NCBI GenBank assembly: GCA_963808745.1
Contig: CAWEGX010000003.1
Span: forward strand, 466,197 to 530,196
DNA from: an uncultured Bacteroidales bacterium
GTDB taxonomy: Bacteria; Bacteroidota; Bacteroidia; Bacteroidales; UBA10428
Length of the DNA stretch: 64,000 nucleotides
Reading direction: 5' to 3'
Part shown: piece by piece, positions 1 to 64,000 of the stretch
How the letters are laid out: every line of letters starts with the position of its first letter
Numbering within the stretch: the stretch's first letter is position 1
Position numbers and translations under genes: made by a program
Notes under the pieces: model-generated
Databases searched by the model: none
What the model saw: the letters and a program-made list of their open reading frames with translations, nothing else
What the model was told of the DNA's origin: nothing

Positions 1-2
1 CC

Positions 3-641
3 ATTGATCTCACTGTCCTGAAAAGTACCTCGAGCAACCTGATCATATCGTCGTGCGACAGTTATACAGCCCCGGACGGAGCAATATACACCACATCGGG
101 GATTAAAATTGCTGTCATTCCCAACTCAGCAGGATGTGACAGTATTATTTCAATCAATCTTACTATTAATATAATTGACATTACGATATCCCGGGAAGGC
201 AATATTTTGACCGTTTTTGAGCCCGGGGCTTTGTATCAGTGGCTTGATTGTGACAACAAATACAAACCCCTGATCAATGAAACCAACCAGACTCTGATAT
301 GCACAACAAACGGGAATTTTGCTGTAGAAGTTGTAAAAGGTGCCTGCACTGATACATCGGCCATTGAGGAAGTATCAATTTTTACTTCAATAGAAAATAT
401 CCCGCAAAACGGGATAATGGTTTATCCAAACCCGACAAATGGGATAATTCATGTGGATCTTGAAGCAGATACCTATGAAGGCAAAGTTGTAATAAGCGAT
501 CTTAATGGGAGTACTGTAAAGGAAATACAGTTTAATAATCAACGATTACTCACTATCACATTAAATGAACCGTCAGGTACATATTTTATAACCATCATTT
601 CCAATAATAATAAAACAGTATTCAGATTAGTAAAAAATTAA
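3..641 (+). CDS. Secreted protein with T9SS (Por) C-terminal sorting domain; 5' end lies outside the window
   Basis: The frame of the listed 207..641 ORF stays open back to nt 3. Cys-containing modules are present ('SCDSYTAPDGAIYTTSG', 'YQWLDCDN'). The C-terminus 'VYPNPTNGIIHVDL...GTYFITIISNNNKTVFRLVKN' is typical of Bacteroidota T9SS CTDs. Confidence 0.75.
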   Translation: MDLTVLKSTSSNLIISSCDSYTAPDGAIYTTSGIKIAVIPNSAGCDSIISINLTINIIDITISREGNILTVFEPGALYQWLDCDNKYKPLINETNQTLICTTNGNFAVEVVKGACTDTSAIEEVSIFTSIENIPQNGIMVYPNPTNGIIHVDLEADTYEGKVVISDLNGSTVKEIQFNNQRLLTITLNEPSGTYFITIISNNNKTVFRLVKN

Positions 642-825
642 TTTACGGACAGACTTCATATATGGCTGTGGATGATAAGATTCTGTATTCACTCATGTTA
701 TTCAGTGAAGAAAGCAGTCATGTTGCCTGAATTAAGTGTTTTTGACATTGAATATTGTAAACCAAAAGATTAGTTAAATCCCTAACTGTCAGATTAAGTC
801 ATAGATAGTTCAGATTATATGAGTA

Positions 826-1764
826 TTATACAGTAATAACCACATGCCCTTTTTTGTGTCCCTTATCCACGTATCTGTGAGCCTCCACTATTTGTTCCAA
901 AGGGTAGCGCCTGTCTATTACTGATCTTAACTTTCCTGCCTCGCAAAGATCTTTGAGAAAGACCAGGTCTTCAACTTTCAATTTAACATTGCCTGACAAA
1001 GAAAGTACGTTCAGATAAATTCCTGACTTCGTCAGGGATTTCTTGCGTTTTGAAGATGCTATCTTGCCAACTGCATCAAAAATAACATCATAGATATCAT
1101 TGTTTTGTGTAAAGTCTTCTTTCGTGTAATCGATAAGCTTATCTGCTCCCAGGGATTTCACCATTTCCAGATTTGAAGTGCTGCAAACGCCTGTAACTTC
1201 TGCCCCAAAGTGTTTGGCAAGCTGTACCGCAAAAGTACCAACACTGCCGGAAGCTCCGTAGATCAATACCTTTTGGCCCTTCTGAATATTTGCTTTTCTG
1301 AGATAATGCAGAGCAGTTAATGCCCCATTGGAAACCGGGGCTGCTTCCTCATAGGTCATGTTTGCCGGTTTAATTGTAAGGATCCCGTCTTCAGGCATAC
1401 AGCGGTACTGGGCATAAGCACCAAATTCAAATTCGGTGGATGCAAAGACCGGATCTCCTATTTTAAATCGCTTAACATCCTTGCCTATGTCTTCAATGTC
1501 TCCAGCCAGTTCCATTCCAAGTATTTTTATCCTTGGTCCCTTGAAACCCAGTTTGATAAGCATCAGGGGCTTGAAAAAGAAATCAATGACGGGTCCTATA
1601 CCTGGCTCCAGACGCCGGACCTTGGTATCCCCTATGTGCACTGTTGTAGCTTTTACTTTTATCAGTACTTCATTATCCTTCGGAAAAGGTTTTTCCACTT
1701 CCTTGAACATGAGAACTTCCGGTGGTCCGTATTTGGAACACAAGACTACTTTCATTTTTTCCAT
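826..1764 (-). CDS. NAD(P)-dependent alcohol dehydrogenase / quinone oxidoreductase (zinc-type MDR family)
   Basis: 312-aa ORF. The N-terminus '[39 protein letters not shown]' is a GroES-like fold. '[19 protein letters not shown]' is a Rossmann nucleotide-binding motif. Confidence 0.85.
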
Positions 1765-1869
1765 TTTGAACTCAAATTTATCGGATTTCCAGTTTTATGA
1801 TCTATTGTTTCTTTCTATTGTTCCCAACGGCTGACCAAATGAACCGCAGGGGTTTTACCGGCAATTGCA

Positions 1870-2208
1870 TCATTTGCCAAAGTGTCCCATCTTTAAAGCA
1901 TCATTGATCATTTCCTTCAGAACTTTCATATCGATATCCTCCAGCTTATTTATGTAGATGCAGCCAACACCGGTCTTATGCTTGCCTAACTTTTCAAGAG
2001 AAGCAGCATGCATTCTGACATCCCCGGTAATGTACACGACAGACTCGCTTAGTGGCATATAATATGGTTTGCTACACTCAATTTCAATAACAAATTTATA
2101 CCTATAAATGTTAAGAATAGTCGGTAGGAATTTATTTCGGATAGCAACACAATAGCTGGAAAGACGGAGCTGATGACCCGCACAGGCCGGAATTCTTTGA
2201 CCATCCAT
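1870..2208 (-). CDS. Small protein with a DUF1801-like C-terminus ('KHKTGVGCIYINKLEDIDMKVLKEMI'); N-terminal half uncertain
   Basis: Only the C-terminal ~60 aa resemble the DUF1801/YdhG-like pattern. The true start may be the internal Met ('MPLSES...'), or the gene may be damaged. Confidence 0.35.
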   Translation of the reverse strand: MDGQRIPACAGHQLRLSSYCVAIRNKFLPTILNIYRYKFVIEIECSKPYYMPLSESVVYITGDVRMHAASLEKLGKHKTGVGCIYINKLEDIDMKVLKEMINDALKMGHFGK

Positions 2209-2431
2209 TTTACCGTTAAATACTTGATAACAAATTATTTGAAAAAATGAAAAATTTCCGGCGAAAGGGGGTCAAAATGACCGATTTTTCCAATATGCTT
2301 CATCCGTGTCCCCAGTCTCATGGATTTTGGTAAGGAGGTTAATTCAAATTTAAAAAGCATCAATGCCCAAAATATTTAATATTTAGGGATTGTAAATTTC
2401 TTCTATTAAAATGAACATGAATCTATCACCG

Positions 2432-3145
2432 TCAGAACAAAAAATCCGCAAAGGCTTTGGCCGGAACCTGCCAAATCTCATGAAATCTGAACTGCCAGAA
2501 GACCTCCAGGAATACAAGGGTAATAAGAACAACTAAAAACGGACGGTAATTGTTCTTTTTACGGATGTCGAATACCAGGAATACGAGGGCAATGACAATG
2601 GCCAAAAAATAGGAAATATGCACAGATGAATCTCCCGGAAATTTAAATCTGACGGCCAATAGCCTCCCCAAACCGGGGCCAAGCATCACCAAAGCGGTAC
2701 CGATCATATACCTCATATGGATCGCCATGTTTCTGCTGTTAAAAATAGCGAGATAATAAAAAAGTATGAAAGCGAACATATTGGTAATCCCCAGGACCGT
2801 GCTTGCAAGGGATTCCTGTAGAGTTAAAGTTGCAATGGATCGTTCATAGACCATTTTTGAAATCATGAATATTGAAAGAATCATTAAAGGTGCGGCAATA
2901 AGGGAAAGCTTGCCGATAAACCTGTGGATCTGAAATAACCTGGCTTTTATCAGCAACGGCTGAATGATCAGAAAGGTCATCCAAACCAGCATCATAATCC
3001 CATGAAAATGTTGTTCATGACGAAAGCCCTGGAATTTAGGAAAAAACATCAGGTAGGTCTGGTAAAAACCCAAGATTAATATTAAAAGAATGGTTGTGAA
3101 AAATAAACTCAGGTAACCAAATTGGGTGGATTTAGATTGTGCCAT
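2432..3145 (-). CDS. Multi-pass integral membrane protein, unknown function
   Basis: 237-aa ORF with about 6-7 hydrophobic segments. A truncated paralog lies at 11823..12368, and its first 98 nt are duplicated at 4756..4853. Confidence 0.7.
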   Translation of the reverse strand: MAQSKSTQFGYLSLFFTTILLILILGFYQTYLMFFPKFQGFRHEQHFHGIMMLVWMTFLIIQPLLIKARLFQIHRFIGKLSLIAAPLMILSIFMISKMVYERSIATLTLQESLASTVLGITNMFAFILFYYLAIFNSRNMAIHMRYMIGTALVMLGPGLGRLLAVRFKFPGDSSVHISYFLAIVIALVFLVFDIRKKNNYRPFLVVLITLVFLEVFWQFRFHEIWQVPAKAFADFLF

Positions 3146-3456
3146 AATTTGAATTTTTTAGTTATGAATAATTGTGAATCCAGTGATAACGCAATTAGTC
3201 TGACCGGGGATTTAATGTGACTGATCAGCATGGAGCAAAGATTTTAGGCAGTTTATACGTTTGTATCTTAGAAGTTTACCTAAGGCAAAAACAAAGATTC
3301 AGACAGATTGTTCGAGGCAATTTCTGCATAGTCAAAAGGGGAACAGAGAGTTTTTTGTAAACCAGAAATAACTCGGATCAGGTATTCCTCAGATAGTCTT
3401 AAAGAGCAGAAATTTATTGATCAGTTAAAATGGGCGGATAGAGTGCAGAATGCTTC
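3048..3456. repeat. Copy A of a near-identical ~410-nt duplication (partner 4756..5163)
   Basis: By-eye alignment at a fixed offset of 1708 nt shows about half a dozen differences. The copy covers the 5' end of the membrane-protein gene plus the upstream spacer. Confidence 0.9.
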
Positions 3457-3610
3457 ATCCGGGATCTCATTCAGAAAGATTACCGGATCGATGTTCAAAC
3501 TTCCCGTATTCCTTTTCAAGACGTCATGCCATATGACCGATACCCGGCCGGTAATCGAGTTTTGGGGCTGGACCGCACCACTCCTCCGAGTCAATGATCG
3601 TTTTATCTGA

Positions 3611-4703
3611 CTATTTTGTAAAGAAACCTGCTCCTAAATTAGCTCCCGTTGTGCCTGGCACCAATTGAAGATAATTACGATTGGTAGGATCTTCTTCTAT
3701 TTTGAAGACTTCCTGTTTTTTTAACAATAACATCTTTGCCATATTTCAATTTGGCGGGATTTGCTTTTACTCCAAATCCTGCAGCTCCACCGCCCTTATT
3801 TACAAATTCATTATAACCTGTTATAATAGAGTTCTTTATTGTATAAGTATTTTTTTCTTCTTTATCCAACACCCAGATTACATTGGCGTTGCTAATTACG
3901 TTGTTGTAAAATTTAAAATCTTCAGCTGTTGACCAGGTCCATACGATTGCTCCATAAGTGTTTGCAAAAAGATTATGGTGCATTTCGCATTTAACGGCTG
4001 GTGTATTCCACATAACTACAGCATCTTTAATACCATAGAACACACAATGATCTACTTCTAATGCGCTTCCGCTTGCCAGAATTCCTAAATGATTTGGAAG
4101 TGTAATTTTGTTTCCTAAAAATAAACATTGAGTAACTCTAAAATCTTCAAGGTCTTTACCATCCCACATAATTGGGTAATTTCTGATTAAAATATCTTTG
4201 GTTGGGCTTTCGTGCACGGGTTCACCTAAAATACGTAATCCCTGAATGGTAACATGGCTTGTTTCAATGAGTATACCATAGTTAAAAGCGCCTGTAAGCT
4301 CTTTTTTATCATTCTTTTCTTCTATATCAAAAGGCATGGTGGATACTATAACAGGCATATCACCTGGATTCCAACTGGCATCGTCAGGTAATTTTTCAGC
4401 ACTTATAATTAAACGTTCTGCATTGGAAAACTGCCACATTAACGGGTTAAATTTTGCTGTTTCTGCCATGCCGTAAACACCTTTGGAAATTAAAATGGTA
4501 ATTGCTCCTTTTCCTTCTGAGTTATTTACTCTTTTAGAAGCTTCGCTTAAAGATTTTAACGGACTTTCTTTTGTGCCGTTATTTTGATCATTTCCGGTAT
4601 TTGCATTAATAAATATTTCTTTTGAATTTTGAGCAAATACAGTAGTTTGTAAAGCTAGTAAAATCACAAGTGTTTTCAAAGCATATAAAGTAATTTTATT
4701 CAT
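3611..4703 (-). CDS. Secreted right-handed beta-helix (pectate-lyase-fold) protein, paralog A; one frameshift near the 3' end
   Basis: Signal peptide, then 'IFINANTGNDQNNGTKESPLKSLSEASKRV', an N-terminus typical of beta-helix proteins. The listed ORF 3675..4703 ends early. After a shift at the T4 run (~3700) the frame reads 'IEEDPTNRNYLQLVPGTTGANLGAGFFTK*', matching the C-terminus of paralog B. Confidence 0.7.
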
Positions 4704-4755
4704 AACAATATTTCTAATGTTTACTACTCATGTAAATTAAGACTACATTACTGAT

Positions 4756-4853
4756 ATCAGGTAGGTCTGGTAAAAACTCAAGATTAATATTAAAAGAATG
4801 GTTGAGAAAAATAAACTCAGGTAACCAAATTGGGTGGATTTAGATTGTGCCAT
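4756..4853 (-). pseudogene. Duplicated 5' fragment (first ~33 codons) of the 2432..3145 membrane-protein gene
   Basis: Nearly identical to 3048..3145, including the ATG (complement of 'cat' at 4851-4853). No continuation of the gene follows. Confidence 0.8.
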
Positions 4854-5163
4854 AATTTGAATTTTTTAGTTATGAATAATTGTGAATCCAGTGAAACGCA
4901 ATTAGCCTGACCGGGGATTTAATGTGACTGATCAGCATGGAGCAAAGATTTTAGGCAGTTTATACGTTTGTATCTTAGAAGTTTACCTAAGGCAAAAACA
5001 AAGATTCAGACAGATTGTTCGAGGCAATTTGTGCATAGTCAAAAGGGGAACAGAGAGTTTTTTGTAAACCAGAAATAACTCGGATCAGGTATTCCTCAGA
5101 TAGTCTTAAAGAGCAGAAATTTATTGATCAGTTAAAATGGGCGGATAGAGTGCAGAATGCTTC
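4756..5163. repeat. Copy B of the near-identical ~410-nt duplication (partner 3048..3456)
   Basis: See copy A. Identity ends at 'gaatgcttc', after which copy A carries an extra ~133 nt. Confidence 0.9.
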
Positions 5164-5188
5164 CGGGTCAAATGATCGTTTTATCTGA

Positions 5189-6283
5189 CTATTTTGTGAA
5201 GAGTCCTGCTCCTAAATTAGCTCCGGTTGTTCCTGGCACCAATTGAAGATAATTCCGGCTGGTAGGGTCTTCTTCTATTTGAAGGGCACCCTCTTTTTTA
5301 ACAATAACATCTTTGCCAAGTTTTAATTTACCAGGGTCAGCTTTTTCACCAAAACCTGCGGGACCGCCGCCTTTGTTGACCAACTCATTATAGCCAATGA
5401 TCAAAGAATTTGAAAGCGAGAACGATGCTTTTTCGTCTTTGTTTAAAATCCAAATAACATTGGTATTCCCGATAACATTATTGTAAAATTTTAAATCTTC
5501 GGCGGCAGACCAAGTCCAAATATTTGCACCATAATTACCGATAAACAGATTGTGATGGACTTCACAATTCCTGGCAGGTTCGTCAGAAAACCAGAAGACA
5601 ACAGCATCTTTGCAATGATAGAAGACACAGTGATCAACCACCACTCCCTGGCCACTTGCCAGGATTGCCAGGTGGTTGGGAATGGCCTGACGATCCCCGA
5701 TAAAAAGGCACTGGGTAACCCTAAGATCATCGAGATCTCTGCCTTCCCGCACAATGGGATAATTTCTCCTTACCAATCCTTCTTCAGGTCTTTCATGTAC
5801 AGGTGTGCCTAAAATCCTAAGACCCTGTACGGTAACATGACTGGTTTCAATTTGAATTCCATAAGATGCCCCGCCAAGCGGATCCTGCCTGCCATAAGGT
5901 TTAAAATCAAGGGGCATGGTGGATATAATAACCGGCATTTTGCCAGGATTCCAATCTGCATCATCCGGTAAGACTGCTGCCCGGATGGTCAGCCGTTCTT
6001 CCCTGGTAAAATGCCAGTTCACCGGATGAAAAGTCACAGTAGCATCCAGACCATATATTCCTTCAGACAGAAATATGTTAATTGATCCTTTGCCGTTGGC
6101 CTGATTAACCCTTTTGGCTGCCTCAAACAGCGATTTCAGTGGTTGATCGGCTGATCCCGTGTTTTGATCGTTGCCGGAATTCGAATTAATGAATATCTCT
6201 GTTTTATTTTGAGCAGATACAACAGTTTGTAATGTGAATATTATTACAAAGACTGGCAAAAGGCATAAGAATCTTGATTTCAT
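5189..6283 (-). CDS. Secreted right-handed beta-helix (pectate-lyase-fold) protein, paralog B (intact)
   Basis: 364-aa ORF with a signal peptide. 'IFINSNSGNDQNTGSADQPLKSLFEAAKRV' is colinear with paralog A along its whole length but clearly diverged. Confidence 0.8.
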   Translation of the reverse strand: MKSRFLCLLPVFVIIFTLQTVVSAQNKTEIFINSNSGNDQNTGSADQPLKSLFEAAKRVNQANGKGSINIFLSEGIYGLDATVTFHPVNWHFTREERLTIRAAVLPDDADWNPGKMPVIISTMPLDFKPYGRQDPLGGASYGIQIETSHVTVQGLRILGTPVHERPEEGLVRRNYPIVREGRDLDDLRVTQCLFIGDRQAIPNHLAILASGQGVVVDHCVFYHCKDAVVFWFSDEPARNCEVHHNLFIGNYGANIWTWSAAEDLKFYNNVIGNTNVIWILNKDEKASFSLSNSLIIGYNELVNKGGGPAGFGEKADPGKLKLGKDVIVKKEGALQIEEDPTSRNYLQLVPGTTGANLGAGLFTK

Positions 6284-6394
6284 TTTTGTCTTTTTCAGTT
6301 AATTAAAAATATTATTCTTGTCGGTTTATTGAATATTTTATTCCTTCATAATTGACAGGTTTTGTCCCTATTGTATTTTTCATGGTTATTTCTT

Positions 6395-7057
6395 TTATAA
6401 GTTAATTTTTGATTCTATTTCTTTGCGTGTAACGGTCTTGCCAAGTGCTCCAAATTCGTGCAAATCGCCAAATACCTCAATTCGGATAGATTGATTCAGT
6501 CCACCTACTTTAACTGGTTCAAATCCACTATCAATGATGAGTTCCTCAATTTCACCATAAATACTTGTATCATCTGTCGCATAAAAAAGAACCGCTTTTT
6601 CGGGTGACTGATTGGCAGCATTGAGAAGCGATGCTGCTCCCAGCGAACCCAATGCTTTAGCTAATTTTGCGTTTTTTGGCAATGCCTTGGCATTCAGTTC
6701 TCCGGCCGATTCCTTTTCACCGATAATCTTGGTGAAACCACCTTTACCATCGGGAGCAATTGGATTAGAAACATCAATAATAATTTTACCCTGCAATTCA
6801 CTTGCATATTGATTGAAGAATCCGTTCAGCGTATTAAACCAGATGGCCGGAATAATGATACCTGCTTCTTTAATCGCCTCCTTTATTCCCATTGGTTTGG
6901 CCAGGCCACCTAACTTTTCAGCAAAAGTATTGGCCTTGGTTATTTCCCGTGCTGCAACAATAACAGGACGGTTATTTTTAACCAGATTCACAGCAATTGC
7001 CTGCCCGATATTGCCAAGACCGATAATAGCAATTTTTGATTTTCTTTCGTCTTTCAT
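6395..7057 (-). CDS. NAD(P)-binding oxidoreductase, NADPH-dependent F420 reductase-like family
   Basis: 'KIAIIGLGNIGQAIAVNLVKNNRPVIVAAR' is an N-terminal Rossmann motif. The ~220-aa size fits the family. Confidence 0.7.
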   Translation of the reverse strand: MKDERKSKIAIIGLGNIGQAIAVNLVKNNRPVIVAAREITKANTFAEKLGGLAKPMGIKEAIKEAGIIIPAIWFNTLNGFFNQYASELQGKIIIDVSNPIAPDGKGGFTKIIGEKESAGELNAKALPKNAKLAKALGSLGAASLLNAANQSPEKAVLFYATDDTSIYGEIEELIIDSGFEPVKVGGLNQSIRIEVFGDLHEFGALGKTVTRKEIESKINL

Positions 7058-7170
7058 TTTTTATCTTATTAAGATTAAATAATAAGACAAAAGTAAACCA
7101 CAGGTCTTGTTACGGCCAATGAACTTTTTTAAGAAATAGTCTTAATATATATTAAGGGTAAAGAAGCAAT

Positions 7171-7740
7171 TCAATGGATTTCACCCCGTATTCTACTTAA
7201 AAACTCAGGAGTTATTCCAAGATAAGAGGCTATTTGAGTATTAGGAAGCCTTCTTGACAAATTGGGATATTGTTCTAAAAAGGAATTATATCTTTCTTGC
7301 GCGGTTGAACTAATATTTTGCAGCACCCTGTTTTGCAATTCAATAAACTTGTTTTCAATCATTACTCTGAAAATGCGATCGAATTTGTGATAATATGTAT
7401 ACAGATACCACAAATCACTTTTTGCAATTTGAAGAATTTGAGAGGGTTCAATGGCCTCAATGTAGAGCTTGCTGGGTCTCTCATTATGCAAACTATCAAT
7501 ATCTGTTAACCAATCATTTTCTGCAGCAAACTGAAGATTATGCTCTTTCCCGTTCTCATCTACTTTGTACATTTTCAGACAACCTTCCACTACAAATACA
7601 TAATGAGTACAAACGTCTCCTTCCTGAAGAATAAACTGCCTGCGCTTAATCTGTCTTTTAGTAAAACGAGCTGTTAATTCAGCTTTTTCAGTTTCACTTA
7701 AAGAGAGATAATTATTAAAATATCTTATTAGTTTATCCAT
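7171..7740 (-). CDS. Crp/Fnr family transcriptional regulator
   Basis: 189 aa. It has a cyclic-nucleotide-binding-like beta-roll ('FILQEGDVCTHYVFVVEGCLKMY') and a C-terminal HTH ('LPNTQIASYLGITPEFLSRIR'). Confidence 0.85.
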   Translation of the reverse strand: MDKLIRYFNNYLSLSETEKAELTARFTKRQIKRRQFILQEGDVCTHYVFVVEGCLKMYKVDENGKEHNLQFAAENDWLTDIDSLHNERPSKLYIEAIEPSQILQIAKSDLWYLYTYYHKFDRIFRVMIENKFIELQNRVLQNISSTAQERYNSFLEQYPNLSRRLPNTQIASYLGITPEFLSRIRGEIH

Positions 7741-7759
7741 TTTTAAAGTCGTAGCTTAT

Positions 7760-8633
7760 TCATCTGATGTGAGCCAATCCTTTCCAGCTGATATAGTTAG
7801 ACTGGATTCCCAGGGAATCTATCAGTTCCCGTATTTCCACGGTTTTCAAAATATGGGTATTAAATCCTTTCCCCACATCGTTGTTATACACCCAGGATGG
7901 AGTTGGCCACAGACAAGCTTTAAACTTCACCGTCCGGTAGAAATCCTTACTTACCCCTTGCTGACCGTGATGTGCCATCTGAATGTAGTCACAATCCAAC
8001 TCTTTACGGTATGGACCAGACAACAGCCGATCACCCTCCTCGCTTCCGCAATCCCCCAAAAATAACATTGATTTTGAATCATCCCATACCCTTATAATCA
8101 TACTTGAATTGTTGTATGGATTGACCAAAATATCTTCATTGGTGACTCCCAGTATTTTGAACTGCGTGTGATCCAGTAGTATAACCGGTCCAGCTTCTTT
8201 TACATTTATTACCTGGATTCCGGATTTTTTCAAAAAAGTATAAAATGCTTCAACCCCTTCTTTAGAACCAGGATCTGCACTGTATAATTGCGAAGAAAAT
8301 TCAGAATGATAGATCTTTTCTATTTTTAAATCTCTGGGATCATATTAAAATTTCAAGCAACGCTCCGATATGATCCGGATGAGGATGACTAATAAACCAG
8401 ATATCTACTTTATTCCCAAGAGCAGCGAGAAATCCCCGCAGATAAGGAGCCTCAGCACTAACGCCACCGTCCATTACAGCTATTTTACCATCCACAGTGC
8501 GAAATACATATGAGTTGCCAATCGTATTGATCTGGGATGGAAGCTGCCACAATTCAAAATCCGACTTTGTCTGTGAATTGACATTCCCTGCCAATGCGAA
8601 AACAAGTAATATAACCGAAGTAATTTTATTCAT
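7760..8633 (-). CDS. Secreted MBL-fold metallo-hydrolase, interrupted by one frameshift (~8340)
   Basis: The N-terminal piece has a signal peptide and the 'SHPHPDHIGAL' (HxHxDH) motif. After the stop at 8340 the adjacent frame reads 'DPRDLKIEKIYHSEFS...KKSGIQVINV', in frame with ORF 7760..8233 ('MAHHGQQGVS'). Confidence 0.7.
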
Positions 8634-8729
8634 TTTAAAATGTCGATTTAATATTGAAATGATGTCTGTCAGGCGTCCCAAAATTGGAAAAACCGTTTAT
8701 TCTTCTACAATAACCGGCACAGTTTACTC

Positions 8730-10022
8730 TCAGCTTGATAGGTTACCGGATGGATGTTTATACTTCCTGTATTCCCTTTTCAGTTGAGCAGATGCTTCAG
8801 GATTGTCAATTATTTCGCGCTTCTTCTGATCCCATTTAACTATCGAACCAGTGTTATATGCGATCATCGCAAGCTGAACAGTTGCAGTGGATTTAAACGC
8901 ATCTTCGGGATCACAGGTGATGAGTCCCTTATCCTTGTTCCTGACAGCCTGCAGAAAATTGGCCACGTGATCTTCCTGCATCTGCGGTGTAGGAATATCC
9001 ATATCTTCACGCTTGCTGTCCTTTCCCGCCGGAAAGATCACCACCTTTGAATCCTGCACAAACAGAGCGCCTTTATCACCATGGAAATATATTCCGTTAC
9101 TGAATTCTGATGATGCATCACCGTTACCCCATAACCTGTGCTGCCATATTACCGGTGCTTTTCTGAAATTCATGGTGGCTGTAAGCGTATCGGGTGTTGT
9201 GATCTGATCCTTCAATACATAAATTCCACCCCTGCTAAAGAATTCATCAGGCATCTCCTCGTCCATAATATTCCTGATAATATCTATATGATGGATCCCC
9301 CAGTCGACCAGATGCCCATTCCCGTATTCCTTTTCAAGACGCCATGCCATATGACCGATACTCGGCCGGTAATCGAGTTTTGGGGCGGGACCGCACCACT
9401 CCTCCCAGTCGAGAGTTGACGGAGGAGCCTGAACAGTGGTTTCCTTCAAAACAGGGTTATAGTTTATCTGCGCCACCACCTGGTGCAGGTTACCAATCCG
9501 TCCGCCGTTTATGAGTTCCTTTGCTTTTTTAAATGCATTGCTTTGCCTGCGCTGGAACCCAACCTGTACAATATTGCCGGCCTTCTTTGCCGCATCCACC
9601 ATGGCCAGCCCTTCCATCACGTCATATGCCAACGGCTTCTCGCAATAAATATCAAATCCCTTTTTGCAGGCCGCGATAAACTGAAGCGCATGCCAATGCG
9701 GAATAGTGCCGATGAAGATCACTTCAAGGTTTTTCTGATCGAGCAATTCAGGGTAATACTTGAACGTCTTCGGTCGGGTTCCCTGAAGCTTTTCAAGTTC
9801 ATCGGCGCTGCTATTCAGGTGATCCGAATCGACATCGCAAACCGCGGCAATTTCGACACCACCGGATTTCAGCGCAGCACGGGAAATAACCATGCCATAC
9901 CATCCTGCCCCGATGAGTCCGATTTTGATTTTCCTTTCCTGAAAAACAGAAGGTAAATAAACGGATGAAACCAATGCAGTAGTACCTATGCCGGATACTT
10001 TCAGGAAATCTCTTCTTTTCAT
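8730..10022 (-). CDS. Gfo/Idh/MocA family oxidoreductase with TAT signal
   Basis: 'MKRRDFLKVSGIGTTAL' is a twin-arginine leader. 'KIGLIGAGWYGM' is a Rossmann motif. 430 aa. Confidence 0.85.
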   Translation of the reverse strand: MKRRDFLKVSGIGTTALVSSVYLPSVFQERKIKIGLIGAGWYGMVISRAALKSGGVEIAAVCDVDSDHLNSSADELEKLQGTRPKTFKYYPELLDQKNLEVIFIGTIPHWHALQFIAACKKGFDIYCEKPLAYDVMEGLAMVDAAKKAGNIVQVGFQRRQSNAFKKAKELINGGRIGNLHQVVAQINYNPVLKETTVQAPPSTLDWEEWCGPAPKLDYRPSIGHMAWRLEKEYGNGHLVDWGIHHIDIIRNIMDEEMPDEFFSRGGIYVLKDQITTPDTLTATMNFRKAPVIWQHRLWGNGDASSEFSNGIYFHGDKGALFVQDSKVVIFPAGKDSKREDMDIPTPQMQEDHVANFLQAVRNKDKGLITCDPEDAFKSTATVQLAMIAYNTGSIVKWDQKKREIIDNPEASAQLKREYRKYKHPSGNLSS

Positions 10023-10100
10023 GTGAGGTTTTTTTAATTGGGAAAAGCGATTAATTAATCGAATTTATGAAATTCAGAACACTGAACATAATAAATTCAT

Positions 10101-11471
10101 TCACTTTAATGCTTCCAGCACTTCGACGGCAAAATCAGACAATGAGGGGTCACGGGCACCCATTAACAATATAACATCGCCTGGATGAGTCATTTTCCTT
10201 AGCGTTGCGGGCAGTGCCGACCGGTCATTAACCAGCAATGCATTTTTATTGGCTTTTTTAATTGCCTCGATTACAATGTCCGATCCTATATCTTTGTTTA
10301 CTGTTCCCCCGGCGTAATACACATCGGACATAATAAAAAGATCCTCTTCCCGCAAAACTTCCGTTACTCTTTCGGCAAGCTCTTTATGCATAAATCGCAG
10401 GGGTCCGAAACCATGCGGCTGGAACCAGGCGAATACCCTTGTGCTTATTTGCTGGCATGCCTTGATGGCGGCTGCCACTTCTGACGGGTTGTGGGCGAAA
10501 TCATCAATTACGGAAACTCCATCTTTTTGACCTATCCATTGGGTTCTCCTGTAAATCCCCGGATAACTTTCAAGGGCTTTGGCCGAACCGGCTACGTCAA
10601 TTCCGATTGCCCCGGCAACCGCCGTAGCTGCCATTGCATTCTCCATATTATGCCGGCCCAGGACCGGAATCGTAAAAGGAACGCCATTTATAGTAAATCT
10701 GATCTGAAATCCCTGCTGGGCAAAATCCTTTCCCTTGTAACCCACCTCTCCTGTCGTTCCAAAATCATATTTTGAATTCTGTGATAATTTATGGGTCAAT
10801 TCATGGTCATGGTTTACAATAAAGGTTCCATGAGTGTGCTCTTTGAATGTCGAAAACAGCTGCATGAGTTCATCAAACTCCTTATGATCCCTGTCGATGT
10901 TCAACACTACACTGATTTCGGGATAGTAATCCACAATGGAGCCATCTGATTCATCCGACTCAATGACCAGCAAGTTGCTTTTCCCAACCCATGCATTTCC
11001 GGGAAGTCCCTGTTTCTGCAGTGAGGTCAGGCCCGCACCTGTCATCAGCGAGGGGGAAAAACCGTTTTCCTGTAATATGTGAAATATCATGGCCGTGGTC
11101 GTCGATTTCCCCGAAGTACCGCCTACTGCAATAGTTCTTGTTGCGTTCGATACGGCCGCCAGCAATTCGGATCGCTTCATCAGGGGAATTCCCAATTCTA
11201 TTGCTTTACGGTACTCAATGTTATTCTCTTCGATGGCAGTTGAAACAACGACTATATCTGTATCCGGGGTAATTCCCGATCCGTCCTGTGAAAAACACTG
11301 TATGTCCAGGTTTTCAAACTGTTCCTGGATCAGCATTTTGTTACCCGGACAAAAAAGCCTGTCGGAACCTGCCACATGCAAACCGGTTCCCCTCAGGTAC
11401 TGGGCTATGGCGCTCATTCCGGTCCCTGCTATCCCTATAAAGAAAAATTTTTTGTATTTACTGATATCCAT
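10101..11471 (-). CDS. Mur ligase family protein (MurC/Mpl-like UDP-N-acetylmuramate-peptide ligase)
   Basis: 'FFIGIAGTGMSAIAQYLRGTGLHVAGSD' matches a MurC-type N-domain, and 'GGTSGKSTTTAMI' is a P-loop. The gene is not in a dcw cluster, so I cannot decide between MurC and Mpl. Confidence 0.75.
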   Translation of the reverse strand: MDISKYKKFFFIGIAGTGMSAIAQYLRGTGLHVAGSDRLFCPGNKMLIQEQFENLDIQCFSQDGSGITPDTDIVVVSTAIEENNIEYRKAIELGIPLMKRSELLAAVSNATRTIAVGGTSGKSTTTAMIFHILQENGFSPSLMTGAGLTSLQKQGLPGNAWVGKSNLLVIESDESDGSIVDYYPEISVVLNIDRDHKEFDELMQLFSTFKEHTHGTFIVNHDHELTHKLSQNSKYDFGTTGEVGYKGKDFAQQGFQIRFTINGVPFTIPVLGRHNMENAMAATAVAGAIGIDVAGSAKALESYPGIYRRTQWIGQKDGVSVIDDFAHNPSEVAAAIKACQQISTRVFAWFQPHGFGPLRFMHKELAERVTEVLREEDLFIMSDVYYAGGTVNKDIGSDIVIEAIKKANKNALLVNDRSALPATLRKMTHPGDVILLMGARDPSLSDFAVEVLEALK

Positions 11472-11662
11472 CGGCGGGCAAATATATTATGCTAGCCGCA
11501 AAATTAATAATCCCGCAGTATCTGTTTCATTTTATTTTATTCAAATACTTTGTTTGTTTCGATGGCAGGCTGAAACGAGATCCTCACGCCATTGCTCCCG
11601 AAGAGTTATAGCTGCACGATCCGACCCTGCACAATTAGACCATATATGATCAAGATCACCAA

Positions 11663-11866
11663 TCACAACTTCCGTAGCCAAATGTTTCTGAAACTTATGG
11701 GCTCACTTGGATCTCTGTGCATTTCCAATTTCATAGGCAATGCTCCATGAAATGAAACTTCATATATTATGTAATGGGTAATCTTACAAACCATGCTGCA
11801 ATAGAATCCCATAACGGAAAGCTTACCTGAAAGAAAATGAGATAGTGAAATACCATGCCCGTGCAT
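11663..11866 (-). pseudogene. Relic ORF whose last ~30 aa look like a DUF1080 (3-keto-disaccharide hydrolase-like) C-terminus
   Basis: It ends '...HGALPMKLEMHRDPSEPISFRNIWLRKL*', compared with 'IQFESEGSEMYIRNIQITSI' in the DUF1080 gene at 20441..21288. No N-terminal part is present. Confidence 0.3.
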
Positions 11867-12368
11867 GAATTTGCATATTGCGTTTGTTCACCAGTGCTAT
11901 AGTAAACATGGTACCTATAATGACTAAATCTTTTAATTGAAGCCACAAACTTGCACCCAAACCTTCTTTAACCTGACCACCCAGATTTGAATGCTTCAAT
12001 AAAACAACAGAAACAAAGAACAACGGTAAAATGATAAAACTCAATTTTCCGATTCGCCTGTGGACAGAGAATTTCTTATTCCTAATAAGAATGGGTTGCA
12101 GAATCAACAACGCAATCCATGTTGATGCCATTGCAAAATGAAAATGAAAATAAAAACTGAAGTTGGCTGTGCCATCAAAGAATTTTGAAAAGTATGTAGG
12201 CCAAAAACCCAAAAATGCCAGAATGATTAATCCTATGGCGTAATACCCCACTTTATCGAACTTGATTGCCTTAGAATTTTTAGGATAGTCTCTTTCATTT
12301 TTTTCAGGTTTTAATTTTATGAGGCCCACTGGAATCGGTTCTGTGGATAAAAATTCTCTATTTTCCAT
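11823..12368 (-). pseudogene. Truncated paralog of the 2432..3145 membrane protein
   Basis: 'FHFHFAMASTWIALLILQPILIRNKKFSVHRRIGKLSFI' aligns with 'HFHGIMMLVWMTFLIIQPLLIKARLFQIHRFIGKLSLI'. Homology stops after '...NKRNMQIHAR', and the last ~65 aa are missing. Confidence 0.55.
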
Positions 12369-12873
12369 TTTGGTTAGATTAAGGTTTAGAAATAGGACAC
12401 AAAAAAAGAGATTATAGAAATAAATCAGTGTTATATTTTATTTGAATGAATGCAATTGCAGGGCCTGTAAAAGTGAGAATAAGGTACTGGAAGATATTTA
12501 TACCTGGCTGAAGATTAATTAACAACCATTTTTAAAAATGGTTTAAGTATTTGATTGAAAAGTGAATTTTAAGCAATTACCAATGAATTTAATGCTTTAT
12601 TCTCCCTAACAGGTTCATATTCAAAATGTCCAAATGAAATAAATAAAAATTCCCACGGATTTTAGTGGGGATTCATTGTCTGTAACGAGAACATGTGAAA
12701 TATCTAACCGGAAGATTTATCAAGATATATATAAAGTAATTGAATATATGGATATTACAGTAAATTCAGATAATCATTAATAAACTCTGAAGTGTAGATT
12801 AGTATTTTTTTCATAAATATAATCCGCAATGCAATACTCGGCAATTAAATATATTTTCTATTTGAACCTCTTT

Positions 12874-13248
12874 TTAGGAAGCTAATTTATAATCCGTTAT
12901 AAGTAAATCAGTAGAAAGGTTTAGACGCTTTGTTAAATTACGGATCATATCAATGGTTAATTTACGTTTCCGATTAAGAATTTCTGAAACCCTGCTTTTG
13001 CTACCGATGACATCAACCAAATCAATTTGCTTTAGATGTAACTCTTCCATTCTGATCTTAATTGCCTCTATTGGGTCAGGAGCTTCAATTGGATAATGCT
13101 TTTTTTCATATTCATCAATCAATATTCCAAGTATATCCGCTTCGTCACTTTCTAATGTGCCAATAGGTGCGTCAAAGACATCCTCAAGCCTCTTTAAGGC
13201 AAGCTTATAATCAGCTTCGGATTTTATCGGTTTGATATTCATAATCAC
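12874..13248 (-). CDS. higA: Type II antitoxin HigA (XRE-type HTH)
   Basis: 124 aa, lying 4 nt downstream of higB. The C-terminal HTH is 'QIDLVDVIGSKSRVSEILNRKRKLTIDMIRNL'. Confidence 0.8.
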   Translation of the reverse strand: MIMNIKPIKSEADYKLALKRLEDVFDAPIGTLESDEADILGILIDEYEKKHYPIEAPDPIEAIKIRMEELHLKQIDLVDVIGSKSRVSEILNRKRKLTIDMIRNLTKRLNLSTDLLITDYKLAS

Positions 13249-13252
13249 TTAA

Positions 13253-13549
13253 TTAAATCGTGTTTGCATTAATCCTGTCATATTCTTTATGAGATCCAAT
13301 GAATCGAATGAATATCCATTGTTTTTCAAAATTAAATTTAGCGACTAGTCTGTACGAATTGCCTTTAATATTAAAGACAATTCTACTTTCTTTCAGAATA
13401 CTTGCATTTGCATAAGTTAGTTTAACATCCGATGGAGATTTCCAATTGGAAATCATTGCTGTATAATACCATGTTTTCAAATACTGCTCTGAGTCTGGAA
13501 ACTTCTCCCAAAATTCTCTCAATGTGCTTTTTGCAAATATTCTGTCCAT
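13253..13549 (-). CDS. higB: Type II toxin HigB (RelE-like mRNA interferase)
   Basis: 98 aa. 'TLREFWEKFPDSEQYLKTWYYTAMISNWKSPSDVK...VFNIKGNSYRLVAKFNFEKQWIFIRFIGSHKEYDRI' is the characteristic HigB toxin pattern. Confidence 0.85.
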   Translation of the reverse strand: MDRIFAKSTLREFWEKFPDSEQYLKTWYYTAMISNWKSPSDVKLTYANASILKESRIVFNIKGNSYRLVAKFNFEKQWIFIRFIGSHKEYDRINANTI

Positions 13550-13659
13550 TTATCTTGATCCCTAATGCGAATATAATAAAATATTCCCAATATGGGAACT
13601 TTTTCATTGTTCTTTCATTGCATTTTTTCCTTAGTTTGAATCTTTGTATATTACCGATC

Positions 13660-13862
13660 ACCTCCGAGTCAATGATCCTTTTATCGGACTATTTCGTGAA
13701 AAGTCGTGCTCCTAAATTAGCTCCGGTCGTTCCTGGTTCCAATTGAGGATAATTCCGGATGGTAGGGTCTTCTTCTATTTGAAGGGCAGCCGCCTTTTTA
13801 ACAATAACATTTTTGTTTAATTTTTTTTATCGGGATTGGCCTTTTGTCCAAATCCCGCAGCT
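13660..13862 (-). pseudogene. 3'-terminal relic of a third beta-helix paralog, with the same upstream junction as paralog A
   Basis: 'cctccgagtcaatgatcc ttttatcggactatttcgtgaaaagtcgtgctcctaaattagctccggtcgttcctgg...' matches 3580..3720 and 5167..5290. Homology fades after ~200 nt. Confidence 0.75.
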
Positions 13863-14041
13863 TGAGAATGGGTGCTTTTTTCGTGTTTTAATGAATTGGA
13901 ATTCTGGAAGGCTTATGTGGTAAGGCGATCCTTTGGCTATTAATATTTTGAAGTTATATGAAAATTGAAAATGGAGGAATTATTGGTACAAATCGTTTCA
14001 ATGTTTATTTAATCGAAAAGGGCTTTAAAATTGAATGTCAA

Positions 14042-14431
14042 TCAAACTGGAGGTTGTGTGATTATTGTATTCTGATCATGTGTTAAAAGCCATTTCCCAT
14101 TTTGCCTGATAATAATGTAGGTTTTTAATTGTCTTTGGTTCTGGTGTAATGCGCCTTTAGGAAGTTCATAATCATCCATTTTATGAATTACATCGGCAAC
14201 GGCTACATCAGGTGTGATAAATCTTACTGTCATGCTTTCTATTGTCATCGTAACACCTTTTAAGAAGTCCTGATGAACCATTCTAACTTCCTTCAGTACA
14301 TCATTTCGACCTTTTGTAATACCTCCCATTGGATTTAAATGTTCCCAATCGTCTGTGGTATAATTTATGGCATTTTTAAAACTACCGTCATTGAAATCTT
14401 TTTGAAATGTAATGACGACTTCTTTGACCAA
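14042..14431 (-). CDS. SnoaL-like / SgcJ-EcaC family (NTF2-fold) protein, TTG start or 5'-truncated
   Basis: The C-terminal pattern '...YIIIRQNGKWLLTHDQNT' is typical of DUF4440/SgcJ proteins. The only in-frame start is TTG, and there is no ATG after the upstream stop. Confidence 0.5.
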   Translation of the reverse strand: MVKEVVITFQKDFNDGSFKNAINYTTDDWEHLNPMGGITKGRNDVLKEVRMVHQDFLKGVTMTIESMTVRFITPDVAVADVIHKMDDYELPKGALHQNQRQLKTYIIIRQNGKWLLTHDQNTIITQPPV

Positions 14432-14445
14432 TTGTTCATCTTTTT

Positions 14446-14781
14446 GTGTTTGCCCAGCTTCAGACCAATTTCAGGATATTGAACATAGGAGCCCAGCTTG
14501 GTTACCAGTTTGTAATCAACAACCGGTGGGCGATTGACCTGGTAATGATCGGACCTTCTGTTTCAAACTACAGGGCCAGCATGAAATTAAAGGGGGATTT
14601 CACTTTTGACAAAGAGGATGTGGAGAATGAAGTTCTGCTGAAAATGCTGGATCGCTTTCCCATGTTGAATGATATACTGACAAATAAGGAAGTATCTTCA
14701 CAGGGGAAATTCAATACCTGGTCTTACGGTTGGCGCTACCAGATCAATGTCGGGTACCACTTTGGCAGGAAGAAAAAATAG
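14446..14781 (+). pseudogene. Probable 5'-truncated fragment of an outer-membrane beta-barrel-like protein
   Basis: GTG start with no signal peptide. Alternating beta-strand-like segments end 'WRYQINVGYHFGRKKK'. It lies among other relics. Confidence 0.3.
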
Positions 14782-14850
14782 ATCCTGGATTTCAAACCCA
14801 GGCTTGGATATAAAACAGCAATTCCCTTTTTTGTATGTACGAATGTATCT

Positions 14851-14888
14851 ACAAAATAAAAAGCAGTTACGATTTGATTCGTAACTGC
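14851..14888 (-). terminator. Rho-independent terminator of the tRNA gene
   Basis: A 10-bp perfect stem 'gcagttacga / tcgtaactgc' (14863-14888) is followed on the minus strand by 'tttttattttgt'. Confidence 0.6.
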
Positions 14889-14901
14889 CTCATTTTCTTC
14901 G

Positions 14902-14975
14902 TAGCGAGATCGGGAATTGAACCCGAGACCTCATGATTATGAATCATGCGCTCTAACCATCTGAGCTACCTCGCC
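14902..14975 (-). tRNA. tRNA with CAU anticodon (elongator Met; lysidine-modified Ile2 not excluded)
   Basis: The reverse complement 'GGCGAGGTAGCTCAGATGGTTAGAGCGCATGATTCATAATCATGAGGTCTCGGGTTCAATTCCCGATCTCGCTA' folds as a cloverleaf. It has a 7-bp acceptor stem (two G-U pairs), a GCTC/GAGC D-stem, a CATGA/TCATG anticodon stem with loop TTCATAA, and a TCGGG/CCCGA T-stem. CCA is not encoded. Confidence 0.9.
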
Positions 14976-15156
14976 ATCCTGTTTTCTGACCAGTTTTGCA
15001 CCTATGCAGGTGCGGTATGTTGATCAGGGACGCAAAGATATAATTTTTGGGTTAATTAGAAAAAAAAGTTGCAAATGCTGTTCAATTTTATGGCTGAAAT
15101 CAATCATGGATTGTTATTCGATTGTAAATTGGTACCTGTTATTTAAATCTGCCACC

Positions 15157-15393
15157 ATGGAAACAACCAGAGTAGAACAGGAAAAAATCGACCAAATGCT
15201 TTATAATATCAATAATATGAGCGGCGGTCCATATACCGGCGTCAGCTGGCATGCCCTTGAAAAATATAATTTATACGAGGAAGGTTCTCAATTCAAAATG
15301 GTTACCGATGACATGGACCTTACCCAGTTGTATGCCGCTCTTTCAGTGTATTCGAAAAACGCCATGGAATACGCCCAGCAACACCCCGAATAA
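15157..15393 (+). CDS. Hypothetical small protein (78 aa)
   Basis: The internal ATG at 15157 ('METTRVEQEKIDQML...') is preferred over the listed 15004 start, which would begin only ~30 nt from the tRNA. No recognisable family. Confidence 0.4.
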   Translation: METTRVEQEKIDQMLYNINNMSGGPYTGVSWHALEKYNLYEEGSQFKMVTDDMDLTQLYAALSVYSKNAMEYAQQHPE

Positions 15394-15556
15394 AAGGAGC
15401 CTCATCTAATGGATGTTTTTAATTGGTAAACCTGGAGGAAACAGCCCGATTCAGGAATAATGCCTTTCCCTATAATGATGAGGGTTTTTCCTATAAGGAT
15501 GAACTGGCCTTCTTTCCCGGTGACCTGGCCCAGAAAGCGCTGAAGGAAATCTATCG

Positions 15557-15847
15557 GTGAAGGGACTTGATAATGAAAAGATACGGCATGAATGGACGGT
15601 TAAAACCGGGAAAAGGATCTTTCTCCGGTTCCTGTTCGAATTCGGCGAAAAAATAAAAGATCATATCTGCGAATATTACACATCCCATGAAAACGAATCC
15701 AAAGACCTGGTGAAGGAAATTAACAGGATACTCCTTGTGCGGGCAGGACTGTTTACAGAAAGTATATGGATCCCGATTGCAGGTTTTATTGCAGTATTGC
15801 TTGTGAAAAAAGGATTGGATAAGTTTTGTGAGGGGACGATGGTATAA
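15557..15847 (+). CDS. Hypothetical small protein with one C-terminal TM segment (96 aa, GTG start)
   Basis: The GTG overlaps the TGA of a 45-codon upstream ORF (15423..15560) in a GTGA arrangement. 'WIPIAGFIAVLLV' is hydrophobic. Confidence 0.4.
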   Translation: MKGLDNEKIRHEWTVKTGKRIFLRFLFEFGEKIKDHICEYYTSHENESKDLVKEINRILLVRAGLFTESIWIPIAGFIAVLLVKKGLDKFCEGTMV

Positions 15848-15898
15848 GACGCAACGGTTTCATTATATTTAGCATCTATTTAGCACAACCTGCAAATC

Positions 15899-16684
15899 AT
15901 GCATTTGAAATGGATCTTTTTTACATGCTTTCTTAGTTTTTTCTTCTTTTTCACTTTCTCCCAGGAAACACCGGATAATTATGCCGTGTTTGACTGGAGT
16001 TTCGGCTTTTTTAACAGCGAACCCACAGATATCGACCAGATCCGCGGAAGCGTAGCTACTTTTTCTGCTGAAAACTCAAAAAAGGGTCTGACATGCATTT
16101 CCTTCAGGGGTACAACCAGGCTTAAATATTGAAACTCTTCTTTTAAGCCGAAGAATCGGCCTTGGAGCCGGCATACGCTTCTCGCAATATGTGCAGAATA
16201 CCGGCAAATGGGAAATAATCTCGGAAGGATCAAATTATTTTTACTATTTATACGCGCAGGATGAACATAATACCTATTATGCCAGGCTAAAAAGTATCTT
16301 ACAAACTTCCGCCTATCTTGGCGTTCCCTTTGAGTTCAGTTTTTTTCCCCTTGAAAACCACATCTTTACCGGTTTTACGTGAAAATGGGCACTGAAATTG
16401 ATTTCCGGGTAAGCACACATACGAATATCCATTTTATGAACGAGGGTATGCCATCCCTGGAATCCCAGGTGGCTTCACATATTTCCAGTCCCTCCCTGAT
16501 TGGTTTTTCAATCTATAATTGTGTGGGTATAAGGGCAGGCGCTGCTGGAAAACCAACATTCAGCGTTGAACTGCTTATCCCTGTTTTAAACACAAATCCC
16601 GGCTCTTCCGGATTGCTGAAAAACAGGTTTGGCGCCGGTATTCAATTCAATTATCATATGCCTATTAATTCCGGAAACCAATGA
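15899..16684 (+). pseudogene. Signal-peptide-bearing outer-membrane beta-barrel-like protein with two compensating frameshifts
   Basis: Three ORFs (15899..16132, 16191..16382, 16379..16684) occupy reading frames 2, 3 and 2. Their open stretches overlap at 16092-16132 and 16355-16382. The joined protein ends '...GAGIQFNYHMPINSGNQ'. Confidence 0.45.
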
Positions 16685-17270
16685 AAATAATCAATGCGAT
16701 CTGGTTTTTACTGTTTGTTGTCCTATTGGCGGCTGTGTTGGCGATCCCGACCTGCACAGGCCGATTTTTGTCCGTGATAAAAAATACCCTGATCTGCCCC
16801 AGTATTCCGAATGGGGTTATAATACATTTGGCGCCTATTTAAATGATGATGTTTTCGTATCCGGTGATTATCTATGGGAACCTGCCAGTGTAACACCGGC
16901 TGAAACAGCCATGGTACTTTCATTCCATGGAGAAAAAAGAACCAAAGGCAAGGATACTACCGATATGATCATGTACTTTAATATCACCCGTTCTTCACCC
17001 CGGTATGATCAGTTTTTATTCTCCCTGAATGATTCGGTAATAGATTTAGCGGCAACTTCAAACCAGGTTTTGATAATGTCTGACACAACATTGTACCCTG
17101 TTACTATTAATAATGGAGAATTGCATTTTAAGAGAGTGCAGAACCTGGTAGTTGATATGCAACCTATGGAGACTATCTTCTCCGGTACCTTCGAATTTCA
17201 GGGTATAATGAATGGAAATCCGGTAAGCGTTACATTGGGAAGATTTGATGTGGGGGTGGGGTATTATTAG
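16681..17270 (+). CDS. Putative lipoprotein, unknown function, with a frameshift inside the signal peptide (~16727)
   Basis: The ATG at 16681 overlaps the upstream stop (ATGA) and encodes 'MKIINAIWFLLFVVLL'. The long ORF in the adjacent frame continues '..GGCVGDPDLHRPIF', so a 1-nt shift restores a lipobox. Confidence 0.5.
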
Positions 17271-17460
17271 GCTAAAGGCTAAAGGCTGTTAGGCTGAAGA
17301 CTGTCAGGAATGCCTCTTCGTTGCTTGCAGTCGTTAAATCCCGGGTACTATATTCAGAATTCGGCGTTCGGTGTTCTCCCGATAAATCGGGACAGGCTTT
17401 GTTCGATATTATTTGTGATGACACAATAACACTGAACAAGGAACACCGAATTTCGAATTA
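17268..17460. repeat. Intergenic repeat mosaic A
   Basis: 'taggctaaaggctaaaggctgttaggctgaagactg' starts at the TAG stop. It is followed by a 'gcagtcgt' unit, a small hairpin 'cccgataaatcggg' and a long-range inverted repeat 'ttcggtgttc' (17367) / 'gaacaccgaa' (17441). Confidence 0.85.
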
Positions 17461-17470
17461 CGAAGATGGT

Positions 17471-18704
17471 TTACAGAGTAACTACCTTACCCATGAATAG
17501 TATCGTATTCGTGGTGGTTTCGCGGATGGCAAAGATAAAGGGACGATCGACGATGAAGGGAATGAAAACGGGCTCCGGAGGCATGCGAGGTTTCAACAAT
17601 GCCAACAACTGTTACTGCTGCTGCTTCGGTTCCTTCTTCATTTACTTCCACAAAGGAATTATGCTTTACAAAACTGATATACAAGTCAGCCGTCTGGATT
17701 AATGTTGCTGAAATCAGCCGGACCAAACGCTTTCACCATTCCCAATGCCATTAAGATCGTCATTTAATGTCCTTTCATATTCAAATTTGAATTTCGGCAT
17801 GGCCACATGCAACATTTGCCTTTGCGGTATCTGCCAGCCATCCGTTCCATATTTCAGGGGTAAGATCTGTCAGCCAAAGCGGAAACAGAATATCCTTCCT
17901 TCGGCAACAGCACCACCATTGAGAAATTTCCCTGGCCATAAGGCATTTCCAGCAATTGCAGACTGTCATTGGAATAATAATCGAATGTTCCCTCCTGGTG
18001 CATGAACGGGATTGTGCTTTGCCCGGACCTGCAGATTAAACGTCCCCTGCGGTAGTATGATCCTTATCAAAATCATATTTCCACTCTCCTTTGAAATAGA
18101 TCGCGTTGATCAGAAACATGACCATATCGGGGGAAATTTCATCAATTACCTTTTTGATTTTATCATTGGTTTTTGTCAGCCACCCAGCCATTGATTTTAC
18201 TTACTGATGCCGTCATCATTAAAATCCAGTGCCTTAACTTCGGCATTATAATAACTCTGGTTTATGCTGATAAAATCCGGAAGCACAGAAAAATCATCGC
18301 GGTACCAGATTGAATTGGCTATTCCCAGCTTAACGGTCGGATCCAGGTCCAGCAGGGTATTGGTTAATTTCTGGAAATATCCGTTGATCTCGTCAGCAGA
18401 AAGATCGGGGAAACGAAGTGTATTTTGCATTTCTGTTTTTGTATCCCCGTCGGCACCATTATATGTCATGGCCAGTGCCAGCGAAATGCTCAGGGGGGAA
18501 ATGAAAACATTTTTATCCCCGTTTTCAGCTTTGTTGATTGTCCGGAACATATCAAATCCGAAAGCATTATTGGATGATACAAGGGATTTCTGATTTGGCG
18601 GTCAACGACACCTGCACAAGTTCACTGTTTTCGTCTGGCTTGTCTTTTGCACATCCGGCCAGCACCGCCGAAATAAGCAGACATGGAAATAATAAACGGT
18701 TCAT
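17471..18704 (-). pseudogene. Lipoprotein-anchored serpin, broken by at least five frameshifts
   Basis: The pieces lie in different frames. They are 'MNRLLFPCLLISAVLAGC' (lipobox), 'NNAFGFDMFRTINKAENGDKNVFISPLSISLALAMTYNGA', 'TNDKIKKVIDEISPDMVMFLINAIYFKGEWKYDF', the hinge 'FVEVNEEGTEAAAVT', and the C-terminus 'FIVDRPFIFAIRETTTNTILFMGKVVTL*'. Confidence 0.8.
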
Positions 18705-18733
18705 ATGGAGTTTGTTTTCACTAATGATGGGAA

Positions 18734-20321
18734 TTATCGTGCAAAGGTTGCTTTCGAAGACAGAAATTCCACAGCCCCTATGTCAAATCCTTTTCCCTGT
18801 GGAATCTCAGAGCCTGCAATATCTTTTTTTACCTCAGTTCCCCCAGGCAGGGTGCGGATATCATATCCCGCGTCAATCAGCGGGGATGCGGAAACCGGAT
18901 TAAAGACAGATAATCCTGCCAGCCTGACCGGATTTCTTATATTTGCGGTAGAGGTGTCATTTAGCATCGGATCAGCATAAACAAAGGTGAATTTTCCGTC
19001 CAGCTGTTCTTTACCTTTTGCACTGGCCCATTTTGCGATATCACGATACCCCATAAAATTATTATTGCCGTTGAGATTCCAGTAGCAGTTGTTTTGAAAA
19101 AGTTCATCTTTTATCGATCTGTCCCTTAAATAGAAAGGAACCATTATAGACAAAGATGTTATTTCTGAAATTGAAGCCGGTGAGGTTGTTCATCAGGCAA
19201 AGACTGGGACCACCGGGATTGCTGTTATAAAAGGTATTGTTATAAATTTCGCAATTCCTTATCGTTCCGCCTGCCTCCCCTTTCCATACCGACAATGATC
19301 CCTGGCCATTGGTTCCGTCGTTGTGGCTTATATTGTAGCGGATTATATTGTTCTCCCAGGTTTTCCCGGCTCCGAATTCAAACAGTCCTATTCCGGAACC
19401 CTGGTTATGATATGACAGGCAATACTGGATCATCGAATTGGCAACTCCTCCGTCAAGGTCGAATCCGCCACCGTCAGCAGCACCTTTGGCCGTTTTGTTG
19501 TCATGTGAAATGCAATATTGAATTGTAAAATCAGAGCAATCCCATATCCAGATACCAACCGGTCCATTGCCATGCCACGGCATATCCCAGCCATTATTAA
19601 ATGCCTCACAATATTCAATAACGCCACCTTTTACAGAAGAAGCCAATATACCGTTTCCGCTATGGTTGGTTAAAACGGTGGGATCTCCCGGATTATTTTC
19701 AGCTACACAATTGGCAATGTAAATGTTATGATTATCATATTTTTCCTTATCCCAGATGGTTGTGCCCGAAACATGGATCCCCGCAAAACCATTATCATGG
19801 GCGTATACATTTGTGATGCGGACATTACTGCTTTTGAATATACTCAGTCCCGAATGCTGAAAACCCCATATTTCAAGAGAATCGGCAAGAACATGATTGC
19901 ATCCTGATATGTAAACCCCGTCCGACCGGTTGCCTTCCATTCTGCCTTTTCCTTTGAAGTGCAGTTTCTTTAAAGAAAAGAAATTGCAGTTTTCTGCTTT
20001 TAATGCCAGGGTGGTGTCTCCGTCAATCAAAGCATAGCCCTTTCCAAAAGAAGAAATCGTAATCGGATGGGTTTCATTCGCCGAATCCAGTCCGTTTAAT
20101 TCAATGGTGCCAGAAAAGGCAGCACCTCCTTCAAATAATACAGTGGAACCTGGACGCAGATTTTGTTCGTTAACATGTTGAATCGATCGCCATGCCTGGT
20201 GAATGCTTGTTCCGGAGTTAGAATCATTTCCGGAAGGGCTGATGTAAAGAGTGGGGGATTGGGAGAGCGGGGGATGGCAGGAGGAGATGAATAAAACTGT
20301 GAGAATGACTGGAAGGATCAT
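18734..20321 (-). CDS. Right-handed parallel beta-helix repeat lipoprotein, one frameshift (~19110-19150)
   Basis: 'MILPVILTVLFISSC' is a lipobox. 'LYISPSGNDSNSGTSIHQAWRSIQHV' is followed by repeated 'N..G.G' beta-helix turns. ORFs 19104..20402 and 18734..19153 overlap and are colinear. Confidence 0.7.
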
Positions 20322-20440
20322 CTCCAGGCATCGTCTTACGTTCCCAATGTGCAGGGCGTTTGCAAAGCTCCTGCAGAAAGCTGGCTGAAGGCGTGGATGC
20401 AAGCTACGCCTGTCATCTATATATATCCTGGTGTTATTAA

Positions 20441-21288
20441 TTATTGTAATAATTTTTCCGGGATTTTGTCGATGGAGGTGATTTGAATGTTCCGGATATA
20501 CATCTCGGAGCCTTCGGATTCAAACTGGATCTTTCCCTTTGTAAGGGGGACTTCAGAGCTTCCTTCCAGCTGGCGGGAATTACGGAGGATCATATTGACA
20601 ACGCCATTCATCACATGAACACTGGTGCCGCCAAAACAGTATAAATCGATTGTATTCCATTCACCTGTTGGTTTTTCAGCATCGGGGAATTTTTTGCAGT
20701 TTCTGCCCAACGGGCTTACTGTGCTGAAGGTACGGGATTCTCCATCCTTGCTGTACACAAAAGTACTGTCATTCTCCTTCTTCGAGTTCACATCAAAAAT
20801 GGCACCGGCACAGGCCCAGTAATCACCGCAATCGCCTTCCTCGATCTGAAATTCGTGAGAGCGCATCCAGAATCCTCCATCTGCGCCTTGTGGTCCAACT
20901 GCATGATACATTAAGCCTCCATCCCTTTTTTGGGCTTTCATGGGTGGCCATTGTAACTGACCCCATTTAAACTGGAACTGCAAATGATAGTTTTCAAATT
21001 CCTGAAGTGTATTCATTCCTCCGAAATGTTCTCCCGATATCCGGATCACATTTTCGCCACTGATCACGGCCACACCAAATACTTTTAATGGATCAACATT
21101 CAGGCCAACAGGCACGGTATCCCATTTATTCAAAAGGGTGTCATATTTTGGCCCGAGGTAGGTTTCCCATCCTGAAAGATCCCTGCCATTAAAAAGGGAT
21201 TGCCATTTTTGATTATCGGCAGTCCGGTTTTACAGCCTGCCAGGATAACCAGGGCAAGGACAAGGATGAAATGGAGCTTGCAGCGCAT
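20441..21288 (-). CDS. DUF1080 (3-keto-disaccharide hydrolase-like) lipoprotein, one frameshift (~21225)
   Basis: The ATG at 21288 encodes 'MRCKLHFILVLALVILAGC'. The adjacent frame reads 'DNQKWQSLFNGRDLSGWETYLGPKYDTLLNKWDTV', in frame with ORF 20441..21133. The C-terminus is 'GKIQFESEGSEMYIRNIQI'. Confidence 0.7.
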
Positions 21289-21356
21289 GATAGGGGAGTA
21301 TGTATTAATAATACACCGGATGGTTAAGTAGCTAATTTACACATTTTTCTCCATCC

Positions 21357-21424
21357 TACAATACCGTATGCGCTCTGCCAATTACAGATCTGCTATGTCC
21401 CTTGTCCCTCAGTCCCTTGTCCCT
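21357..21424. repeat. Intergenic repeat mosaic B
   Basis: The 'gtcccttgtccctcagtcccttgtccctt' array abuts the FtsX stop codon. The module 'tacaataccgtatgcgctctgcc' recurs at 28286. Confidence 0.8.
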
Positions 21425-23795
21425 TCATTCATGCTTTAGCGTCTCCGCCGGATTAGTCCTTATCGCCCTTATGGTCTGGTAACTGATGGCGGCCATGGCG
21501 ACCACCACGGTTATGGCAGCAGAAACGCCAAATATCCATGCATTCAGCCTGGTATGATAACTGTAATTTTTCAGGAAATGCGACAGCAGATACCAGGTTA
21601 TCGGGACGGAAATTACTGTTGCCAGCACCAGCAACTGCAAAAACTGCCAGGTAAAAAGATGGAATATAGTTAACAGCAGGTGCACCCAACGCCTTTCGTA
21701 TACCCACTTCACGGGTTTTTTGTTCCACTGTGTAGGTAGCCATTCCAAACAGGCCAATGGCGGCAATGAGAATGGCAAAGATGGCAAAGTAATTCATCAA
21801 TGTGCCCATTCTTTCTTCGGTCCTGTACATGTTGTCAAAATCCTGGTCCACAAAATGATAGTCAAATGGATAGGCGGGCATGATTCTCTTCCAGGCTTTT
21901 TCCAGCTGCTTCATTGTTTCAGTGAGGTTTCCCGGGTTAACCCGTATATACATGTAATTCCAGAACTGGGGCCCCCACATGGAGATGGCCAGGGGTTCTA
22001 TTTTATTGTGAAGCGACTGGAAATTGAAATCTTTCATAACACCGACGATGGTCCCGTAAGATCCAAATCTCAGCGAGGCTCCCACTGCATTATCCAGACC
22101 CATTATTTTTTCCATCGTTTCGTTAATGATAAAATTGGCTGTTGTATCATGAGATACGTCACCGGGATAGGCTTTTGAGAATGTGCGACCCGCCTTCATT
22201 TCGATTCCCATCGTTTCAACATAATCAAAATCAACTCCACTCATGCTGACAAGAATATCCGTTTCCGGCGACTTTCCTTCCCAAAAGGCGTTGTCGGAAT
22301 TACTTCCAATCTGTTGCGGCTGGTCCAAACCTGCAGTGATCGATTTTACAACCGGTTCATGCAGAAGTTCCTCCTTGATCATGGGATAGGAATTTTTCAG
22401 ATCGCCCCGGAGCGGGAGATAGAGCAGATTCTCTTTGTCATACCCAAGCTTTTGACTTTGCATAAGATGAAGCTGGCGGTATATAACGATGGTACCGGCA
22501 ATAAGCATAATACTCAAGCCAAACTGGATTGTAACCGAAATTTTCCGGAAAGTGATACCTGTTGTGCCGGTATTGAAATTTCCTTTCAATGTGTGGATAG
22601 GTCTGAAACCGGAAAGAACCATGGCCGGATAGGTGCCGGCAAGCAATCCCGTGAGAATGGTGATCACCACCATACCCAGAACAAATCGCATGGTTATCAG
22701 GTCAGCCAGGTGAAATACTTTTCCTGAAATACTGTTAAATGGTGATAGCAGCAATAAAACAAGGACAAATGCAATTACCATTGAAAGAAATGCCATCAGA
22801 AGCGATTCGCCAAAAAACTGGAACAGCACATTATTACGATGCGCACCATTTACCTTGCGCAATCCGATTTCCTTTGCACGGGCAATTGACCGGGCGGTAC
22901 TCAGGTTCATGAAGTTTATGCAGGCAATGATGAGCACAAGGATCGCAATGGATGCAAAAATCCATACATTGAGTATCGCTCCCGGCTTATGACCGAAACC
23001 CCAGTAACTGTACAAGTGCATACGCGTAAGCGGTGCAATTACAAAATCAGTTGTGCTTTGGGGATTATGCTGCCTTGCAATCGCGGTCAGCTTGGCATTC
23101 ACCTTCGAAGTTTCCACATTCGGCCTGAGCATCACATAAGTCGTGATTGAATTGTTACCCCATTGATCGGAATACCATTGTGATTTTTTCATGTAATCGA
23201 AGGGAATCAGAAAATCCTGGTCAATGGAGCTGTTGGATGGCATTTTTTTCATTACACCGGTAACCTGGAAGATCTCTTTCGTATTAACAGTAAATGTTTT
23301 ACCTATAGGATCTTCTTTGCCGAAATATTTGGATGCCATCTCATCACTGATAACCACTGAGCCTGGCTGAGCCAGGGCTTTTTTTGGATTACCCTTAATC
23401 AGCTCAAAGGAAAACATGTCAAAAAATGAGGAATCTACGGCAGATACCTTTTCTTCATAAAATGATCTTTCATTCCTTGTAAACAGAAAACTACCTGCCT
23501 GGGTGATCCTGCATGCTTCCCTGATCTCAGGTATCTGATCGCGCCAGACCGGGCCTGAAGGCCAGGGTGTTACCTGCACATGATACACACCATTGCTGTA
23601 GTGCTGATCTTCTTCCACACGGTAAATCAATTCAGCGTTCTTATGAAACCTGTCAAAGTCCAGCTCATCTGCCACCCAGAGGAAGATCAGCATGGCACAG
23701 GCCAGTCCGATGGATAATCCCGCCATATTCATGAATGACACACTGAAATGACGTACGATATTCCTGAATGCGATAACCAGGTAATTTCTGAACAT
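21425..23795 (-). CDS. FtsX/MacB-like ABC transporter permease (~790 aa), one frameshift near the 3' end (~21700-21790)
   Basis: 'MFRNYLVIAFRNIVRH' is typical of this Bacteroidota permease family, which carries two FtsX domains. The true C-terminus '...YQTIRAIRTNPAETLKHE*' lies in overlapping ORF 21425..21787. Confidence 0.75.
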
Positions 23796-23809
23796 GATAG
23801 TGGTTTTAT

Positions 23810-24445
23810 TTACTTTGATTTACGGACAAAAATATCCCCGCTGATGGTTTCCAGGTTTACCGGGTCGCCGCCACTGTTTAGTTTATGCTTTACCACCATG
23901 GGAATTGTATTTTCCGAAGATGTGATGCTGATGTCCAGGTCGGTATACAATGTGCCGCTGATGGTTTTCATCTCAAGGTCTGCCTTCCGGTTATCTGCCA
24001 TGGCCAGATCGATAAAACCGCTGATGGTTTTGGCATTGATCTCGGTGGTAACCCCGTCTATCATGATATCTCCGTTAATTGTCTCAATAGAAAATACCGT
24101 ATTTTCAGGTATGAACAATTCCCAGGTGATCTCAGTCTGCATGCAGCCATGTTTCTTTTCCTTGTAATAGCCATCCGGGATGTTTGCCTTTATTTCAACA
24201 TCTTTTCCTGTCTCATCAAAGTCTGTCAGGTAGGCATCGTTATCCTCATTGTCATTTATGTTTACCGATGCTTTGGCAAAGACTTCAGTTTTGTTCCAGG
24301 TGTGTACTTTTATTGAATCAGCGATCTGAATGTTGAGGATCAGTTTTTCCTTTCCCGAGAAGTTTATGTGCTTTTCAATTGTTTTCTGCGCCAGGGTATG
24401 CGACAGGAATACCCAGCATATCGTAAATATGATCATGTTTTTCAT
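23810..24445 (-). CDS. DUF4097-like beta-strand-repeat protein (secreted)
   Basis: Signal peptide, repeated 'I.G.I' strands ('INGDIMIDG', 'ISGFIDL', 'ISGTLYTDL') and the ending 'ISGDIFVRKSK'. Confidence 0.6.
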   Translation of the reverse strand: MKNMIIFTICWVFLSHTLAQKTIEKHINFSGKEKLILNIQIADSIKVHTWNKTEVFAKASVNINDNEDNDAYLTDFDETGKDVEIKANIPDGYYKEKKHGCMQTEITWELFIPENTVFSIETINGDIMIDGVTTEINAKTISGFIDLAMADNRKADLEMKTISGTLYTDLDISITSSENTIPMVVKHKLNSGGDPVNLETISGDIFVRKSK

Positions 24446-24528
24446 TGTACTAAAGATATAAATTATTTGAATATTGGCATTTCAATTGCCACGCCATGAA
24501 GGGCGTGGCAAAAAAAGGAGTTGACTAT

Positions 24529-25311
24529 TTACAATCCTTTCCTCAAATATATATTCCCGCTTACCGTCACAATACTGAACTTGGCACCGCCGCCATTTAA
24601 TTTAGTACTCAGTTCGTTGCCTCCGATCTGGTTCATGTCTTTTGATTTATCAGAGAAATCAAAATCGGAATACATTCGGCCTGAAACTGAATTCATCTCA
24701 ATATCGGCTGCAATTTTAGCCGGAAGGGTAATATCAATTTCACCGCTGATGGAGTTGATTGAAAAGGGCTTTCCGGCTGAGATGTTGTCGAAGGTAATTT
24801 CGATATCACCACTGATTGTAGAAAGCACAAGGGGACCTGTGACACCCTTCAAAATGATTGAATGACAGCTTTGTATTTCAATTTCGTTTTTCATGCCGCT
24901 GATATGGATGTCATTGTTATATTCACATTCGCTTTGAACTTCAATAGACATGCTTTCAGGCACTTTTACGGTATATTCACGACTGTTGGTGAAGGGCAGG
25001 AGACAGGTAACCGATATCCCGTTTCCGCTTTTTTCTACTGAAAGACCAACCCCGGTATTGTCAACGCCACCGCCATAAACCGGTTTCAGACCCTTGGCAC
25101 GTTCGGGCACTGTCATTTCTTCACCGCCCATAGCAGAGAATATGATCTCATTTCCTGTATAGCCTTCAATTTTGAGATCTCCTGAGAAATTACTCAGACT
25201 GAGTTTGCTGTTTTTTGCATTGTCAATACTCACCTTGTAATCCTGGGCTTTTATTGAGCCCGCCATGAGAAGAGCAAATATGGAAGCTGATAAAATTATT
25301 TTCGTTTTCAT
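24529..25311 (-). CDS. DUF4097 family beta-strand-repeat protein (secreted)
   Basis: Start taken at 'MKTKIILSASIFALLMAGSIKAQ'. Repeated 'SGDL/SGDI/SGEI/SGRM/SGNI' strands end 'VSGNIYLRKGL'. Confidence 0.65.
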   Translation of the reverse strand: MKTKIILSASIFALLMAGSIKAQDYKVSIDNAKNSKLSLSNFSGDLKIEGYTGNEIIFSAMGGEEMTVPERAKGLKPVYGGGVDNTGVGLSVEKSGNGISVTCLLPFTNSREYTVKVPESMSIEVQSECEYNNDIHISGMKNEIEIQSCHSIILKGVTGPLVLSTISGDIEITFDNISAGKPFSINSISGEIDITLPAKIAADIEMNSVSGRMYSDFDFSDKSKDMNQIGGNELSTKLNGGGAKFSIVTVSGNIYLRKGL

Positions 25312-25402
25312 TGCTTTAAGTAATATAAGTTTAGTAACCACCCAGGCAAACCCGGAATTCGCCTGTTCACATATATTGAATTCAATTTTTTCGTATGTAA
25401 AA

Positions 25403-26182
25403 TCAGAGCAATATTTTCAGCCCCTTTTGCGCCACGTCCTTCACTTCCTTCATGGATTTTTCATCGGACATGATCTTTTGGATGGGCTTAATTGCACTGG
25501 TTTCCTTTTTTTCGACAAGGATATTCATCAGAACGACCTGTATAATCGGTTCGGTCTGCACGGAAAGCGACGCTACCATGGAATCCCTTACAGATTGCCG
25601 GTCGGCATATTTTGCCAGTGAATAAGCTGCGGCTAATCTCACATTGATATTCTTGTCATTATTCAGGGTTTCTGTGAGGGCATTGAGCACCTTTATATCC
25701 GGAGCCTGGATATCATCCGTATAGTTTACTGCCTGTAATCTCTGACTTGGAGATTCCTGCTTTAACAAATTAAGCATCATCAGTTCTTTCATCGACTGCA
25801 TCTCAGTTTTCAGGCTGGCCACCTGGGCGCCTTCCTGCTGACGGTTTAAAACAAAACGAAGTGTCAAACCGATAAAGGTGCCTGCCAGAAGAAGGGCAAT
25901 GGCTGCTGCCAGCTTCATCCATGGATAAGATCTGCGGACCGAAAGTGGCATTGCAGGATGTTCCTGTTTCTGCAAGGCCTGTTTGTTCATCTCACCATGC
26001 AACATGTGATAGAAATTGATCCGCAGGGTTTCATCCGGCTGTTCCATCTCTGTTGAATCCACAGTTTGGAGGATCTGCTGGAAGTCCTTCAGTTCATCCA
26101 GACATCTTTCGCATGTTTCGAGGTGTTTCTCCACTTCATCGCGACGCGCTTTTTCAAGCGTATTGTCGAGATAATCGATCAT
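25403..26182 (-). CDS. Anti-sigma factor (zf-HC2) with TM segment and C-terminal HEAT-like repeats
   Basis: 'HLETCERCLDELKDFQQI' is a zinc-finger anti-sigma motif. 'LAAAIALLLAGTFIGL' is a TM segment. 'NINVRLAAAYSLAKYADRQSVRDSMVASL' is HEAT-like. Confidence 0.75.
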   Translation of the reverse strand: MIDYLDNTLEKARRDEVEKHLETCERCLDELKDFQQILQTVDSTEMEQPDETLRINFYHMLHGEMNKQALQKQEHPAMPLSVRRSYPWMKLAAAIALLLAGTFIGLTLRFVLNRQQEGAQVASLKTEMQSMKELMMLNLLKQESPSQRLQAVNYTDDIQAPDIKVLNALTETLNNDKNINVRLAAAYSLAKYADRQSVRDSMVASLSVQTEPIIQVVLMNILVEKKETSAIKPIQKIMSDEKSMKEVKDVAQKGLKILL

Positions 26183-26220
26183 GGCCTGATTCTACATCTT
26201 CACATTTCATTACAGTCGAT

Positions 26221-26769
26221 TTATGTCAGTTTGAAATAGTGTTCTCTTAATTGTTTGATGGCCCGGTGCACCTGAACTTTTATGGCAGGAACCGACAGGT
26301 CGCGGATAGAGGATATTTCTTCATATTTCAGTCCCTGAAACCGGCTGAGAACCAGGATCTCCTTTTGCTCGGGAGTAAGCCTGGCCATCGCCCTGTCGAG
26401 TTTTTCATATTCTTCCTCATTAAAGCCTTCTTTCTCTTCGGCGAAATTCTCATTGTATTCCTCTACCTGTGTATATCGTTCTGTGGCCTTTTGCTGCTGT
26501 TTGCAAAAGTCAACATGTATATTCCGGGCCATCTGATATATCCATGATTTAAAACTGTGATCCTCCTTGAACGTATGCCTGTATTTGATGATCCTGTAAA
26601 ACAGGTTCTGTGTCAGATCCTGGCTTACCGATCTGTCGAAGGTGAGCCTGAGCATAAAATTGTACAGTCTCACGTGATACCGCTCAAACAGAACTGATAA
26701 TTCGGCCAGGTTTCCCTCTTTAACCCGCTTCATGATTATTTCATCGGATATTTCAGCCACGTTGCCCAA
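26221..26769 (-). CDS. ECF-type RNA polymerase sigma-70 factor
   Basis: Region 2 is 'DLTQNLFYRIIKYRHTF..SFKSWIYQMARNIHVDF'. Region 4 is 'QKEILVLSRFQGLKYEEISSIRDLSVPAIKVQVHRA'. The start is TTG or an internal ATG and remains uncertain. Confidence 0.85.
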   Translation of the reverse strand: MGNVAEISDEIIMKRVKEGNLAELSVLFERYHVRLYNFMLRLTFDRSVSQDLTQNLFYRIIKYRHTFKEDHSFKSWIYQMARNIHVDFCKQQQKATERYTQVEEYNENFAEEKEGFNEEEYEKLDRAMARLTPEQKEILVLSRFQGLKYEEISSIRDLSVPAIKVQVHRAIKQLREHYFKLT

Positions 26770-26875
26770 TTAATTGCTTTCTGATATGGTTACCACCGAA
26801 AGGTACAATGGTTACATCATTTTTCCAGAAATATTTTAGGGAGATGTTATGATGGCGTTATGGGGAGGATGGGAA

Positions 26876-27078
26876 GGCTGTTAGGCTACTAGGCTGCTAG
26901 GCTGCTAGGCTTCTAGGCTACTAGGTACTAGGCTACTTGGCTACCAGGCCTCTAAGCTACCACGGAAAAAGTCTTCGAAGTTCGAAGTTCGATGAATACT
27001 GAAATTTCTTAGCGGAATTCACGCCATTCACCATTCACCATTCACTTTTTCGACTGCAAAACTGCACGACTGCAGAAC
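26876..27078. repeat. Intergenic repeat mosaic C
   Basis: About 10 units of 'ctaggctN' (26876-26961), then 'ttcgaagttcgaagttcga' (26974-26992), 'ccattcaccattcaccattcac' (27024-27045) and 'cgactgcaaaactgcacgactgcagaac'. Confidence 0.9.
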
Positions 27079-27081
27079 TAA

Positions 27082-27564
27082 CTAAAAACGGTATGTCAGG
27101 CTCAGGCCCTGCCGGTTGGGCGCACATATTACACCCAGGGAAAGATTATCCAATTTGTGCCGATAACTTTTAACCTTGTAACTACCAATGCTGCTCAGGG
27201 TTATTCCCCCGGCCAGCAAGCCGATCCCAAGGGAAAGAAAAATCACTCCCTCTGCTGCCTGCAGGTCGTATTTATCCTGGTTGGGAATAGTATATCCATA
27301 GCCTGTATTCCAGTAAGCATTTGGTATGTTGGCTAACAGGACAATACCTGCGATTAAAGAACCACCGCCGAAACCGGTCATGATTAATCCTCCCCTTCGC
27401 ATTTTCGTATAGGTAATGATTTTGCTTTTGTATAGTTGTCTGTATTTATCTTGCCCGGTTACAGAAGTCTCTATTTGTCCCGTTACGGGTTCTTCTACTT
27501 GTCCGGTTACAGAATTCACACCCAGAACCATGAAAATCAGGAATAACCAGGCTTTCTTTTTCAT
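27082..27564 (-). CDS. Hypothetical secreted/membrane protein
   Basis: Signal peptide, three 'VTGQ.E' peptide repeats, Gly-rich hydrophobic segments, and the ending 'LSLTYRF'. Confidence 0.5.
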   Translation of the reverse strand: MKKKAWLFLIFMVLGVNSVTGQVEEPVTGQIETSVTGQDKYRQLYKSKIITYTKMRRGGLIMTGFGGGSLIAGIVLLANIPNAYWNTGYGYTIPNQDKYDLQAAEGVIFLSLGIGLLAGGITLSSIGSYKVKSYRHKLDNLSLGVICAPNRQGLSLTYRF

Positions 27565-27613
27565 AGCAGGTAAATTTAGGAGTTTTTACGTGTTTGCTCT
27601 GTTTTAGTTACTC

Positions 27614-27641
27614 GTCCCTTGTCCCTAGTCCCTTGTCCCTA
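27614..27641. repeat. Intergenic repeat mosaic D (GGGAC-type array, reverse orientation)
   Basis: 'gtcccttgtccctagtcccttgtcccta'. It contains the last four codons and the stop of the 27625..28242 gene. Confidence 0.85.
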
Positions 27642-28242
27642 ATTTAATCACCCCAAATGACGAAGGTATATGAAAGTCCGGGCGGACCGATTCAGGTTTT
27701 ATCCAGCTTATCCATGAAAAACCGGATTCAGGATCACGCACTTTCAGGCATTCGCCACGGAACAGTCCTGCCTGCAATTCATTGTTATTTAGCAGATTCA
27801 ATTCTTTGAGCGAGGCCAGTGTAATGGAACCTTCAACAATGTAACCTGAGTCAGCATAATTCGATTTGATCTGAAGCTGATTGATGCCGGGCCATTGCCA
27901 TTTATAATCAAACTTCCGGTAGAAACTTGCCCTGTAATCAAGGACCCTGCCCAGGGGATCCATTTCCAGGCAATAATAGGGATTAAGCCGGTCATCGCAC
28001 CTGAAGAATATTTCCACCCTGTCAGAATCCACCACTTCCATCTTGTTATTATCATGAACGTACGTAAGGGCGCAGGTGACTACAACATCAAACCTGAAAT
28101 ATAAACGTGCATCGTCCCACAATGCCCGGAATGACATCACGGGTGGCGGCTGGACCGACCATGGATAACTGAATTCCGTCAGAACCAGGGCGTCATCCCA
28201 GTTCAGGGAATGATTTATCTTAAGGGCAGAATACGTTTCCAA
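27625..28242 (-). CDS. CBM9-like (carbohydrate-binding family 9-like) domain protein, TTG start
   Basis: 'WDDARLYFRFDV...DRVEIFFRCDDRLNPYYCLEMDPLGRVLDYRASFYRKFDYKWQWPG' fits the CBM9-like pattern. There is no signal peptide. Confidence 0.55.
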   Translation of the reverse strand: METYSALKINHSLNWDDALVLTEFSYPWSVQPPPVMSFRALWDDARLYFRFDVVVTCALTYVHDNNKMEVVDSDRVEIFFRCDDRLNPYYCLEMDPLGRVLDYRASFYRKFDYKWQWPGINQLQIKSNYADSGYIVEGSITLASLKELNLLNNNELQAGLFRGECLKVRDPESGFSWISWIKPESVRPDFHIPSSFGVIKLGTRD

Positions 28243-28285
28243 GAAATATTTTATAATTAGGCCATTAGGTTATTAAACTTCTTTT

Positions 28286-28406
28286 TACAATACCATATGC
28301 GCTCCGCGCAATCGTAAATCGTAAATCGTAAATCGTAAATTCCTACCGACGGCAAATCCCTACAGGATTTTCCTGCTCGTCCCTAGTCCCCAGTCCCTAG
28401 TCCCTT
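28286..28406. repeat. Intergenic repeat mosaic E
   Basis: 'tacaataccatatgcgctccgcgc', then 4x 'aatcgta' (28310-28340), the module 'tcctaccgacggcaaatccctacaggattttcc', and 'gtccctagtccccagtccctagtccct' (28379-28406). Confidence 0.9.
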
Positions 28407-28408
28407 CT

Positions 28409-31052
28409 TTACATTCCCAGCCAAAAACTCATCTTTACCATAAATACGTTAGTCGGTGCTCCTCCAAAAAGGTCACCCAGGTTATCACTTAGCGAGGAAT
28501 AATAAATATTGTCACGGTTATGCTGATTGTTCTCCCACACCAGGTAAATTGTTGAACCCGGGCGGTATTCCCATCGTGCCACAAGATTTGACCGGAATTC
28601 CCTGAAACTGAAATCCGGATTGTTGAATGAATAGGTGTCTGGTCCGTCATTCACCTGATAGGAATTCGTGGACTCGTCGAAGCTGATTTCAGATTCCGTA
28701 AAAGAATGATACCGGTCATTTATGTCATCTGCATTGGCATCGAGGGTTTTCTTGAAATCATCGTATATACCGGTTGAAATAAAGGGACTCCCATAATACT
28801 GAATGGAGATATCCGGCGTGATATTATAATTAAGGCGCAAGGTGACGCTATAGGTTTGCTGTTTGATATGTGCCAGAATGTATCGCATATCGGTACTCGT
28901 CTGTTTCTGAGTCACATAAATGAAATTGTCGATATTGTGATCATAGGCCATTTGGCCGGTGATATAAAAATGATTTCCAAGTCTGAAACTGAGTGATGGT
29001 TTTATCACATATCGGCGGGATACACCATCCGTGCTCACGGAACTTATATTATTCAATCCGAATATTACACGATCTGATTTATTTGTATTAAACGAGATGA
29101 TGTTATCCCAGTAAGGTGAAAGACGAAAAGCCGGTCCTCCGCGCAGCAGGCGGGTGGACAATTCTGCAAATGTATATGATTCGGTCATGGAAAGATCCCA
29201 CCGGTTGGTGAACTGTGCTGTAAATGCCGCGTTTACATCATTGTGGGTGCTCACTCCGCCGTAGTTCCAGGCATTCATCTGTCCAAGGGTAAGGGTATAA
29301 TTTCGTAATATGCCGCGAGGTTCGGTCTGGCGGATGCCCAGTTTGGTGAGATTCTGGATAAGATCAGCCATCAGCAGGTAGCCAACATCGTTCATGTCAA
29401 AGCCGGGTGACCACCAGCTTACCTTTTCAGAAAAAATAAAGCGCTTGTTACCAAGCCGGCCTGCACTCAGATAACCGCCGGTACCCGAAAGTGACCTTCG
29501 GCTGCTGTCAACACCCAGGTAACCTGAAGCATCCGGTCGCTGGTAATAGTGCAGGGGATTACGCTGAAGTGACCACTATGGCTTCTTCCTTTCCATTAAT
29601 ATAGCTCATAATACCCTTAAAATCAAGAAAATATTCGCGGTCTTTTGAATATTGAAGCAGGTCGATGCCGGCAGTATAGGCATTCTTATTGAGGTATTCC
29701 AGGTGGGGAACGTCGGAAAAACGGTTGGTGGAGGTAAACATGGTACCAAACTGGGTATTGCCCTTGTTGGCAATTTTCTGAACGCGGGCTACCAGGAAAT
29801 TGGTGAGGGGTTCAACTACGGGATTGGTCTCCACCCCGTCCGTTGTAACTTTTGCCGTTTCTTTCTGCGTGGTGCTTTGCAGGATACCCACGGATATCCC
29901 GTTACGGGTTGTTCCTGTCAGCTTGATTGCATTGATGATGTTGGTGAATTCAGGTTCTTTTGAAAAAGAGGTTACATTGTCCACTTCAGGCGAATAGGAG
30001 GGAGCATGCCCGATCCGGCGGGAATAGAACATCATGTTATTGTCGGGTGAAAAATCAAAAATATGTTTTCCTTCCAGGAAAAAGGGCCTTTTCTCTTCGT
30101 AAAAAGTCTCAAATGCGGTAAGGTTCATGACGGAAGGATCCGCCTCGATCTGTCCGAAATCCGGATTTATGGTGACATCCATTGTAAAATCACCGACACC
30201 TATTTTGCTGTCAATACCGGCATTCCCATTCCACCTGACTCCATTGGAATAAGGGCTGCCCTCGATCTGGGGTTCCATGGTCATCTTGGCGGCTACATAG
30301 GGAAGAAACTCAATGAGCCTTGGTTTTTGTATGCCCTGCAGCCCGTACATCGTGCCGAATGAATAAACATGGCCGCTGTTTTTGCGGGGAATAAGGCTCC
30401 ATTGGTCCACCTCCTGAAGTCGGCGGACTATGCGGCGCACATGCAATCCCCATACCATCCCGCTGTCGCTTTGATTATAACGCAGCTGGTTAAGCGGGAT
30501 CCTGAATTCGGCGATCCAGGAGGAATCATTCACAGATGTTTTTCCTTCCCAGACTGCGTTCCAGTTGAGGTTAACCGACAGGTTATCGGTGACGATGAGA
30601 TCGGTCTTGTTGCCACCCGCGTTGATATTGAATTCTGCTGCTGCCCGGCTGTCGTGATAAGAGTCAAAGGCAACACTGATGAGATCACCGATGGAGTTGT
30701 CATCGCGGTTTCCCACGAAGCGGTTTATCTTATCAGGTTCAGGATCCCAGGCGCGAAGGGCAAAATAGATATTTTTATCATCGAACAGTATCTTGATCTT
30801 TGTCGGGTAGGTGGGCTGTGCCCGTTCAACCGGTGTATTCTGCAGAAATTTCTGTGACCAGTTGCCTTCATTCTTCCAGCAGTCATCATCGAGTTTGCCA
30901 TCAATGACCGGGGGCTTTCCCTGTAATTTAACCGTATGATAGGACCGTTTGTAAGCCTGGTCAAAGGGAATGAGCGTATCGGCGCTTTGCGCCAGGGAAG
31001 GGGGAGTGGTTAGTGAAAGCAGCAGGAACAATATAAATACCAATCTCATCAT
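28409..31052 (-). CDS. CBM9-like + DUF5916 outer-membrane protein (~880 aa), one frameshift (~29565)
   Basis: The N-terminus has a signal peptide and 'IDGKLDDDCWKNEGNWSQKFLQNTPVERAQPTYPTKIKILFDDKNIYFALRAWD'. The 29396-29560 gap translates in the frame of ORF 28409..29395 ('LQRNPLHYYQRPDASGYLGVDSS...FDMNDVGYLLMADL'). It ends 'VFMVKMSFWLGM'. Confidence 0.7.
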
Positions 31053-31150
31053 GAAAAATTATAGGAATATCTTAAATGGAGCATAAATGTATAGAAGTTT
31101 GTTCAAGTTTATTCGCAAAGTACAATTTTTAGATGGCAATGAATAAACTT

Positions 31151-31317
31151 CGGTTCTGAGTAGTTTTGCAATTGGTTTGTAGAGACAAGGCAATGCCTTG
31201 TCTGTACGATTTCATCCAATATTGAAGTCAAGAAGTCGTGCAGTCTTCGAACCAGGGAGGATTACCGATTACTGATTACCGATTACCGATTACCGATTAC
31301 CGATTACCGATTACCGA
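31151..31317. repeat. Intergenic repeat mosaic F
   Basis: 'cggttctgagtagttttgcaattgg', the 40-nt hairpin element (31178-31217), 'gaagtcaagaagtcgtgcagtcttcgaa', and about 8 units of 'gattacc' (31260-31317). Confidence 0.9.
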
Positions 31318-32515
31318 ATATGACGTTAAAAATTCTATCCATTGCACTCTTCGAGGAGATCAGTTCGTCAATTTTTCCGTAATTTCCATTGGCAGCCCAC
31401 ACCAGGGTTGTTTTACTATCTTCAAAATAAATCATCGTGGCAAAATACCCGATGGCATCTCCGCTATGATGGTAGGCATTTCCATATGGTGTTTCAATTT
31501 TAAATATACCAAGTCCATATGACAGGGGATAAAATGCAGGATCCGGATTTTTGGGTAACTGCCAGGTAAGCATTTCCTGCAGCGATTTTTCAGATATGAG
31601 TTGGCCATTGAAAAGGGCTCTCATAAATACGGAGAGATCGTGCACATTGGAGATCAGGCCTCCATCGGCCGTATAATAATCCCATCCGCTGTAGTTTGTA
31701 CTTTCCATCAGCTGTAATTTGCTGTAAAAATCTATATATCCCCGGATTATGTTTTCAGGCACCGGATCTTCTGCAGCAAATTGTGTGGATTCAAGATGAA
31801 GAGGTTCAAATATCCTGGTTTTGAATGCCTGGTAGAAGGGCTCACCCGTGATTTTTTCAATGATCATTCCCAGCAACACATAATTGGTATTTGAATAATC
31901 CACATCCTGACCACATTCAAAATTTGCCGGCTTATTATATGCATACTCAAGTAAATCAAATGGATGCCATACCCGGGTGAGATCATTGACTGAGGCTGTC
32001 TGGAATTTAAGGCTCCGGATGTAGTTATAAATTCCGCTTGAATGATTTAAAAGTTGCCGAATGGTGCTCTGCCTGGCATTGGATAGCTTATCCAGGATAT
32101 CGCCGGGAAGGTATTTCTCAGTTTTATCATCCAGGGATAATCGTCCTTCTTCTGCGAGCATCAGGATTGTAACTGCGGTAAAAGTCTTTACAGTACTTCC
32201 GGTGCGTGTTATATTACAGGGTTTCAGTTCCACCTTGCCTGCAATATCAGCCATTCCTGAAGCACCCAGCCATTCACCGTCTTCAGGGGAATAAACCGAT
32301 AACATAATTCCAGGTACACCGGCTGATGTAATATCATCCAGCAAGGCCTGGTATTTTGAATTCAAGGTACTTTGTTTGCTTGAATCTGCAAAGTTGAATG
32401 AGCAGGCATAAACTGCCGGTGAACCCGGCTCGCTTTTAGTGCATCCAAAGACGGCCAGGAATAACAGGATGAGGTAATATGCCTTTCCGCTATTCATTGT
32501 TTTTGTGATTTTCAA
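31304..32515 (-). CDS. Serine hydrolase, beta-lactamase/transpeptidase-like family (lipoprotein)
   Basis: 'GSTVKTFTAVTILML' carries the S-x-x-K motif. 'YSNTNYVLLG' is a Y-x-N-like motif. 'LLFLAVFGC' is a lipobox. The start may be the Met at 32497. Confidence 0.8.
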   Translation of the reverse strand: MKITKTMNSGKAYYLILLFLAVFGCTKSEPGSPAVYACSFNFADSSKQSTLNSKYQALLDDITSAGVPGIMLSVYSPEDGEWLGASGMADIAGKVELKPCNITRTGSTVKTFTAVTILMLAEEGRLSLDDKTEKYLPGDILDKLSNARQSTIRQLLNHSSGIYNYIRSLKFQTASVNDLTRVWHPFDLLEYAYNKPANFECGQDVDYSNTNYVLLGMIIEKITGEPFYQAFKTRIFEPLHLESTQFAAEDPVPENIIRGYIDFYSKLQLMESTNYSGWDYYTADGGLISNVHDLSVFMRALFNGQLISEKSLQEMLTWQLPKNPDPAFYPLSYGLGIFKIETPYGNAYHHSGDAIGYFATMIYFEDSKTTLVWAANGNYGKIDELISSKSAMDRIFNVIFGNR

Positions 32516-33089
32516 ACGGATGAAACTGAACTCCCAATTGTGTGGTCACATGGGTCATTAAAGGGATAAAACCCGGGGAAAAGGGATATTCGATCCATGA
32601 TTCATAACCAAAGAAAATTTTCGGGGACTGCAGATTATCGGGTTTCAGGTAATAATTCAGGGTCAGTCCAAACGAAGGCATCATGCGTGCATTTCCTGAA
32701 TCCTTATGTTTCACATAGGATCCTTCTTCAAGCTTATACTCCTGCTGGGTTGTAAAGGTGTGCAGATAACCCAGTCCCAGGTTTCCGGCAAAAGCGAAAC
32801 CCGATGAATGACGGTATTCAAAGCCCAGGGAGGGTTTAATATATATACCTTGCGAAAAGGACTTATGATAATAGTAACCAATGTGCAGTGCAAAAAACAG
32901 CCGGGTACTGGTATACTGTTTTATATCGGCCTCGGTACCAAACTGAATTCCCGGATGAATGGGGGTTGTTATGAATCGTGTATAGGGGATGGCAGTGCTT
33001 TCATTCAAAAGGGCAATGGATACAGGTTGTGAAACGGCAGTAGAAGAGCCCAAAACAAAGACGCAGCTTATCAGAAAGGGTTTTAGCAT
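32490..33089 (-). CDS. Hypothetical secreted protein, beta-barrel-like
   Basis: Signal peptide 'MLKPFLISCVFVLGSSTAVSQ' and alternating aromatic/Gly strands. No family recognised. Confidence 0.55.
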   Translation of the reverse strand: MLKPFLISCVFVLGSSTAVSQPVSIALLNESTAIPYTRFITTPIHPGIQFGTEADIKQYTSTRLFFALHIGYYYHKSFSQGIYIKPSLGFEYRHSSGFAFAGNLGLGYLHTFTTQQEYKLEEGSYVKHKDSGNARMMPSFGLTLNYYLKPDNLQSPKIFFGYESWIEYPFSPGFIPLMTHVTTQLGVQFHPFENHKNNE

Positions 33090-33147
33090 CTTTAAAATGA
33101 TTGATTACTGGTTCTAAGTTGCATTTGCCAGATCAAATATAATAAAA

Positions 33148-33378
33148 GTTCTGCGGTTATGCAGTTGGAGTAATGGTGAATGGTGAATGGTGAATGCTAT
33201 AGATACTTACAAATGATTCAAAATTTGTAGTATGGTTTGGCTCTTGAGTCATTCATTCTTGCAAATTTTCAAATCATCAAATCACCTAATCCCTAAAGTC
33301 CAAAGCCTTCGTACAATTTAAATAAATATCCTTAACTTTACATAACGAGTTACTTCCATTCACCATTCACCATTCACC
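33148..33378. repeat. Intergenic repeat mosaic G
   Basis: 'gttctgcggttatgcagttgg', then 'aatggtgaatggtgaatggtgaatg' (33172-33196) and its inverted partner 'ccattcaccattcaccattcacc' (33356-33378), which ends 8 nt before the rsgA ATG. Confidence 0.9.
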
Positions 33379-33386
33379 GTTTTAAA

Positions 33387-34451
33387 ATGAACACACTCGA
33401 ACAATACGGCTGGAACGATTTTTTCAGCCAATACAATACACTGAACGGGAATGAGGACTTTGTTGCAGGCAGGGTTGTTTCAGTTAAAGGTTTTAAATAT
33501 CATCTGATACTGGAATCGGGAGAAACTGAAGCAGAGTTATCCGGAAAATTGTTATTCGGTACCGATCACGAGCTTCTCCCGAAAGTCGGTGACTGGGTGT
33601 TCTGCCTGAAATACGACACAATGGGATATATCACCGAGGTATTTCCCAGGTTAAACAGGCTGGCCAGAAAAAATCCGGATAAAACCTCGGAAAAGCAAAT
33701 TCTTGCAGCCAATATTGACTATGCCTTAATTGTGCAGGGACTCGACCGGGAATTTAACCTGATGCGTCTTGACCGGTATCTTGTGCAGATCATAGCCAAC
33801 GGAATCTCTCCCATTATCGTGCTAAACAAGGCCGACCTGATAAGCGACCGGGAGGTATACCGCAACGAGGTCCTGAGACTTGGAAAAGAATGTCCTGTTT
33901 ATTTCTGCAGCACTTACGACGGTTCAGGCCTGGAAGAATTGCTCACCCAGGCCCTGCTTCCGGCAAAAACCTCTATTATGGTTGGTTCATCAGGGGTTGG
34001 CAAAAGTTCGCTGCTGAATTCATTCAGGAAATCAGCAGCCAGAGAAACCGGTCCGTTAAGTTATTCCACCAATAAGGGAATGCATGTGACGACAACACGT
34101 GATCTGTTCAGGCTCCCCAATGGCAGCCTGATCATTGACACACCCGGCATGAGGGAATTTGGAATCGCCCTGGAAGACGGACTGCAGACAGACGGGCTGT
34201 TTCCTTCCATTGATGAATTTTCGCGCAAATGCAGGTATGCCGATTGCAGCCATACCAATGAGGAAGGATGTGCAGTAATTGAGGCTTTTGAAAACCAGCT
34301 CCTTGATCCGGCGGTATATAATAGTTACATCAAACTGATGAAGGAGCAAAGGCGATTTGAGATCCGGGCAGGTGAAAGTAAAAGGCTGGGAAAGCAGTTC
34401 GGCAAAATGATCCGCGAGGCAAAGGATTTCCGGAACAGATATAAGTATTAG
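33387..34451 (+). CDS. rsgA: Ribosome small-subunit-dependent GTPase A
   Basis: Circularly permuted GTPase motifs 'VLNKADL' and 'VGSSGVGKSSLLNS'. The C-terminal zinc motif is 'CRYADCSHTNEEGCAV'. Confidence 0.9.
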   Translation: MNTLEQYGWNDFFSQYNTLNGNEDFVAGRVVSVKGFKYHLILESGETEAELSGKLLFGTDHELLPKVGDWVFCLKYDTMGYITEVFPRLNRLARKNPDKTSEKQILAANIDYALIVQGLDREFNLMRLDRYLVQIIANGISPIIVLNKADLISDREVYRNEVLRLGKECPVYFCSTYDGSGLEELLTQALLPAKTSIMVGSSGVGKSSLLNSFRKSAARETGPLSYSTNKGMHVTTTRDLFRLPNGSLIIDTPGMREFGIALEDGLQTDGLFPSIDEFSRKCRYADCSHTNEEGCAVIEAFENQLLDPAVYNSYIKLMKEQRRFEIRAGESKRLGKQFGKMIREAKDFRNRYKY

Positions 34452-34696
34452 TTCTGCGGTTCTGCGGTTCTGTGATTGGTCTGTAGAGACAAGGCATTGC
34501 CTTGTCTGTACGATTTCATCCAATCATTGCAGTCTTGCAGTCGTGTAGTCAATGAAAGTCCCCTTCGGAGGGGGCAGGGGGAGGATTGACGTAATCCACC
34601 CCCTACCCCCGCCAGCGGCGGAAATCATCCCTTGAAGCCTAACAGCCTATAGCACATATAGCAGCCTAATCCCCTAAGCCTCCAGCCTATCAGCCT
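34449..34696. repeat. Intergenic repeat mosaic H
   Basis: 'tagttctgcggttctgcggttctgtg', the 40-nt hairpin element (34482-34521), 'attgcagtcttgcagtcgtgtagtc', a GC-rich palindromic island (34558-34612), and reverse TAGGCT-type units (34634-34696) overlapping the regulator's stop. Confidence 0.9.
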
Positions 34697-37600
34697 TTCT
34701 TAATCAGAATCAGCTCTTTCCATCCTTCAGCCGAGTGAAGGTATTTTTTTCTTTGTTGCATTACTTCCCTGACCTTATTTCTAAAGGTCCAGCAGGTTTC
34801 TTTCCGAAGTGAAATGAGATGTGACAGTTCGTCAACGGTTAAATTTCTTCCGCTACTGACAAGGTACAGAATGTAAAATGCCTTCGTGATGGGAAATTTT
34901 ATGCGGTAAAAAATAGTGTTGCTTGTCAGGGGTTCGCGATATCCGCATTGCTTGCACCGGCGCAGAAATGTCCCCATTAATACTGTATAGCCTGTATGGT
35001 GACAATTTTTGCAAACGAAGGGAAGGGGGCTTTTAAGTTCCCGAAGCAAGGCAAGACATGATTCATCATCGGGATAAATCTCACGGAATTCTTCATACGT
35101 AACACGTTTTTGCATGACCCTCGCTTTTGAAAGTTCCTGCACGTTTTGTGTAAGATCCTCATTTTTACGCTGAAGAAGGTAATTCATCCTGCGGATCTCT
35201 CCGCCCTGTCTTTCTATTTCGTCTTTCTGAAATTCAAGGTGTATATTCTTCCGGATGATTTCAGTATTTGCATTTTGCAGGAAAGTCGCCTGCTCCAGTA
35301 TCTGCTCTTTCTGCTGAACCACCTCATCAGTTCGCTGCCTGACTTTTGTTTCGAGAATGATGTTTTGGCTTTTGATGCTGCTTACGCGAATCGCATGCAG
35401 GGTAAGAGCTGAGCCAAGAATAAAGCTTATTAGAAGGAGCCTGAACCACAAGGTTCTCCAAAAGGGCGGTTTTATGAGTATTTTAAGGATTGTGCCTTCG
35501 GTGTTCCAAATTCCATCGTTGTTTGATGCCTGAACCCTGAAAATATAATCTCCGGGTGGAAGATTGGTATAGCTGGCAGACCTGCGGTCTTCATTGTCAA
35601 TCCATGCCTTATCAAAACCTTCGAGAAAATATTTATACCGGCATTTTGTGGAGGATGAAAAATTCAATGCCGTGAATTCAAAGGTCACAGCATTCTGTCT
35701 GTAATTAAGGATGATGGACGAGGTTTCCAAAAGACTTTTTTGAAGCGGTGATTTTTCACCAATTAAAACCGGCTTGTTTAGGATCTTTAAACCGGTAAGA
35801 TAAATGGCAGGAAGATAAGAATTGTCATGAATGCTATCGGGATAAAAAATGTTGAGGCCATTGATGCCACCGAAAATAATTTCTCCGGTGGACATTTTCG
35901 CAAAGGCCCTTGGATTGAATTGATTTCCCTGCAATCCATCTGATTTATCGTATAGCTTAATGGTTTCTTTTTTCGGATTAAGTACGGCAATACCAAGGTA
36001 GGTGCTGATCCATAAGTTGCCATGATGGTCTTCTATTATTCCACAGATCACATTACTGGGCAAACCGTTCCTTGTTGTATATATTTTAAAGTTACCTGTT
36101 TCGGGATTGAAACGGTTCAGGCCGCCATAGGTCCCTATCCAGAGATCTCTGGAAGTAGTCTCTACAATGCAGGTTATCTCATTGCTGCTGATTGAATTTG
36201 GTCTGGCCGGATCATGCAGATACCTGATAAAGGTCCGGTTTCCGTCAATGAACCGGTTTAATCCTTCATAGGTGCCCACCCAAAGAGTCCCGTTTCCATC
36301 CTGCAAAATATCCGTAACATAGTTATTACTCAGGCTGTTTGAATCCAATTCCTCTTTTACGAAATGTACAATCTGGTTTTTTCCCTGATTGAATTGGTTT
36401 AATCCGCCACCATTGGTTCCTATCCATAATAAACCCTCTCTGTCTTCATAAATGCTGAAAACCGAGTTATTTGAAAGGCTGTTTGAATGGGCAGGTTTAT
36501 GACGGTAATGAATAAACTGCTTGCGTGCAGGATCCCATCGATCGATACCATTGTCCATATATCCTACCCAGATATTACCCTGATGGTCACGACACAGCGC
36601 ACTGACAACATGATGACCCGGAGAGGCACTATTGCCCGGATCGGGCATAAATACCCTGAATTTACCTGATTTTCTGTTCATTACGTTAATACCACCCTCA
36701 TCTGTGCCGATCCAGATATCCTGTCCATCAGGCAGAATGGAAAGAACAGAACTTTTACTGAGACTGTTCGGATTTAATGCATTGGCACGGATAATCTCGA
36801 TCTTTTTCCGGCTGTTGTCAGAAAAATTCAATCCGCCACCAATCGTCCCCACCCATAGATTTTTCTGTTTATCTGTAAATACCGACATCACGGAATTCTT
36901 GCTAAGCGTATTGTAGTCCGTTTCCAGATGCCTGTAATGAGTGAAAAACTGTGTATGAATATTGAACAATGATAATCCCCCGCCCAGGGTTCCAATCCAA
37001 AGATGCAATTTGTCCGCTTTCTGAATTGTTTTTACCCGCTTTTGAGAAAGAGCCCCCGGTTTAAATTCCTCTACGAGATAGGGGATTTGTACAAAGCGGT
37101 TCTCCCGGATGATATACCTGATCATCCCATGTTCTTCCGTTCCCAGCCATAAATCATTTCCCAGCAGGCATAATGCATTTACTTCATTATCAGGTAATTG
37201 TGAGTTATTTATATTAAAACTGGTAAACTGCCGGTGAACGGGATCAAATTTAACCAGGCCCTGTGACCCGGTACCGATCCACAGAATGCCGGCACTATCC
37301 TCAACAATTGAATTGACGTAATTATCACTAATACTGTTCGGATCATTTGGATTATTGGAATAAAGAAGCCGGGTGTTATCCTCTGTATTGAAGCGGATCA
37401 GTCCTTCGTTTGTTCCTATCCATATCTTTCCGGAATGGTCCTCCATCATGGTACGGATTACATTCAGTTTCAGTCTTAGATCGACAAACGTAAAACTCTC
37501 GTTTTCAGAATTATAGCGATAAAGTCCACCCCCACGGGTTCCGATCCAAAGTACACCTCTGGAATCAGAAAACAGCACCGATATTGTATTGTTCTGCAGG

Positions 37601-37842
37601 GCTCCGGGAATGGGACGGGACAGTTTAAAAACCTGGAAGAATTTCCCGTCAAAACGGTTTAGTCCGTCCGATGTTCCGATCCAGATATAGCCATATCGAT
37701 CCTGATTAATGGCAAAGATTGTATTATCTGAAATTCCCTGGTCAGTATTGTATGTCTCAAACTGGAGGAATCGCTGCGCGTAAATATGAAAAAAGGGAAT
37801 CTGAATGAGTAACCAGAAAAGAAAGGGCTTTTTCATGCGCAT
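34690..37842 (-). CDS. Transmembrane one-component regulator: 14-blade beta-propeller + Y_Y_Y sensor, TM, coiled coil, IS1595-type transposase zinc-ribbon/HTH domain
   Basis: There are 14 'W(I/V)GT..G(L/I)..(F/Y)' propeller blades, and the Y_Y_Y motif is 'YKYFLEGFDKAWID...YTNLPPGDYIFRV'. 'WFRLLLISFILGSALTLHAI' is the TM segment, followed by a ~90-aa heptad-rich linker. The last 138 aa, 'EEFREIYPDDESCLALLRELKSPLPFVCKNCHHTGY...RRCKQCGYREPLTSNTIFYRIKFPITKAFYILYLVSS...TCWTFRNKVREVM', match the N-terminal DNA-binding region of IS1595 transposases. There is no DDE domain, kinase or receiver. Confidence 0.75.
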   Translation of the reverse strand: MRMKKPFLFWLLIQIPFFHIYAQRFLQFETYNTDQGISDNTIFAINQDRYGYIWIGTSDGLNRFDGKFFQVFKLSRPIPGALQNNTISVLFSDSRGVLWIGTRGGGLYRYNSENESFTFVDLRLKLNVIRTMMEDHSGKIWIGTNEGLIRFNTEDNTRLLYSNNPNDPNSISDNYVNSIVEDSAGILWIGTGSQGLVKFDPVHRQFTSFNINNSQLPDNEVNALCLLGNDLWLGTEEHGMIRYIIRENRFVQIPYLVEEFKPGALSQKRVKTIQKADKLHLWIGTLGGGLSLFNIHTQFFTHYRHLETDYNTLSKNSVMSVFTDKQKNLWVGTIGGGLNFSDNSRKKIEIIRANALNPNSLSKSSVLSILPDGQDIWIGTDEGGINVMNRKSGKFRVFMPDPGNSASPGHHVVSALCRDHQGNIWVGYMDNGIDRWDPARKQFIHYRHKPAHSNSLSNNSVFSIYEDREGLLWIGTNGGGLNQFNQGKNQIVHFVKEELDSNSLSNNYVTDILQDGNGTLWVGTYEGLNRFIDGNRTFIRYLHDPARPNSISSNEITCIVETTSRDLWIGTYGGLNRFNPETGNFKIYTTRNGLPSNVICGIIEDHHGNLWISTYLGIAVLNPKKETIKLYDKSDGLQGNQFNPRAFAKMSTGEIIFGGINGLNIFYPDSIHDNSYLPAIYLTGLKILNKPVLIGEKSPLQKSLLETSSIILNYRQNAVTFEFTALNFSSSTKCRYKYFLEGFDKAWIDNEDRRSASYTNLPPGDYIFRVQASNNDGIWNTEGTILKILIKPPFWRTLWFRLLLISFILGSALTLHAIRVSSIKSQNIILETKVRQRTDEVVQQKEQILEQATFLQNANTEIIRKNIHLEFQKDEIERQGGEIRRMNYLLQRKNEDLTQNVQELSKARVMQKRVTYEEFREIYPDDESCLALLRELKSPLPFVCKNCHHTGYTVLMGTFLRRCKQCGYREPLTSNTIFYRIKFPITKAFYILYLVSSGRNLTVDELSHLISLRKETCWTFRNKVREVMQQRKKYLHSAEGWKELILIKKG

Positions 37843-37911
37843 CAGGGGTCATCTTTTCAAAAATACGATTTTCCATGAAAAAGCACTAATAAGCAACTGA
37901 ATTCTTAGCAA

Positions 37912-39117
37912 TTATGCCAGATCAGCGTCAAGGGAGGCCTTTTTGATTATTCCTGTTAATTTTCTGTGCCATTCAATATCCCGCCACATACCGATAAACT
38001 GGGGCCCGCAAAAGTTGCTTGTGGCTATATACTTCCATCTTCCCTGTTTTGCTGCCTGGATAGTGCCAAAGGCACAAATCTCCTTTACCCAGCTCCATTC
38101 AAGCATGGGATAATCTTTGTAATCGATAGGCCCCCAGCATTCTGTGGTACCAACCGGCTTTCCGCTTTTCCGGGACCACTCTGCCAGTAGTTCAATGCCT
38201 TTCGATAGTTTTTCCTGGTATTCTTGTTTACCCCTGTAATATTCTTTTTCTCCTGACTTTACAATTTTTCTGAATTGTTCATATCCCCATGGAGTGTATT
38301 CAAAACCCAGCCGCTTATAGAAGTCGGAAAACTGGACGATCCAGCAATGCAATTCCAGCAGGTCAAGAGATGAAACATCTTCCGTAAGGCAATTCTCATA
38401 TTCTGTGGTAAATGAAAATGTGTATTTCAGTTGTGGGTAACGCTCTCGTACAATCCTGATTGAATCCGTCATCCATCGATTTCCTTCAGGAGAGTTTCTG
38501 ATAAAACCATCTTTTAGATAAGGTGTCCAGACAGGGATCGGAAATTCATTATTCAGGTCAACAAATTCTATATATTGCAGGAGTCCTTCAGAAGCTATGC
38601 TATCCAATGCCTTTACCCAAATTGTACCCAGTTCTTCCGGGCTCTTAATCTGCGAAGCGAGGAGCTCACTGTCCTCCCGCCACCATGTAGAAAGAGCTAC
38701 CTGTATATTCCGGGCGGCACATTTCCGGATAAATTCATTCAAATAAGGCTGCACCTGGATCTCATTTAAATCGGGGCTTCCCCAGTCAGCATTGTCCCAG
38801 TGCGGGGAAATCAGCCATTTTTTTTGAGAACTTGCCGCTATCAGGTGTGGAAATGCATCAATCCTTACACAATTATAGCCCCTGTCCAAAAGCTCATCGA
38901 GCGCTTTATCCCAATCTTCATATCCGGCTCCTGTCCATCTGCGCTCGAGCCATGAAAAGTCCCACATCGCTATTGCCATCGGATAATGCAGGTTATTGCC
39001 GGATGGACCGGAATTTCCGGCAGGTTCCTTTTTACCGGAACAATTGGCCAGGGAGGCCCCGGCTGCAGCCGCCATGGATGCCAGGGCAGTTGAATGTAAA
39101 AAGGTACGTCGTTTCAT
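37912..39117 (-). CDS. TAT-exported cellulase-like (beta/alpha)8 glycoside-hydrolase-fold protein
   Basis: 'MKRRTFLHSTALASMAAAAGASLANC' is the leader. 'YPMAIAMWDFSWLERRWTGAGYEDWDKALDELLDRGYNCVRIDAFPH' and 'VDLNNEFP' are also present. Its ATG overlaps the GH78 stop (ATGA). Confidence 0.55.
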   Translation of the reverse strand: MKRRTFLHSTALASMAAAAGASLANCSGKKEPAGNSGPSGNNLHYPMAIAMWDFSWLERRWTGAGYEDWDKALDELLDRGYNCVRIDAFPHLIAASSQKKWLISPHWDNADWGSPDLNEIQVQPYLNEFIRKCAARNIQVALSTWWREDSELLASQIKSPEELGTIWVKALDSIASEGLLQYIEFVDLNNEFPIPVWTPYLKDGFIRNSPEGNRWMTDSIRIVRERYPQLKYTFSFTTEYENCLTEDVSSLDLLELHCWIVQFSDFYKRLGFEYTPWGYEQFRKIVKSGEKEYYRGKQEYQEKLSKGIELLAEWSRKSGKPVGTTECWGPIDYKDYPMLEWSWVKEICAFGTIQAAKQGRWKYIATSNFCGPQFIGMWRDIEWHRKLTGIIKKASLDADLA

Positions 39118-41511
39118 TTATAGGGGTTAAGTTTAACTTCTTGTATTCCTTCATGAAGCATTAAGCGTTGTCCTTGCCATACAAAAACACCCCCGGTCCC
39201 ATCGGGAAGGGTGATTTTTCCCTCCACGGATTTCTGGTTGAAGACAAGATCAAGATCTATACTTCCTGCCGGATGCGGCATAGAGCTTTTAATGGAAGTA
39301 AGATTTCCGGGACAGGGAGCAATTTCCACCGATCGGAATCCCGGGGTCAAGGGGCGAATGCCACAAACCAGGGAAAGAAAATGGTAACATGGACTGGCGC
39401 TCCAGGCATGGCAATCTGAACGGTCTTCATAATCATCTTCGCGAAAGGTCGTGAGTCCTAATTTCAGCATTTCCTCCCAGGGCTGGAGGCGGCTTAGATA
39501 TTCGTTCCCTAATCCGCTTTCACGAAGGGCTTCAAAGAGGTAGAATTTATAATAGGTGGTAGTCTGAATCAGGCTTGTATCTTTAAGGATCCTGGTCATG
39601 AGCAATTGTTTGGAAGGCTCAGGCAACAAATCACAGAGAATGGCAAAAATATTCGTATGCTGTGAGAAAAAGACTTTTTCAGGAGTATCTGAAAACAGTC
39701 CTTTTTGCGAATCAAAGCACTCCCTTGTGACAGCTTTTCCAATTCTGGCATGCAGTTCCCTGTACCTGGCAGCATCTTGCTTTTGCCCAAAATGTTCCAT
39801 AAGGATCTCTGCCCGTTTAAGGGCGTATACATAATTGAGAGTGATCAGGGCAGACGAGCCTGTATCAACGCCGGCAGGAGCCCCTACCTTGAAACCCGGG
39901 GTCCAGTCAGTGAAGTTGAACCATTCCAGGGGGCCCAGCAGATCATTGGCCCCAAGCCTCTGCTCAAACCATTCCAATACACTCCGTATCCCGGGCAGAA
40001 ACTGACGCAGAAACCCGTCATCCCTGCTGTACATGTAATAATCATGAAGCATATCGATCCAATAGAGGGAGAAGGGTGGGGTTATCTGGGGAATGTAGGA
40101 TGGACCACGGGCCAGTGTGAGTCCCTCGGGGATCCTTGATTCATCAGCCAGCTTTAAGGCATTGCGGATGAGACGGTCATCCCCGGTGAGATAAAAAGAG
40201 ATCAGTGCCTGAATGCGGGTATCGCCAAGATATTGCAATTGTTCGTAATAGGGACAATCCATATAGGTTTCATTGGCGCAAAGCCTGGCTGTTGTCCAGC
40301 CGGTATTCCAGATTTGTGTAAGTTTGGGATCTGCTGTATTAAAAGTCGCCTTCAATTCAAACGGATAGGCAGTAAATATTCCCCAAAGGTTATTGATTAC
40401 AAGTGGTTCTCCGGCAGTAATTACTTCCAGCTGCAGGTATCGCCATGTGCGCATCCAAAGGGATGTGAATTCACAACTGTCCTGTCCCCCGGGCATAAAA
40501 ATATCATAGTATCCGATGACATTCTTGCCGGCGGTTTCTGCCCGGTTACCTTTCCGGAGACTCTTATCGTACAGTGATTCGGCATAGGTGATTTTGATCC
40601 GCGAACCCAGGCCACCTGAAACATTCAGCCATGGATAGGCAGTTGTCAGGGTTTGCTGGTCAAATAAAATGACCAGGGTATCATTGGGCTTCACCCGGTA
40701 TGAAAAGGTGGACTTCTCCAGTATCCCTGGCTTGCAATCAGTATGGTTCGATCGCACTACAGACCTGATCCCGAAGGGTGTTTCCTCCATAGCAGGGATA
40801 GTACGCGGAACCAGGTGCCAGGGAACACCATGCATATATCCGCGACCGGTACCCCGAATTACCCTGGAGGCATCACCAGTCATTGTCTTCATATTAGGGC
40901 TCTTCCCATCCCCAGGGAAACCGTTTTCCATCAACACTGTCACAGGGCCCTGCAACAAAATATCCCCTGACCATACCCGAAGTAACTGCAATGGGATTAT
41001 ATGCTTCATTACTGAATACTTTCCAGTCATTCCCGGTATTGATCAAATTGCCATAGGGTGACCGGGCCTGAAGAATAAAGGCAGTCTGGCTTGAAAACTG
41101 TGCCACCGGCCTGTACAAGCCCAGGTTAAAAACCTGGGCGGCAATAAGGTTTTTGCCCTTATGCAGAAAAGGAGCAATATCATATTTTTCATATCGCCAG
41201 AAGGTAGTGCTTCCCCTGGCCGGGCCCATACCTGCCGCCTTCCCATTAATCCAGAGCCGGTATCTGTTGTCGGCAGATACGTAAATAATCAGGCTGTCAG
41301 GTAATTCGGAGATTTCAAAATATTTCCGGAAATGAAAAACGCCATAATCAAGCCGTGAGGCAGCCGGGTGGGTTATCCACCAGGCATCCCAGATATGGCG
41401 TTCGTGGTCCCAATCAGTGTTGATCCGTTGCGATGATTCCTGCGCATTTCCGGCAAACCCTGATAAAAGAAGACAATACAGCGGTATTTTTTTTAAGAAA
41501 GTAATATTCAT
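39114..41511 (-). CDS. GH78 alpha-L-rhamnosidase (~800 aa), one frameshift (40894-41030)
   Basis: The N-domain is 'YVSADNRYRLWINGKAAGMGPARG...YDIAPFLHKGKNLIAAQVFN'. The six-hairpin catalytic part is 'CANETYMDCPYYEQLQYLGDTRIQAL' and 'RSDCHAWSASPCYHFLSLVCGIRP'. The two ORFs overlap by 137 nt in adjacent frames. Confidence 0.75.
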
Positions 41512-43205
41512 TCTGATTTCAGGTCTTCGTATCCGAAATAATCAAAATAAGCCCACTTATCCTGGTAAACCATATCCTGAACACAAATCCCCACCATAGC
41601 ACCGGTGAAACCGTACTTGTTATTTTCATCCGACAATTGCCCCGACCAGAAGGCTTTTCCATATTGTTTCCAATTTACGCCATCAGGTGAATAGGAAAAC
41701 CTGAGGGAGTCCATCTCCAGTTCAGTCCGGAGGTATACTTTTTTCCAATCCCTGATTGAAACCTTGGGAAATGGTTCGGTATTCTGATCAGGACCGTTTT
41801 GATGGGTTATATTGAGACATTTCCCTAACTTATTGTCCCATGAAACCTTCAGATAGATAAAATCACGTGTATCATAAAAGCATGTAAGGCCGGCCATATG
41901 ACGGTAACTTTCCGGTTCAAATTCCACACAGGTTTCTGCCCTGGCGTGCAGGGATGTAAAACGGCGAACCACAAGACTCTGATCATCAAGTTCATTAAAT
42001 GCCTTTCTGCCTCGCATGGAAAGGTATCCCGGACGGCTTGTCAGGGAAAGCCATTCTTCGGTGGCTGGTTGGCGCAAAGTCTGATAGCATGGCAACAGGC
42101 GCGATTCATTAAAGTCATCACGGGCGGTAACCGGGGAATGGGGTTTATGCTTCAGACCAATACGAACCTGGGGCAGGTGATCTCCCGATTGGGAACGGAT
42201 CCATCCGTCCCCGGTCCATTTCATAGGCTGGATGCAGGTTTCGCGCCCCAGCACGGATTTTCTGGCCGGCATGATCGGACGGGAGGCCAGATATGCCATA
42301 TAAAGACTTCCGTCGGGAGTCTCGACCAGCGAAGCATGACCCGCACGCTGCAGGGGATGTGAAGGATTATCCCTGGTAGTAAGCACCGGATTCAGCGGAT
42401 CAATTTCATAGGGGCCATGGATGTTCCGCGAACGGGCAACGGTTACCTGGTGTCCCCAGTCTGTGCCGCCTTCGGCAGTTATCAGGTAATAAAAACCCTT
42501 GTGTTTGTAAATTCTGGGGCCTTCGGTTCCAAAACAGGTGCCCTTGAAAATGATCACCGGTTTGCCTGTCAGCTTAAGTGTTTTCAGATCGAGCTCCTGC
42601 ATGGAGATTCCGCCGGTAATATATGACTGGTAAAAATCAAGCGTCATGTTCAGAAACCATACCTTGCCGTCTTCATCGAAAAACAGGGAAGGATCAAAGC
42701 CTGTAGCGTTTAAAAATACCGGATCTGACCAGGGGCCATGAATATCCTTTGCGCTGATCAGGTAATTCATGCATCCGTTAAAAGGAAACTGACCGGTAAC
42801 CACGGTATATAATACATAATAAATACCATTTGAAAAGTGAATAGAAGGCGCAAATACACCCGATGAATTACCTACACCCCGCAAATTGAGCTGACTTTCC
42901 CTGGTAAGGATATGGCCTGCCTGTTGCCAGTTGACCAAATCGAGGGAGTGATAAACCGGTATTCCGGGAAACCATTCGAAAGATGAGGTGACAATATAAT
43001 AATCCTTGTCAACGCGAATAATACACGGATCAGGATTGAAACCGGGAATTACAGGGTTTGCAAAAGAATCCCTCACAGCCACGTAATCATCCGGTGCCCG
43101 TGACATATCCTGGTCCTGTGCCTGCCTGCAGGAGATATGCAAAAGCAGGACCGGGACCATCCAAAACGCAAAAAATGCGAATCGTGTAAAGTGAGTTCTT
43201 TTCAA
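41508..43205 (-). CDS. GH43 beta-xylosidase/alpha-L-arabinofuranosidase with C-terminal beta-sandwich domain
   Basis: 'FANPVIPGFNPDPCIIRVDKDYYIVTSSFEWFPGIPVYHSLDLVNWQQAGHIL' is the classical XynB-type GH43 N-terminus. 565 aa. There is an ATGA overlap with GH78. Confidence 0.85.
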   Translation of the reverse strand: MKRTHFTRFAFFAFWMVPVLLLHISCRQAQDQDMSRAPDDYVAVRDSFANPVIPGFNPDPCIIRVDKDYYIVTSSFEWFPGIPVYHSLDLVNWQQAGHILTRESQLNLRGVGNSSGVFAPSIHFSNGIYYVLYTVVTGQFPFNGCMNYLISAKDIHGPWSDPVFLNATGFDPSLFFDEDGKVWFLNMTLDFYQSYITGGISMQELDLKTLKLTGKPVIIFKGTCFGTEGPRIYKHKGFYYLITAEGGTDWGHQVTVARSRNIHGPYEIDPLNPVLTTRDNPSHPLQRAGHASLVETPDGSLYMAYLASRPIMPARKSVLGRETCIQPMKWTGDGWIRSQSGDHLPQVRIGLKHKPHSPVTARDDFNESRLLPCYQTLRQPATEEWLSLTSRPGYLSMRGRKAFNELDDQSLVVRRFTSLHARAETCVEFEPESYRHMAGLTCFYDTRDFIYLKVSWDNKLGKCLNITHQNGPDQNTEPFPKVSIRDWKKVYLRTELEMDSLRFSYSPDGVNWKQYGKAFWSGQLSDENNKYGFTGAMVGICVQDMVYQDKWAYFDYFGYEDLKSE

Positions 43206-43209
43206 CGAA

Positions 43210-46200
43210 TTATTGAATTTTTATTAGTTTTTCTACTATAGTGCGTTTTGGCAAAACAAGTTCAAGCATATAGGATCCTGCAGCCAGTTCTTCAACATCT
43301 ATAAACCATAGGTTATCCGCGTCCGGTTGAATGGCTTTTTTCTGTAAGATTATCCGGCCCATGAGATTACGGATGATTACATCGGCCTTTCCCAATGACG
43401 GATCAGGATTAACCATTTTCACAATCAGCCGGTCTTTGACAGGATTAGGATACAACATGATCTCAGGCTGTTTGTGGGTAAGTTCAGGTGATGTTGTTGG
43501 TACAGTGGAAGTAGTAATTATAAATACCGGCTTCTCCTTTACCGTAATTGAAACCGTATTTCTGTTGATGTCTAAATCTCTACTCATTCCTTGTGTTTCA
43601 CCAGCGGTAAGTTCAATCTGTTTTACAGAACCCGGCATGCCGGAAAGATTAAGTTTGTAATCGTCAATCACGGTTCCATTACTTGTAGGTGCCCAAACGG
43701 CATATATCAATGTATCCCGCGAGGTGTTTTCATATTTGTAAATAAGGACATTGCTGTTGTATGAGTTCTGTTCACCGGTAAAATACGTGCCTTTCAAAAC
43801 GTTCCTCATAGTATAGGTATAATACCATGAACTTTTTGGTCGCCAGTCGTTCTTTTCGTTCACCAGCCCGCAGGTCTCGAACTGTGTTTTGCCATCATTG
43901 TCCACATCACGCAGCATATATTGTGCAGCCCTTTCAATCCCTGTGGAAGATAGCAGCAGATATTCACGGATAATCCAGCAGGCCTGAACTTCTTCCCGGT
44001 TGCTGTTGCCAATTGACGGACACGAGAAAGGGGTGTCATTGATACCGCTGTCCCATCCGAATTCAGTGATCCATACTTCAACATCCGGTAAATACTGGTT
44101 GCGGTAATCCACGATGGCCTGCATGGTTTCCCTGATCATGCCCTGTTCCGGACTAACACCTGAAGTATAACGGTGTACATTGATCACGTCATACACAAAC
44201 TTTTTATCTGTGCGATTAAGTAAACACCATTGTCTGATGCCATCCACATAATTCAGGTCAGCCTCTGTTAAGCCACCCAGTACCAGTTTCATTGCCGGGT
44301 CGGCATTTTTAACCCCGAAGGTATTGCCCATCAGGCCCTGGTGTCCATCCCTGTCTGCACTGCCCATTGCTGCGAGCTCATCGGCTGTAAAATGGTTTTC
44401 CACAGGTCCCCACCAGCGGTCCGGTTCATTCCAGTTCTCAAGGTACCGGATTGTACCGAGGCCGGTATGCCTGGGTTGATTTGCAGCCAGTTTGAGAAGA
44501 GTATCTGCCACAGGCCGGCTACCATACCTGGCCGCATACTGGAACATATGGTCGGCATGTTCTTTATAGGATGATGGATCCGTGGTGCTCAATCCGGCTC
44601 TTACAGGCTTTTGATCTGACGGGAAATTATTTGACTCATTCAGCCAGCTTACACTGTTCATAATGCATGGACTTACCGTGATGCCGGCATCAAAAAGGTC
44701 CTGGTAATACTCATCAAAAAACCATGCATTTCCGCCTGCTGCCCGACTTGGATTCCAGGCATTTTTATTATTCGGGAAGGATTCTCCTTCATCCCAGCTC
44801 CAGGGATGGTACTCCCGGATAAATCCTGCCACCTTGATCTTCTCCAGGGGATCATCAATAAAAGCATTGGTGCCAATAAACTGGTCCATTGAGGTTCCTG
44901 AAGAAACCTCAAGGACTGTTGTCTGTGCCTGAACGCCATTTGATAAGGCAGCTGTGTTTTTTTGTTCATCCGTGGTCCTTATCGCAAAATAGTATATTGT
45001 TTGCGGTACCAGACCTATCACAATCATGGATTGCATTTTACCGGCTGTTTCAGGATTTGGCACATTGCTTACAGGCGTGGCAATATCCCATGTTGAATCG
45101 GTTATTGGATTTTTGCTGTATCGGATTTCATAATACAGGGCAGTACCAACCATTCCATCATCTCCGGGGGCTGTCCATGAAATTTCAATTGAGATCGGCC
45201 TGGCCTTCACAACACTCAGATCATTTATTATTGCAGGGGAAATGGTATCTGGCGGAGAAGTAACCGCGACAGCTATGTTCGAAAGAGCCGATCTGTTTGA
45301 TTCTTCATCCCGGGTTTTAATGGCAAAATAATACCTGGTGTTTCCGCTAAGTCCCTTTATAGTTAATTCCTGCGGGGTACCAGCTATTTTCGGAAAGGGT
45401 GTATCATTTACAGGTACGGAAGATGGCCAGTTGGATTCGGTAATGGAATCAGTGTTGTATCTGATTTCGTATGCCCAGGCCAGACCAACGCTGTCGTCAT
45501 CACCCGGAGAGGTCCAGTGAAGAATCGCTTCAATCGCGCTCAATGTCTCAGCTGCTAAATCCTGAACCGGATCCGGAGCTACAGTATCTGGCTGGTTATT
45601 TTCAACCAGGATAAGAGTCCCGAATTTATCGGCACGTTTCATTCCTTCCCCCGTTGGATTGTTCCAGAGAAAGTTGGCATCCGGCATCCATTCTTCAGGA
45701 TTGTTATCCAGGTCGGCTACCTGAAACTCAGCTCCAATGCTTCTTCCGATGATTATAGGGCCAACCGGGGCGGTTCCAACCAGTGTTGACCAGGGCATTC
45801 TTATTTCAATATTATACCCGTTTGAAGTAGCCTTCGAGGCATTAACAACGCCTTCGGAAGGAGGTTGTTCAGGAATCGGTTCATTGTCGAGCCCATATAT
45901 GAAGCGATACTGGTATTTATCATCAGTTGAATTATCGCCGGTTTCCACTCCATTCTTTTCATTCAGCATATCGAGGAAAACCTCGAAGCAATCATGGATC
46001 CAGTATTTTTCAGCTTGATGACCTGAATTCAGGATTATATCATCCGTAACTTCAATTAACAGGTATAAATTCACCGTATCCCATAATCCATACCAGTTTG
46101 CGGTGAGATCTCCGGGACCGTCAGAAGTTCCGTTATAGTTATAATCAATGGAATATGAATTTGCATCATTCCACACATCATCCTTTGTGCCGTCAACTGA

Positions 46201-46305
46201 CGGTGGTTCATTTGCCCGGGTTATATAGCCGATTTTATGATCCTGCGGGAATACCTCGTGCGAAATAAGAATGATCAGGAAGAGGATGCAAACAATATTT
46301 TTCAT
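43210..46305 (-). CDS. Large secreted CBM9-like / 2x Fn3-like / clan GH-A glycoside hydrolase with T9SS C-terminal domain
   Basis: CBM9-like 'VDGTKDDVWNDANSY...NWYGLWDTVNLYLLIEVTDD'. Two 'W..PGDDG..G.A..YEIRY' Fn3-like modules. Clan-A signatures 'IRYLENWNEPD' (acid/base NEP) and 'VEVWITEFGWDS' (nucleophile). CTD 'MLYPNPVKDRLIVKM...SYMLELV'. I cannot assign the GH family. Confidence 0.7.
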   Translation of the reverse strand: MKNIVCILFLIILISHEVFPQDHKIGYITRANEPPSVDGTKDDVWNDANSYSIDYNYNGTSDGPGDLTANWYGLWDTVNLYLLIEVTDDIILNSGHQAEKYWIHDCFEVFLDMLNEKNGVETGDNSTDDKYQYRFIYGLDNEPIPEQPPSEGVVNASKATSNGYNIEIRMPWSTLVGTAPVGPIIIGRSIGAEFQVADLDNNPEEWMPDANFLWNNPTGEGMKRADKFGTLILVENNQPDTVAPDPVQDLAAETLSAIEAILHWTSPGDDDSVGLAWAYEIRYNTDSITESNWPSSVPVNDTPFPKIAGTPQELTIKGLSGNTRYYFAIKTRDEESNRSALSNIAVAVTSPPDTISPAIINDLSVVKARPISIEISWTAPGDDGMVGTALYYEIRYSKNPITDSTWDIATPVSNVPNPETAGKMQSMIVIGLVPQTIYYFAIRTTDEQKNTAALSNGVQAQTTVLEVSSGTSMDQFIGTNAFIDDPLEKIKVAGFIREYHPWSWDEGESFPNNKNAWNPSRAAGGNAWFFDEYYQDLFDAGITVSPCIMNSVSWLNESNNFPSDQKPVRAGLSTTDPSSYKEHADHMFQYAARYGSRPVADTLLKLAANQPRHTGLGTIRYLENWNEPDRWWGPVENHFTADELAAMGSADRDGHQGLMGNTFGVKNADPAMKLVLGGLTEADLNYVDGIRQWCLLNRTDKKFVYDVINVHRYTSGVSPEQGMIRETMQAIVDYRNQYLPDVEVWITEFGWDSGINDTPFSCPSIGNSNREEVQACWIIREYLLLSSTGIERAAQYMLRDVDNDGKTQFETCGLVNEKNDWRPKSSWYYTYTMRNVLKGTYFTGEQNSYNSNVLIYKYENTSRDTLIYAVWAPTSNGTVIDDYKLNLSGMPGSVKQIELTAGETQGMSRDLDINRNTVSITVKEKPVFIITTSTVPTTSPELTHKQPEIMLYPNPVKDRLIVKMVNPDPSLGKADVIIRNLMGRIILQKKAIQPDADNLWFIDVEELAAGSYMLELVLPKRTIVEKLIKIQ

Positions 46306-46319
46306 TCTGTATGGGGAGT

Positions 46320-47840
46320 TTAATAACCAGGGTTCTGCACAAGCACACCTTTGTTTACATTGATCTGGGACTGGGGTATAGCTGCATACAGTCTGTCCGC
46401 ATTTGGAGCATGCACCATCGTCATCAGGGAAACGTAGTCATCTTCACGGCCCCAGCGCAGCAGGTCTATCCATCTGACACCCTCGAACATAAGCTCCAGT
46501 CTTTTTTCATCCTGTACGGCTTTCAGGTTGACCTGATCCAATGTAAGGGCAGGAATACCGGTACAACCGCCGGTACCGGTGTATCTCGCATCATCCTCCC
46601 TGGGCACGTAGGTCGGATCGGCCGCCCTGGCCCGGATTGCATTTAGAATAGATAAAACATCGTCAGCAGATCCAATGGTATAGCCCGATTGAACAATTGC
46701 TTCCGCCTTCATCAACATAATTTCGGCCAGTCTTATAAGAGGAAAGTTCTTATCCCTCGATTCATCACTCTGGCCTTCAATGATGAGACCGGAAGGAACA
46801 TGAAAGTGTTTTACATTTCTGCCGCCATAGCCTGATTCGCCTGTAGACCTGCCAATGGCCCGTACACTGTATTCAAGCCTGACGTCCTTATAAGCACCAC
46901 CAAACTGGTTCATCATGTTTTTCTCAACCATAAAAGGGGGCAGGGGGGCAGTGGGATCTGCATCACAGTACCATCTGTACACTCCCATAAAATCATATTC
47001 AGCTCTTGACTGCCCCTGGCTCTGCCAGATCACTTCAGGATTATCATTTTCTCCTGCAAAAATATCAGTCCATTTAGGGGCGAAAACAAACATATTGCTG
47101 TTCAGGATTTCATTGCATTCCAGATATGCACTGTCCCAATCCTCATTCCACATATGAATGCGGGCCATAAATCCCCTGGCTGCCCATTTACTTCCCCTTC
47201 CGCGAACGTCATGATCCGTAAATGAGGCAAGCCTGTCAGGTAGCAGGTTTTCGGCCATTTTGAAATCGGATTTGGCCTGGTTAAGCACTTCCTCCTGGGA
47301 ACTTTTATTAAGGTAATTATCTTTCGGATTTGAACTGGTGGGAACCTCGAGTACAATGGGCACATCGCGAAATACCATGGCCAGCATATAGTAGGCATAT
47401 CCCCTTAGAAAATAGGCTTCACCCAGGATCTCAGTTTTCCTGCCTGGTCTGAAACTGTTTTCAGGAATTGTCTGAACCTTTTTCAGGAGAAGATTGATAT
47501 TGCATATTCCCACATAGGGCTCGGTATAGGTGCCCAGCATGCCATAAAGTTCCGAAGTGGCCAGGTCACGGTTATCGCCGGCGCCTATTCCCGATTTGGC
47601 ATGGTTGCCAGCAGTTATTTCATCAGCCGAAACAGTTAACCAAAAAATATTCTGCATCATATGTTTCGAAATGATCTTGGCATAAGCGCCTGTCAGGCCG
47701 ATTTCTGCATCCGTTGAAGTTTTGTAAAAATTCTCCAGATCCAGGCTGGCCTTGGGTACTTCATCAAGAAATTCTTTGCTGCATGAAAATCCAAGCATTA
47801 TGATCAGGACTGCAGCTGCAACTAAGGATCGCGTATTCAT
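46320..47840 (-). CDS. susD: SusD/RagB family nutrient-binding outer-membrane lipoprotein
   Basis: Lipobox 'MLGFSC'. 'FYKTSTDAEIGLTGAYA' and 'FLRGYAYYMLAMVF' are SusD-like TPR helices. The gene lies directly downstream of SusC. Confidence 0.85.
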   Translation of the reverse strand: MNTRSLVAAAVLIIMLGFSCSKEFLDEVPKASLDLENFYKTSTDAEIGLTGAYAKIISKHMMQNIFWLTVSADEITAGNHAKSGIGAGDNRDLATSELYGMLGTYTEPYVGICNINLLLKKVQTIPENSFRPGRKTEILGEAYFLRGYAYYMLAMVFRDVPIVLEVPTSSNPKDNYLNKSSQEEVLNQAKSDFKMAENLLPDRLASFTDHDVRGRGSKWAARGFMARIHMWNEDWDSAYLECNEILNSNMFVFAPKWTDIFAGENDNPEVIWQSQGQSRAEYDFMGVYRWYCDADPTAPLPPFMVEKNMMNQFGGAYKDVRLEYSVRAIGRSTGESGYGGRNVKHFHVPSGLIIEGQSDESRDKNFPLIRLAEIMLMKAEAIVQSGYTIGSADDVLSILNAIRARAADPTYVPREDDARYTGTGGCTGIPALTLDQVNLKAVQDEKRLELMFEGVRWIDLLRWGREDDYVSLMTMVHAPNADRLYAAIPQSQINVNKGVLVQNPGY

Positions 47841-47858
47841 AATTGTTGATTTTTCTTA

Positions 47859-50800
47859 TCAGAACTGAACATTAATGCCAAAAGTGTAGGTCTTTGCCTG
47901 GGGATATGCTCCGGCATCGATACCAATGCTAAGGTTTGCACCAATCCCTTCGCCCGTAACCGTACTTACTTCAGGGTCAAATCCCGTATAGCGTGTGAAG
48001 GTCAGCAGGTTATTGGATGAAAAGTAAATACGGGCAGACCGTAATTTAGTCCGTGAAATTATTTTCGCTGGCAGCGTATAACCCAATGTAAGGGTTTTCA
48101 ACCTGAGATACGATCCATCTTCAATCCAGCCATTATGACCTTCACGCTGATCTATGTTTGAGCCGGAATAGTTTGTTGTGGGATATTTGGTATGAATATT
48201 TCTTGGATAAATTACATTTCCTTCAGGATCCTTGATATCTGAAGAGAGGTAGCGGTTGTCAAAAGCTTCCTTTGTTGAATTCAGTCCCACCTGTAACCCG
48301 GGGACCAGCTGAAGATCCTCCAGGCTTTGCCGGGTGGCATTGTACAGGTCATTGCCATAAACAAACTGAAAAAAGATATTGAGGTCGAATCCCTTATAGA
48401 AGAATGTATTTGTGATTCCACCAAAGAACTTGGGAAGCGGGTTACCGGTGATTGTCTTGTCAGCATCCCCGCCTCCATAAGTGATCTGTCCATCCCCGTT
48501 CAGATCTCTCAGTTTTACATATCCGGTAAGACTATCAACATAGGTTTCGCGTTGATAAGTATAGAAATTCAGGCCCTTTCCTTCAATGAGGATTGTACTT
48601 CCACCATGAATGCTGTCGGTAATGAGTTTATTTACTATCAGTTTATTGGTGGCAATATTGAAATCAGTTGTCCACTTGAAGGATCCGGTTGTATTGTGGG
48701 TCGTAACGGAAAACTCATAACCGGTATTTGTAAGTTTTCCTGCATTATTCCAGGCGCTGTAAATTCCGGTGGTGATAGGAAGAGATACTTCCAGCAGCAG
48801 GTTATCAGAAATACTTTTATAATACTCGGCACTCAGATAAATGCGGTTATTAAGCATGGCATAGTCGATGCCGAGATTGAGAGTCCGTTTTTCTTCCCAG
48901 GAATATCCGTAATCTGAAATGGAAACATATCTTCCGCCCAGGGCACTCAGGTAATTCATAACCTCGTTATCCACATCATAAGAATTTGGGATGGTTCCGA
49001 CCATAAACGCTCCGCGCCAGGCATAATCACCCACTTCCTGGTTGCCTGTTATGCCGATACTGGCACGTAGTTTTAATTCATTGATGAAGGATACATTTTC
49101 CATGAAATTCTCCTTGGCAATATTCCACCCGAATGAGGCGGCAGGAAAAAATCCCCAGCGATTTTCCGGACCAAAGCGCGATGATCCGTCAGCCCTGAGA
49201 TTAACCTGCAACATGTACCTTCCCATATAGCTATAGTTGACGCGACCAAAAAAAGATTCAAGTGAGCTGTTGGAATAATAATTAACACTTCCAAGTTTTG
49301 CGGGAGATGAGTCGAATGTTTTAATTCCGTCAATTGGCATTCCACCCACTTCGGTGTATGTACCCTCATTTGAAATTTTTGAGGCCTCATGGCCGGCCAG
49401 TATCATTAATGAGTGATTTCCCCGTTCCAACTCATAATTTAGCGTATTTGTCCATACCCATGAATGTCCGTTCAGATTGTTATCCGATGTTCTGGATGAT
49501 CCGGGCATCTTCAGCCCATCATCAGGATAATAGTAAGGTCCCCAGAAAAAATTCTCTTTTGTATTTCTGATGTCCATACCCAGGACGGATTTGAATGTCA
49601 AGCCTTTGAGAATCGTCCAGTCAATATAGAGACTGGTAAGGTATCTGTCTGTAAAATATTCGAGGTTTTGTTCTTTGGCCAGCATAACTGGATTTGCAAT
49701 TGCCCTGTTTCGCTGATCAAACCCGTAATTTCCCAGTGAATCATAAACAGGGTAAACAGGACTGGATGTCAGTGCTGACATTACAATGGTCCCCCTGTGG
49801 TTTTATTTGCCTCTATGTTTGCACTGCCCCCATTGCGCTGTCGCTGACCATTTGACTGGCTGAATGACAGATTAGCTCCGATCATGATATTTTTTGAAAC
49901 CTTCATGTCGAGATTTGTGCGGAAACTATACCGCTTAAATCCTGTGTTGATCACAATTCCATTTGTATTGAGATATCCGAAATTGACCATGTACTGGGCA
50001 TTTTCATTTCCGCCTCCAATGGAAAGACTTGCATTGTATGTGGGTGCGGTGCGGAATATTTCATTTTGCCAGTCTGTGTTGTATTTTGCCGCTTCCTCTT
50101 CTGAAATATAGCGTGGACTGGCAGGTGGAACCCTCATTTTTTTCAAACCTTCATTCACCAGGGTTCTGTATTCGTTGGAGTTCAGAAGATCAAGGGTTTT
50201 GGCCACTTTAGATACGCCCATATAGGTGCTGAATTCAACCTGCACACCATTTTTATTTCCCCTTTTGGTATTGATGAGCACTACGCCATTTGCCCCCCTT
50301 GCTCCATATATGGCGCAGGAAGCAGGATCTTTCAGTACTTCAATGGATTCAATCTCATCAGGATTGATATTGGCCATCGGATTTATTTTATCACCGTTTT
50401 CCCCTGTTTGCGGATTTCCGATCTGCCGGTTATCAATCGGAATACCATCAATGATATAAAGGGGTTCGTTACTGCGGGCAATAGAGCCAATCCCCCTGAT
50501 CCTGATTGAAACGCCACTGCCGGGAGCACCGGTATTGTTTGTAACCATGACGCCGGCAGCACGGCCCTGTAAAGCCTGATCCATGCCAATCACCGGCATA
50601 TTCTTCATATCTTTTCCTTTCACGGAGGACACCGCCCCCGTCATATCGCTTTTTTTGATCTTGCCATAACCTACAACCTGCACTGCTTCGAGTGAAGTAA
50701 TTTCTTCTGTCATAGAAATATCCAGCACTGAGTTGCCTGCCACAGTATATTCTTCCGTTTTATAGCCGATATATGAAAATACAAGAATTGACTGTGGATT

Positions 50801-51004
50801 GGTGAGGTTGAGCTTATAATTGCCCTTCAGGTCGGATGTTGTGCCATTATTGGTTCCTTTCTCCAAAATATTTACCCCGGGAAGTCCAACTCCATCCAAT
50901 GAAGAAGTGATTTTTCCTGAAATGGATGGTTCCTGGGCAAACAAACCTGAAATTGTGAATGCAAGAAAAATACACACCAACCATGTATTAGCGCTTAATT
51001 TCAT
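47859..51004 (-). CDS. susC: SusC/RagA family TonB-dependent outer-membrane transporter, one frameshift at a G5 run (~49790)
   Basis: Carboxypeptidase-regulatory-like N-domain 'SGKITSSLDGVGLPGVNILEKGTNNGTTSDLKGNYKL'. Plug 'VQVVGYGKIKKSDMTGAVSSV'. The barrel ends 'KTYTFGINVQF'. ORFs 49781..51004 and 47859..49781 abut in adjacent frames. Confidence 0.8.
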
Positions 51005-51082
51005 AATCTTATGTTTTGTTTTTATGGGGGGAACGAAAGAAATAAATCAGTGCCTGCGGGGCAGGCACTGATTTTAAGCTGA

Positions 51083-52990
51083 CTATTTCACCAGGATCTT
51101 AACCTGACCTGTTTTATTGCCATTCTCAACCTTGAGAAGGTACAGTCCGGGAGAAAGATCACTGACACTCATTACATGGCTGCCGGGATTGTCAAATTGG
51201 GTAGAAAGAACCAATCTGCCCGACATATCGGAAATGGAGATATTATGTCTGCCTGCTGCGGTGAGCCTTATGTTCAGGACGTCAGAAGCCGGATTCGGGA
51301 ACACACTGAATGTGCCTGCAAAATCCTTATCGATGGACGTTGCAATGGTTTTTAACACCAGTTGTCCATACTCTGAATTATTCCTGTTCAAATCAGAACG
51401 ATCATAGGAGCTCCAGACGAGACCGCCTGCACTTACAGGACCTGCGTCAATATCCTGTATTTTCACATCGAATCCAAAAGCGGCATCGTTAGCCGGCACG
51501 AAACTAAGTCCGCTGGTTGTGTTGAGTGTCGCCCAGGGGAAATTCATTTCAATATAATAACCGATCGCGGTGGTTCCGCCTTCTTCGCCATAATATTCCC
51601 ACGTAGCCTGGGAAATATCTGTCCAGTCCGGTGCGGGTGTTGAACCTGTTTGCATTTCGCCCTTTGATGGAACAGCCCTGTACTGGAAATTATCCTGGAA
51701 ATACTTGGCACCATCAACATCTTCACATGAAGTACCATCACGTTCATTGCCCATATCAAAGTGATATTCAACATTATCGTTTGACCATCCGTTTACAGGA
51801 TCTGCATTGTAAATATCATTGTCCACCACATAGGTAACGAGATAGAGGTTTTCTTCATCCCACATTGCCCTGAAGAAACCACTCAGCACATTGCCTTCAA
51901 CGGTCGATCCGCTATAGGATATATCAAGCATTGGCTGTGCAGCCCAGGCATCCAGGTCGTTGAAAGGATTGGATTCAGTGCCGGTATATTTGGAGATTTC
52001 CACATCCTTAAGTGCAGGCTTTTCAAGTGTGGTAAATTTGGCTTCATTGCTAACTGCTGAAAGATTCTGCGGATCCACAGCAATTACGGTAAAAGTGTAT
52101 TCAATTTCGGGACTCAGATTGACATTGATCGATGTTGTGCTTTTGGAAACATAACTGAAAGGAGCACCGTTTTTCAATACAAGCATTCCGGTTATATCCT
52201 CCTCTGAAGGAGCATCCCAGCTGATTACGGCACTGTTAAAGGTTATTTCGGAAGCAGTAACATTTGCAGGGGCAGCAGGTGCTTCAGCGTCAACAACCGC
52301 TTCAGCAACAAGAGTTACATCGGTGGCACTCCATCCTTTAGGCCACTGAATATGGCCGCTCAGCTGATCCCAGTTGCTGCCGTTCACGTTGTCGAGGTCA
52401 GCTGCAACAAGATTCATATTCAGAATCTTATCAACTGCAGGATAAGCGGAAAAATCAATACTGTCATTGGTAAGAATGCTCCAGGGAATGCTGACTTCAA
52501 GTACCCAGCCGCCTTCAACAGCCGATGTATGAAATACATATCCTTTTGGGGCGTTAATAGCTACCAGTGTGTCGTTATCCCTGTCAAAAGCATACCTGTA
52601 TTTGTAAGGTTGCTTGGCCCCTGCAGGATCGTTCAGGACCATTTCAATGTTGTCATTCATCCAATTGATCGCGGCTGATCCCTCGGCCTGTGAACCAATC
52701 GTTGTGGTATCATCCATTATGCGAACCAACAGGTAAAGATTTGTTGCATCCCATAATCCTGACCATTTGAATGAACAGTCTTCGAGACTGCGGAGATCAG
52801 CCTTGGGAGTCCATGTTGTAGGATCTACTGCTACATAACTGGCCACGGTATTCCATAACTCGTCCACCGTACCATCAATAGTTGGTGCTTCCGATGTCTG
52901 ACCAATCTGGAAAGCCTGTGCCTGCAGACTTACACCTGTGAAAATCCAGGTGATTGTTAGGACTGCCAAAGCAAGTAAGAGTTTTTTCAT
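51083..52990 (-). CDS. Secreted 2x CBM9-like + Fn3-like protein with T9SS C-terminal domain (first gene of the PUL)
   Basis: 'IDGTVDELWNTVASYVAVD...WSGLWDATNLYLLVRIMDD', with a second copy 'FRAMWDEENLYLVTYVVDND'. The CTD is 'FSVFPNPASDVLNIRL...GLYLLKVENGNKTGQVKILVK'. Confidence 0.75.
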   Translation of the reverse strand: MKKLLLALAVLTITWIFTGVSLQAQAFQIGQTSEAPTIDGTVDELWNTVASYVAVDPTTWTPKADLRSLEDCSFKWSGLWDATNLYLLVRIMDDTTTIGSQAEGSAAINWMNDNIEMVLNDPAGAKQPYKYRYAFDRDNDTLVAINAPKGYVFHTSAVEGGWVLEVSIPWSILTNDSIDFSAYPAVDKILNMNLVAADLDNVNGSNWDQLSGHIQWPKGWSATDVTLVAEAVVDAEAPAAPANVTASEITFNSAVISWDAPSEEDITGMLVLKNGAPFSYVSKSTTSINVNLSPEIEYTFTVIAVDPQNLSAVSNEAKFTTLEKPALKDVEISKYTGTESNPFNDLDAWAAQPMLDISYSGSTVEGNVLSGFFRAMWDEENLYLVTYVVDNDIYNADPVNGWSNDNVEYHFDMGNERDGTSCEDVDGAKYFQDNFQYRAVPSKGEMQTGSTPAPDWTDISQATWEYYGEEGGTTAIGYYIEMNFPWATLNTTSGLSFVPANDAAFGFDVKIQDIDAGPVSAGGLVWSSYDRSDLNRNNSEYGQLVLKTIATSIDKDFAGTFSVFPNPASDVLNIRLTAAGRHNISISDMSGRLVLSTQFDNPGSHVMSVSDLSPGLYLLKVENGNKTGQVKILVK

Positions 52991-53024
52991 AGCTATGAGT
53001 TTTTAATTAAGGAATTGATTGGAT

Positions 53025-53032
53025 CAAATATA
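53025..53032 (-). promoter_or_regulatory. Candidate Bacteroidota -7 promoter box (TAnnTTTG) for the PUL operon
   Basis: The minus strand reads 'TATATTTG' about 35 nt upstream of the 52990 ATG, in an AT-rich spacer. This is a motif match only. Confidence 0.25.
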
Positions 53033-53240
53033 TATATCCGATATTTATTTTGCAATAGCTAATAAATTGATAATCAATAAGTAAAAGAATATTTATTACG
53101 GATTAATGCCAATTGACCAATAACTTCTTCACTATATTCCTAATGGTATTGAATTCATTTATTCCAAAATCATCCGGAAAAAAAATCCGCATGAATACCA
53201 GTGAAAAAAATAGTAATTTGTAATGATTTTAAATAGGGAG

Positions 53241-53558
53241 ATGGATACTGGATGCTGGATGCTGGATACTGGATGCTGGATGCTGGATACTGGATGCTGG
53301 ATACTGGATGCTGGATGCTGGATACTGGATGCTGGATACTGGATGCTGATGAGGAATTTTGAATTATGACATGTGGAATGGGACTGAAGACTGCACTACT
53401 GCAAGACTGCGTTTTTCATAATAAATATTGGAAATCGTACAGACAAGGCATTGCCTTGTCTCTACAACGTTTTTCCCTTTACCGAATACCGATCACTGTC
53501 ACCGATACCGATCACCGATCACCGATTACCGAATACCGATTACTGATTACCGATTACC
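53241..53558. repeat. Intergenic repeat mosaic I
   Basis: About 15 units of 'tggatRc' (53241-53351), 'ggactgaagactgcactactgcaagactgcg', the hairpin element in reverse orientation (53431-53466), and 'accgat'-type heptamers (53480-53558) running into the UDG-like gene. Confidence 0.9.
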
Positions 53559-54236
53559 TAAAACCCTCACATACCTGTCGATATACTGCTCCTTAAACCT
53601 CGCCTTATATTGCATGATATACCTGGGATGTTCGAGGGCGACTATTTCATCGAAAAAGTGATGCTCCTTGTTTAATTTCCTGAGAAAGGTTTCATTTTTA
53701 CCAGTTCCAAGACAGTAACAAACAGATGTATCAACGCCAAAACCGATCTGCTTTTTCAATGTGTCAAGGATGAATGGATAAGCTATCCGCTCCAGTTCAC
53801 TGGTGTCATAGTAATTGAAGTTTACAGGCTTCTTATTTTTCCCTTCCTTTGTAAATCCAAGCGGACATATCGCACTGAGAAAATATTGACCATAAAATTC
53901 CTTCACTCCTCCAAATGCCTCTATCATTTCATAAATAAATGCAGAAGACGGCTCATGGGTTCGAAATCCTGTGAAAGGTATGCCGCAATTCTCCGTCAGT
54001 CGTTTGGTGTCTGTAAAGGGTATGCCAGTGGAACCGGCACCAAACCGGCCCGGATTAATACCAAGGATAAGCTTTCTTTCCATGTGGTCAGAAAAGAACT
54101 TTGTATAGAATTCTGCTGAAAGCTTATTCACTAATGGATTTTCACGAAATGGATTCATGATCCTGACGCCTTCCGGTAAGGTTCCTTTGAACTCCAGGTT
54201 TCTGTAGAATTCAATCACTTTCCGGGCAAATGTCAT
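53547..54236 (-). CDS. Uracil-DNA glycosylase superfamily protein (DUF4918-like)
   Basis: 'LILGINPGRFGAGSTGIPFTD' resembles the UDG-superfamily GxNPG active-site loop. 229 aa. Confidence 0.5.
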   Translation of the reverse strand: MTFARKVIEFYRNLEFKGTLPEGVRIMNPFRENPLVNKLSAEFYTKFFSDHMERKLILGINPGRFGAGSTGIPFTDTKRLTENCGIPFTGFRTHEPSSAFIYEMIEAFGGVKEFYGQYFLSAICPLGFTKEGKNKKPVNFNYYDTSELERIAYPFILDTLKKQIGFGVDTSVCYCLGTGKNETFLRKLNKEHHFFDEIVALEHPRYIMQYKARFKEQYIDRYVRVLGNR

Positions 54237-54379
54237 TTCTGAAAAGAAATTATGGAGAGGTTCATAAATACTCTATATGAATCAAATATAAACAGATTAC
54301 AGAAATTAACTGTTACCTGCTGAAATTGAAAATCGCATAATAATTTTGGATACATTTATATAACCCAAAATTTAGCGCA

Positions 54380-55648
54380 ATGACTATTCAATTTTCATCA
54401 ATATTGGTTAAGATAGTTGTGGTCCTGTTGCTCATCCTGCCAACAATTGATATGAACATCATGGGACAGGATAAACCCGTAAACTATGATGAATCAGCCG
54501 TTCCGGCATATACCCTGCCTGATCCCCTGCGTTTTTCCAACGGGGACGAGGTTAAGGATACAGTGGAGTGGATGAACAAGCGAAGACCTGAAATACTGTC
54601 CCTGTTTGAAACCGAAATGTTTGGCAAAACGCCTGACAGGAAAATCAAGGCCAGGTATACAATTGTATCAGCAGATACAATGGCACTGAATGGAATGGCC
54701 ATCCGAAAACAGGTGAGAATTGAATTTCCATCCGAACCCGGTGCTCCGTCCCTGATGCTGCTGATCTTTCTGCCCAAATCCCAGAAGCCCGTGCCCGTAT
54801 TTCTTGGGCTCAATTTTGATGGGAATCATACTATTGTTGATGATACGGGTATTATAGTGTCAGAGGCCTGGCAGGCATCCGCCCATGCCCGCGGAGAAGA
54901 TTCGCTCAGCTGGCCGGTCAAAAATATTGTTGGTCACGGATTTGCGCTGGCCACAATTTACTATGGGGAAATTGTTGAAGATGAAAATAACGGATTCAGA
55001 AATGGAATTCAACCTGTATTTTATTCTCCGGGACAGACATCGCCAAAGCCCGACGAATGGGGCGCCATCGGTGCATGGGCATGGGGTTTGAGCCGTGCTA
55101 TGGACTATCTTGAGAATGATAAGCTGTTAGATCCAAAAAAGGTGGTTGTTTTCGGACATTCGCGGTTGGGCAAGACCGCCTTATGGGCCGGTGCTCAGGA
55201 CAGCCGGTTTGCCCTTATAATATCGAACAATTCGGGATGCGGCGGTGCTGCTTTATCTAAACGAATCTTCGGCGAAACTGTGGGATCTATCAATGCTATG
55301 TTTCCCCATTGGTTTTGCGGAAACTTCAAAAAGTATAACGATAAGGAAATGGATCTGCCGATGGATCAGCACATGCTCATTGCCCTCATCGCACCAAGGC
55401 CTGTTTATGTTACCAGCGCACAGGATGACCAATGGGCCGATCCGAAAGGAGAATTCCTGGGAGTAGTGAATGCAAATCCGGTTTACCGTCTTTTTGGCAA
55501 ACAAGGTTTACCCGTGTCGGTAATGCCTCCGTTGAACAGCCCGGTTATGGGTGACCTCGGTTATCATATCCGAACCGGCCCGCATGCATTAACATACTAT
55601 GACTGGGACAGATTTATGGAGTTTGCACGGAAACATTTTAAAAACTAG
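54380..55648 (+). CDS. CE15-like glucuronoyl esterase / acetylxylan-esterase-like serine hydrolase
   Basis: Signal anchor, then 'YDESAVPAYTLPDPLRFSNGDEV...WMNKRRPEILSLFETEMFG'. The nucleophile motif is 'GHSRLGKTALWAGAQD'. Confidence 0.65.
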   Translation: MTIQFSSILVKIVVVLLLILPTIDMNIMGQDKPVNYDESAVPAYTLPDPLRFSNGDEVKDTVEWMNKRRPEILSLFETEMFGKTPDRKIKARYTIVSADTMALNGMAIRKQVRIEFPSEPGAPSLMLLIFLPKSQKPVPVFLGLNFDGNHTIVDDTGIIVSEAWQASAHARGEDSLSWPVKNIVGHGFALATIYYGEIVEDENNGFRNGIQPVFYSPGQTSPKPDEWGAIGAWAWGLSRAMDYLENDKLLDPKKVVVFGHSRLGKTALWAGAQDSRFALIISNNSGCGGAALSKRIFGETVGSINAMFPHWFCGNFKKYNDKEMDLPMDQHMLIALIAPRPVYVTSAQDDQWADPKGEFLGVVNANPVYRLFGKQGLPVSVMPPLNSPVMGDLGYHIRTGPHALTYYDWDRFMEFARKHFKN

Positions 55649-55869
55649 GCTGTTAGGTTATTAGGCTACTAGACTACTAGGCTACTAGGCTATTAGGCTG
55701 TAGCCTATAGGCTGTTAGGCTGTTAGGCTGTAGGCCAATAGGGGCTTAGGGGCTTAGGGGTTTAGGTTTAGGCTTCATCAGCATATTATCACATTAGCAC
55801 ATTAGCACATTTATTTCCCCTTTTAGTTTTTAACTATCAACTACAATTCAACTATCAACTAACAACTAA
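55646..55869. repeat. Intergenic repeat mosaic J
   Basis: 'taggctgt/taggttat/taggctac...' octamers start at the TAG stop. They are followed by 'cttaggggcttaggggtttaggtttagg', 'cacattagcacattagcacat' (55790-55810) and 'aactatcaactacaattcaactatcaactaacaactaa' (55832-55869), which ends 8 nt before the next ATG. Confidence 0.9.
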
Positions 55870-55877
55870 TAAAAATC

Positions 55878-56579
55878 ATGACTACAAAGAGAATAGGACT
55901 GGTAGGCGGACTTGGTCCTGAAGCCACCCTGGAATACTACAGGGGAATTATAAATGCTTTCAAGAGCGACAATACATCTCTTAATTACCCCGAGATCATT
56001 ATATATAGTATGAACCTGTCGGAACTCATCGGTATGATGAACCGGAAAGAATATGACAGGGTTATTGTGTACCTTCTTGGTGCAATTGATTCACTGAAAA
56101 AAGCCGGGGCTGATTTTGCCGCCATGGGTGCAAACTCTCCCCACCTCGTTTTTGATGAGCTTGCACAGGTATCGCCCCTGCCATTGATCAGCATTGTTGA
56201 GTCAGCCTATGACGAAGTTCAACGGCTCGGTTTACAGAAGCCGGGACTGATAGGAACAGGTTTCACCATGTCAGGAACTTTTTACCAGGATGTATTTGGC
56301 AGAAGGGAGATTGAGGTAATCGTCCCGGAGGAACCGGATATGAAGATCATCAATGAAAAATTATTTTCTGAAATTGAATTGGGAATTTTCAGGAATGAAA
56401 CCCGGGATTTGCTCATCGCAATCATCGAAAAGATGGTCCATACCCATCGAATTGATGGCCTTATCCTTGGATGTACCGAATTTCCGCTGATCCTTACGGA
56501 AAATGAATATGCTGGAATTCCCATGTTGAATACCACGCAATTGCATATTGATGCTATTGTTAAATACTGCCGCAGGTAA
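55878..56579 (+). CDS. Aspartate/glutamate racemase family protein
   Basis: 'IGLVGGLGPEATLEYY' and 'LILGCTEFPLIL' are the two catalytic-Cys/Thr regions typical of the family. Confidence 0.8.
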   Translation: MTTKRIGLVGGLGPEATLEYYRGIINAFKSDNTSLNYPEIIIYSMNLSELIGMMNRKEYDRVIVYLLGAIDSLKKAGADFAAMGANSPHLVFDELAQVSPLPLISIVESAYDEVQRLGLQKPGLIGTGFTMSGTFYQDVFGRREIEVIVPEEPDMKIINEKLFSEIELGIFRNETRDLLIAIIEKMVHTHRIDGLILGCTEFPLILTENEYAGIPMLNTTQLHIDAIVKYCRR

Positions 56580-56699
56580 TTTCACCAAAATCAGACACGG
56601 TCAGCATAAAAAAACCTGGAAAATTATTAAGCTTTTAACCGGTATATAAATAGGAAAAAGAATTGCTTCTGTTTTGAAAATAGCAGAAATTAAGGAGAA

Positions 56700-57569
56700 T
56701 TATGGTCTGCTTTTGAACTCCTGTAATGACCTTCCTGTAGAACTTTTAAAAAACTTACTGAAGTGGGAAGGATCGTTGAAGCCTAGTCCAAAGCCAATTT
56801 CCTTAAAACTCTGGCTGGTGAACAGACTAAGCCTCCGTGCTTCCAGGACCAGCCGATTCTGGATGTATTCCTTGGCCGACTGCCCAATGGATGTTTTTAT
56901 TACCTCATTCAGGTAACCAGGTGTTACATTCAATTCGGATGCATAATCCTTTACCTGGTGCCACTCAGAAAAATGAACATCAACCAGGTCCTTAAATTTC
57001 CGGACCAGTGTTCGTCCAACCTCAAGATTTTGTGGATTGCCGGCAGGGCGGATTGTGCAACTTGTATTGCATTCGATCAGGAACAATTTGAGATAAGCGC
57101 CCATTGTTTCATAGCGCATTTCTTCAGAAGACTGAAATGCCTCGAGCATATTTTTGCAGAACATAAGCAGGTGTTCCTTCATGGTATCACTGACCGGGAG
57201 CGGTGGCGTGTCGTCGCAACTTTTAAAAAGGTGAAGATTGGTGATGAAATCCTGCCTTATGCTGTATGTTTCAAGGAATTCACAGGTGAATCGCATCAGG
57301 TACCCTGAAACAGGAGTTTCGATAATTATCTGGTGAACCTGTTCCGGACTGACGAAGAAAATATGGTGGGGTTGAATTTTATATTCCCGGAAATCGATCA
57401 TGTGTTTTCCTGAACCTGAAATAGGCCATATCACGGTAAAATAGTTATGACGGTGCGGCTCCTCGGCAGTATTATCCAATTCACCCTTCAAACTCTCAAT
57501 GGTTTGTATAACGAAGGATACCGGGCTGCCTTCATAAAAAAGGTCGACACTTTCGATACCTGAATTCAT
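56700..57569 (-). CDS. AraC family transcriptional regulator
   Basis: Cupin-like N-terminus ('EPHRHNYFTVIW') and C-terminal double HTH ('ASELNVTPGYLNEVIK...FTSQSFKEIGFGLGFNDPSHFSKFFK'). Confidence 0.85.
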   Translation of the reverse strand: MNSGIESVDLFYEGSPVSFVIQTIESLKGELDNTAEEPHRHNYFTVIWPISGSGKHMIDFREYKIQPHHIFFVSPEQVHQIIIETPVSGYLMRFTCEFLETYSIRQDFITNLHLFKSCDDTPPLPVSDTMKEHLLMFCKNMLEAFQSSEEMRYETMGAYLKLFLIECNTSCTIRPAGNPQNLEVGRTLVRKFKDLVDVHFSEWHQVKDYASELNVTPGYLNEVIKTSIGQSAKEYIQNRLVLEARRLSLFTSQSFKEIGFGLGFNDPSHFSKFFKSSTGRSLQEFKSRP

Positions 57570-57678
57570 CCTGCAAAGGTAGCAATTCCATCATTTTTAC
57601 ATGTGATCCCCTGATTTTTCCATTTACCGGCATCATGACAGGCCTTAACTTTGTACCATAATTTAAAACCAATAAATC

Positions 57679-58218
57679 ATGACAACATCTAACAAAACAA
57701 AATGGCTGATCGATCCTGCCCATACCCAAATACAGTTTAAAGTGAAACATCTGGTTATTTCCAATGTCACAGGAAGTTTTGACAAATTTGAAGGCGGGAT
57801 GGAATCAAGCCGGGAAGATTTTGCCGATGCCGAAGTCTGGTTTTCGGCTGATGCAGCCAGTATTAATACCGGCATGGTTGACAGGGACAATCATTTGAGA
57901 TCAGCTGATTTCTTTGATGCAGCCAATTATCCGAAACTTACCTTTAAATCTACAAGCATTCAAAAGAAAGATGCAGAAAAATATAAACTTATCGGTGATC
58001 TGACAATCAGGGGAACCAGCCATCCGATAGAACTTGATATGGAATATGGCGGCATGATGAAGGATCCCTGGGGGAATACAAAGGCCGGGTTTGAACTGAC
58101 CGGAAAATTTAACCGTAAAGAATATGGTCTCAACTGGAATGCCATTACCGAAGCCGGTGGATTAGTTGTAAGTGAAGATGTTAAAACATTAATAAACGTT
58201 GAAGTGAGCCGTCAGTAA
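57679..58218 (+). CDS. YceI family polyisoprenoid-binding protein
   Basis: 'WLIDPAHTQIQFKVKHLVISNVTGSF' and 'LTIRGTSHPIELD' are YceI hallmarks. Confidence 0.85.
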   Translation: MTTSNKTKWLIDPAHTQIQFKVKHLVISNVTGSFDKFEGGMESSREDFADAEVWFSADAASINTGMVDRDNHLRSADFFDAANYPKLTFKSTSIQKKDAEKYKLIGDLTIRGTSHPIELDMEYGGMMKDPWGNTKAGFELTGKFNRKEYGLNWNAITEAGGLVVSEDVKTLINVEVSRQ

Positions 58219-58230
58219 GGAGGATACATT

Positions 58231-58947
58231 ATGAAAACGATTTTGCACCGGGCAGGTACCCGTGGGCATGCCAGCCACGGCTGGCTTGAAAGTTACCATA
58301 CATTCAGTTTTGCCGATTATTTCGATCCGGGGCGCATTCATTTTGGCGCCCTCCGGGTTTTAAATGATGATGATGTAGCGGGAGGAATGGGTTTTGGAAA
58401 ACATCCCCATGATAATATGGAAATCGTTACAATCATGCTCGAGGGTGAATTACGGCACGAAGACAGCATGGGACATAGCGAGATATTGCGAAAGGATGAG
58501 GTACAGGCAATGTCAGCCGGAACAGGTATTTTCCATTCAGAAGTGAATAACCTGCGCGACAAGCCTGCCAGACTGCTTCAGATATGGGTGTTTCCGGAAA
58601 GACGAAATATTACACCCCGGTATGAACAAAGGGCCTTTGATCCGCAGGAACGGAAAAACACCTGGCAGTTGCTGGTTGGGCCTAACCCTCCTGATGGTGC
58701 CCTCGACATTAAGCAGCAATCCTGGTTTTCACGGATTGACCTCGAAAAGGGAAGCCGGGTGGATTATACCCTGCATAACAAGGACAATGGGGTGTACCTT
58801 TTCATGATCAGCGGGAATACAACAATTGACAATGATCTGAAACTTGGCTACCGCGATGGTGCCGGCCTTTCCGAAACAGATAAGGTGAATATCCTTGCAG
58901 ATGAGAAATCGGAAGTGCTGGCGATTGAGGTGCCTATGATTGAGTAG
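58231..58947 (+). CDS. Pirin family protein
   Basis: 'HPHDNMEIVTIMLEGELRHEDSMG' is the cupin metal-binding region. 238 aa. Confidence 0.85.
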   Translation: MKTILHRAGTRGHASHGWLESYHTFSFADYFDPGRIHFGALRVLNDDDVAGGMGFGKHPHDNMEIVTIMLEGELRHEDSMGHSEILRKDEVQAMSAGTGIFHSEVNNLRDKPARLLQIWVFPERRNITPRYEQRAFDPQERKNTWQLLVGPNPPDGALDIKQQSWFSRIDLEKGSRVDYTLHNKDNGVYLFMISGNTTIDNDLKLGYRDGAGLSETDKVNILADEKSEVLAIEVPMIE

Positions 58948-59146
58948 GGACGAGGGACTGGGGACGAGGGACGAGGAAGAAAGTTCTGCAGTTCTGCAGT
59001 TATGCAGTTGCAGTTTTGCTGCTGCGTCAGCACATTTCATACATTAGCATTAGCACATTAGCACATTAGCACATTAGCACTTAAAACCTCAAACCTCAAA
59101 TCTCAAATTCATAATTCATCATTTATAATTCATAATTCATAATTCC
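58945..59146. repeat. Intergenic repeat mosaic K (five array families in ~200 nt)
   Basis: 'tagggacgagggactggggacgagggacgagg', 'gttctgcagttctgcagttatgcagttgcagtt', 'cacattag' x~5 (59031-59080), 'aacctcaaacctcaaatctcaaa', and 'ttcataattcatcatttataattcataattcataattcc'. Confidence 0.9.
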
Positions 59147-59186
59147 TATTACTACTTTTACAGGCACAATCCTAATTAAGTCACCA

Positions 59187-60059
59187 ATGCCCGAAAAGCG
59201 TACATTCATAAAAACCACCGAAAAGCCTTCTGTTTACAGTCATTTGGAAAAGATGAGCGTTCGTGAGCTGCTTGTCAGTATGAATAATGAAGACAAACAG
59301 GTTCCCCTGGCAGTTGAAAAGGCGCTCCCTCAAATTGAAAAGCTTGTGGAAGCCATTGTGGATTGCATGCTGGCGGGCGGACGTCTTTTTTATATCGGTG
59401 CCGGTACCAGCGGCAGACTTGGCATTCTTGATGCCAGTGAATGTCCTCCTACATATGGCGTGGAACAAGGACTGGTGGTTGGTTTAATGGCGGGCGGAGA
59501 TTCTGCCATCCGTAAAGCAGTGGAGCATGCAGAGGACGATACAAACCAGTGCTGGAAGGATCTCCAGTCATACAATATTCAGAACAGCGATGTGGTGATA
59601 GGCATTGCGGCCAGCGGGACAACGCCTTATGTGATAGGCGGGGTCACCAGTTGCCGTGAACATGGGATCATTACCGGTTGCATCACATGCAACTGCGGAT
59701 CTCCCCTGGCAGCCAATGTGGATTTTCCGGTGGAAGTGGATGCAGGTCCGGAATTTGTCACCGGAAGCACACGCATGAAATGCGGAACAGTTCAAAAACT
59801 TGTGCTGAATATGATCTCTACATCGGTGATGATCAGGCTGGGCAGGGTAGAGGATAATAAAATGGTGAATATGCAACTCACCAATAACAAGCTTGTAGAT
59901 CGGGGTACCCGCATGGTGATGGAGCAAATGAAAATCTCTGATTATGAGGAAGCGAAGGCTCTCCTGATGAAATATGGTAGTGTGAAAAAGGCTATTTTAG
60001 GGACAAGGGACAAGGGACTAGGGACTGGGCAGTTCGGAAAATCCCGGTTTAAGGATTGA
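59187..60059 (+). CDS. murQ: N-acetylmuramic acid 6-phosphate etherase
   Basis: SIS domain 'GGRLFYIGAGTSGRLGILDASECPPTYG' and 'VVIGIAASGTTPYV..'. The last ~19 codons are translated repeat array. Confidence 0.85.
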   Translation: MPEKRTFIKTTEKPSVYSHLEKMSVRELLVSMNNEDKQVPLAVEKALPQIEKLVEAIVDCMLAGGRLFYIGAGTSGRLGILDASECPPTYGVEQGLVVGLMAGGDSAIRKAVEHAEDDTNQCWKDLQSYNIQNSDVVIGIAASGTTPYVIGGVTSCREHGIITGCITCNCGSPLAANVDFPVEVDAGPEFVTGSTRMKCGTVQKLVLNMISTSVMIRLGRVEDNKMVNMQLTNNKLVDRGTRMVMEQMKISDYEEAKALLMKYGSVKKAILGTRDKGLGTGQFGKSRFKD

Positions 60060-60202
60060 TTGTCGGTAGAGGAAGAATTTACGATTTACGATTTACGATT
60101 GGAAGGCATCGACTCGTCACCGACCAATACCGAAGCTCCCTGAAAGCTAAACCCTAAACCCCTAAACCTGAACCCTAAGCCCCTAAGCCCCTAAGCCCCT
60201 AA
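59998..60202. repeat. Intergenic repeat mosaic L
   Basis: 'tagggacaagggacaagggactagggactggg', the module 'ggaaaatcccggtttaaggattgattgtcggtagagga', 'atttacgatttacgatttacgatt' (60077-60100), and 'aaaccctaaacccctaaacctgaaccctaagcccctaagcccctaagcccctaac' (60148-60202). Confidence 0.9.
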
Positions 60203-61325
60203 CATTCAACACCGGGTTGGCATAGATCTTTAAAAGGATATCCACATGTTCAGGTGTATTCAGATTCAGTGCTGACAATTCCCTGTTTACATACTGATCA
60301 AAATCAGCCTCATCTGCAGCCGAATAAAACTTTGAATATATCCTATTGTTATTCAGCCTGTCGCAGGCAATGTAGTTATTTGGCCAGAGCCTGTAATTCC
60401 GGTATATTTCAGCATCCATCAACGATGCAAGATTATTGATCTTGTCATTGAATGCAGTTGTATTCCCGGTTTCCTTCAAAAAAGTATTCACCGGATGGCC
60501 AATTGAAAGATGGATGCGTCCTTTCTGACTTGTGATACCCGTGAGAATGCTCATAAAATCCTCATTGGGAGCCTTCTGGTATGTCAGTCCTTTTAGTACA
60601 ACATTGGTTTCTTTCACTTTCAGCGCACAGCAGGGTTCGTATTCATAAGAAATCGACAGCGGTACAATATTCAATTCGGAAAAAGACTCCTCAAATGAGT
60701 TGCCCCCACTGATATTGAACATTTTCAACAGTCCGGTCTCCGTTTTGTCATTTCCATCCTTGGTACGCCCGTTTCGCTGGGCAATCCATGCCGATGTCCG
60801 CTTTTGGGTAATAGTATGACGAATATATGCCGAAAGGACCTGGGAGTTTCTGAACATTTCTTTACGGTTACCGCCCCGGTAAACCGTGAACATCCGGTTT
60901 ATTTTTCCGAAATCAACGATAAATGGATTCGACATCAGGTTACTGCCAAAAGTGATCTCTGAACTCAGATGTCCGTTATCAAAGAGCAAAACCTGTAAAA
61001 TGGCTGAATCGAGGACAATGTCGCGATGGTTCGATACGAAAAGATAGGGTGTTCCCGGAACCAGTAAATCAAATCCGCTGTAGGTTAGTCCCTTTGATGT
61101 TTTCTTTACAATAGAATTCACAAGGGGGTGCATGAACTGTTTTTGAAAATTGATGGCTGATTGAATGCCTTTCAGTTCAGCGATGATGTCCTCTTTTTTT
61201 CGGTCGGGAAAGATATACTCAAGGACCTTGCTGAATTCGGGTACATTTACAATACGATGGAGCGCCGGATTAATTTCATCATCGTTGTAAGGGCGGATAT
61301 CCTCAAAATCCTGTTCAGTATACAT
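60183..61325 (-). CDS. Glycerol/lysophospholipid acyltransferase family protein (PlsC-like)
   Basis: 'LFVSNHRDIVLDSAILQ' is an acyltransferase motif-I-like block. 380 aa. Confidence 0.6.
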   Translation of the reverse strand: MYTEQDFEDIRPYNDDEINPALHRIVNVPEFSKVLEYIFPDRKKEDIIAELKGIQSAINFQKQFMHPLVNSIVKKTSKGLTYSGFDLLVPGTPYLFVSNHRDIVLDSAILQVLLFDNGHLSSEITFGSNLMSNPFIVDFGKINRMFTVYRGGNRKEMFRNSQVLSAYIRHTITQKRTSAWIAQRNGRTKDGNDKTETGLLKMFNISGGNSFEESFSELNIVPLSISYEYEPCCALKVKETNVVLKGLTYQKAPNEDFMSILTGITSQKGRIHLSIGHPVNTFLKETGNTTAFNDKINNLASLMDAEIYRNYRLWPNNYIACDRLNNNRIYSKFYSAADEADFDQYVNRELSALNLNTPEHVDILLKIYANPVLNVRGLGA

Positions 61326-61348
61326 GAATCTCAGATTTTGATCAGCGT

Positions 61349-61840
61349 TTAATCAAGTTCTTTTTTCAGAGCGATCATTTTGATTGCCGTGATAGCTGCT
61401 TCATCGCCTTTATTGCCGTGCTTTCCCCCGGCTCTTTCCTGGGCCTGCAGCAAATCATTTGTAGTAAGCACTCCAAAAATCACCGGAATTTTATACATCA
61501 TATTGAGCTGGGTTATTCCCTGGGCGACTCCCTGGCAAATAAAATCAAAATGCCTGGTCTCACCCTGGATCACACATCCCAGGCAAATGACTGCATCAAA
61601 ATCCTCGCTTTCGGCTAAAAGCTGCGCACCAAGGGTAAGTTCAAAGCTTCCGGGAACATGTTTTACAAGTATATTTTCTGCTGAAGCACCGTGTTTCATC
61701 AATGTATTCAGCGCTGCATCACACATACCATGTGTTATTTCATGATTCCAGTCGGATACCACGATACCGAATTTCATTTCACTTGCATCGGGCACCCTGT
61801 TGGGGTCGTAACTGGACAGATTTTTTAAAGCGGTAGCCAT
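61349..61840 (-). CDS. ribH: 6,7-dimethyl-8-ribityllumazine synthase
   Basis: '[13 protein letters not shown]', '[12 protein letters not shown]', '[20 protein letters not shown]' and '[16 protein letters not shown]'. Start taken at 'MATALKNL'. Confidence 0.9.
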
Positions 61841-61909
61841 AGCGTTATAAAATGAAAAAAGTATCAACAAATACCATTTATTGATACTTTTAAGTTAATG
61901 GATCAAAAA

Positions 61910-62596
61910 CTACTGCATTTTTATTTTCAGCGCAGTAATATATTTTTCAGCTACTTTTCCTTCCTGTGATTCAGGATAATTCTTTTTTATTGTCTCGTAA
62001 GCCTTGAGGGCTTTTTCATAATTCTTAAGCTCCTCATATACAAGTGCGGCCTTTTTCAGGTATATAGGCGAGGTAAACTCATTCTTTTTACGTTGTCCGG
62101 CCTTCATATAGAAAGAAGCGGCCTTCTCGTTATCCTTCAGTTCAGAATAACAATCACCAATTGCACCCAGGGCAACTGAACCAACTATAATATCATCGTC
62201 ATCAAATTTTTCCAGATTTTTGATGGCATCTTCAAATTGTCCGGTCTTTAAAAGGCTGATGCCGGCATAATAATGAGCCAGGTTAGCTGCCTTCGTAAAA
62301 CCATATTCATCAATGATATCAAGGAAACCATAATTGGCTCCGTCTCCATTCAGTGCCAGTTTGAATGAATCTTTTTCAAAATACTGTTCGGCAACATACA
62401 TGGCAGACTGGGCTTCGCGATTGTTGGGTTCAAGATAAAACTTCTTATAACTCAGGTATCCGCCAACTACCACGACAATGGCAAGGATTATGATGGTAAG
62501 GCTTTTTTGATTCTCTTCAATGTACTGTTCGGTGCGACTTAGTGCGTTCTCAACGGTTTGAAAACCAGCACCTGTTTCTTCTATTTTTTTACTCAT
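61910..62596 (-). CDS. Tetratricopeptide-repeat membrane-anchored protein
   Basis: An N-terminal TM segment 'LTIIILAIVVVVGGYL' is followed by TPR-like helices ('AHYYAGISLLKTGQFEDAIKNLEKF', 'ALVYEELKNYEKALKAYETI'). Confidence 0.7.
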   Translation of the reverse strand: MSKKIEETGAGFQTVENALSRTEQYIEENQKSLTIIILAIVVVVGGYLSYKKFYLEPNNREAQSAMYVAEQYFEKDSFKLALNGDGANYGFLDIIDEYGFTKAANLAHYYAGISLLKTGQFEDAIKNLEKFDDDDIIVGSVALGAIGDCYSELKDNEKAASFYMKAGQRKKNEFTSPIYLKKAALVYEELKNYEKALKAYETIKKNYPESQEGKVAEKYITALKIKMQ

Positions 62597-62803
62597 TTAT
62601 GCTTCATTTTTTCGGACAGATCGCAAATGTAATTTTTTTTATTATTTGTACGAGAAGAAACCGCATATTTTATTTTCTGATCAGGCAATTTAACCCTTTT
62701 TTATTTATTTGAGGAGGGGGATCGTCTTAAGTGTCATAATTTGTAACACTACTGCAAGTTCTTCCGTTTATAAGTTTTAAGATCAGCATTAACAACCATT
62801 GAA

Positions 62804-64000
62804 ATGAGTATAAAGGAAGAAATGCCAACAGTTGATTCACCCAGGGAAGCGATGAGCTTTTCTCAGAAGCTGAAATCCCTGAGTGTACGCTGGAAGATAA
62901 GGATTGCCTACTGGGCCGGGATCCTTCTTACTGCCTGCCTGGTCATCATTATGGTGAGCACATTTCAGCGCAGAGCAGCTATTCATCATGCTTATGACAA
63001 AGTATACCTGTTGAGGAGCGTAAAAACAAAACTCGCTGAAGCCTGGTTTGAACGACTGTCGGATAAAATATCAGATTTCGCTTCCGATCCGAAAATGATT
63101 GATATGCAAAACCAGTTGACCGAAACATTTTTGAATATTGAAAACGATAACTATTCTACACCGGGTGCAGAAACTCCGGATAAAGTCAATTCACTGCTTG
63201 AAGGCTATTATACTACTGAAGTAATTCCCGTTCTTGAAAACAGGATGGATAAGAAAATTCCTTTGAGTTCGGTATTGCCTTCCGACAATAAGCAGCATAT
63301 ATTGCAGTACCTGTATATCGCTGCCAATACTAAGCCATTTGGTTCAAAACTTGGAATAAACAAGGCCGCAGATGGAAGTTCATACAGCTCACTTCATGGG
63401 CAATTCCAGCCTGGCATGGTGAAATATGCCAAAGAAACCGGAATCTCGGATATCTTTTTTGTGGATTACAAAAGTGGATATGTGGTTTACTCCCTGCAGA
63501 AAAATCCTGATTTTGCCACGAACCTGTATGATGGCCCATACCATAACTCGGGACTGGGACTGGCTTTTAAGGCTGCCATCGGACTTCCGGCAGGCTCATT
63601 TCAGATTACGGATGAATCATTATACGCAGGCGACTTGCTGCAACCAGCTCTTTTTATTTCTGCACCCTTGTTTGAGGGAAATGAAATAAAGGGGGCCGTT
63701 GTTTTTGCGGTTAGTGCATCTTCCCTTGATGGGATTCTTGCCATGGATAAAGATGATGAGGCCGGTATTCCGGGACTGAAATCATTTTTTATTGGTCCTG
63801 ATCTGTTGTACAGAAATAACGATCCGTCACTGGTTTTGGAATCCGAACGGTATGTGCGCCGTATGAAGAGGCTTGCTGACAATGGCAGGGCTTATTCGCA
63901 GGTTGAAAAGTTGAAAACTACAGCAATGGTCCAGCAGGTGAATTCACTGGCTTTTGCCGATGGTCTTGGAGGAAAGGAAAGACTGAAGGAATACCGGACA
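62804..64000 (+). CDS. Membrane sensor protein, N-terminal TM + extracytoplasmic Cache-like domain; 3' end outside the window
   Basis: An open frame of 399 codons runs from the ATG at 62804 to the window end and is not in the ORF track because it lacks a stop. The TM segment is 'IAYWAGILLTACLVIIMV'. The output domain is not visible. Confidence 0.6.
   Translation, partial: MSIKEEMPTVDSPREAMSFSQKLKSLSVRWKIRIAYWAGILLTACLVIIMVSTFQRRAAIHHAYDKVYLLRSVKTKLAEAWFERLSDKISDFASDPKMIDMQNQLTETFLNIENDNYSTPGAETPDKVNSLLEGYYTTEVIPVLENRMDKKIPLSSVLPSDNKQHILQYLYIAANTKPFGSKLGINKAADGSSYSSLHGQFQPGMVKYAKETGISDIFFVDYKSGYVVYSLQKNPDFATNLYDGPYHNSGLGLAFKAAIGLPAGSFQITDESLYAGDLLQPALFISAPLFEGNEIKGAVVFAVSASSLDGILAMDKDDEAGIPGLKSFFIGPDLLYRNNDPSLVLESERYVRRMKRLADNGRAYSQVEKLKTTAMVQQVNSLAFADGLGGKERLKEYRT

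Follow-up and report, generated by a model that had tools for sequence, protein, structure and literature searches.

Long simple sequence repeats (SSRs) with 5-11-nt units, among which heptamers dominate, are a described class of intergenic repeats (Mrazek 2007, according to the accounts of it in PMC4679880 and PMC4692102). GGGNATC repeats in Xanthomonas and Nostoc obey a rule of strand and position, prefer four units and are linked to stable loci; inverted repeats have been noted as well (Rehm 2015, PMC4692102). No functional role has been established for these known analogues (PMC4692102). TAACTGA repeats (PMC4679880) and Nostoc heptamers (bioRxiv 10.1101/2022.06.06.494920) have been suggested to act as binding sites. 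Among Bacteroidetes, Gramella forsetii, Aequorivita sublithincola and Elizabethkingia anophelis were noted to carry further heptamer direct repeats, and also larger heptamer-repeat assemblages within the same intergenic regions (MacGregor 2015, PMC4679880).

The arrays found in the window (the whole stretch of 64,000 nucleotides analyzed here) are the counterpart of cyanobacterial STRR and Xanthomonas/Nostoc GGGNATC repeats in an uncultured Cytophagales-like Bacteroidota lineage. They match the latter in strand and position rule, four-unit preference and association with stable loci. The original prediction had rightly named the cyanobacterial heptamers as analogue; the novelty that it implied for the phylum does not hold, as heptamer-dominated intergenic repeats had already been described, also in some Bacteroidetes (PMC4679880, PMC4692102). 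Overall, its observation is confirmed and its interpretation partly supported. The arrays are not a new kind of system, and provide a new lineage-level example of poorly understood heptamer repeats known from cyanobacteria and Xanthomonas. New is their anatomy, as arrays abut on stop codons, follow a G-to-C polarity, include four-unit AGGGACN repeats, turn over fast, are joined in composite modules and are absent from the murC region. Stop-codon anchoring, polarity, a REP-like palindrome and the composite modules had escaped the prediction.

Tandem arrays in the window

Short tandem-repeat arrays were found at the predicted sites by TRF and by a separate scan for perfect runs. Arrays of period 7 or 8, counted as TRF rows after dropping overlapping ones, number 29, versus a mean of 0.70 and a maximum of 4 in 50 dinucleotide-preserving shuffles. 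Perfect runs of >=2.5 copies number 14 at period 7 and 7 at period 8, and 0-5 at each other period from 4 to 15; two runs at period 14 are the TGGATRC array counted again. Units are repeated 3-5 times, rarely 8-19 times, and arrays have a median length of 31 nt (interquartile range 27-40 nt). All reside in spacers between 17.2 and 60.2 kb (Table 1). The families previously named were all retrieved in their orientations, two of the arrays (GCAGTCKT at 31224 and reverse TAGGCTNN at 34634) being degenerate. The vocabulary of multiple 7- and 8-nt families, which recur far apart and in either orientation, is real. Rfam gave no match for the arrays.

Throughout the window, units measure 7 or 8 nt, never a multiple of 3. 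The rule nearly holds in the lineage, the 236 kb analyzed including 56 heptamer and 34 octamer arrays, and a few exceptions (1 hexamer, 4 nonamer and 1 decamer array). Arrays are denser in the lineage than in outgroups (3.81 vs 0.63 per 10 kb). In other organisms carrying the REP-like palindrome, repeat periods range from 6 to 11, with mode 7.

Spacers were said to consist largely of arrays; this is true for about five of them (47-79% covered), but not for the remaining ones (8-35%). As predicted, region 1-17.2 kb is free of arrays (0 of 16 spacers >=100 nt, versus 11 of 19 later; Fisher p=1.9e-4). None was found in the 37.9-53.0 kb operon either, but this has nearly no spacer DNA anyway. Gene content is of the Bacteroidota type, as had been supposed (T9SS sorting domains, CBM9, SusC/D-like neighbours), and the nearest named MurC relatives are from Cytophagaceae/Sporocytophaga (68-69%).

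Table 1. Repeat arrays, palindromes and composite modules identified in the window
Feature	Position	Strand	Context
(T)AGGCTAA x2.7, then TAGGCTGT/AAGACTGT units	17269..17308	+	first unit overlaps TAG stop of ORF 16629-17270
AGGGACN x4, coding strand	21396..21425	-	downstream of ORF 21453-23795 stop
TAGGCTNN x10, also scored as 16-nt period	26875..26960	+	mid-spacer; start side of ECF sigma gene 26221-26769
TTCGAAG x2.7	26974..26992	.	unit with palindromic TTCGAA core
TTTGCAGT x3.4, then TGAATGG x3.1, coding-strand reading	27024..27079	-	begins 2 nt past TAG stop of ORF 27082-27564
AGGGACN x4	27614..27641	-	covers last codons of ORF 27625-28242 and provides its TAG stop
Composite module: AGGGACN x4, linker GGAAAATCC..GGATT..GTCGGTAG, TTTACGA x4.4	28310..28405	-	AGGGACN 3 nt past stop of ORF 28409-29395
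REP-like palindrome (core AGACAAGGCAWTGCCTTGTCT at 31183-31203), conserved flank, degenerate GCAGTCKT array	31171..31250	.	
GGTAATC x8.3	31260..31317	-	overlaps end of beta-lactamase-family ORF 31304-32515; TAA of unit is the stop
GTTCTGCR x2, then AATGGTG x3.6	33147..33196	+	left arm of inverted array pair, divergent spacer; G-poor in sense of minus-strand gene 32490-33089
CCATTCA x3.3	33356..33378	+	right arm of inverted pair; 8 nt upstream of rsgA start
GTTCTGCG x2.8, REP-like palindrome 34487-34507, TTGCAGTC x3	34451..34550	+	begins at G of rsgA TAG stop
Degenerate TAGGCTNN units, coding strand	34634..34692	-	at stop of sensor-like ORF 34690-37842
TGGATRC x15.3	53242..53348	+	reads GCATCCA, G-poor, in sense of downstream minus-strand operon
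Composite module: CGGTAWT x11.7, A-rich linker, REP-like palindrome 53441-53461, TTGCAGTC x3.8 (coding-strand order)	53382..53558	-	CGGTAWT array overlaps TAA stop of UDG gene 53547-54236
TAGGCTNN x10.8, TAGGGGCT x3.5, CATTAGCA x4.5, AACTATC x5.7	55646..55868	+	first TAG of TAGGCTNN array is stop of esterase gene 54380-55648; AACTATC ends 9 nt ahead of racemase start
AGGGACN x4, AGTTCTGC x3.5, CATTAGCA x4, AAACCTC x3.4, AATTCAT x5.7	58946..59145	+	TAG stop of pirin gene inside first AGGGACN unit
AGGGACA x4, linker, ATTTACG x3.4	59999..60100	+	second copy of 28310-28405 module; AGGGACA within 3' end of SIS-domain ORF 59187-60059
GGGKYTTAG / GGGTTTAG x7.5, coding strand	60147..60202	-	overlaps last 20 nt of ORF 60183-61325 and provides its TAG stop

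Arrays at gene ends

Several arrays believed to be intergenic extend into the ORF upstream of them, covering its stop and the 1-7 codons before it. Arrays abut or overlap 10 of 14 stop ends and none of 10 start ends, and 10 lie <=3 nt from a stop end, 0.77 being expected (p about 1e-8). Often, the upstream gene owes its stop codon to the array unit itself, and TAG is the stop in 7 of the 10 genes abutted by arrays, as against 5 of 48 others. All three frames are closed by 4 of 10 window arrays read in sense and by 2 of 10 in antisense, a non-significant difference; a filter for stop-supplying units is visible in the window only weakly. Slippage alone leaves unexplained both the exact placement at the stop codon and the near-exclusive 7/8 period.

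Array spacers are G-rich at the 5' end and C-rich at the 3' end, whichever strand is read; arrays are therefore G-rich on the coding strand past stops, and G-poor ahead of starts. Sense-strand GC skew is +0.25 in post-stop and -0.64 in pre-start arrays (p=7e-4), and over the first 40 nt past stops measures +0.38 with arrays, +0.01 without. Plus-strand skew changes with position within the spacer (rho=-0.73, p=1.3e-5), and 11/11 spacers with arrays are polar, versus 10/24 without. The rule replicates in independent metagenome loci, where skew is positive in 32 and negative in 8 cases near stops, positive in 10 and negative in 21 near starts (p=1.4e-4).

To describe the arrays as set in both orientations is misleading, since orientation relative to flanking genes is almost fixed. 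AGGGACN/AGTGACG units are on the coding strand in 13/13 arrays from 6 independent loci, GGTAATC units in 5/5 arrays. All four spacer types show the G-rich-then-C-rich pattern on either strand; it may be stated with no reference to genes, so that an origin at the DNA level, or from hairpins, would fit too. In published work, the sequence ahead of Bacteroidetes start codons is depleted of AUG and low in structure (PMC6847099); in the mixed metagenome set, a rule of leaders free of start codons did not reach significance.

Of 16 AGGGACN arrays, 12 consist of exactly four units, a number that two loci have retained in four genomes despite drift of the unit sequences. G-quadruplexes are predicted for these arrays, with RNA energies of -8.4 to -10.7 kcal/mol, compared to -1.3 to -3.3 without. 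Many post-stop families, including GTTCTGCR, GGTGAAT and TAGGCTNN, have no capacity for three-tetrad G-quadruplexes.

Composite modules and REP-like palindromes

Some families are joined to unique linkers and a REP-like palindrome in composite modules. Palindrome and flank occur in three copies in the window, 0 being expected. The palindrome, GTAGAGACAAGGCAWTGCCTTGTCTCTAC, features REP hallmarks, and >120 metagenome matches, among the matches listed, are in unrelated contexts; arrays were found <=30 nt from 13 of 136 palindromes. The CGGTAWT-array/linker/palindrome module was identified in at least 7 unrelated contexts, the AGGGAC-linker-TTTACGA module in two copies in the window. The modules found explain only in part why identical units recur at several independent loci.

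Conservation and turnover

Arrays are not confined to the source contig. Families are shared at orthologous spacers by seven related assemblies (L001, L002, L003, L009, L065, L186, L187), and modules recur in JGI metagenome contigs. Orthologous spacers in congeners feature unlike families at the same stop codon, denoting fast turnover. After the rsgA stop, each of five genomes has a different unit, whole arrays differ between L187 and L186, and whole arrays are present or missing between assemblies 90-96% identical. A conserved promoter/leader is separated from the esterase stop by about 175 nt of arrays in the window; L186 and L187 lack these arrays. The AACTATC leader array is retained in four genomes. 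Both arms of the 33172/33356 pair have changed together in L001, to GGTGACT / AGTCACC. The array order GTTCTGC-CATTAGCA-AATTCAT is common to the window and a non-orthologous L001 spacer. In three genomes, the murC neighbourhood is non-syntenic and has no arrays. Arrays sit in the unconstrained stop-proximal part of spacers, in a stable syntenic chromosome region.

Origin and maintenance of the arrays

We favour, with moderate confidence, the view that these are hypervariable intergenic arrays of the long-SSR type (5-11-nt units), born by slippage, partly spread by modules, and filtered at the transcript level. Arrays would arise, and be resized, by tandem duplication and slipped-strand mispairing, and part of the shared vocabulary may have been spread by copy-and-paste of composite modules made up of array, unique linker, REP-like palindrome and array. 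Persisting arrays would be filtered in three ways. Those invading gene ends may survive only where the unit provides a stop. G-rich post-stop arrays, four-unit AGGGACN in particular, may form G-quadruplexes or other single-strand elements, which could label the 3' end, protect it or insulate it from the next gene. Start-adjacent arrays would have to be free of G, and hence of AUG, GUG and UUG, and of strong structure. Translation initiation in Bacteroidota does not involve Shine-Dalgarno pairing, and G-free arrays would suit it. The arrays are probably not phase-variation switches.

It seems rather improbable that the arrays are neutral junk, by-products of a lineage-specific slippage/duplication bias, neither filtered nor functional, which owe orientation and position to mutational asymmetry only. 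Neutrality would agree with the rapid gain and loss of whole arrays in orthologous spacers, with the folding of most array spacers, similar to that of shuffles (z between 0 and -1.7), and with the lack both of Rfam matches and of established functions for known analogues (PMC4692102). It does not predict that two loci retain exactly four AGGGACN units in four genomes despite drift, that a leader array persists in four genomes, or that polarity marks all array spacers and is absent from non-array spacers as a set. Mutation linked to transcription, moreover, predicts uniform skew in co-transcribed tandem spacers, not a reversing one.

Also doubtful is a cis-regulatory code, in which each family is a multimeric site recognised by an RNA- or DNA-binding factor of its own, such as HutP/TRAP-like ring-shaped proteins reading UAG-type triplets at 7-8-nt spacing, and 3' UTRs and leaders are thereby marked in a post-transcriptional network. 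About 15 families would require about 15 factors, and no candidate factor was found; flanking genes have unrelated functions, and differing families at the same gene end in close relatives are hard to square with gene-specific regulation. The narrow range of array lengths, the strand-specific orientation relative to genes, and the identity of units at independent loci and across congeners speak for a code, as do the binding-site proposals for TAACTGA and Nostoc repeats, and a motif repeated in both 5' leaders of a divergent pair, which change together in L001.

Arrays might alternatively derive from hairpins, though we hold this unlikely. The basic unit would be an inverted array pair, folding from the stop codon into a long stem-loop that terminates transcripts in both directions or stabilises 3' ends; hairpins that have decayed or been half replaced would have left the unpaired mosaics of the window, hence the G-then-C polarity on both strands. 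In L087/L106, 8 of the 10 heptamer-array pairs listed are inverted (reverse-complement, 4.3-4.6 units), and the pair at 9465-9556 mirrors variant units between arms; the L106 pairs AATTAAG/AATTCTT and TTGAAAA/CAACTTT are not complementary. Inverted pairs read in L087 begin <= about 10 nt from the stop codon where one adjoins. Inverted array pairs were also found in L065 (3523/3557), L002 (7834/7898) and many IMG/VR contigs, and Rehm 2015 reports inverted repeats too. The window pair 33172/33356 has a z of about -5, and its arms changed in concert in L001. However, 10 of the 12 array spacers of the window lack a complementary partner array, and their folding is no stronger than that of shuffles, the complement of AGGGACN is never found on the same transcript, and a consensus terminator scan remained at chance level.

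There is little likelihood that REPIN/MITE-like elements (RAYT-type transposase), or a repeat-adding enzyme targeting stops, rather than local slippage, laid down the arrays. The dispersed palindrome with its REP hallmarks, its physical linkage to arrays within a conserved module, the proximity of arrays to 13/136 palindromes, the enrichment in TAG stops and array blocks looking like insertions at the esterase stop are features expected of mobile or templated repeats. The palindrome, however, is found in only 3 of the 12 array spacers of the window, most arrays have no conserved linker, no transposase gene resides in the window, and neither target-site duplications nor terminal inverted repeats are definable.

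An artefact of long-read metagenome assembly or sequencing is hardly conceivable: many genes are split by frameshifts in related long-read assemblies, and a DUF5916 gene is split in the window, but the same families are at orthologous positions in seven independent assemblies, one of them (L003) a k141 short-read assembly, the same modules are in JGI contigs, and array boundaries fall at stop codons.

Heptamer and octamer arrays in the spacers

Head-to-tail arrays of 7- and 8-nt units mark the spacers of the window, and all those listed in the original prediction were recovered at their coordinates by Tandem Repeats Finder. When perfect runs were scanned for with a minimum of 2.5 copies, period 7 gave 14 and period 8 gave 7, periods 9–13 and 15 gave none, and periods 4–6 one to five short runs; two perfect runs of period 14 are the TGGATRC array counted again. 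With overlapping rows removed, the window holds 29 period-7/8 arrays (at least 2.5 copies); 50 dinucleotide-preserving shuffles gave 0.70 on average and never more than 4. Every array in the window is intergenic or overlaps the 3' end of an ORF. As in long simple sequence repeats (SSRs, 5–11-nt units), iteration exceeds chance, heptamers predominate and intergenic DNA is preferred. The lineage has 3.81 arrays per 10 kb, compared with 0.63 in outgroups whose RsgA proteins are 29–64% identical.

In 236 kb of the lineage, 99 arrays include 56 heptamer and 34 octamer arrays, together with 1 hexamer, 4 nonamer and 1 decamer array. The rule that units measure 7 or 8 nt, never a multiple of 3, is thus near-complete in the lineage, save for the few exceptions just named, and fails in other organisms sharing the palindrome GTAGAGACAAGGCAWTGCCTTGTCTCTAC, where periods range from 6 to 11 with a mode of 7. 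Three neighbouring arrays with units of 9–10 nt, found in the related assembly L001 in the orthologue of a window spacer, are among the exceptions (see Table). The description of the spacers as consisting largely of arrays suits about five of them, as coverage varies from 8% to 79% over the twelve; similarly, arrays reside mostly in spacers, but several run into ORF 3' ends.

Identity with an Rfam family had been named as an objection to be checked. Covariance models run over the whole window at the gathering threshold matched a tRNA-Met only (about 14901–14975), and no family for the arrays. CRISPR arrays, made of 24–48-nt repeats and unique spacers of about equal length, were discarded as candidates, the units here measuring 7–8 nt and directly abutting each other.

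Host lineage and shared vocabulary

Pfam domains encoded in the window include T9SS sorting domains, CBM9, an ECF sigma factor, RsgA and MurC, and a SusC/D-like operon is present in the relatives. The closest named MurC proteins (68–69%) belong to Cytophagaceae and Sporocytophaga; among genomes, uncultured soil MAGs labelled Bacteroidales come closest. Domains and MurC relatives agree with the Bacteroidota gene content initially assigned to the window.

Seven related assemblies (L001, L002, L003, L009, L065, L186, L187) are syntenic over 22–57 kb of the window at 76–92% nucleotide identity, and the breaks of their BLAST alignments fall exactly at the spacers. All seven draw their arrays from a common vocabulary, listed here as a pool rather than genome by genome: TAGGGAC, CGGTAAT, TTTACGA, AGTTCTGC, CCCTAAGC, GACTGCAA, TAGGCTG, ATGCTAAT, AATTCAT, AACTATC and TCCAGCA. 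The arrays are therefore not confined to this contig, another objection raised at the outset. The idea that they are produced by assembly or sequencing errors has a negligible chance of being correct, since the seven include a k141 short-read assembly (L003) and the same modules occur in JGI contigs.

The CBM9/DUF5916 gene, which encodes 880 aa in L065, is split into two ORFs in the window, and either is a pseudogene or reflects a long-read indel error. Many split genes are found also in the related long-read assemblies L186 and L187.

Positions of palindromes, modules, hairpins and other features, and units found directly after the rsgA stop codon
Feature	Sequence	Position	Unit or remark
Palindrome	window	31183-31203	GTAGAGACAAGGCAWTGCCTTGTCTCTAC
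Palindrome	window	34487-34507	GTAGAGACAAGGCAWTGCCTTGTCTCTAC
Palindrome	window	53441-53461	GTAGAGACAAGGCAWTGCCTTGTCTCTAC
AGGGACN/TTTACGA module	window	28310-28405 (-)	
AGGGACN/TTTACGA module	window	59999-60100 (+)	
Array hairpin	L087	3303-3378	
Array hairpin	L087	6093-6162	
Array hairpin	L087	9465-9556	variant units mirrored between arms
Array hairpin	L087	10921-11017	
Array hairpin	L087	11849-12002	
Array hairpin	L106	12217-12300	
Strongly folding spacer	window	17320-17465	inverted CGGTGTTC / GAACACCG around shared core AATAACACTGAACA
Similar element	L065	15457-15560	14-nt tandem TCTTCGGTGTTGAG x2.9
G/C-rich inverted repeat	window	34555-34630	CCCCTTCGGAGGGGGCAGGGGGAGG...CCACCCCCTACCCCCGCC
Arrays of 9-10-nt units	L001	7691-7838	TCGCAGATTT / CTCGCAGAT
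Orthologous spacer	window	31053-31303	
SIS-domain ORF	window	59187-60059	
SIS-domain ORF	L065	14579-15454	
SIS-domain ORF	L186	14504-15358	
CBM9/DUF5916 ORF, first	window	28409-29395	
CBM9/DUF5916 ORF, second	window	29559-31052	
CBM9/DUF5916 gene	L065	4944-7586	880 aa
331-nt direct repeat	window	3126-3456	
331-nt direct repeat	window	4834-5163	
Beta-helix gene	window	3675-4703	
Beta-helix gene	window	5189-6283	
Unit after rsgA stop	window		GTTCTGCG
Unit after rsgA stop	L001		TAGGGAC
Unit after rsgA stop	L002		GATTTAC
Unit after rsgA stop	L003		AGTGACG
Unit after rsgA stop	L009		AGTTCTGC

Anchoring at stop codons and strand polarity

Ten arrays overlap a stop codon or start at most 3 nt from it, compared with 0.77 expected if arrays were placed uniformly within spacers (p about 1e-8). 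Of 14 stop ends, 10 are abutted by an array, and of 10 start ends none (p=5.8e-4); arrays come no closer than 8–9 nt to a start codon. Repeat units encode the stop and the 1–7 codons before it in five genes. TAG closes 7 of the 10 abutted genes and 5 of the 48 others (p=2.4e-4); it is supplied by the units TAGGGAC, TAGGCTNN and CTTAGGGG, as TAA is by GGTAATC. Since gene ends are partly repeat-encoded, short-read assemblies may break at array spacers.

The SIS-domain ORF, in the window, L065 and L186, reads through an array of four AGGGACA units. Its last ~20 codons are repeat-encoded, and the Pfam match stops at residue 260 of 290.

The impression that families occur freely in both orientations did not survive comparison with the genes, relative to which orientation is nearly fixed. 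All 13 arrays of the AGGGACN type (six independent loci) lie on the coding strand, from -19 to +27 nt from a stop, a strand and position shared with the repeats described by Rehm et al. 2015. Coding-strand orientation was found also for GGTAATC (5/5), CATTAGCA (3/3), GTTCTGC/GCAGTC (about 11/13) and TTTACGA (5/6). Near stops, AGGGACN arrays of IMG/VR contigs were counted 12 times in sense and 3 times in antisense orientation, a figure used as a hint only because ORF calling is unreliable in high-GC contigs.

Base composition follows the same strand rule. Coding-strand GC skew is +0.25 in stop-near and -0.64 in start-near arrays (p=7e-4). The 40 nt following stops have a skew of +0.38 (33% G) where an array is present and of +0.01 where it is not, hence polarity is not a general property of spacer composition. 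Read on either strand, array spacers are G-rich at the 5' end and C-rich at the 3' end, alike between tandem, convergent and divergent genes (Spearman rho -0.73, p=1.3e-5), and polarity marks 11/11 array-bearing compared with 10/24 array-free spacers. It was replicated in independent metagenome loci, where skew was positive in 32 and negative in 8 arrays near stops, and positive in 10 and negative in 21 near starts (p=1.4e-4).

Two filters, the supply of stop codons and the absence of start codons, were considered as a full account of polarity, and are only partly supported. Of 32 stop-abutting arrays from a mixed metagenome set, 23 have all three frames closed when read in sense and 10 when read in antisense (p=0.0075); in the window alone the effect is not significant. 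The seven coding-strand units that make up pre-start arrays are all devoid of the dinucleotide TG, and ATG, GTG and TTG are missing from 4/5 start-proximal arrays in sense and 0/5 in antisense.

Array length and predicted quadruplexes

Arrays have a median length of 31 nt, with an interquartile range of 27–40 nt. Precisely four units are found in 12 of 16 AGGGACN arrays, the five of the window among them. This number is retained in the window, L065 and L187 at the ends of both the pirin and the SIS gene, and in L186 at the SIS end, while the variable position of the unit drifts.

AGGGACN fits the pattern of the G4 repeats of Rehm et al., a G3-4 tract and a 3–4-nt loop in each 7-nt unit with a preference for four units. 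Such arrays are predicted to form three-tetrad G-quadruplexes, the ViennaRNA energies being -8.4 to -10.7 kcal/mol with G-quadruplex folding on and -1.3 to -3.3 without. AGGGACN arrays of at least 3 units were found also in 50 viral or putative viral IMG/VR contigs (L015–L064) with GC contents from 23% to 73%. Many of these carry several 7/8-nt families, often as inverted pairs 40–100 nt apart (as in L040, L032 and L044).

Turnover between relatives

The unit directly following the rsgA stop is different in each of five genomes (see Table). In the window, about 175 nt of TAGGCTNN, TAGGGGCT and CATTAGCA arrays separate the stop of the esterase gene from a conserved promoter/leader block (TTTTAGTTTTTMACTATCAAC); the same interval is empty in L186 and L187, and filled differently in L065 and L009. 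At 90–96% identity, L186 and L187 are still set apart by two entire arrays in the pirin-SIS spacer. The G-free AACTATC array in the leader of the racemase gene is kept in four genomes. Orthologous arrays differ in copy number (4 vs 7; 4 vs 6.6; 8.3 vs 7.4).

A REP-like palindrome and composite modules

Three spacers of the window contain a perfect 29-nt palindrome, GTAGAGACAAGGCAWTGCCTTGTCTCTAC, of which no copy is expected by chance. The copies have 37–50 nt of flank in common and adjoin a GCAGTCKT array. The palindrome, which begins with GTAG and folds at -21 kcal/mol, was found in at least 120 metagenome stretches (L066–L185), framed there by GTAG...CTAC, with unrelated flanks and GC contents from 21% to 46%. 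Palindromes with other stems, such as AGACGCGATGCATCGCGTCT and AGACTTGCCATGGCAAGTCT, occur in the flanks of these loci. Being repetitive, extragenic and palindromic, with GTAG at the 5' end, GTAGAGACAAGGCAWTGCCTTGTCTCTAC carries the hallmarks of REPs; the GTAG start is said to have been recognized as such by Nunvar in 2010. Unlike REPs and REPINs (Bertels and Rainey 2011, PMC3116915), it is confined to 3 of the 12 spacers, where tandem arrays flank single copies and REP doublets are not seen.

A module made by a CGGTAWT array, an A-rich linker, the palindrome, GATTYCC and a further array was identified in at least 7 contigs. As none of these is orthologous to the genes flanking the window copies, common descent of the locus was rejected, and dispersal of the module retained. 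A second module, in which four AGGGACN units are joined to TTTACGA by the linker GGAAAATCC..GGATT..GTCGGTAG, occurs twice in the window, on opposite strands. The order GTTCTGC, CATTAGCA, AATTCAT is common to the pirin spacer of the window and a non-orthologous spacer of L001. Recurring modules and common array order argue that part of the vocabulary spread by the copying of larger pieces.

Relationship to known repeats

Knowledge of heptamer arrays goes back to about 1990 in cyanobacteria and to the 2000s in Xanthomonas; to our knowledge, neither a function nor an origin has been established for them. Cyanobacterial STRRs include the units CCCCAGT, TTGGTCA and CAACAGT, none of which is found in tandem in the window. 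Their choice as analogue was borne out in that several heptamer families are scattered as tandem arrays through the intergenic DNA of one genome; here, in contrast, the host belongs to the Bacteroidota, and octamers are included.

The closest published match are the GGGNATC/GGGGAYT heptamers of Xanthomonas and Nostoc (Rehm et al. 2015, PMC4692102), which are intergenic, prefer four units, vary in length and sequence among close relatives, reside in stable regions, are independent of gene function, and have no established role. AGGGACN reproduces the published features, and the other families share its polarity. Differences concern the sequence of the units (neither GGGNATC nor GGGGAYT is found in tandem in the window), the phylum, the proportion of octamers (~38% of the arrays), and the concatenation of several arrays per spacer; moreover, the G4-capable family is one of about 15, most of which cannot form three-tetrad quadruplexes. 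In Nostoc, modest promoter effects of heptamer repeats have been described, with no mechanism (preprint 10.1101/2022.06.06.494920).

Long SSRs with 5–11-nt units were surveyed by Mrazek, Guo and Shah in 2007. As far as the survey is quoted in PMC4679880 and PMC4692102, heptamers were the most abundant, polymerase slippage was proposed, and over-long arrays had an intergenic bias in non-pathogens; as quoted in PMC4679880, the ten genomes richest in such repeats included no Bacteroidota. Stop anchoring, polarity and composite modules have no place in the survey as there quoted. TAACTGA arrays occur in five Bacteroidetes, as in Beggiatoaceae and cyanobacteria, and in Gramella, Aequorivita and Elizabethkingia the same spacers contain "other heptamer direct repeats" or "larger assemblages of heptamer repeats", close relatives having no arrays there (MacGregor 2015, PMC4679880). 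TAACTGA arrays too are intergenic and keep a fixed orientation to the neighbouring gene, but lie mainly just upstream of starts, whereas anchoring in the window is strongest at stops; TAACTGA occurs in the window eight times as a single unit, never in tandem.

The novelty first claimed for a multi-family mosaic was therefore overstated, as the classes described by Rehm, Mrazek and MacGregor cover such repeats. New are the phylogenetic position, the coexistence of periods 7 and 8, the concatenation of about 15 families, a strand rule that extends over every family and spacer type, the stop codons supplied by repeats, and the link of some arrays to a REP-like palindrome. The existence of these repeats will be of little surprise to the specialist. 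The lineage is nevertheless an unusually clean comparative system, featuring many families, exact stop anchoring and polarity in every spacer type. Several congeners are syntenic, with 76–96% nucleotide identity over aligned regions, the four-unit length is kept as unit sequences drift, and gain and loss of whole arrays are visible. Quantitative predictions follow for orientation, length and stop supply, and such handles could help to understand what heptamer repeats are for.

Origin and possible role

We lean, at somewhat better than even confidence, towards a combined picture of origin by slippage and duplication, spread of modules, and selection at the transcript level. Arrays would arise and be resized by tandem duplication and slipped-strand mispairing, slippage being the accepted origin for this class of repeats and consistent with the copy-number differences between orthologous arrays, and some families would travel as parts of small composite elements. 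Which arrays survive would be decided on the transcript: a gene end could be reached or overwritten only where the units give a stop, and arrays near start codons would be those without G. G-rich arrays past the stop, on the coding strand, may act as G-quadruplexes or other single-strand elements, and mark, protect or insulate the 3' end; the four-unit rule argues for constraint. Arrays lacking G ahead of starts would fit translation initiation in Bacteroidetes, which proceeds without Shine-Dalgarno pairing and favours unstructured leaders, neighbouring AUGs being avoided (PMC6847099). The combined picture does not explain well the exact abutment of stops, the near-exclusive 7/8 period, the recurrence of identical units beyond the modules found, and a polarity that can also be put in terms of DNA, independently of genes.

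Pure neutrality of the arrays is improbable. Marginally less credit is given to a code of family-specific binding sites; the vocabulary is common to seven assemblies, and the unit placed after one and the same stop changes from genome to genome.

Similarly doubtful is the possibility that the arrays are decayed hairpins or terminators, of the kind found in L087 and L106, which belong to another organism (GC 41%). Here 8 of 10 listed heptamer-array pairs are inverted, with 4.3–4.6 units each, and 4 of the 5 L087 pairs read in sequence start at or just past a stop codon. Hairpins following gene ends have stems of ~32 nt of tandem heptamers, the purine-rich arm being invariably first. In the window, the divergent spacer upstream of rsgA features arms (GGTGAAT)n and (ATTCACC)n and folds much better than shuffles (z about -5); L001 has (GGTGACT)n and (AGTCACC)n instead, a concerted and complementary change that affects all units of the two arms. 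A partner array is lacking in most spacers of the window, and these fold like shuffles (z 0 to -1.7). That arrays are hairpins was rejected for the window, as arrays are unstructured and only spacers with inverted elements stand out in folding. Scans for consensus promoters and terminators gave counts at chance level.

Two further inverted elements were noted. A strongly folding window spacer (z=-4.3) and a similar element at a non-orthologous gene end in L065 constitute a putative second family of dispersed hairpins. A G/C-rich inverted repeat in the convergent spacer between rsgA and a sensor-like gene contributes to z values of -2.9 and -4.5.

Speculatively, and with as little confidence as in the hairpin reading, arrays could be seen as modular, strand-specific punctuation that is actively rewritten: G-rich words placed at stops, quadruplex-forming or protein-bound, would end or insulate transcripts in a lineage that may have no ordinary terminators, and leaders would be G-free. 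The writing process, possibly templated or linked to REPs and RAYTs, may be aimed at gene ends, and not be passive slippage. If this were true, one grammar would be common to Xanthomonas, Nostoc, many IMG/VR contigs and L087 with its hairpin-type arrays, and the arrays would represent a widespread, unrecognized class of transcript-end elements.

Mobile or templated deposition of arrays tied to the REP-like element is less probable than any of these. The palindrome adjoins arrays in the spacers where it resides, and no gene for a RAYT (IS200-like Y1 transposase) was found among the window ORFs scanned.

SSRs causing phase variation reside in 5' coding regions or between promoter elements of surface or restriction genes, whose expression is switched by copy number. 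This role was rejected, since the arrays lie after stops or upstream of conserved promoter/leader blocks, and the flanking genes have unrelated housekeeping or enzymatic functions.

Regional distribution

Arrays are confined to 17.2–60.2 kb of the window. As originally reported, none is found in 1–17.2 kb (0/16 spacers of at least 100 nt, compared with 11/19 later; Fisher p=1.9e-4), and the operon at 37.9–53.0 kb is likewise free of arrays, having almost no spacer DNA. The murC neighbourhood, corresponding to window 1–17 kb, has a lower GC content (32–44%), is non-syntenic in the L001 genome and also in a strain with 98% MurC identity, and has no arrays in any of three related genomes. Arrays thus reside in the stable, syntenic part of the chromosome. 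A prophage or island was rejected for window 1–17 kb, since Pfam identifies ordinary metabolic genes, murC included; the segment is kept as a variable, non-syntenic region, of lower GC and with synteny lost in relatives. It contains a 331-nt direct repeat, 99% identical, located upstream of two paralogous beta-helix genes, which looks like a recent segmental duplication.

Follow-up and report, generated by a model that had tools for sequence, protein, structure and literature searches.

A recurrent cassette of G-rich heptads and a GTAG-tailed hairpin at gene 3' ends of uncultured Bacteroidota

BOX elements of Streptococcus pneumoniae (boxA-boxB(n)-boxC) carry a variable number of tandem sub-units of about 45 nt between conserved modules, and REP elements of E. 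coli protect the mRNA upstream of them. GTAG-tagged REPs have stems of 5–13 bp and form clusters that are tandemly repeated together with flanking DNA (Di Nocera et al. 2013, PMC3733652); these REPs and their clusters (BIMEs) have also been described by Nunvar et al. (2010, PMC2817692). GTAG repeats were reported from Proteobacteria, Cyanobacteria, Chloroflexi, and the PVC group, and not from Bacteroidetes (PMC3733652). G-quadruplex (G4) forming heptads are known as GGGNATC from Xanthomonas and as GGGGA(C/T)T from Nostoc (Rehm et al. 2015, PMC4692102). They occur preferentially as four units on the sense strand, less than 50 bp from stop codons (PMC4692102). Heptamer repeats with the word TAACTGA have been found in Beggiatoaceae, Cyanobacteria, and some Bacteroidetes (MacGregor 2015, PMC4679880).

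We analyzed a stretch of 64,000 nt (the window) from the genome of an uncultured Bacteroidota bacterium with approximately 43% G+C. Genes of the usual chromosomal kind flank the elements described below (pirin, MurQ-like etherase, DUF5916/CBM9, MacB/FtsX permease, ECF sigma factor, RsgA, UDG). The best named relatives of the MurQ-like protein come from Chitinophaga and Chitinophagaceae (72–75% identity), and unnamed proteins from metagenomes and MAGs reach 80–97%; an exact match for the protein of the pirin ORF is not on record. About 12 tandem or convergent intergenic regions of the window are packed with 7- or 8-nt tandem arrays that draw on a small recurring vocabulary (TAGGCTAC, CCATTCA, GACTGCAA/GTTCTGCA, CATTAGCA, TGGATGC, GATTACC, CCCTAAR, GGGACNN, TTTACGA), with non-tandem hairpin modules interspersed. 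Most of the tandem and convergent spacers in the source genome are filled from this repertoire, and the stretch under study (28286–28406) is therefore one case of a genome-wide intergenic style.

For this stretch, the original prediction had proposed that a GGGAC array, a central module, and a TTTACGA array follow each other in the same order at two distant loci, and that a third site pairs a GGGAC array with a module that is also present at the first. Both proposals could be confirmed, and every string quoted in their support is present at its position and on its strand. The features are as follows.

28411–28409, minus strand: TAA stop codon of ORF 28409..29395, which precedes site 1.
28404–28379, minus strand: heptad block of site 1 (GGGACTA GGGACTG GGGACTA GGGAC), 4 nt past the TAA, on the sense strand; matches the G-quadruplex motif.
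28378..28340, minus strand: linker GAGCA and central module of site 1 (GGAAAATCC-TGTAG-GGATT-TGCC-GTCGGTAG-GAA), with GGAAAATCC at 28373–28365 and GTCGGTAG at 28350–28343.
28340–28310, minus strand: TTTACGA array of site 1, 4.4 perfect copies, a facultative 3' partner.
28309–28286, minus strand: R-module of site 1 (GCGCGGAGCGCATATGGTATTGTA), a GCGC hairpin and GGTATTGTA(G)AAAA, 43 nt upstream of the next ORF start (28242).
60000–60025, plus strand: heptad block of site 2, GGGAC x4, at the 3' end of the MurQ-like ORF 59187..60059, which reads through the block.
60036..60076, plus strand: central module of site 2 (GGAAAATCC-CGGTTTAA-GGATT-GATT-GTCGGTAG-AGGAAGA), beginning 10 nt past the heptads, with GGAAAATCC at 60036–60044 and GTCGGTAG at 60062–60069.
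60077–60100, plus strand: TTTACGA array of site 2, 3.4 copies.
60138..60202, minus strand: CCCTAAA/CCCTAAG arrays next to site 2, the G-rich TTAGGGG strand of which is the sense strand for the convergent ORF 60183..61325; matches the G-quadruplex motif.
21423–21397, minus strand: heptad block of site 3, GGGAC x4, 29 nt past the TAA of ORF 21453..23795.
21375–21357, minus strand: R-module core of site 3 (GAGCGCATACGGTATTGTA), 21 nt after the heptads.
27614..27639, minus strand: GGGAC block of four heptads, with the TAG at which ORF 27625..28242 stops; there is no module after it.
58947..58981, plus strand: GGGAC block of four heptads that overlaps the TAG stop of the pirin ORF 58231..58947; the family linker GAGGAAGAAA comes next, and then GTTCTGCA arrays where the hairpin would stand.
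31171..31220, plus strand: first copy of module H (ATTGG-TTT-GTAG-AGACAAGGC-AAT-GCCTTGTCT-GTACGATTTCATCCAAT), a canonical-looking GTAG-tagged palindrome.
34475..34524, plus strand: second copy of module H, between GTTCTGCG and TTGCAGTC arrays.
53431..53467, minus strand: third copy of module H.
34556–34625: G/C-rich module (GTCCCCTTCGGAGGGGGCAGGGGGAGG...CCACCCCCTACCCCCGCCAGCGG), the right half of which follows the central module in six metagenome copies.

The central module had been taken for unique; it is instead a dispersed repeat family of approximately 36 nt, and related contigs from metagenomes and MAGs yielded about 45 additional copies. Searching genome contigs for TTTACGA x3 led us to a locus in a related MAG (L113, MFD04716.bin.2.165), where the heptads start within the upstream ORF, a few codons ahead of its stop, and run past that stop; then come the module, TTTACGA x4, and another copy of the module. 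From the four copies in the window and at L113 we wrote a pattern with which a metagenome scan returned 32 contigs, approximately 27 of them clear members. The family consensus reads (G)GAAAAATCCC, a loop of 3–5 nt, GGGATT, KNCT, GT(C/T)GGTAG, and AAAA. Since the family was gathered with a pattern from the only two window copies, its invariant columns are partly an ascertainment effect. The members also agree at positions outside the search pattern, namely in a purine leader, the C and G that close the stem, the final A of the loop, the T before GTCGG, and the A tail.

Using a profile HMM built from the metagenome copies only, we could establish that the two sites are the only significant matches in the 64 kb (E = 9e-6 and 3e-5; next best 0.54), a test that is not fully independent because the metagenome set was itself found via a pattern from these two sites. 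With nhmmer, 54 matches were detected in the collected loci. Among 120 contigs selected for TTTACGA, which represent at least 10 phyla, the only matches were to L113 and L068 (one related MAG) and one marginal hit, and about 115 TTTACGA-bearing contigs of other lineages contained no copy. This specificity indicates that the module is restricted to one lineage and that the TTTACGA word is not; the carriers belong to one group of uncultured soil or freshwater Bacteroidota. In the window, GTCGGTAG occurs three times (0.41 expected) and the 17-mer GCGCATAYGGTATTGTA, with three mismatches allowed, twice (0.16 expected). The window contains two TTTACGA arrays, precisely those that follow the module. 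Arrays of TTTACGA x3 were also seen in at least 120 contigs from ten or more phyla (among them Bacteroidota, Verrucomicrobiota including Akkermansia, Acidobacteriota, Chloroflexota, Planctomycetota, Cyanobacteria, Proteobacteria, Actinomycetota, and Nitrospirota), outside the lineage without the module. There they often abut a stop codon or pair inverted into long hairpins (Pyrinomonadaceae; L061).

The hairpin that the original prediction had drawn as aaatcc/ggattt is longer at site 1, where 7 bp form (AAATCCT/GGGATTT) ahead of an unpaired tail ending in GTAG; at site 2, a slightly decayed copy, only 5 bp remain (AATCC/GGATT). A perfect 6-bp stem with a loop of 3–5 nt is present in 37 of 48 anchor-defined copies. 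Covariation, which had been proposed as a check on this hairpin, gave some compensatory change: 97.9% of the stem cells are paired and three of the six pairs have changed on both sides, counts that derive from about two to three events in an alignment with some rows chosen for their hairpin. The structure is weak (approximately −5 to −9 kcal/mol, z approximately −0.5 to −1.9), and the predicted minimum-free-energy fold contains a G4.

The two modules of the window share about 22 of 33 positions and differ in loop, spacer, and linkers; each is nearer to copies in other genomes, which marks them as old family members and not as a pair that arose by recent duplication. This distance bears on the idea that ectopic recombination or gene conversion between the GGGAC arrays on the left and the TTTACGA arrays on the right copied the intervening DNA with no dedicated machinery. 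Identical array words do flank the module at both sites, and arrays of the same word at many loci could serve as short homology arms. However, the divergence of the two modules speaks against recent mutual conversion, the arms would measure only about 25–30 nt, and most copies have no TTTACGA on the right. We consider this explanation quite improbable. At least 10 of the approximately 27 metagenome copies are no more than 100 nt away from the end of their contig, which suggests that the module is present in multiple copies per genome.

The original prediction had also held that slippage at each site independently would not give this arrangement, and this judgment stands. Arrays do slip: the copy numbers of the CATTAGCA and GTTCTGCA arrays differ between the window and a related strain (L156). 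Still, the non-tandem modules match the family profile, the order recurs at non-orthologous loci, and assemblies made independently, in different projects and from different types of data, contain the cassette (Logan SRR contig L156; JGI metagenomes L124–L155; NCBI/ENA MAGs L113 and L062). Independent slippage combined with chance likeness, or an assembly artefact, thus seems extremely unlikely as the source of the pattern.

What is repeated can best be seen as a cassette of approximately 70 nt with facultative neighbors. It begins with four heptads (G[G/T]GACNN x4) on the sense strand, at or a few nucleotides past the stop of the upstream gene. A purine-rich linker follows (GGAA or GCAG, then GAAAA), and then the hairpin of 6–7 bp (AAATCCC/GGGATTT), 4 nt, and the unpaired tail GT(C/T)GGTAG-AAAA. 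At least two G[GT]GAC units were found within 70 nt upstream of the module in 17 of the 36 copies with enough flank (exactly four units in 11 of these 17), and downstream in 2 of 37. Thirteen heptad blocks could be counted in loci that had not been selected for the module: ten contain four units, two contain three, and one contains five.

Heptad block, module, and TTTACGA array occur in this order at sites 1 and 2 of the window and at the non-orthologous loci L113 and L141. The same three-part order is probably present in L125, the upstream flank of which ends at the contig end, and in L133 another copy of the module replaces the heptad block. In all, the order was seen at five or more loci that are not orthologous. 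The original prediction of a composite that is copied as a whole therefore holds for the recurrent order but not for a fixed composition, because a TTTACGA array follows only about 6 of 39 copies (the two in the window, L156, L125, L133, and L141, plus L113). Other 3' partners are GAGAGAT arrays (three copies) and the CCACCCCCTGCCCCCGCCAGCGGGGGA module (six copies), which also occurs in the window near 34596–34622; a module of the form CCACCCCC...GGGGGA is among the alternatives, and the remaining copies are followed by other arrays, a further copy of the module, or plain sequence. In unselected DNA from the lineage, the module precedes three of seven TTTACGA arrays and is absent at four. Given that further copies in the same order exist at L113 and L141 and that the central modules match the family profile, the term BIME-like mosaic is a fair description.

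The R-module (TTGCGCAGAGCGCATAYGGTATTGTAGAAAA) is a further dispersed family. It follows TTTACGA arrays at site 1, in L062, and in degenerate form in L068; it follows heptads at site 3 and in L140, and it is tandem in L144. Site 3 and site 1 have GAGCGCATAYGGTATTGTA in common. The TTTACGA array and the R-module with its GCGC hairpin are optional 3' neighbors from one small repertoire, to which module H, a GTAG followed by a palindrome of 9–10 bp, also belongs together with the central module. Within the 64 kb we counted two copies of the central module, three of module H, and two of the R-module. As judged by eye, the 3' half of the central module may be homologous to module H (ATTGCCT-GTC-GTA). 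One copy of module H (53429–53468) is 100% identical over 40 nt to L001 5475–5514, amid flanking genes that are approximately 80–84% identical, which means either strong constraint or recent spread.

How does this cassette compare with the described systems? The central module resembles GTAG-tagged REPs in being a short extragenic stem-loop with a short loop, probably in many copies, and in forming tandem clusters with flanking DNA and mosaics with other conserved motifs. Its size and stem agree with those of GTAG-tagged REPs (20–40 bp, stem 5–13 bp). Unlike in most REP families, the GTAG is found on the 3' side of the hairpin and 8–9 nt from the stem in both the central module and the R-module, and the partners are tandem arrays of 7–8 nt. 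Central module, R-module, and module H all carry an unpaired GTAG, and only that of module H abuts the stem (0–2 nt in REPs); the GTAG of the central module is 8 nt away, and the search pattern accounts for part of its invariance. With the BIMEs of E. coli the cassette shares the mosaic principle and not the architecture, because the copies are single or head-to-tail (L113, L135, L143, L148, L141) and not alternating. Genes for RAYTs, which are IS200/IS605-type Y1 transposases, are usually single-copy. The absence of any transposase or RAYT signature (motif Y..NPV with WQ..F.DH) from six-frame translations of the window and the loci, about 250 kb of lineage DNA, is therefore weak evidence.

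The heptad blocks resemble those described by Rehm et al.: four units in 10 of the 13 unselected blocks, sense strand near the stop codon, agreement of all five window blocks, and maintenance between the same ORFs in related genomes. They differ in their unit (GGGACNN), their phylum, and their connection to a hairpin/GTAG module. Relatives often contain GTGAC instead of GGGAC, which breaks the G-tracts and still leaves four units; this argues against G4 formation as the sole constraint, and a G-quadruplex can therefore not be what the family as such conserves. In the window, we counted 9 G4 motifs against 0.19 in shuffled sequences, and arrays at the 3' ends of genes make up six of the nine. 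Cyanobacterial STRR or long simple-sequence repeats and the TAACTGA repeats are similar in that many heptamer families are confined to intergenic DNA, mixed arrays share a spacer, and words recur across phyla; these reports describe arrays alone, without a recurrent order with hairpin modules or a fixed block of four units at the stop codon. BOX elements are likewise modular non-coding intergenic repeats with a fixed order, and differ in sequence, in their larger sub-units, and in their Gram-positive host.

Two further candidates were rejected. The suggested likeness to a MITE fails since the composite is bounded by GGGAC heptads at one end and by TTTACGA or GGTATTGTA at the other, which are not inverted complements, and since no target-site duplication borders the 58-nt indel described below. 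A CRISPR array can be dismissed, because the two window copies are about 32 kb apart and the 'spacers' of L135 and L143 are themselves repeated.

Comparison with relatives shows which parts of these intergenic regions persist. In L001, L002, and L003, whose genomes are approximately 80–84% identical to the window, the GGGAC block is kept at the stops of both the pirin and the MurQ-like gene, and everything beyond has been replaced; the orthologous position of the site 2 block is also kept in L156. This strain, about 98% identical across MurQ, has the whole of site 2 in the same place and order, with the family-typical module loop CTTTA, to which the window copy adds two bases. L156 contains an extra block of 58 nt upstream of MurQ (L156 approximately 330–390, aligned between 59140 and 59145 of the window), which consists of a unique 30-nt segment (GCTCTTCCGGCATCCGGTATTTTCTTTTAAC) and GTCCC x4, an inverted heptad block. 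Target-site duplications had been proposed as a check, and none was found at the borders of this block. These comparisons establish that heptad blocks are stable, that near-identical strains can gain or lose a heptad-containing block in one piece, and that ordinary arrays slip. At site 1, the best orthologue of the gene is 69% identical and lacks the cassette; orthologues at or below this identity are too distant for dating the insertion.

Several observations concern the genes and arrays around these sites. The MurQ-like ORF ends within the module after the heptads (window 59998–60059), which adds about 20 codons, and the MurQ stop of relatives (L001 5395–5425; L003 4990–5030) is the TAG of a GGGACTAG unit. 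As the placement of this stop differs among relatives, the cassette reshapes the C-terminus of the protein strain by strain. Telomere-like arrays lie at 60138–60202 (CCCTAAA/CCCTAAG; TTTAGGG/TTAGGGG on the other strand) and at 55739–55766 (TAGGGGCT), and at both places the neighboring upstream gene has the G-rich strand as its sense strand. The DUF5916/CBM9 gene upstream of site 1 (28409–31052, minus strand) is split into two ORFs by an in-frame stop or frameshift near 29400–29560. A similar split occurs in the assemblies of two relatives (L002 4613–7261; L157 2806–5146), either as a real two-ORF arrangement or as a recurrent indel error of long-read MAGs. In one divergent intergenic region, two CCATTCA arrays (33172–33196 and 33356–33378) are mutually inverted, each in sense orientation upstream of its own gene, and one of them ends 9 nt before the start codon of RsgA. 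Another intergenic element (17353–17465) is 77% identical to L113 624–734 and comprises a long inverted repeat (TTCGGTGTTC...GAACACCGAA) with arrays on its flanks. Finally, the window contains a direct duplicate of 409 bp (3048–3456 and 4756–5163, 98.8% identity) and additional segments of 85–96% identity (3593–3741, 5171–5318, and 13661–13815; also 3501–3592 with 9319–9410). These segments adjoin beta-helix ORFs, and it looks as if a region of paralogous genes underwent segmental duplication recently.

All five heptad blocks of the window are on the sense strand, at distances that range from overlap with the stop codon to 29 nt after it. The module is co-directional with the upstream ORF in 23 of 30 callable copies, usually 14–60 nt past the stop. 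At L113, the cassette sits between the stop codon and a canonical terminator of hairpin and T-run, and would therefore be transcribed as part of the 3' UTR. Such strong sense-strand, stop-proximal placement would suit a cis-acting element of RNA or DNA that is kept at the 3' ends of genes by selection and is not a mobile repeat. It could be a 3'-UTR cassette to which a factor binds, or a terminator or insulator of an unconventional kind; function would set the order of G-tract block, hairpin, and protein-binding heptads, and copies would resemble each other as selection preserves one signal at many genes. The four-unit blocks that persist at the orthologous pirin and MurQ ends while the rest turns over, and the compensatory changes in the hairpin, point in the same direction. 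On the other hand, 7 of the 30 copies are not co-directional, the hairpin is weak, the partner modules vary freely, and tandem super-repeats of 50–70 nt (L135, L143, L148) look like repeat dynamics and not like a signal. The structured RNA that the original prediction had considered finds no counterpart in Rfam either: at gathering score the window contains only a tRNA, and with E up to 10 allowed nothing better than E = 2.6 was found at either site. We regard selection as the whole explanation as rather unlikely, and note that it is compatible with a REP/BIME-like origin.

Other searches gave no function or vehicle for the cassette. In a blastn comparison of the site 1 composite with plasmids and phages, the module was never matched; the TTTACGA array alone matched plasmids of Planktothrix and Bacteroides and two unannotated phage contigs. 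Scans for sigma-70 promoters and intrinsic terminators at both sites and in 60 kb of the window gave counts at the level of shuffled sequence, which speak neither for nor against promoter or terminator function; Bacteroidota promoters, and with them the idea of the R-module as a promoter, lie outside the model used. We dropped the resemblance of GTCGGTAG to a tRNA D-loop as a coincidence, given that neither a D-stem nor any other tRNA feature accompanies it. The idea that the reversed module is a weak terminator for convergent genes was also abandoned, because the orientation of the downstream genes is unbiased (15 versus 11). A literature search for these motifs, or for such elements in Bacteroidetes or Chitinophaga, found no report.

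Taken together, these observations make it probable that the stretch at 28286–28406 is a single copy of a modular intergenic repeat that is specific to this lineage and REP/BIME-like in kind. On this reading, the cassette would spread as a non-autonomous element, moved by a RAYT-like trans-acting enzyme or by recombination between shared arrays. It may be retained at gene 3' ends where, transcribed in the 3' UTR, a quadruplex posited for the heptad block (GGGACUAGGGACUGGGGACUAGGGAC) and the hairpin could form a 3'-end structure. By analogy to the REP elements of E. coli, this structure might shield or insulate the upstream message. Both the dispersal mechanism and this function are what we infer from the arrangement of the copies.

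Mosaic intergenic repeats are known from other bacteria, and this cassette, with its recurrent order of heptads and a GTAG-tagged hairpin, adds a further form to them. A bolder reading, which we hold to be doubtful, is that this lineage carries a novel 3'-end cassette that is both the substrate of a dedicated copying process, RAYT-like or other, and a selected post-transcriptional signal at stop codons, and that the small vocabulary of 7–8-nt words, some of which (such as TTTACGA) are shared by ten or more phyla, reflects a common mechanism for generating or reading heptads and not chance.

If the REP/BIME-like explanation is true, GTAG-tagged REP-like elements and four-unit G-rich heptads would both be extended to the Bacteroidota, coupled in one cassette. 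The hairpin with GTCGGTAG-AAAA provides a searchable model with which much of the intergenic DNA that is otherwise unexplained in these uncultured genomes could be annotated. These repeats also interrupt metagenome assemblies and change the C-termini of proteins, as in the extended MurQ-like ORF. Finally, the blocks that keep four units despite lost G-tracts offer a direct test case for the G-quadruplex account of four-unit heptads.

Follow-up and report, generated by a model that had tools for sequence, protein, structure and literature searches.

Stop-codon-docked heptamer and octamer arrays as the probable source of C-termini shared by unrelated proteins in an uncultured Bacteroidales bacterium

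The locus and its repeats

The stretch analysed here (the window, 64,000 nucleotides) comes from an uncultured Bacteroidales bacterium, and the genomes nearest to it are likewise those of uncultured Bacteroidales. Tandem arrays of period 7-8 make up 1.7% of the window (Table 1). They are drawn from a limited repertoire of 7- and 8-nt units found in this lineage, namely GGTAATC, GGGACNA, TAGGCTNN, GGGGCTTA, GTTCTGCG, ATTTACG and others, and identical units are carried by several unrelated loci, in gene-proximal as well as internal positions. GGGACNA units, made of a G3 tract and four further nucleotides, occur at five window loci; GGTAATC, TAGGCTNN and GTTCTGCG have no G3 tract.

Together with a REP-like hairpin, these arrays make up mosaic cassettes between genes. 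The 37-nt hairpin is present in three window copies, compared with 0.03 expected, and is also found in the related loci L001 and L002. A composite module, (GGGACNA)4-spacer-(ATTTACG)n, recurs at two loci, the second copy (59999-60100) having been identified by alignment. An Rfam scan of the window returned only a tRNA-Met and no known RNA family over the arrays or the hairpin, and consensus terminator and promoter scans gave no enrichment relative to shuffles around array-bearing regions, so that classical terminators are neither supported nor excluded.

The window was compared with the related loci L001, L002 and L081-L084, which are orthologous to it and do not represent independent samples. 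At a given intergenic site, both the length and the sequence of the array vary among these close relatives, as do copy number and unit composition of arrays between them. At least two genes of the window have a disrupted frame, one encoding a DUF5916 protein (split) and the other a MacB/FtsX-like protein (tail), and L083 contains many split genes, a pattern of error-prone long-read assemblies.

Table 1. Arrays, hairpin and principal array-associated genes of the window
Feature	Position	Strand	Basis or remark
(AGGCTAA)x2.7 array	17269..17287	+	Overlaps TAG stop of ORF 16629..17270
Four GGGACNA units	21396..21425	-	Directly after native-frame TGA of MacB/FtsX-like gene
(GGGACNA)x4 array	27611..27640	-	Encodes G-T-R-D-stop of CBM9-like protein
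CBM9-like gene, 205 aa	27625..28242	-	Pfam PF06452/PF16011; tails
(ATTTACG)x4.4 array	28310..28340	-	Composite module with 28376-28405 and spacer GGAAAATCC..GGATT..GTCGGTAG
(GGGACTA)x4 array	28376..28405	-	3 nt past stop of DUF5916 C-terminal fragment (28409..29395)
REP-like imperfect palindrome GAAATCGTACAGACAAGGCAWTGCCTTGTCTCTACAA	31177..31213		46 nt beyond array; further copies 34482-34517, 53431-53467
(GGTAATC)x8.3 array	31260..31317	-	TRF, sequence, translation; first two units encode G-N-R-stop of hydrolase
Beta-lactamase-family serine hydrolase gene, 403 aa as listed	31304..32515	-	Pfam PF00144, residues 64-380; ortholog tails
(GTTCTGCG)x2.8 array	34451..34472	+	Begins at rsgA stop codon; L081 has same position and unit
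Degenerate TAGGCTNN array	34630..34700	-	Overlaps TGA stop of Reg_prop/Y_Y_Y gene 34690..37842
Degenerate (GGTAATC/GGTGATC)x~11 array	53479..53558	-	Encodes G-N-R-stop of UDG-like protein
UDG-superfamily (DUF4918-like) gene, 229 aa	53547..54236	-	Pfam PF03167; source names; tails
TAGGCTNN octamer arrays	55646..55731	+	First TAG is stop of GCE-like gene 54380..55648
(GGGACGA)x4 array	58946..58976	+	TAG of first TAGGGAC is stop codon of pirin gene (58231..58947)
MurQ (N-acetylmuramic acid 6-phosphate etherase) gene, 290 aa	59187..60059	+	NCBIfam NF003915, residues 7-272
(GGGACNA)x4 array	59999..60026	+	Read through by MurQ; tail ~21 aa after KKA
(ATTTACG)x3.9 array	60074..60100	+	Second composite-module copy, downstream of MurQ
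Telomere-like G-rich arrays (GGGGCTTA x3.8, then GGGTTTA-like units), gene sense strand	60143..60202	-	Encode R-G-L-G-A-stop
Gene for 380-aa protein, possible acyltransferase	60183..61325	-	Pfam PF01553, below threshold

Gene ends encoded by array units

An earlier note on this DNA had held that repeat arrays replaced or extended the 3' ends of at least five unrelated genes. The five gene ends it quoted are real, their sequence and translation placing the last codons and the stop codons in units of 7-8 nt tandem arrays, and the comparison with orthologs bears out the claim, since array units supply the stop and the last residues in all five.

Two of these genes end in GNR, encoded by GGT AAT CGG TAA, which TRF and the reading of the minus strand identify as units of the GGTAATC array. 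The serine hydrolase, a probable exported lipoprotein, ends with AAC GTC ATA TTC GGT AAT CGG TAA (NVIFGNR-stop), its stop codon and last three codons lying inside an array to which TRF assigns period 7, 8.3 copies, 96% matches and the unit GATTACC. Its distant homologs end in ..VF followed by 1-5 residues, and the window clade in GNR, GDR, GGR or GIR. The UDG-like gene ends with GTG AGG GTT TTA GGT AAT CGG TAA (VRVLGNR-stop), within its degenerate array. Natively this protein ends in ..YVxxL with 1-6 residues after it, and relatives show GNR, GA or GASRLLGF. This single 3' end carries three different arrays: one in the window and L001, another in L002, where a TAGGCTTC array begins at the similar GGGGCTTC, and a third in L083, where the end TTA GGG GCT TAG comprises merely about 1.5 units. 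In both GNR genes 1-3 residues are replaced, with no net extension.

Array-free orthologs with the same terminal residues would have spoken against the arrays as the source of these tails. They end differently, with one reservation: in the array-free ortholog L081, the two genes end with TTC GGA AAT CCG GAT GAG TAA (FGNPDE-stop) and TTA GGT AAA CAA TAA (LGKQ-stop), and both junctions have 5-7 nt in common with the GGTAATC unit. L081 thus already has FGN.. and LG.., that is, the first one or two tail residues, so that part of each tail may be ancestral and the GNR junction is ambiguous between microhomology, a seed and an eroded array. An eroded array of three units is an equally good reading of the L081 sequence, and the array is still present in L205, an ortholog at 71% identity.

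The GGGAC array was likewise correctly named as the origin of LGTRD in two further proteins, as seen in the minus-strand codons of the CBM9-like gene and the plus-strand codons of MurQ. The former ends with TTA GGG ACA AGG GAC TAG (LGTRD-stop); distant homologs end in ..SSFGxLKLE(x), and the window clade has heptamer-encoded GTRD, VTRDE, VTSD or VTGDW. In MurQ, homology stops at about residue 272, where the alignment with PDB 4s12 also ends, and the 78 distant homologs end in GSVKKA(V) plus about 2-12 variable residues. The window tail, TTA GGG ACA AGG GAC AAG GGA CTA GGG ACT GGG..., translates as LGTRDKGLGTGQFGKSRFKD-stop and makes MurQ 14-15 residues longer than in L001 and L002, which end in ..IGGTRD and ..LGTRD; counted after KKA, L083 has a tail of about 22 aa and the window one of 21 aa, compared with 6-7 aa in L001 and L002. 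The exact extension is known from the window alone and, given the window's frame disruptions, may include an assembly indel error; exact-sequence look-ups of the window MurQ and of P0121 matched no contig.

The fifth protein is only putatively an acyltransferase, its PF01553 match (E = 0.0016, 18.7 bits) falling below the cut-off of 23 and no match appearing at default thresholds. Its gene ends with AGG GGC TTA GGG GCT TAG (RGLGA-stop), and the protein is 4 aa longer in the window (..NVRGLGA) than in L001 and L002 (..NRK). The mode of change therefore differs among the five: the hydrolase, UDG-like and CBM9-like ends were replaced with little change in length, and those of MurQ and the putative acyltransferase were extended. 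As far as the aligned orthologs show, the residues overwritten are only the last, non-conserved ones.

Beyond these five, arrays overlap or adjoin the ends of the GCE, pirin and rsgA genes, the Reg_prop protein gene and ORF 16629..17270. The GCE-like protein has gained 2 aa compared with L083 and L081, and the pirin-array arrangement is identical in four genomes. The gene at 34690..37842 had been taken for an RND pump, an assignment rejected in favour of a Reg_prop/Y_Y_Y protein. The MacB/FtsX-like gene has a frameshifted tail in the window, and the split array behind it again has four G-tracts; exactly four units are found in 13 of the 25 GGGACNA/GTGACNA arrays of the window and the six related loci.

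Docking at stop codons

Of the 60 stop codons in the window, 9 are in contact with an array (binomial P about 9e-7), as opposed to 1 of 60 start codons, and a tenth array is the one read through by MurQ. Random sliding of the arrays inside their own intergenic gaps would give 5.7 docked 3' ends, compared with 10 of 15 observed (P = 0.004). When the six related loci are included, 34 of 87 arrays overlap a stop codon or lie within 10 nt of one, the corresponding figure for start codons being 5; many docked arrays overlap no ORF at all. Those docked within 10 nt of a stop lie in sense orientation without exception, both for the GGGACNA type (15/15; in the window, those of the CBM9-like, DUF5916, pirin, MurQ and MacB/FtsX-like genes) and for GGTAATC (6/6). 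GTGAC variants have lost the G-tracts and kept the docking.

The same arrangement is found in metagenomes, where 121 arrays of (GGTAATC) with at least four copies were examined for ORFs of at least 100 aa. On the sense side an ORF end lies at -19 to +27 nt in 50 of the 121, and on the antisense side within 30 nt in only about 8. By homology these 50 ORFs group into 46 clusters, and the GC content of their contigs ranges from 30 to 67%. The overlaps between ORF and array are quantised at 5, 12 and 19 nt (10, 2 and 3 cases), as the arithmetic predicts, and the minimal overlap of 5 nt, the commonest (10/16), adds essentially no tail.

Predicted folding of the array RNA

For the array-flanked stops (n = 13), the sense RNA has a mean folding energy of -11.45 kcal/mol compared with -4.62 for the antisense, and is the lower of the two in 12 cases (Wilcoxon P = 0.0005); for array-free stops (n = 35) the means are -8.68 and -8.23 (P = 0.52). 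This asymmetry largely follows from the G+T richness of the sense strand, which could have a mutational cause. In four natural GGGACNA arrays, the minimum free energy structure predicted by ViennaRNA with G4 energies is a three-layer G4. No G4 is predicted for the natural GGGGCTTA stretch, and one is predicted for an idealised array of six copies. The whole 161-nt hydrolase 3' UTR has no sense advantage (-40.0 kcal/mol, z -2.5, versus -47.4, z -4.4, for the antisense), since the REP hairpin, which either strand can form, dominates both; strand specificity is here confined to the array part. A complementarity of GGTGATC/GGTAATC to the 3' end of 16S rRNA was dropped as a candidate, since it relied on the E. 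coli sequence and is unfit for Bacteroidetes.

Origin of the shared C-termini

The shared C-termini are probably a by-product of tandem arrays docked at stop codons. As neither period, 7 or 8, is divisible by 3, every ORF that continues into an array is translated as one and the same cyclic peptide for a given unit: G-N-R-stop-S-V-I for GGTAATC, G-T-R-D-stop for GGGACTA and ..R-G-L-G-A-stop for GGGGCTTA. No more than three units are needed for an in-frame stop to close the ORF; where the unit is stop-less (GGGACAA), the ORF continues through, as in MurQ. A safety net of stops in all three frames was rejected as a candidate, as it fails for the docked stop-less units GGGACAA, GGGACGA and GTTCTGCG. 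Since each unit has its fixed cyclic peptide, two genes with an identical unit behind them must end alike, as the gene ends above show. The identity of the tails, forced by a 7- or 8-nt period read in triplets, is thus not independent evidence, and its sharing by unrelated proteins is a forced by-product of the common unit, with no common protein feature. Such arrays are fast to expand, contract, mutate and be exchanged. They take over the native stop together with a few terminal residues that are not conserved, or append a short extension, until selection halts their advance at the last residue that matters, as the orthologs show. They would spread by replication slippage and by recombination of whole cassettes.

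Birth of the arrays in place, through slippage of a native heptamer that included the stop codon, with a coincidental or convergent resemblance between genes, is an unlikely origin. Identical units lie at many unrelated loci, gene-proximal and internal, two loci have the composite module in common, the native end of the putative acyltransferase gene (..AAT CGA AAA TAA) has no homology to the array, and (GGTAATC)n follows ORFs of 46 unrelated families from widely differing genomes. Some junctions do look like seeds, as in the FGNPDE and LGKQ ends of L081, the 1.5 units of the L083 UDG gene or the GGGGCTTC at the start of the L002 TAGGCTTC array, and the metagenome class in which the first TAA of the array is the stop codon is over-represented (10, 2, 3). 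L081, however, would equally be an eroded array, which the 71%-identical L205 keeps.

The tails GNR, GTRD and LGA could also be peptide tags under selection, for instance a shared C-terminal degron, a sorting signal or an interaction motif, brought to several proteins by the repeats. Identical tails in unrelated proteins and in several orthologs would agree with this, and LGA, with its small or apolar end residues, loosely resembles known C-terminal degrons; still, we consider it very improbable, given that the tails follow the mutations of the unit in close relatives (GNR, GDR, GGR, GIR, GNPDE; GTRD, VTSD, VTGDW), are always encoded by the repeat unit itself and never by synonymous codons, and take three forms at one UDG end. 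In addition, the commonest metagenome overlap is essentially tail-less, many docked arrays overlap no ORF, and the carriers, a probable exported lipoprotein and cytoplasmic enzymes, have no common compartment. The variation of the tails in close relatives gives no apparent sign of selection on the tail peptide.

Slightly less probable still is phase variation, with the arrays as contingency loci whose copy number would shift the frame and so alter the C-termini. Close relatives do differ in copy number and unit composition, and the MurQ tails differ in length, but in units that contain a stop this falls within the first three copies, so that copy number downstream cannot change the protein. 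Moreover, the arrays lie at 3' ends and not in promoters or 5' coding regions, they accompany housekeeping and metabolic genes and not genes of surface variation, and a published analysis of the heptameric repeat class concluded likewise (PMC4692102). Assembly or sequencing artefacts, which the two disrupted window genes and the many split genes of L083 might suggest, can be practically discounted, as matching arrays and tails are found in independent assemblies (JGI, ENA, NCBI, Logan).

Beyond the by-product origin of the tails, docking and strict orientation suggest a role at the RNA level, or at least tolerance there. The mRNA-sense strand of every docked unit is predicted to be foldable, either as a G·U hairpin or as a G-quadruplex of four tracts, and its complement is not. 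As 3'-UTR structures, the arrays may hinder 3' exonucleases or serve for termination or pausing. They may even constitute a modular 3'-UTR structure system of swappable foldable cassettes (terminator, pause or mRNA stabiliser), with (GGTAATC)n as a cosmopolitan member and docking that rewrites stops, a tentative model to which we give a minor chance. If true, this system would serve bacteria poor in canonical intrinsic terminators, with docking so tight that stops and C-termini are rewritten routinely, and with (GGTAATC)n at work at 30-67% GC.

Consequences for annotation and evolution

ORF ends beside such arrays are an unreliable guide to the functional C-terminus, and when unrelated proteins have the same short tail, this is no reason to infer a motif. 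From an evolutionary point of view, this is a clean, ortholog-controlled case of non-triplet tandem repeats nibbling at gene ends, with the boundary set by selection, where the repeats replace stops or occasionally append 2-15 new residues. With their strict sense orientation, their preference for four units and their strand-specific folding, these arrays carry the unexplained pattern of Xanthomonas and Nostoc over to Bacteroidales and to the cosmopolitan GGTAATC array, which strengthens the case for such repeats as candidate 3'-UTR elements.

Comparison with known repeat systems

The array phenomenon as such is already described, for the heptameric repeats of Xanthomonas and Nostoc (PMC4692102) and for Beggiatoaceae (PMC4679880). 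Rehm et al. in 2015 reported G-rich heptameric SSRs, GGGAATC in Xanthomonas and GGGGA(C/T)T in Nostoc, for which G4 formation and transcription were measured (PMC4692102), whereas those of the present arrays are predicted only. Both sets are genome-dispersed, mostly intergenic heptamer arrays with a four-unit preference (here 13/25 GGGACNA arrays), wide variation of length and sequence in close relatives and no link to surface or virulence genes, and GGTAATC is one base apart from the Xanthomonas GGGAATC. GGGACNA is of the G4 type of this class (G3+ tract, short loop; GGGNATC/GGGGAYT), representing part of the repertoire only and differing in unit sequence. By contrast, the present arrays belong to another phylum (uncultured Bacteroidales), have other units and, within a single genome, a far broader repertoire that extends to 8-mers and to units lacking G-tracts, and are joined with a REP-like hairpin in mosaic cassettes; their encoded C-terminal tails are analysed here and not in that study.

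MacGregor in 2015 described direct repeats of the heptamer TAACTGA in marine Beggiatoaceae, some Cyanobacteria and five Bacteroidetes, which overlap the stop codon of 13 ORFs and, having stops in all three frames, must sit at ORF ends (PMC4679880). The residues they encode lie at the protein periphery, as in MurG and a glycosyl hydrolase, and other heptamer assemblages were noted in Bacteroidetes intergenic regions (PMC4679880). These are also intergenic heptamer arrays, but TAACTGA repeats point toward the downstream start codon and lie a few nt from it, and those studied here dock in sense at the stop codon of the upstream gene; the window has no TAACTGA array, and of the 87 arrays 34 dock at stops and 5 at starts.

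Long simple sequence repeats (LSSR) of 5-11 nt in prokaryotes were surveyed by Mrazek et al. in 2007, as summarised in PMC4679880. LSSR and cyanobacterial STRR are similar to the present arrays in the predominance of heptanucleotides, the sporadic phylogenetic distribution, the intergenic location and the proposed polymerase slippage. The surveys are general, and are not known to report stop-codon docking, an orientation rule or an analysis of tails. The window units differ from the STRR units CCCCAGT, TTGGTCA and CAACAGT of heterocystous cyanobacteria. Cyanobacterial STRR heptamers were reportedly described by Mazel et al. in 1990; their units (CCCCAGT and others) and hosts are not those of the present arrays.

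The phase-variable SSR loci of Haemophilus and Neisseria are also short tandem repeats whose copy number changes by slippage. However, their place is the promoter or the 5' coding region, their units mostly measure 1-5 nt, and their effect is to turn surface genes on or off, unlike arrays at 3' ends in which copy number alters neither frame nor promoter spacing, as stop-containing units end the ORF within the first three.

In enterobacteria, REP/BIME form mosaics of repeats in the intergenic DNA on the 3' side of genes, where they are transcribed as part of the 3' UTR and stabilise the upstream mRNA. REP elements can sit a few nucleotides from stop codons and are mobilised by RAYT transposases. 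The arrays share the mosaic 3' intergenic location but, being tandem 7-8-mers, are not palindromes at the DNA level as REPs are; of the features studied here, only the 37-nt hairpin answers to the REP/BIME type of dispersed imperfect palindrome, 20-40 nt long and located in 3' intergenic regions.

Gene ends within repeat arrays

The earlier note had described five unrelated genes whose last codons belong to short tandem repeats, and by sequence all five ends are as it described them (Table). Gene identity is backed by Pfam and NCBIfam for four of them; the sole Pfam match of the putative acyltransferase lies below threshold.

Table. Features of the window and of related loci (window positions unless a relative is named)
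Feature	Position	Detail
Beta-lactamase-family serine hydrolase	31304..32515	ends TTC GGT AAT CGG TAA (FGNR)
GATTACC heptamer tandem array	31260-31317	8.3 copies, 96% matches; minus strand (GGTAATC)n
UDG-superfamily protein	53547..54236	ends TTA GGT AAT CGG TAA (LGNR)
Degenerate second GGTAATC array	53479-53558	contains the UDG-superfamily gene end
CBM9-like protein	27625..28242	ends TTA GGG ACA AGG GAC TAG (LGTRD)
MurQ	59187..60059	CBM9-like end codons, then runs on to ..LGTRDKGLGTGQFGKSRFKD
Putative acyltransferase, 380 aa	60183..61325	ends AGG GGC TTA GGG GCT TAG (RGLGA)
Docked ORF	16629..17270
REP-like 37-nt imperfect palindrome GAAATCGTACAGACAAGGCAWTGCCTTGTCTCTACAA	31177-31213, 34482-34517, 53431-53467	alongside arrays
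REP-like palindrome, L001	~10905-10945
REP-like palindrome, L002	~4404-4445, ~5477-5514
Arrays with unit AATCGTA	28310-28340, 60074-60100	unit equals left flank of REP-like palindrome
GC-rich element ccccttcggaggggg..cccccgccagcggcgg	34555-34625	between hairpin and TAGGCT array
ORF followed by similar G/C-rich motif, L081	14825..15259	ortholog of window 27082..27564
Tandem/palindromic ~13-14-nt units (cccttcgagggtggca..), L081	220-300	directly after racemase stop
337-nt direct repeat	3120-3456, 4828-5163	99% identity
Paralogous genes	3675..4703, 5189..6283	tandem segmental duplication
Truncated N-terminal copy	4743..4853	of 2432..3145
DUF5916/CBM9 gene	28409..29395, 29559..31052	two ORFs
MacB/FtsX-like gene	21453..23795	C-terminus frameshifted
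Glucuronyl-esterase-like gene	54380..55648	between UDG and racemase genes
Site lacking it, L001	6896-6927
tRNA-Met (CAT)	14901-14975	minus; region of short, uncertain ORFs

Unit arithmetic and the shared tails

A period of 7 or 8 nt is not a multiple of three, so the register moves by one base per unit, and an ORF entering an array in any phase yields one fixed cyclic peptide: G-N-R-stop-S-V-I for GGTAATC, G-T-R-D-stop-G-L for GGGACTA, the stop-free G-T-R-D-K-G-Q for GGGACAA, and G-A-stop-G-L-R-G-L for GGGGCTTA. Two genes that run into the same unit are therefore bound to share an ending and, for GGTAATC, only overlaps of 5, 12 or 19 nt between ORF and array are permitted. MurQ continues because its array opens with two GGGACAA units, which lack a stop, and the GGGACTA unit is met out of phase. 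As the tails are forced by this arithmetic, their identity does not count as evidence that the proteins share a feature, and the same argument was made by MacGregor (2015) for TAACTGA repeats (PMC4679880). Biologically, the shared C-termini carry little weight.

Replacement of native ends, judged from orthologs

The nearest relatives are MAGs of uncultured Bacteroidales: L001 (CAVQXX010000015) has ~92% nucleotide identity and is syntenic with window 47457-64000, and L002 and L084, from JBGSSA01, have ~80% identity; L081, L082 and L083 are ENA contigs. A UDG-like protein 100% identical to that of the window has been recorded on a 535-kb contig.

In MurQ, 78 more distant homologs end in GSVKKA(V) plus ~2-12 variable residues, and the alignment of the window protein to a solved MurQ ends at residue 272. 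The L001 and L002 proteins end in ..KKAVIGGTRD and ..KKAVLGTRD, which places the same GGGAC array there as in the window, whose MurQ is 14-15 residues longer. The putative acyltransferase ends in ..PVLNRK in L001, ..PVENRK in L002 and ..PVLNVRGLGA in the window, with a longer tail from a degenerate array in L083. Distant CBM9-like homologs end in ..PSSFGxLKLE(x), while the tails of the window clade are LGTRD, LGTRDE, LVTRDE, LVTRDKGQGTSNQK, LVTSNE and LVTGDW, heptamer-encoded in the DNA of L081 (TTA GTGACTA GTGACTA G) and L082. Distant hydrolases end in ..VF and 1-5 further residues; among relatives with 84-95% identity the tail is GNR, GIR, GGR or GDR (GNR in five of the ten closest homologs), and an ortholog at 71% identity ends in VVFGKVGR within a GGTATTC/GGTAATC array. 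The native end of the UDG-like protein is ..YIxKYVxxL plus 1-6 residues. It reads LGNR in the window and L001, which has only ~2.5 units, LGASRLLGF within a TAGGCTTC array in L002, and LGA, from the GGGGCTTA unit, in L083 and in six or more database orthologs.

This comparison bears out the interpretation in the earlier note: the arrays have taken the place of the native stop codon and of the final, non-conserved residues, or have lengthened the protein. For the two GNR genes it does so with a reservation, since the array-free orthologs in L081 already read FGN.. (FGNPDE) and LG.. (LGKQ), which leaves the junction ambiguous in both. A native seed, microhomology or the erosion of an array could each account for it. 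Among the orthologs compared, the tails vary as the units do, and no tail is encoded by synonymous codons from outside the repeats, which argues against selection on the peptide.

Docking at stop codons

Nine of the 60 stop codons in the window touch an array, compared with one start codon, and MurQ reads through a tenth array (P about 9e-7; P = 0.004 under an intergenic sliding null). The GCE protein gains two residues and takes its TAG from the first unit of TAGGCTNN; in four genomes, pirin stops at the TAG of TAGGGAC; rsgA adjoins a GTTCTGCG array conserved in L081; and the Reg_prop/Y_Y_Y gene and a further ORF are also docked. When the window is counted together with six related loci, a stop codon is overlapped by, or lies within 10 nt of, 34 of 87 arrays (five for start codons), and orientation is invariant: 15/15 GGGACNA-type and 6/6 GGTAATC arrays are in sense.

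A metagenome collection was scanned for (GGTAATC)4, which returned at least 120 contigs with a GC content of 30-67%. Among the matches listed, 60 of 121 arrays are faced in sense by the 3' end of an ORF of 100 aa or more. Measured from the array, 50 of these 60 ends fall in the range -19 to +27 nt, with overlaps of exactly 5 (ten cases), 12 (two) and 19 nt (three); on the antisense side, only ~8 gene ends come within 30 nt. Clustering by homology splits the 50 docked ORFs into 46 groups, and tails such as ..VIGNR and ..SGNR recur. Sense docking at stops is thus a general property of GGTAATC arrays rather than a peculiarity of the window. The listed arrays reach ~34 units, come from many environments, and often include the variant units AGTAATC and GGTGATC, with TAACTGA in three.

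Predicted RNA folding

For six idealised copies of every docked unit, the sense RNA is predicted to fold far better than the antisense: -10.5 versus 0 kcal/mol for GGTAATC, -23.0 versus -3.0 for GTTCTGCG and -33.2 versus -1.4 for GGGGCTTA. Six copies of GGGACNA are predicted to form a G-quadruplex, natural GGGACNA arrays a three-layer one, and these arrays prefer exactly four units (13/25). At 13 array-flanked stops of the window, the mean is -11.45 kcal/mol in sense and -4.62 in antisense (sense lower in 12/13, P = 0.0005), compared with -8.68 and -8.23 at 35 array-free stops (P = 0.52). The sequences show the arithmetic, the replaced ends, the docking and the orientation rule; beyond this, the orientation rule would point to the RNA level. 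The folding asymmetry could also partly reflect mere G+T richness of the sense strand. Taken with the predicted folding, the orientation rule suggests that cells tolerate the arrays, or use them, as 3'-UTR structures. Slippage would generate the arrays, cassette recombination would move them, and selection on the protein would fix the limit of their intrusion.

Repertoire, turnover and known systems

Some 29 blocks of 7-8-nt arrays occupy 1.7% of the window. Their units are limited in number and reappear from locus to locus: GGGACNA at five, TAGGCTNN at four, AATGGTG at three, GGTAATC, GGGGCTTA, ATTTACG and CATTAGCA at two each, and GTTCTGCR-like units at several. Certain arrays travel as a group: the module (GGGACNA)4-GGAAAATCC..GGATT..GTCGGTAG-(ATTTACG)3-4 lies downstream of the DUF5916 gene and again downstream of MurQ, and part of it is present in L082. 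Array content changes fast at orthologous sites, and the site downstream of the UDG gene is entirely different among the window, L001 and L002; some arrays (hydrolase, rsgA, pirin, CBM9-like) are nevertheless retained in place in relatives as distant as 71-79% identity.

Similar repeats are known. In Xanthomonas (unit GGGAATC) and Nostoc (unit GGGGA(C/T)T), the repeats described by Rehm et al. (2015, PMC4692102) are transcribed and variable between close relatives, without known function. MacGregor (2015) reported TAACTGA repeats overlapping the stops of 13 ORFs and encoding protein-end residues, and mixed assemblages of heptamers in some intergenic regions of Bacteroidetes (PMC4679880). The window holds the same kind in a new lineage, and its repertoire, with 8-mers and a REP-like hairpin, is unusually rich. 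C-terminal tails are to be expected as a consequence, and the stop-docked system is known in outline.

Other features

The REP-like palindrome is up to 100% conserved between genomes whose genes are ~80% identical, and has no match in Rfam. The stop-adjacent units of L081 are of a different repeat type. In a more distant relative (JGI contig, 22,329 bp; hydrolase identity 69%) the same genes lie close together, most intergenic gaps being 8-68 nt, so array-rich 3' spacers appear lineage-specific.

The 337-nt repeat is part of the tandem segmental duplication, which includes the truncated copy. The DUF5916/CBM9 gene is intact (879-880 aa) in L081, L082 and L084, and the MacB/FtsX-like gene carries NPAETLKHE in another frame than its relatives; both are either pseudogenes or assembly indel errors. 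The glucuronyl-esterase-like gene is shared with L081 and L083 and absent from the closest relative, L001, and this 1.5-kb indel has array-rich DNA at its borders.

Follow-up and report, generated by a model that had tools for sequence, protein, structure and literature searches.

An intergenic hairpin repeat of an uncultured Bacteroidales bacterium, very probably a GTAG REP of the RAYT subclass 2.4 type

The locus

The window, a 64-kb stretch of DNA from an uncultured Bacteroidales bacterium, contains three copies of a short hairpin-forming element (Table 1), a density of 3 copies per 64 kb. All three are intergenic and lie 31-96 nt 3' of a stop codon. Copy 1 is located 96 nt past the stop codon of one minus-strand ORF and 126 nt upstream of the start of another. 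Copy 2 lies 31 nt past the stop codon of rsgA, in a gap between convergent genes, and copy 3 lies 81 nt past the stop codon of a gene that was identified as UDG by its orthology to a related locus (L204). With respect to the gene upstream, copy 1 is antisense whereas copies 2 and 3 are sense. Tandem arrays of 7-8-nt units are found next to or near the copies and are listed in the table as context.

Table 1. Coordinates of the hairpin copies, the neighbouring arrays and other features of the window
Feature	Position	Strand	Description
Element copy 1	31178-31217	+	TGTAGAGACAAGGCAATGCCTTGTCTGTACGATTTCATCC
Element copy 2	34482-34521	+	as TGTAGAGACAAGGCAATGCCTTGTCTGTACGATTTCATCC but loop base T
Element copy 3	53431-53466	-	GTAGAGACAAGGCAATGCCTTGTCTGTACGATTTCC
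REP copy 1	31179-31207	+	GTAGAGACAAGGCAATGCCTTGTCTGTAC; GTAG foot, 13-pair stem with one G.G mismatch, 3-nt loop
REP copy 2	34483-34511	+	GTAGAGACAAGGCATTGCCTTGTCTGTAC
REP copy 3	53437-53465	-	GTAGAGACAAGGCAATGCCTTGTCTGTAC on the minus strand
Extended unit, copy 1	31171-31224	+	ATTGGTYTGTAGAG...GTACGATTTCATCCAATMATTG, also in copy 2; outer ATTGG/CCAAT pairing
Extended unit, copy 2	34475-34529	+	outer helix GATTGG/CCAATC; folded as DNA, -15.1 kcal/mol, z -7.1
Extended unit, copy 3	53424-53467	-	tail GATTTCCAATATT
GATTACC array, 8.3 copies	31260-31317		near copy 1; context
GTTCTGCG array	34451-34472		adjoins copy 2; context, outside the REP
TTGCAGTC array	34527-34550		adjoins copy 2; context
GACTGCAA array	53382-53410		near copy 3; context
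TTACCGA array, 11.7 copies	53479-53558		near copy 3; context
ORF with stop codon before copy 1	31304-32515	-	
ORF with start codon after copy 1	29559-31052	-	
rsgA	33387-34451	+	
UDG gene	53547-54236	-	
Spurious ORF	34056-34523	-	155 aa; begins within copy 2; reads ...VQTRQCLVST...
tRNA	14902-14975		sole Rfam match in the window
Terminator	51044-51074		an example of the canonical terminators with A/T runs present in the window

Sequence and fold of the element

The core common to the three copies, GTAGAGACAAGGCA[A/T]TGCCTTGTCTGTAC, is 29 nt long and is referred to here as the REP. When up to three mismatches are allowed it is matched three times in the window, against 0.00 matches expected from 100 dinucleotide-preserving shuffles, and a half-site search of the window with up to two mismatches returned zero additional or partial copies. 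Written as a pattern with both foot variants, the 29-mer is GTA[GC]AGACAAGGCANTGCCTTGTCT[CG]TAC. Copy 3 has TTGTAGAG...GTACGATTTCCAATATT in common with the other two, and the longer unit ATTGGTYTGTAGAG...GTACGATTTCATCCAATMATTG is that of copies 1 and 2. Other double-foot REP variants, consisting of GTAGAGAC and GTCTCTAC around any inner stem, are absent from the window.

Each copy forms a perfect 9-bp stem followed by a G.G mismatch, three more pairs and a 3-nt loop. The sole mismatch of the palindrome falls in the foot, where one strand reads GTAG and the opposite strand GTAC, and the inner stem is AAGGCA-N-TGCCTT. Folding as DNA, with the copies read foot-first, gave -11.2 to -15.1 kcal/mol (z -5.0 to -7.1), a fold matched by 0 of 200 shuffles; the opposite strand of copy 1 gave -9.1 kcal/mol (z -3.6). 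Folded as RNA, the hairpins reach -16.5 to -24.9 kcal/mol, with z from -4.0 to -6.6.

A canonical intrinsic terminator was considered and rejected: the hairpin is present, but at none of the three copies is it followed by a T-run, the next bases being GATTTCATCC or GATTTCCAAT. The three sites are likewise missing from a terminator scan of the window. A search of the whole window against Rfam at gathering thresholds gave a single match, the tRNA of Table 1, and none at the REPs. The sequence-only reading of the window had described three copies of a near-perfect palindrome with one mismatch, lacking a T-run and distinct from a canonical terminator, and on all these points it was borne out.

Gain and loss among close relatives

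The RsgA protein of the window is 66% identical to its nearest named relative, from a MAG named 'Bacteroidales bacterium'. Closer relatives of RsgA, at 85-93% identity, were collected and five of their loci (L200-L204) were read. In the window, the DNA 3' of rsgA consists of an array, the REP and another array. The corresponding DNA has only TTTACGA and AATCGTA arrays in L200 (RsgA 86% identical), a few repeat units of 7-8 nt in a short tract and no hairpin in L202 (89%), and large arrays of other units, again with no hairpin, in L203 and L204 (87% each). L201 (93%) has one REP at this place, in the opposite orientation. The flanks align at the site of copy 2, and its REP is missing at the orthologous site in L200, L202, L203 and L204.

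At the site of copy 1, the flanks of the window and L201 are ~95% identical and the REP unit of ~55 nt is missing from L201 as a block. Where the window has the REP unit, L201 has an uninterrupted (GTNNTGCA)n array. Neither clean insertion ends nor a target duplication is visible when this site is compared between the window and L201, and loss, gain and array turnover are indistinguishable here because the REP unit replaces part of the octamer array. Copy 3 has an orthologous copy in L201 with one mismatch. The presence and absence of the REP at orthologous sites of close relatives shows that it has been gained or lost on a short time scale.

Occurrence in distant genomes

An exact scan for the 19-nt core, GACAAGGCANTGCCTTGTC, was made of one genome per prokaryotic species, 596 Gb in all. 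The core was found in at least 119 stretches, against ~9 that we estimate chance alone to yield with 18 fixed bases in this amount of sequence. The sequence-only reading had named as a refutation that the element be restricted to the three sites of the window, with no conservation in related genomes; this is not so, the core being present in several phyla. Foot bases were outside the search pattern, and among the matches listed 101 of the 128 copies have at least one foot, GTA[GC]A at the left end or T[CG]TAC at the right end. Copies with two feet are found, among the matches listed, in Bacteroidota (27), Patescibacteria (5), Ignavibacteria (4), Thiocystis (2, including the isolate T. minor DSM 178) and Brocadiaceae (2). 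When GTAC variants are counted, the two-foot copies among the matches listed number 43, many copies having the canonical second foot, and the GTAC variant of the second foot recurs in unrelated loci. The cyanobacterial matches carry other feet.

Most copies among the matches listed, 108 of 128, are outside ORFs of 150 aa or longer, and several genomes have 6-12 loci each among these matches. A few in-gene matches, for example in Methylobacter, look like chance. The flanks are unrelated from one REP locus to the next, and when the window was compared with the at least 119 pattern-matched loci nothing but repeats aligned. With the flanks unrelated and the feet kept, the conserved and dispersed unit is the footed palindrome of ~29 bp itself. 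Carriage by phages or plasmids is not supported as the main route of spread, with only three viral contigs and two plasmids (Spirosoma, Emticicia) having the REP.

A RAYT-like gene family with the same hairpin

An all-against-all comparison of the ORFs within 3 kb of the copies returned one relevant recurrent family, a Y1/HUH RAYT-like gene present at four loci in four taxa: Ferruginibacter (L001), Bacteroidales (L052), Cyclobacteriaceae (L089) and Hydrogenedentes (L113). The family scores 34.3 and 28.8 bits against Pfam Y1_Tnp (cut-off 23), and 52.8 and 38.7 bits against NCBIfam REP_Tyr_transpos, below the cut-off of 80. Its sole relative in the PDB is E. coli TnpA_REP (4ER8, E 2.7e-6). The four ORFs have the HuH motifs NHMH, NHIH, NHLH and DHIH, the W motif WQ, and the Y motifs YIANNP, YIINNP, YIIDNP and YIKANP. 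Judged by sequence, these motifs are close to the TnpA_REP subclass 2.4 consensus NH[IFV]H, WQ and YIxNNP (PMC6006769).

The hairpin is translated in frame just past the HuH motif of these genes, as VETRRCLVST or VETRQCLVST. The Ferruginibacter gene has the in-gene form VETRRCLVST and a second REP copy 44 bp after its stop codon, and the Bacteroidales locus L052 has three REP copies. The same REP is found in or beside RAYT genes of other genomes at L001, L052, L089, L208 and L209. In the isolate Flavobacterium cheonanense JCM 17069, REPs with the inner stem of the window lie within the RAYT gene (L208, 10001-10579), beside it and, as a dispersed copy, on a further contig (L023). No RAYT gene was detected in the 64-kb window or the five close-relative loci, either by tblastn or by a 120-sequence HMM run against the six-frame translation (best E 0.046).

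A profile built from the four proteins found at least 7998 relatives, many of them named 'REP element-mobilizing transposase RayT'. The peptide ETR.CLVS is at the same place in 70 of the best 120 of these at least 7998 family members, a figure biased by the presence of the hairpin peptide in the query profile; the other frame, RDKA.PCL, is seen in 4 of the best 120. Compensated variants among the best 120 are VETGHCPVST, with an AGGG/CCCT stem, VETRHALSL, with one loop base fewer, and VGTGHRPVQ. That H and Q alternate at the loop codon fits a loop base that is free to vary, and suggests that what is constrained is the nucleic-acid hairpin and not the peptide. The hairpin peptide is the same in carrier proteins that are only ~47-68% identical to the L001 protein, so conservation is higher in the hairpin than in its carrier.

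An independent sample of 80 metagenome RAYT loci was picked by peptide patterns away from the hairpin and is free of this bias. A footed hairpin is present within the gene at 53 of these 80 loci, built in every case from GTAGAGAC and GTCTCTAC around a variable inner stem, or closely similar to this form. Footed hairpins also lie outside the gene at 28 of these loci, and at 22 of the 28 they share the inner stem of the in-gene hairpin when up to two mismatches are allowed over the central 14 nt; 1000 locus permutations gave 4.0 on average and at most 9. The in-gene and flanking REPs thus co-vary, which is the relation of a REPtron.

The surrounding arrays

The sequence-only reading placed each copy between a GTTCTG- or GGTAATC-type array and GCAGTCKT-type units and considered the element always embedded in such repeat mosaics. 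The flanking arrays are as described, except that upstream of copy 1 there is one GTTCTG unit and no array. Of 40 intergenic gaps in the window, 12 bear arrays, and all three REPs are in such gaps (hypergeometric P ~0.02, our own calculation); a further nine array-bearing gaps have no hairpin. The same order of modules is found in four to five Bacteroidales MAGs, among them JTS-AC371, MFD04716.bin.2.165, MFD05442.bin.1.81 and MFD01299.bin.2.127, where GGTAATC, GGGACRA or GTTCTGC arrays are followed by the hairpin, the GATTTCCAAC tail and GCAGTCKT arrays. The similarity spans 77-127 nt and the flanking genes are unrelated. The tail form of copy 3, GATTTCCAAC, is common to related Bacteroidales MAGs.

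Embedding in mosaics is thus no general property of the REP, although it applies to the window and to a few Bacteroidales MAGs related to it. Across the at least 119 loci, 17.6% of the REPs are near arrays of 5-12-nt units, compared with 21.6% of other noncoding positions of the same loci (p 0.39), and loci of Thiocystis and Brocadiaceae have the REP and no 7-8-nt arrays. A general link between REP and arrays was accordingly rejected across phyla and kept only as a lineage-specific composite. The arrays are a genome-wide habit of this Bacteroidales lineage and across phyla are not tied to the REP, which lands or survives in the same unconstrained intergenic DNA as the arrays. Cyanobacterial STRR heptamers are likewise intergenic arrays of heptamer direct repeats.

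Within RAYT genes, in-gene REPs abut tandem arrays in 11 of 57 cases, against 21 of 1420 control coding positions (1.5%), an excess with an odds ratio of 16 and a p of 7e-9. Nearly all of the array periods are multiples of three. The adjacency may hint at a link between REP and arrays, or may reflect no more than an unconstrained linker.

Similar intergenic tandem arrays, of 7 nt (7-8 nt in the window) and hypervariable between close relatives, are known as TAACTGA arrays (MacGregor 2015, PMC4679880), and they resemble the surroundings of the REP only. They occur in Beggiatoaceae, Thiocystis, Cyanobacteria and some Bacteroidetes, an odd set of taxa that overlaps that of RAYT subclass 2.4, and no link to REPs or RAYTs was proposed for them (PMC4679880). 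The units of the window differ from TAACTGA, and are GATTACC, GTTCTGCG, GCAGTCKT, TAGGCTRY, CCATTCA and AGGGACR.

Classification

The element is, with high probability, a REP of the GTAG superfamily and of the double-foot type that belongs to RAYT subclass 2.4 (group 4). REPs are short (20-40 bp) imperfect palindromes with a stem-loop and GT[AG]G 0-2 nt from the 5' base of the stem; the element has 29 bp, 13 pairs and one mismatch, and GTAG is at this position in all three window copies. A double foot further has C[TC]AC at the 3' end, and here all three copies depart by one base, GTAC. Strictly, the window copies are thus single-foot variants, since the second foot is GTAC and not CTAC in all three; the change from CTAC to GTAC in one foot is a lineage-specific one.

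Quentin, Siguier, Chandler & Fichant 2018 (PMC6006769) describe double-foot REPs and in-frame REP insertions as characteristic of, and unique to, subclass 2.4, which corresponds to group 4 of Bertels and is given there as occurring in Cyanobacteria, Bacteroidetes and scattered phyla. In that account, and in PMC5581495, these REPs consist of a long stem paired throughout and a short loop, with GT[AG]G as the 5' foot and its reverse complement as the 3' foot, and copies both flank the RAYT gene and stand in frame between its HuH and Y motifs, all of which is like the element described here. The window copies differ in their GTAC second foot, in a lineage-specific tail, GATTTC(AT)CCAA, and in that no RAYT is present in the window. 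In the main text of PMC6006769 we found neither the inner stem AAGGCA-N-TGCCTT nor a mention that it is exactly conserved between phyla. Around group 4 RAYTs only a modest abundance of 16-mers was reported, ~14 per replicon (Bertels et al. 2017, PMC5581495).

GTAG REPs as a superfamily were defined by Di Nocera, De Gregorio & Rocco 2013 (PMC3733652). The element resembles them in being a GTAG-tagged palindrome of 20-40 bp, mostly between unidirectional or convergent ORFs and 3' of coding regions, and in that some of their families are common to distant species. In that survey, however, GTAG is unpaired at one end, whereas in the window it is paired with the second foot, and the singletons of the window contrast with the HH or TT dimers of most families there. 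GTAG REPs were found there in Proteobacteria, Cyanobacteria, Chloroflexi and the PVC group, with only CGTC REPs in Bacteroidetes. GTAG REPs of Bacteroidetes are absent from PMC3733652 but are reported for subclass 2.4 in PMC6006769, and the REP of the window thus belongs to a known kind. The E. coli REP/BIME system with TnpA_REP (group 2; 4ER8, PMC3479197) is alike in that an HUH/Y1 enzyme recognises GTAG and a hairpin on single-stranded DNA. TnpA_REP is nevertheless of another RAYT subclass, as the score of the present family against REP_Tyr_transpos also indicates; E. coli REPs have bulged stems and form BIMEs with conserved linkers, and E. coli tnpA_REP has no REP inside the gene.

Two further identities were rejected. 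Each window copy is a singleton with no second full or half site nearby, unlike a BIME or REPIN doublet, and the shared unit of 29-55 nt, itself one hairpin with no target duplication at the copy-1 site relative to L201, is not a MITE. The proposal of a REP/BIME-type unit by the sequence-only reading is supported by the GTAG foot and by the identical hairpin in and beside RAYT-like genes elsewhere, with the qualification that the REP is a singleton and no BIME. That reading had named membership in a known REP family as fatal to its claim; because the element is part of a known REP kind, the claim to novelty falls and the interpretation as a REP stands. The hairpins are mostly ordinary REPs, apart from the identical sequence in several distant phyla.

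Mechanism and alternative explanations

By analogy with E. coli TnpA_REP and IS200/IS605 (PMC3479197, PMC8266576, PMC6006769), a RAYT made elsewhere in the genome would bind the hairpin and its GTAG foot on single-stranded DNA, for example at a replication fork. Cleavage and rejoining of DNA at the foot would, by the same analogy, lead to the occasional copying or removal of a unit. Binding and cleavage of the single-stranded hairpin have been shown only for E. coli TnpA_REP (PMC3479197, PMC8266576). With its own copy of the REP, the RAYT gene might travel together with the repeat in transfers between phyla, which would account for the identical 29-mer in distant taxa. To our knowledge, no biochemical work exists on subclass 2.4 RAYTs, and we know of no direct in vivo demonstration of RAYT-driven REP transposition for any RAYT. 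Located 30-100 nt behind a stop codon, the hairpin would probably also act as an RNA 3' stabiliser or a weak terminator.

That last role could be taken as the main one, the hairpin being an RNA element, either a factor-independent terminator or a protector of mRNA 3' ends, selected for this role and not spread by a transposase. All three copies follow a stop codon at 31-96 nt, the RNA hairpins are strong, a one-foot copy in F. cheonanense is directly followed by T8 in terminator-like fashion, and enterobacterial REPs stabilise mRNA 3' ends (background in PMC3733652). Yet no U-run follows any window copy, the orientation relative to the upstream gene is mixed, and the window has canonical terminators with A/T runs of its own (Table 1). 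Terminator function also leaves unexplained a cross-phylum 29-mer with the fixed GTAGAGAC foot and its in-frame presence in RAYT genes. We regard this explanation as improbable; it is compatible with the REP as a secondary role, not as its origin. A palindromic operator at which a host transcription factor controls the genes nearby would account for the near-perfect 29-bp palindrome and for copies 1 and 3 being upstream of a co-directional gene. It is very unlikely, as there is no promoter to regulate between the convergent genes around copy 2, the downstream starts lie at widely different distances (~126 versus ~446 nt), the neighbouring genes are functionally unrelated, and the identical site stands beside unrelated genes in many phyla.

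Alternatively, hairpin, tail and 7-8-nt arrays could together be one mobile or functional unit, a BIME-like composite in which the hairpin is a single module, made by the process that also generates the arrays. This would agree with the location of all three copies in array-bearing gaps, with the module order common to four to five Bacteroidales MAGs beside unrelated genes, and with the hairpins in RAYT genes that abut tandem arrays. It is contradicted by the lack of array enrichment at the at least 119 loci, by the large arrays without a hairpin at orthologous sites of relatives, by the array-free REP loci of Thiocystis and Brocadiaceae, and by the nine array-bearing gaps of the window that have no hairpin; such a composite is distinctly unlikely. 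There is also a small chance, which we would not rate highly, that the REP and the hypervariable arrays are products of one machinery and that the 29-mer is an unusually conserved, horizontally moving DNA-protein recognition pair. Nicking at the foot by a subclass 2.4 RAYT, or a factor transferred with the RAYT, would then seed local tandem duplication, and the recognition pair would be seen in a 29-mer that is identical in at least four phyla and a carrier protein that has drifted to ~50% identity. If true, one machinery would explain the arrays abutting the in-gene REP of RAYT genes, and would provide a mechanism for the heptamer arrays of Cyanobacteria, some Bacteroidetes, Beggiatoaceae and Thiocystis (MacGregor 2015).

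Implications

Under the preferred classification as a subclass 2.4 REP, the hairpins of the window are to be annotated as repeats and not as genes. Small ORFs mis-called in metagenomes can be flagged in practice by the peptide of the hairpin, which reads VETR[HQ]CLVST in one frame and RDKA.PCLY in the other. The REP is also easily searched for, the full 29-nt sequence being common to Bacteroidota, Ignavibacteria, Patescibacteria, a purple sulfur bacterium and anammox Planctomycetota. Because the RAYT gene carries the same hairpin in frame and the 29-mer is found across phyla, the subclass 2.4 RAYTs are a good system for the co-evolution of REP and enzyme and for their movement between phyla.

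The block between REP copies 2 and 3

The window carries a 19-kb block (34.5-53.5 kb) encoding a Y_Y_Y regulator, a cellulase-like protein, GH3, a rhamnosidase, GH43 and others. It is bounded by REP copy 2 on the plus strand and copy 3 on the minus strand, their tails pointing inward. In the close relatives L201 and L204 and in the P0124 contig, the gene order rsgA, UDG, GCE_fung, Asp_Glu_race runs without this block. Since rsgA is immediately followed by UDG there, the block is variably present among relatives. The Y_Y_Y/Reg_prop regulator (1050 aa; 34690-37842, minus strand) has a version in the relatives L200 and L202 with a weak C-terminal match to Zn_ribbon_IS1595.

Short tandem arrays

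Short tandem arrays with a unit of 7-8 nt fill 12 of the 40 intergenic gaps of the window. The units include TAGGCTRY, CCATTCA, AATCGTA, GTCCCTA, GATTACC, GTTCTGCG, GCAGTCKT, TGGATGC, CATTAGCA and CTAAACCC. They are wholly different among the relatives L200-L204, even at RsgA identities of 86-93%. The arrays resemble the unexplained intergenic heptamer arrays of MacGregor 2015 (PMC4679880).

Arrays also occur within RAYT genes, where they are in frame, have a period of 9-18 and run exactly up to the in-gene REP's foot. Such arrays were found at the foot of 11 of 57 in-gene REPs, compared with 1.5% of control coding positions.

Location of arrays, GTAC-foot loci and genes flanking the block
Feature	Sequence	Positions
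Array regions	window	26770-27081, 28243-28408, 31260-31317
Array regions	window	33090-33386, 34452-34689, 52991-53558
Array regions	window	55649-55877, 58948-59186, 60060-60202
RAYT-gene array	L123	10262-10343
RAYT-gene array	L133	4203-4250
RAYT-gene array	L137	2774-2826
RAYT-gene array	L139	1139-1254
GTAC-foot loci	L122, L126, L159, L181	
GTAC-foot loci	L012, L017, L067, L072, L097, L100, L105	
UDG counterpart	window	53547-54236
GCE_fung counterpart	window	54380-55648
Asp_Glu_race counterpart	window	55878-56579

Foot variants and nested copies

In unrelated loci, some of them with other inner stems, one foot repeatedly reads GTAC instead of GTAG/CTAC. The one-base foot variant of the window is thus a common form and not a private mutation. 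Nested or partly duplicated REPs were seen elsewhere. In L043, one of the stretches with the REP core, a full copy is nested in the loop of a second copy (3590-3670), and half-copies lie a few bases away from a full copy in L041, L081, L088, L101 and L119.

Terminators and neighboring hairpins

A canonical hairpin between A and T runs, AAATCAGTGCCTGCGGGGCAGGCACTGATTT, separates two minus-strand genes at 51044-51074. Ordinary terminators are in use in this genome. Upstream of the RAYT gene of Flavobacterium cheonanense (L208 9902-9937), a one-foot REP copy is followed immediately by T8 and looks like the intrinsic terminator of the preceding gene.

A second conserved noncoding element (17355-17450) has a small hairpin, TCCCGATAAATCGGGA, between GGTGTTC and GAACACC repeats. 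Its counterpart in an Ignavibacteriaceae MAG contig (L112 1480-1571; 86% identity over 93 nt) sits about 70 nt from a REP copy.

The stretch beside copy 2 (34556-34625) holds a minus-strand terminator-like hairpin, CCCCTTCGGAGGGG, and a G-rich imperfect palindrome, GGGGGCAGGGGGAGGATTGACGTAATCCACCCCCTACCCCC. Its distal end, containing CCCCCGCCAGCGG, is partly kept in the relative L202. A spurious ORF of 155 aa (34056-34523, minus strand) starts inside copy 2, with the N-terminus MDEIVQTRQCLVST. Mis-called ORFs can usefully be flagged by the peptide that the hairpin encodes, VETR[HQ]CLVST or RDKA.PCLY.
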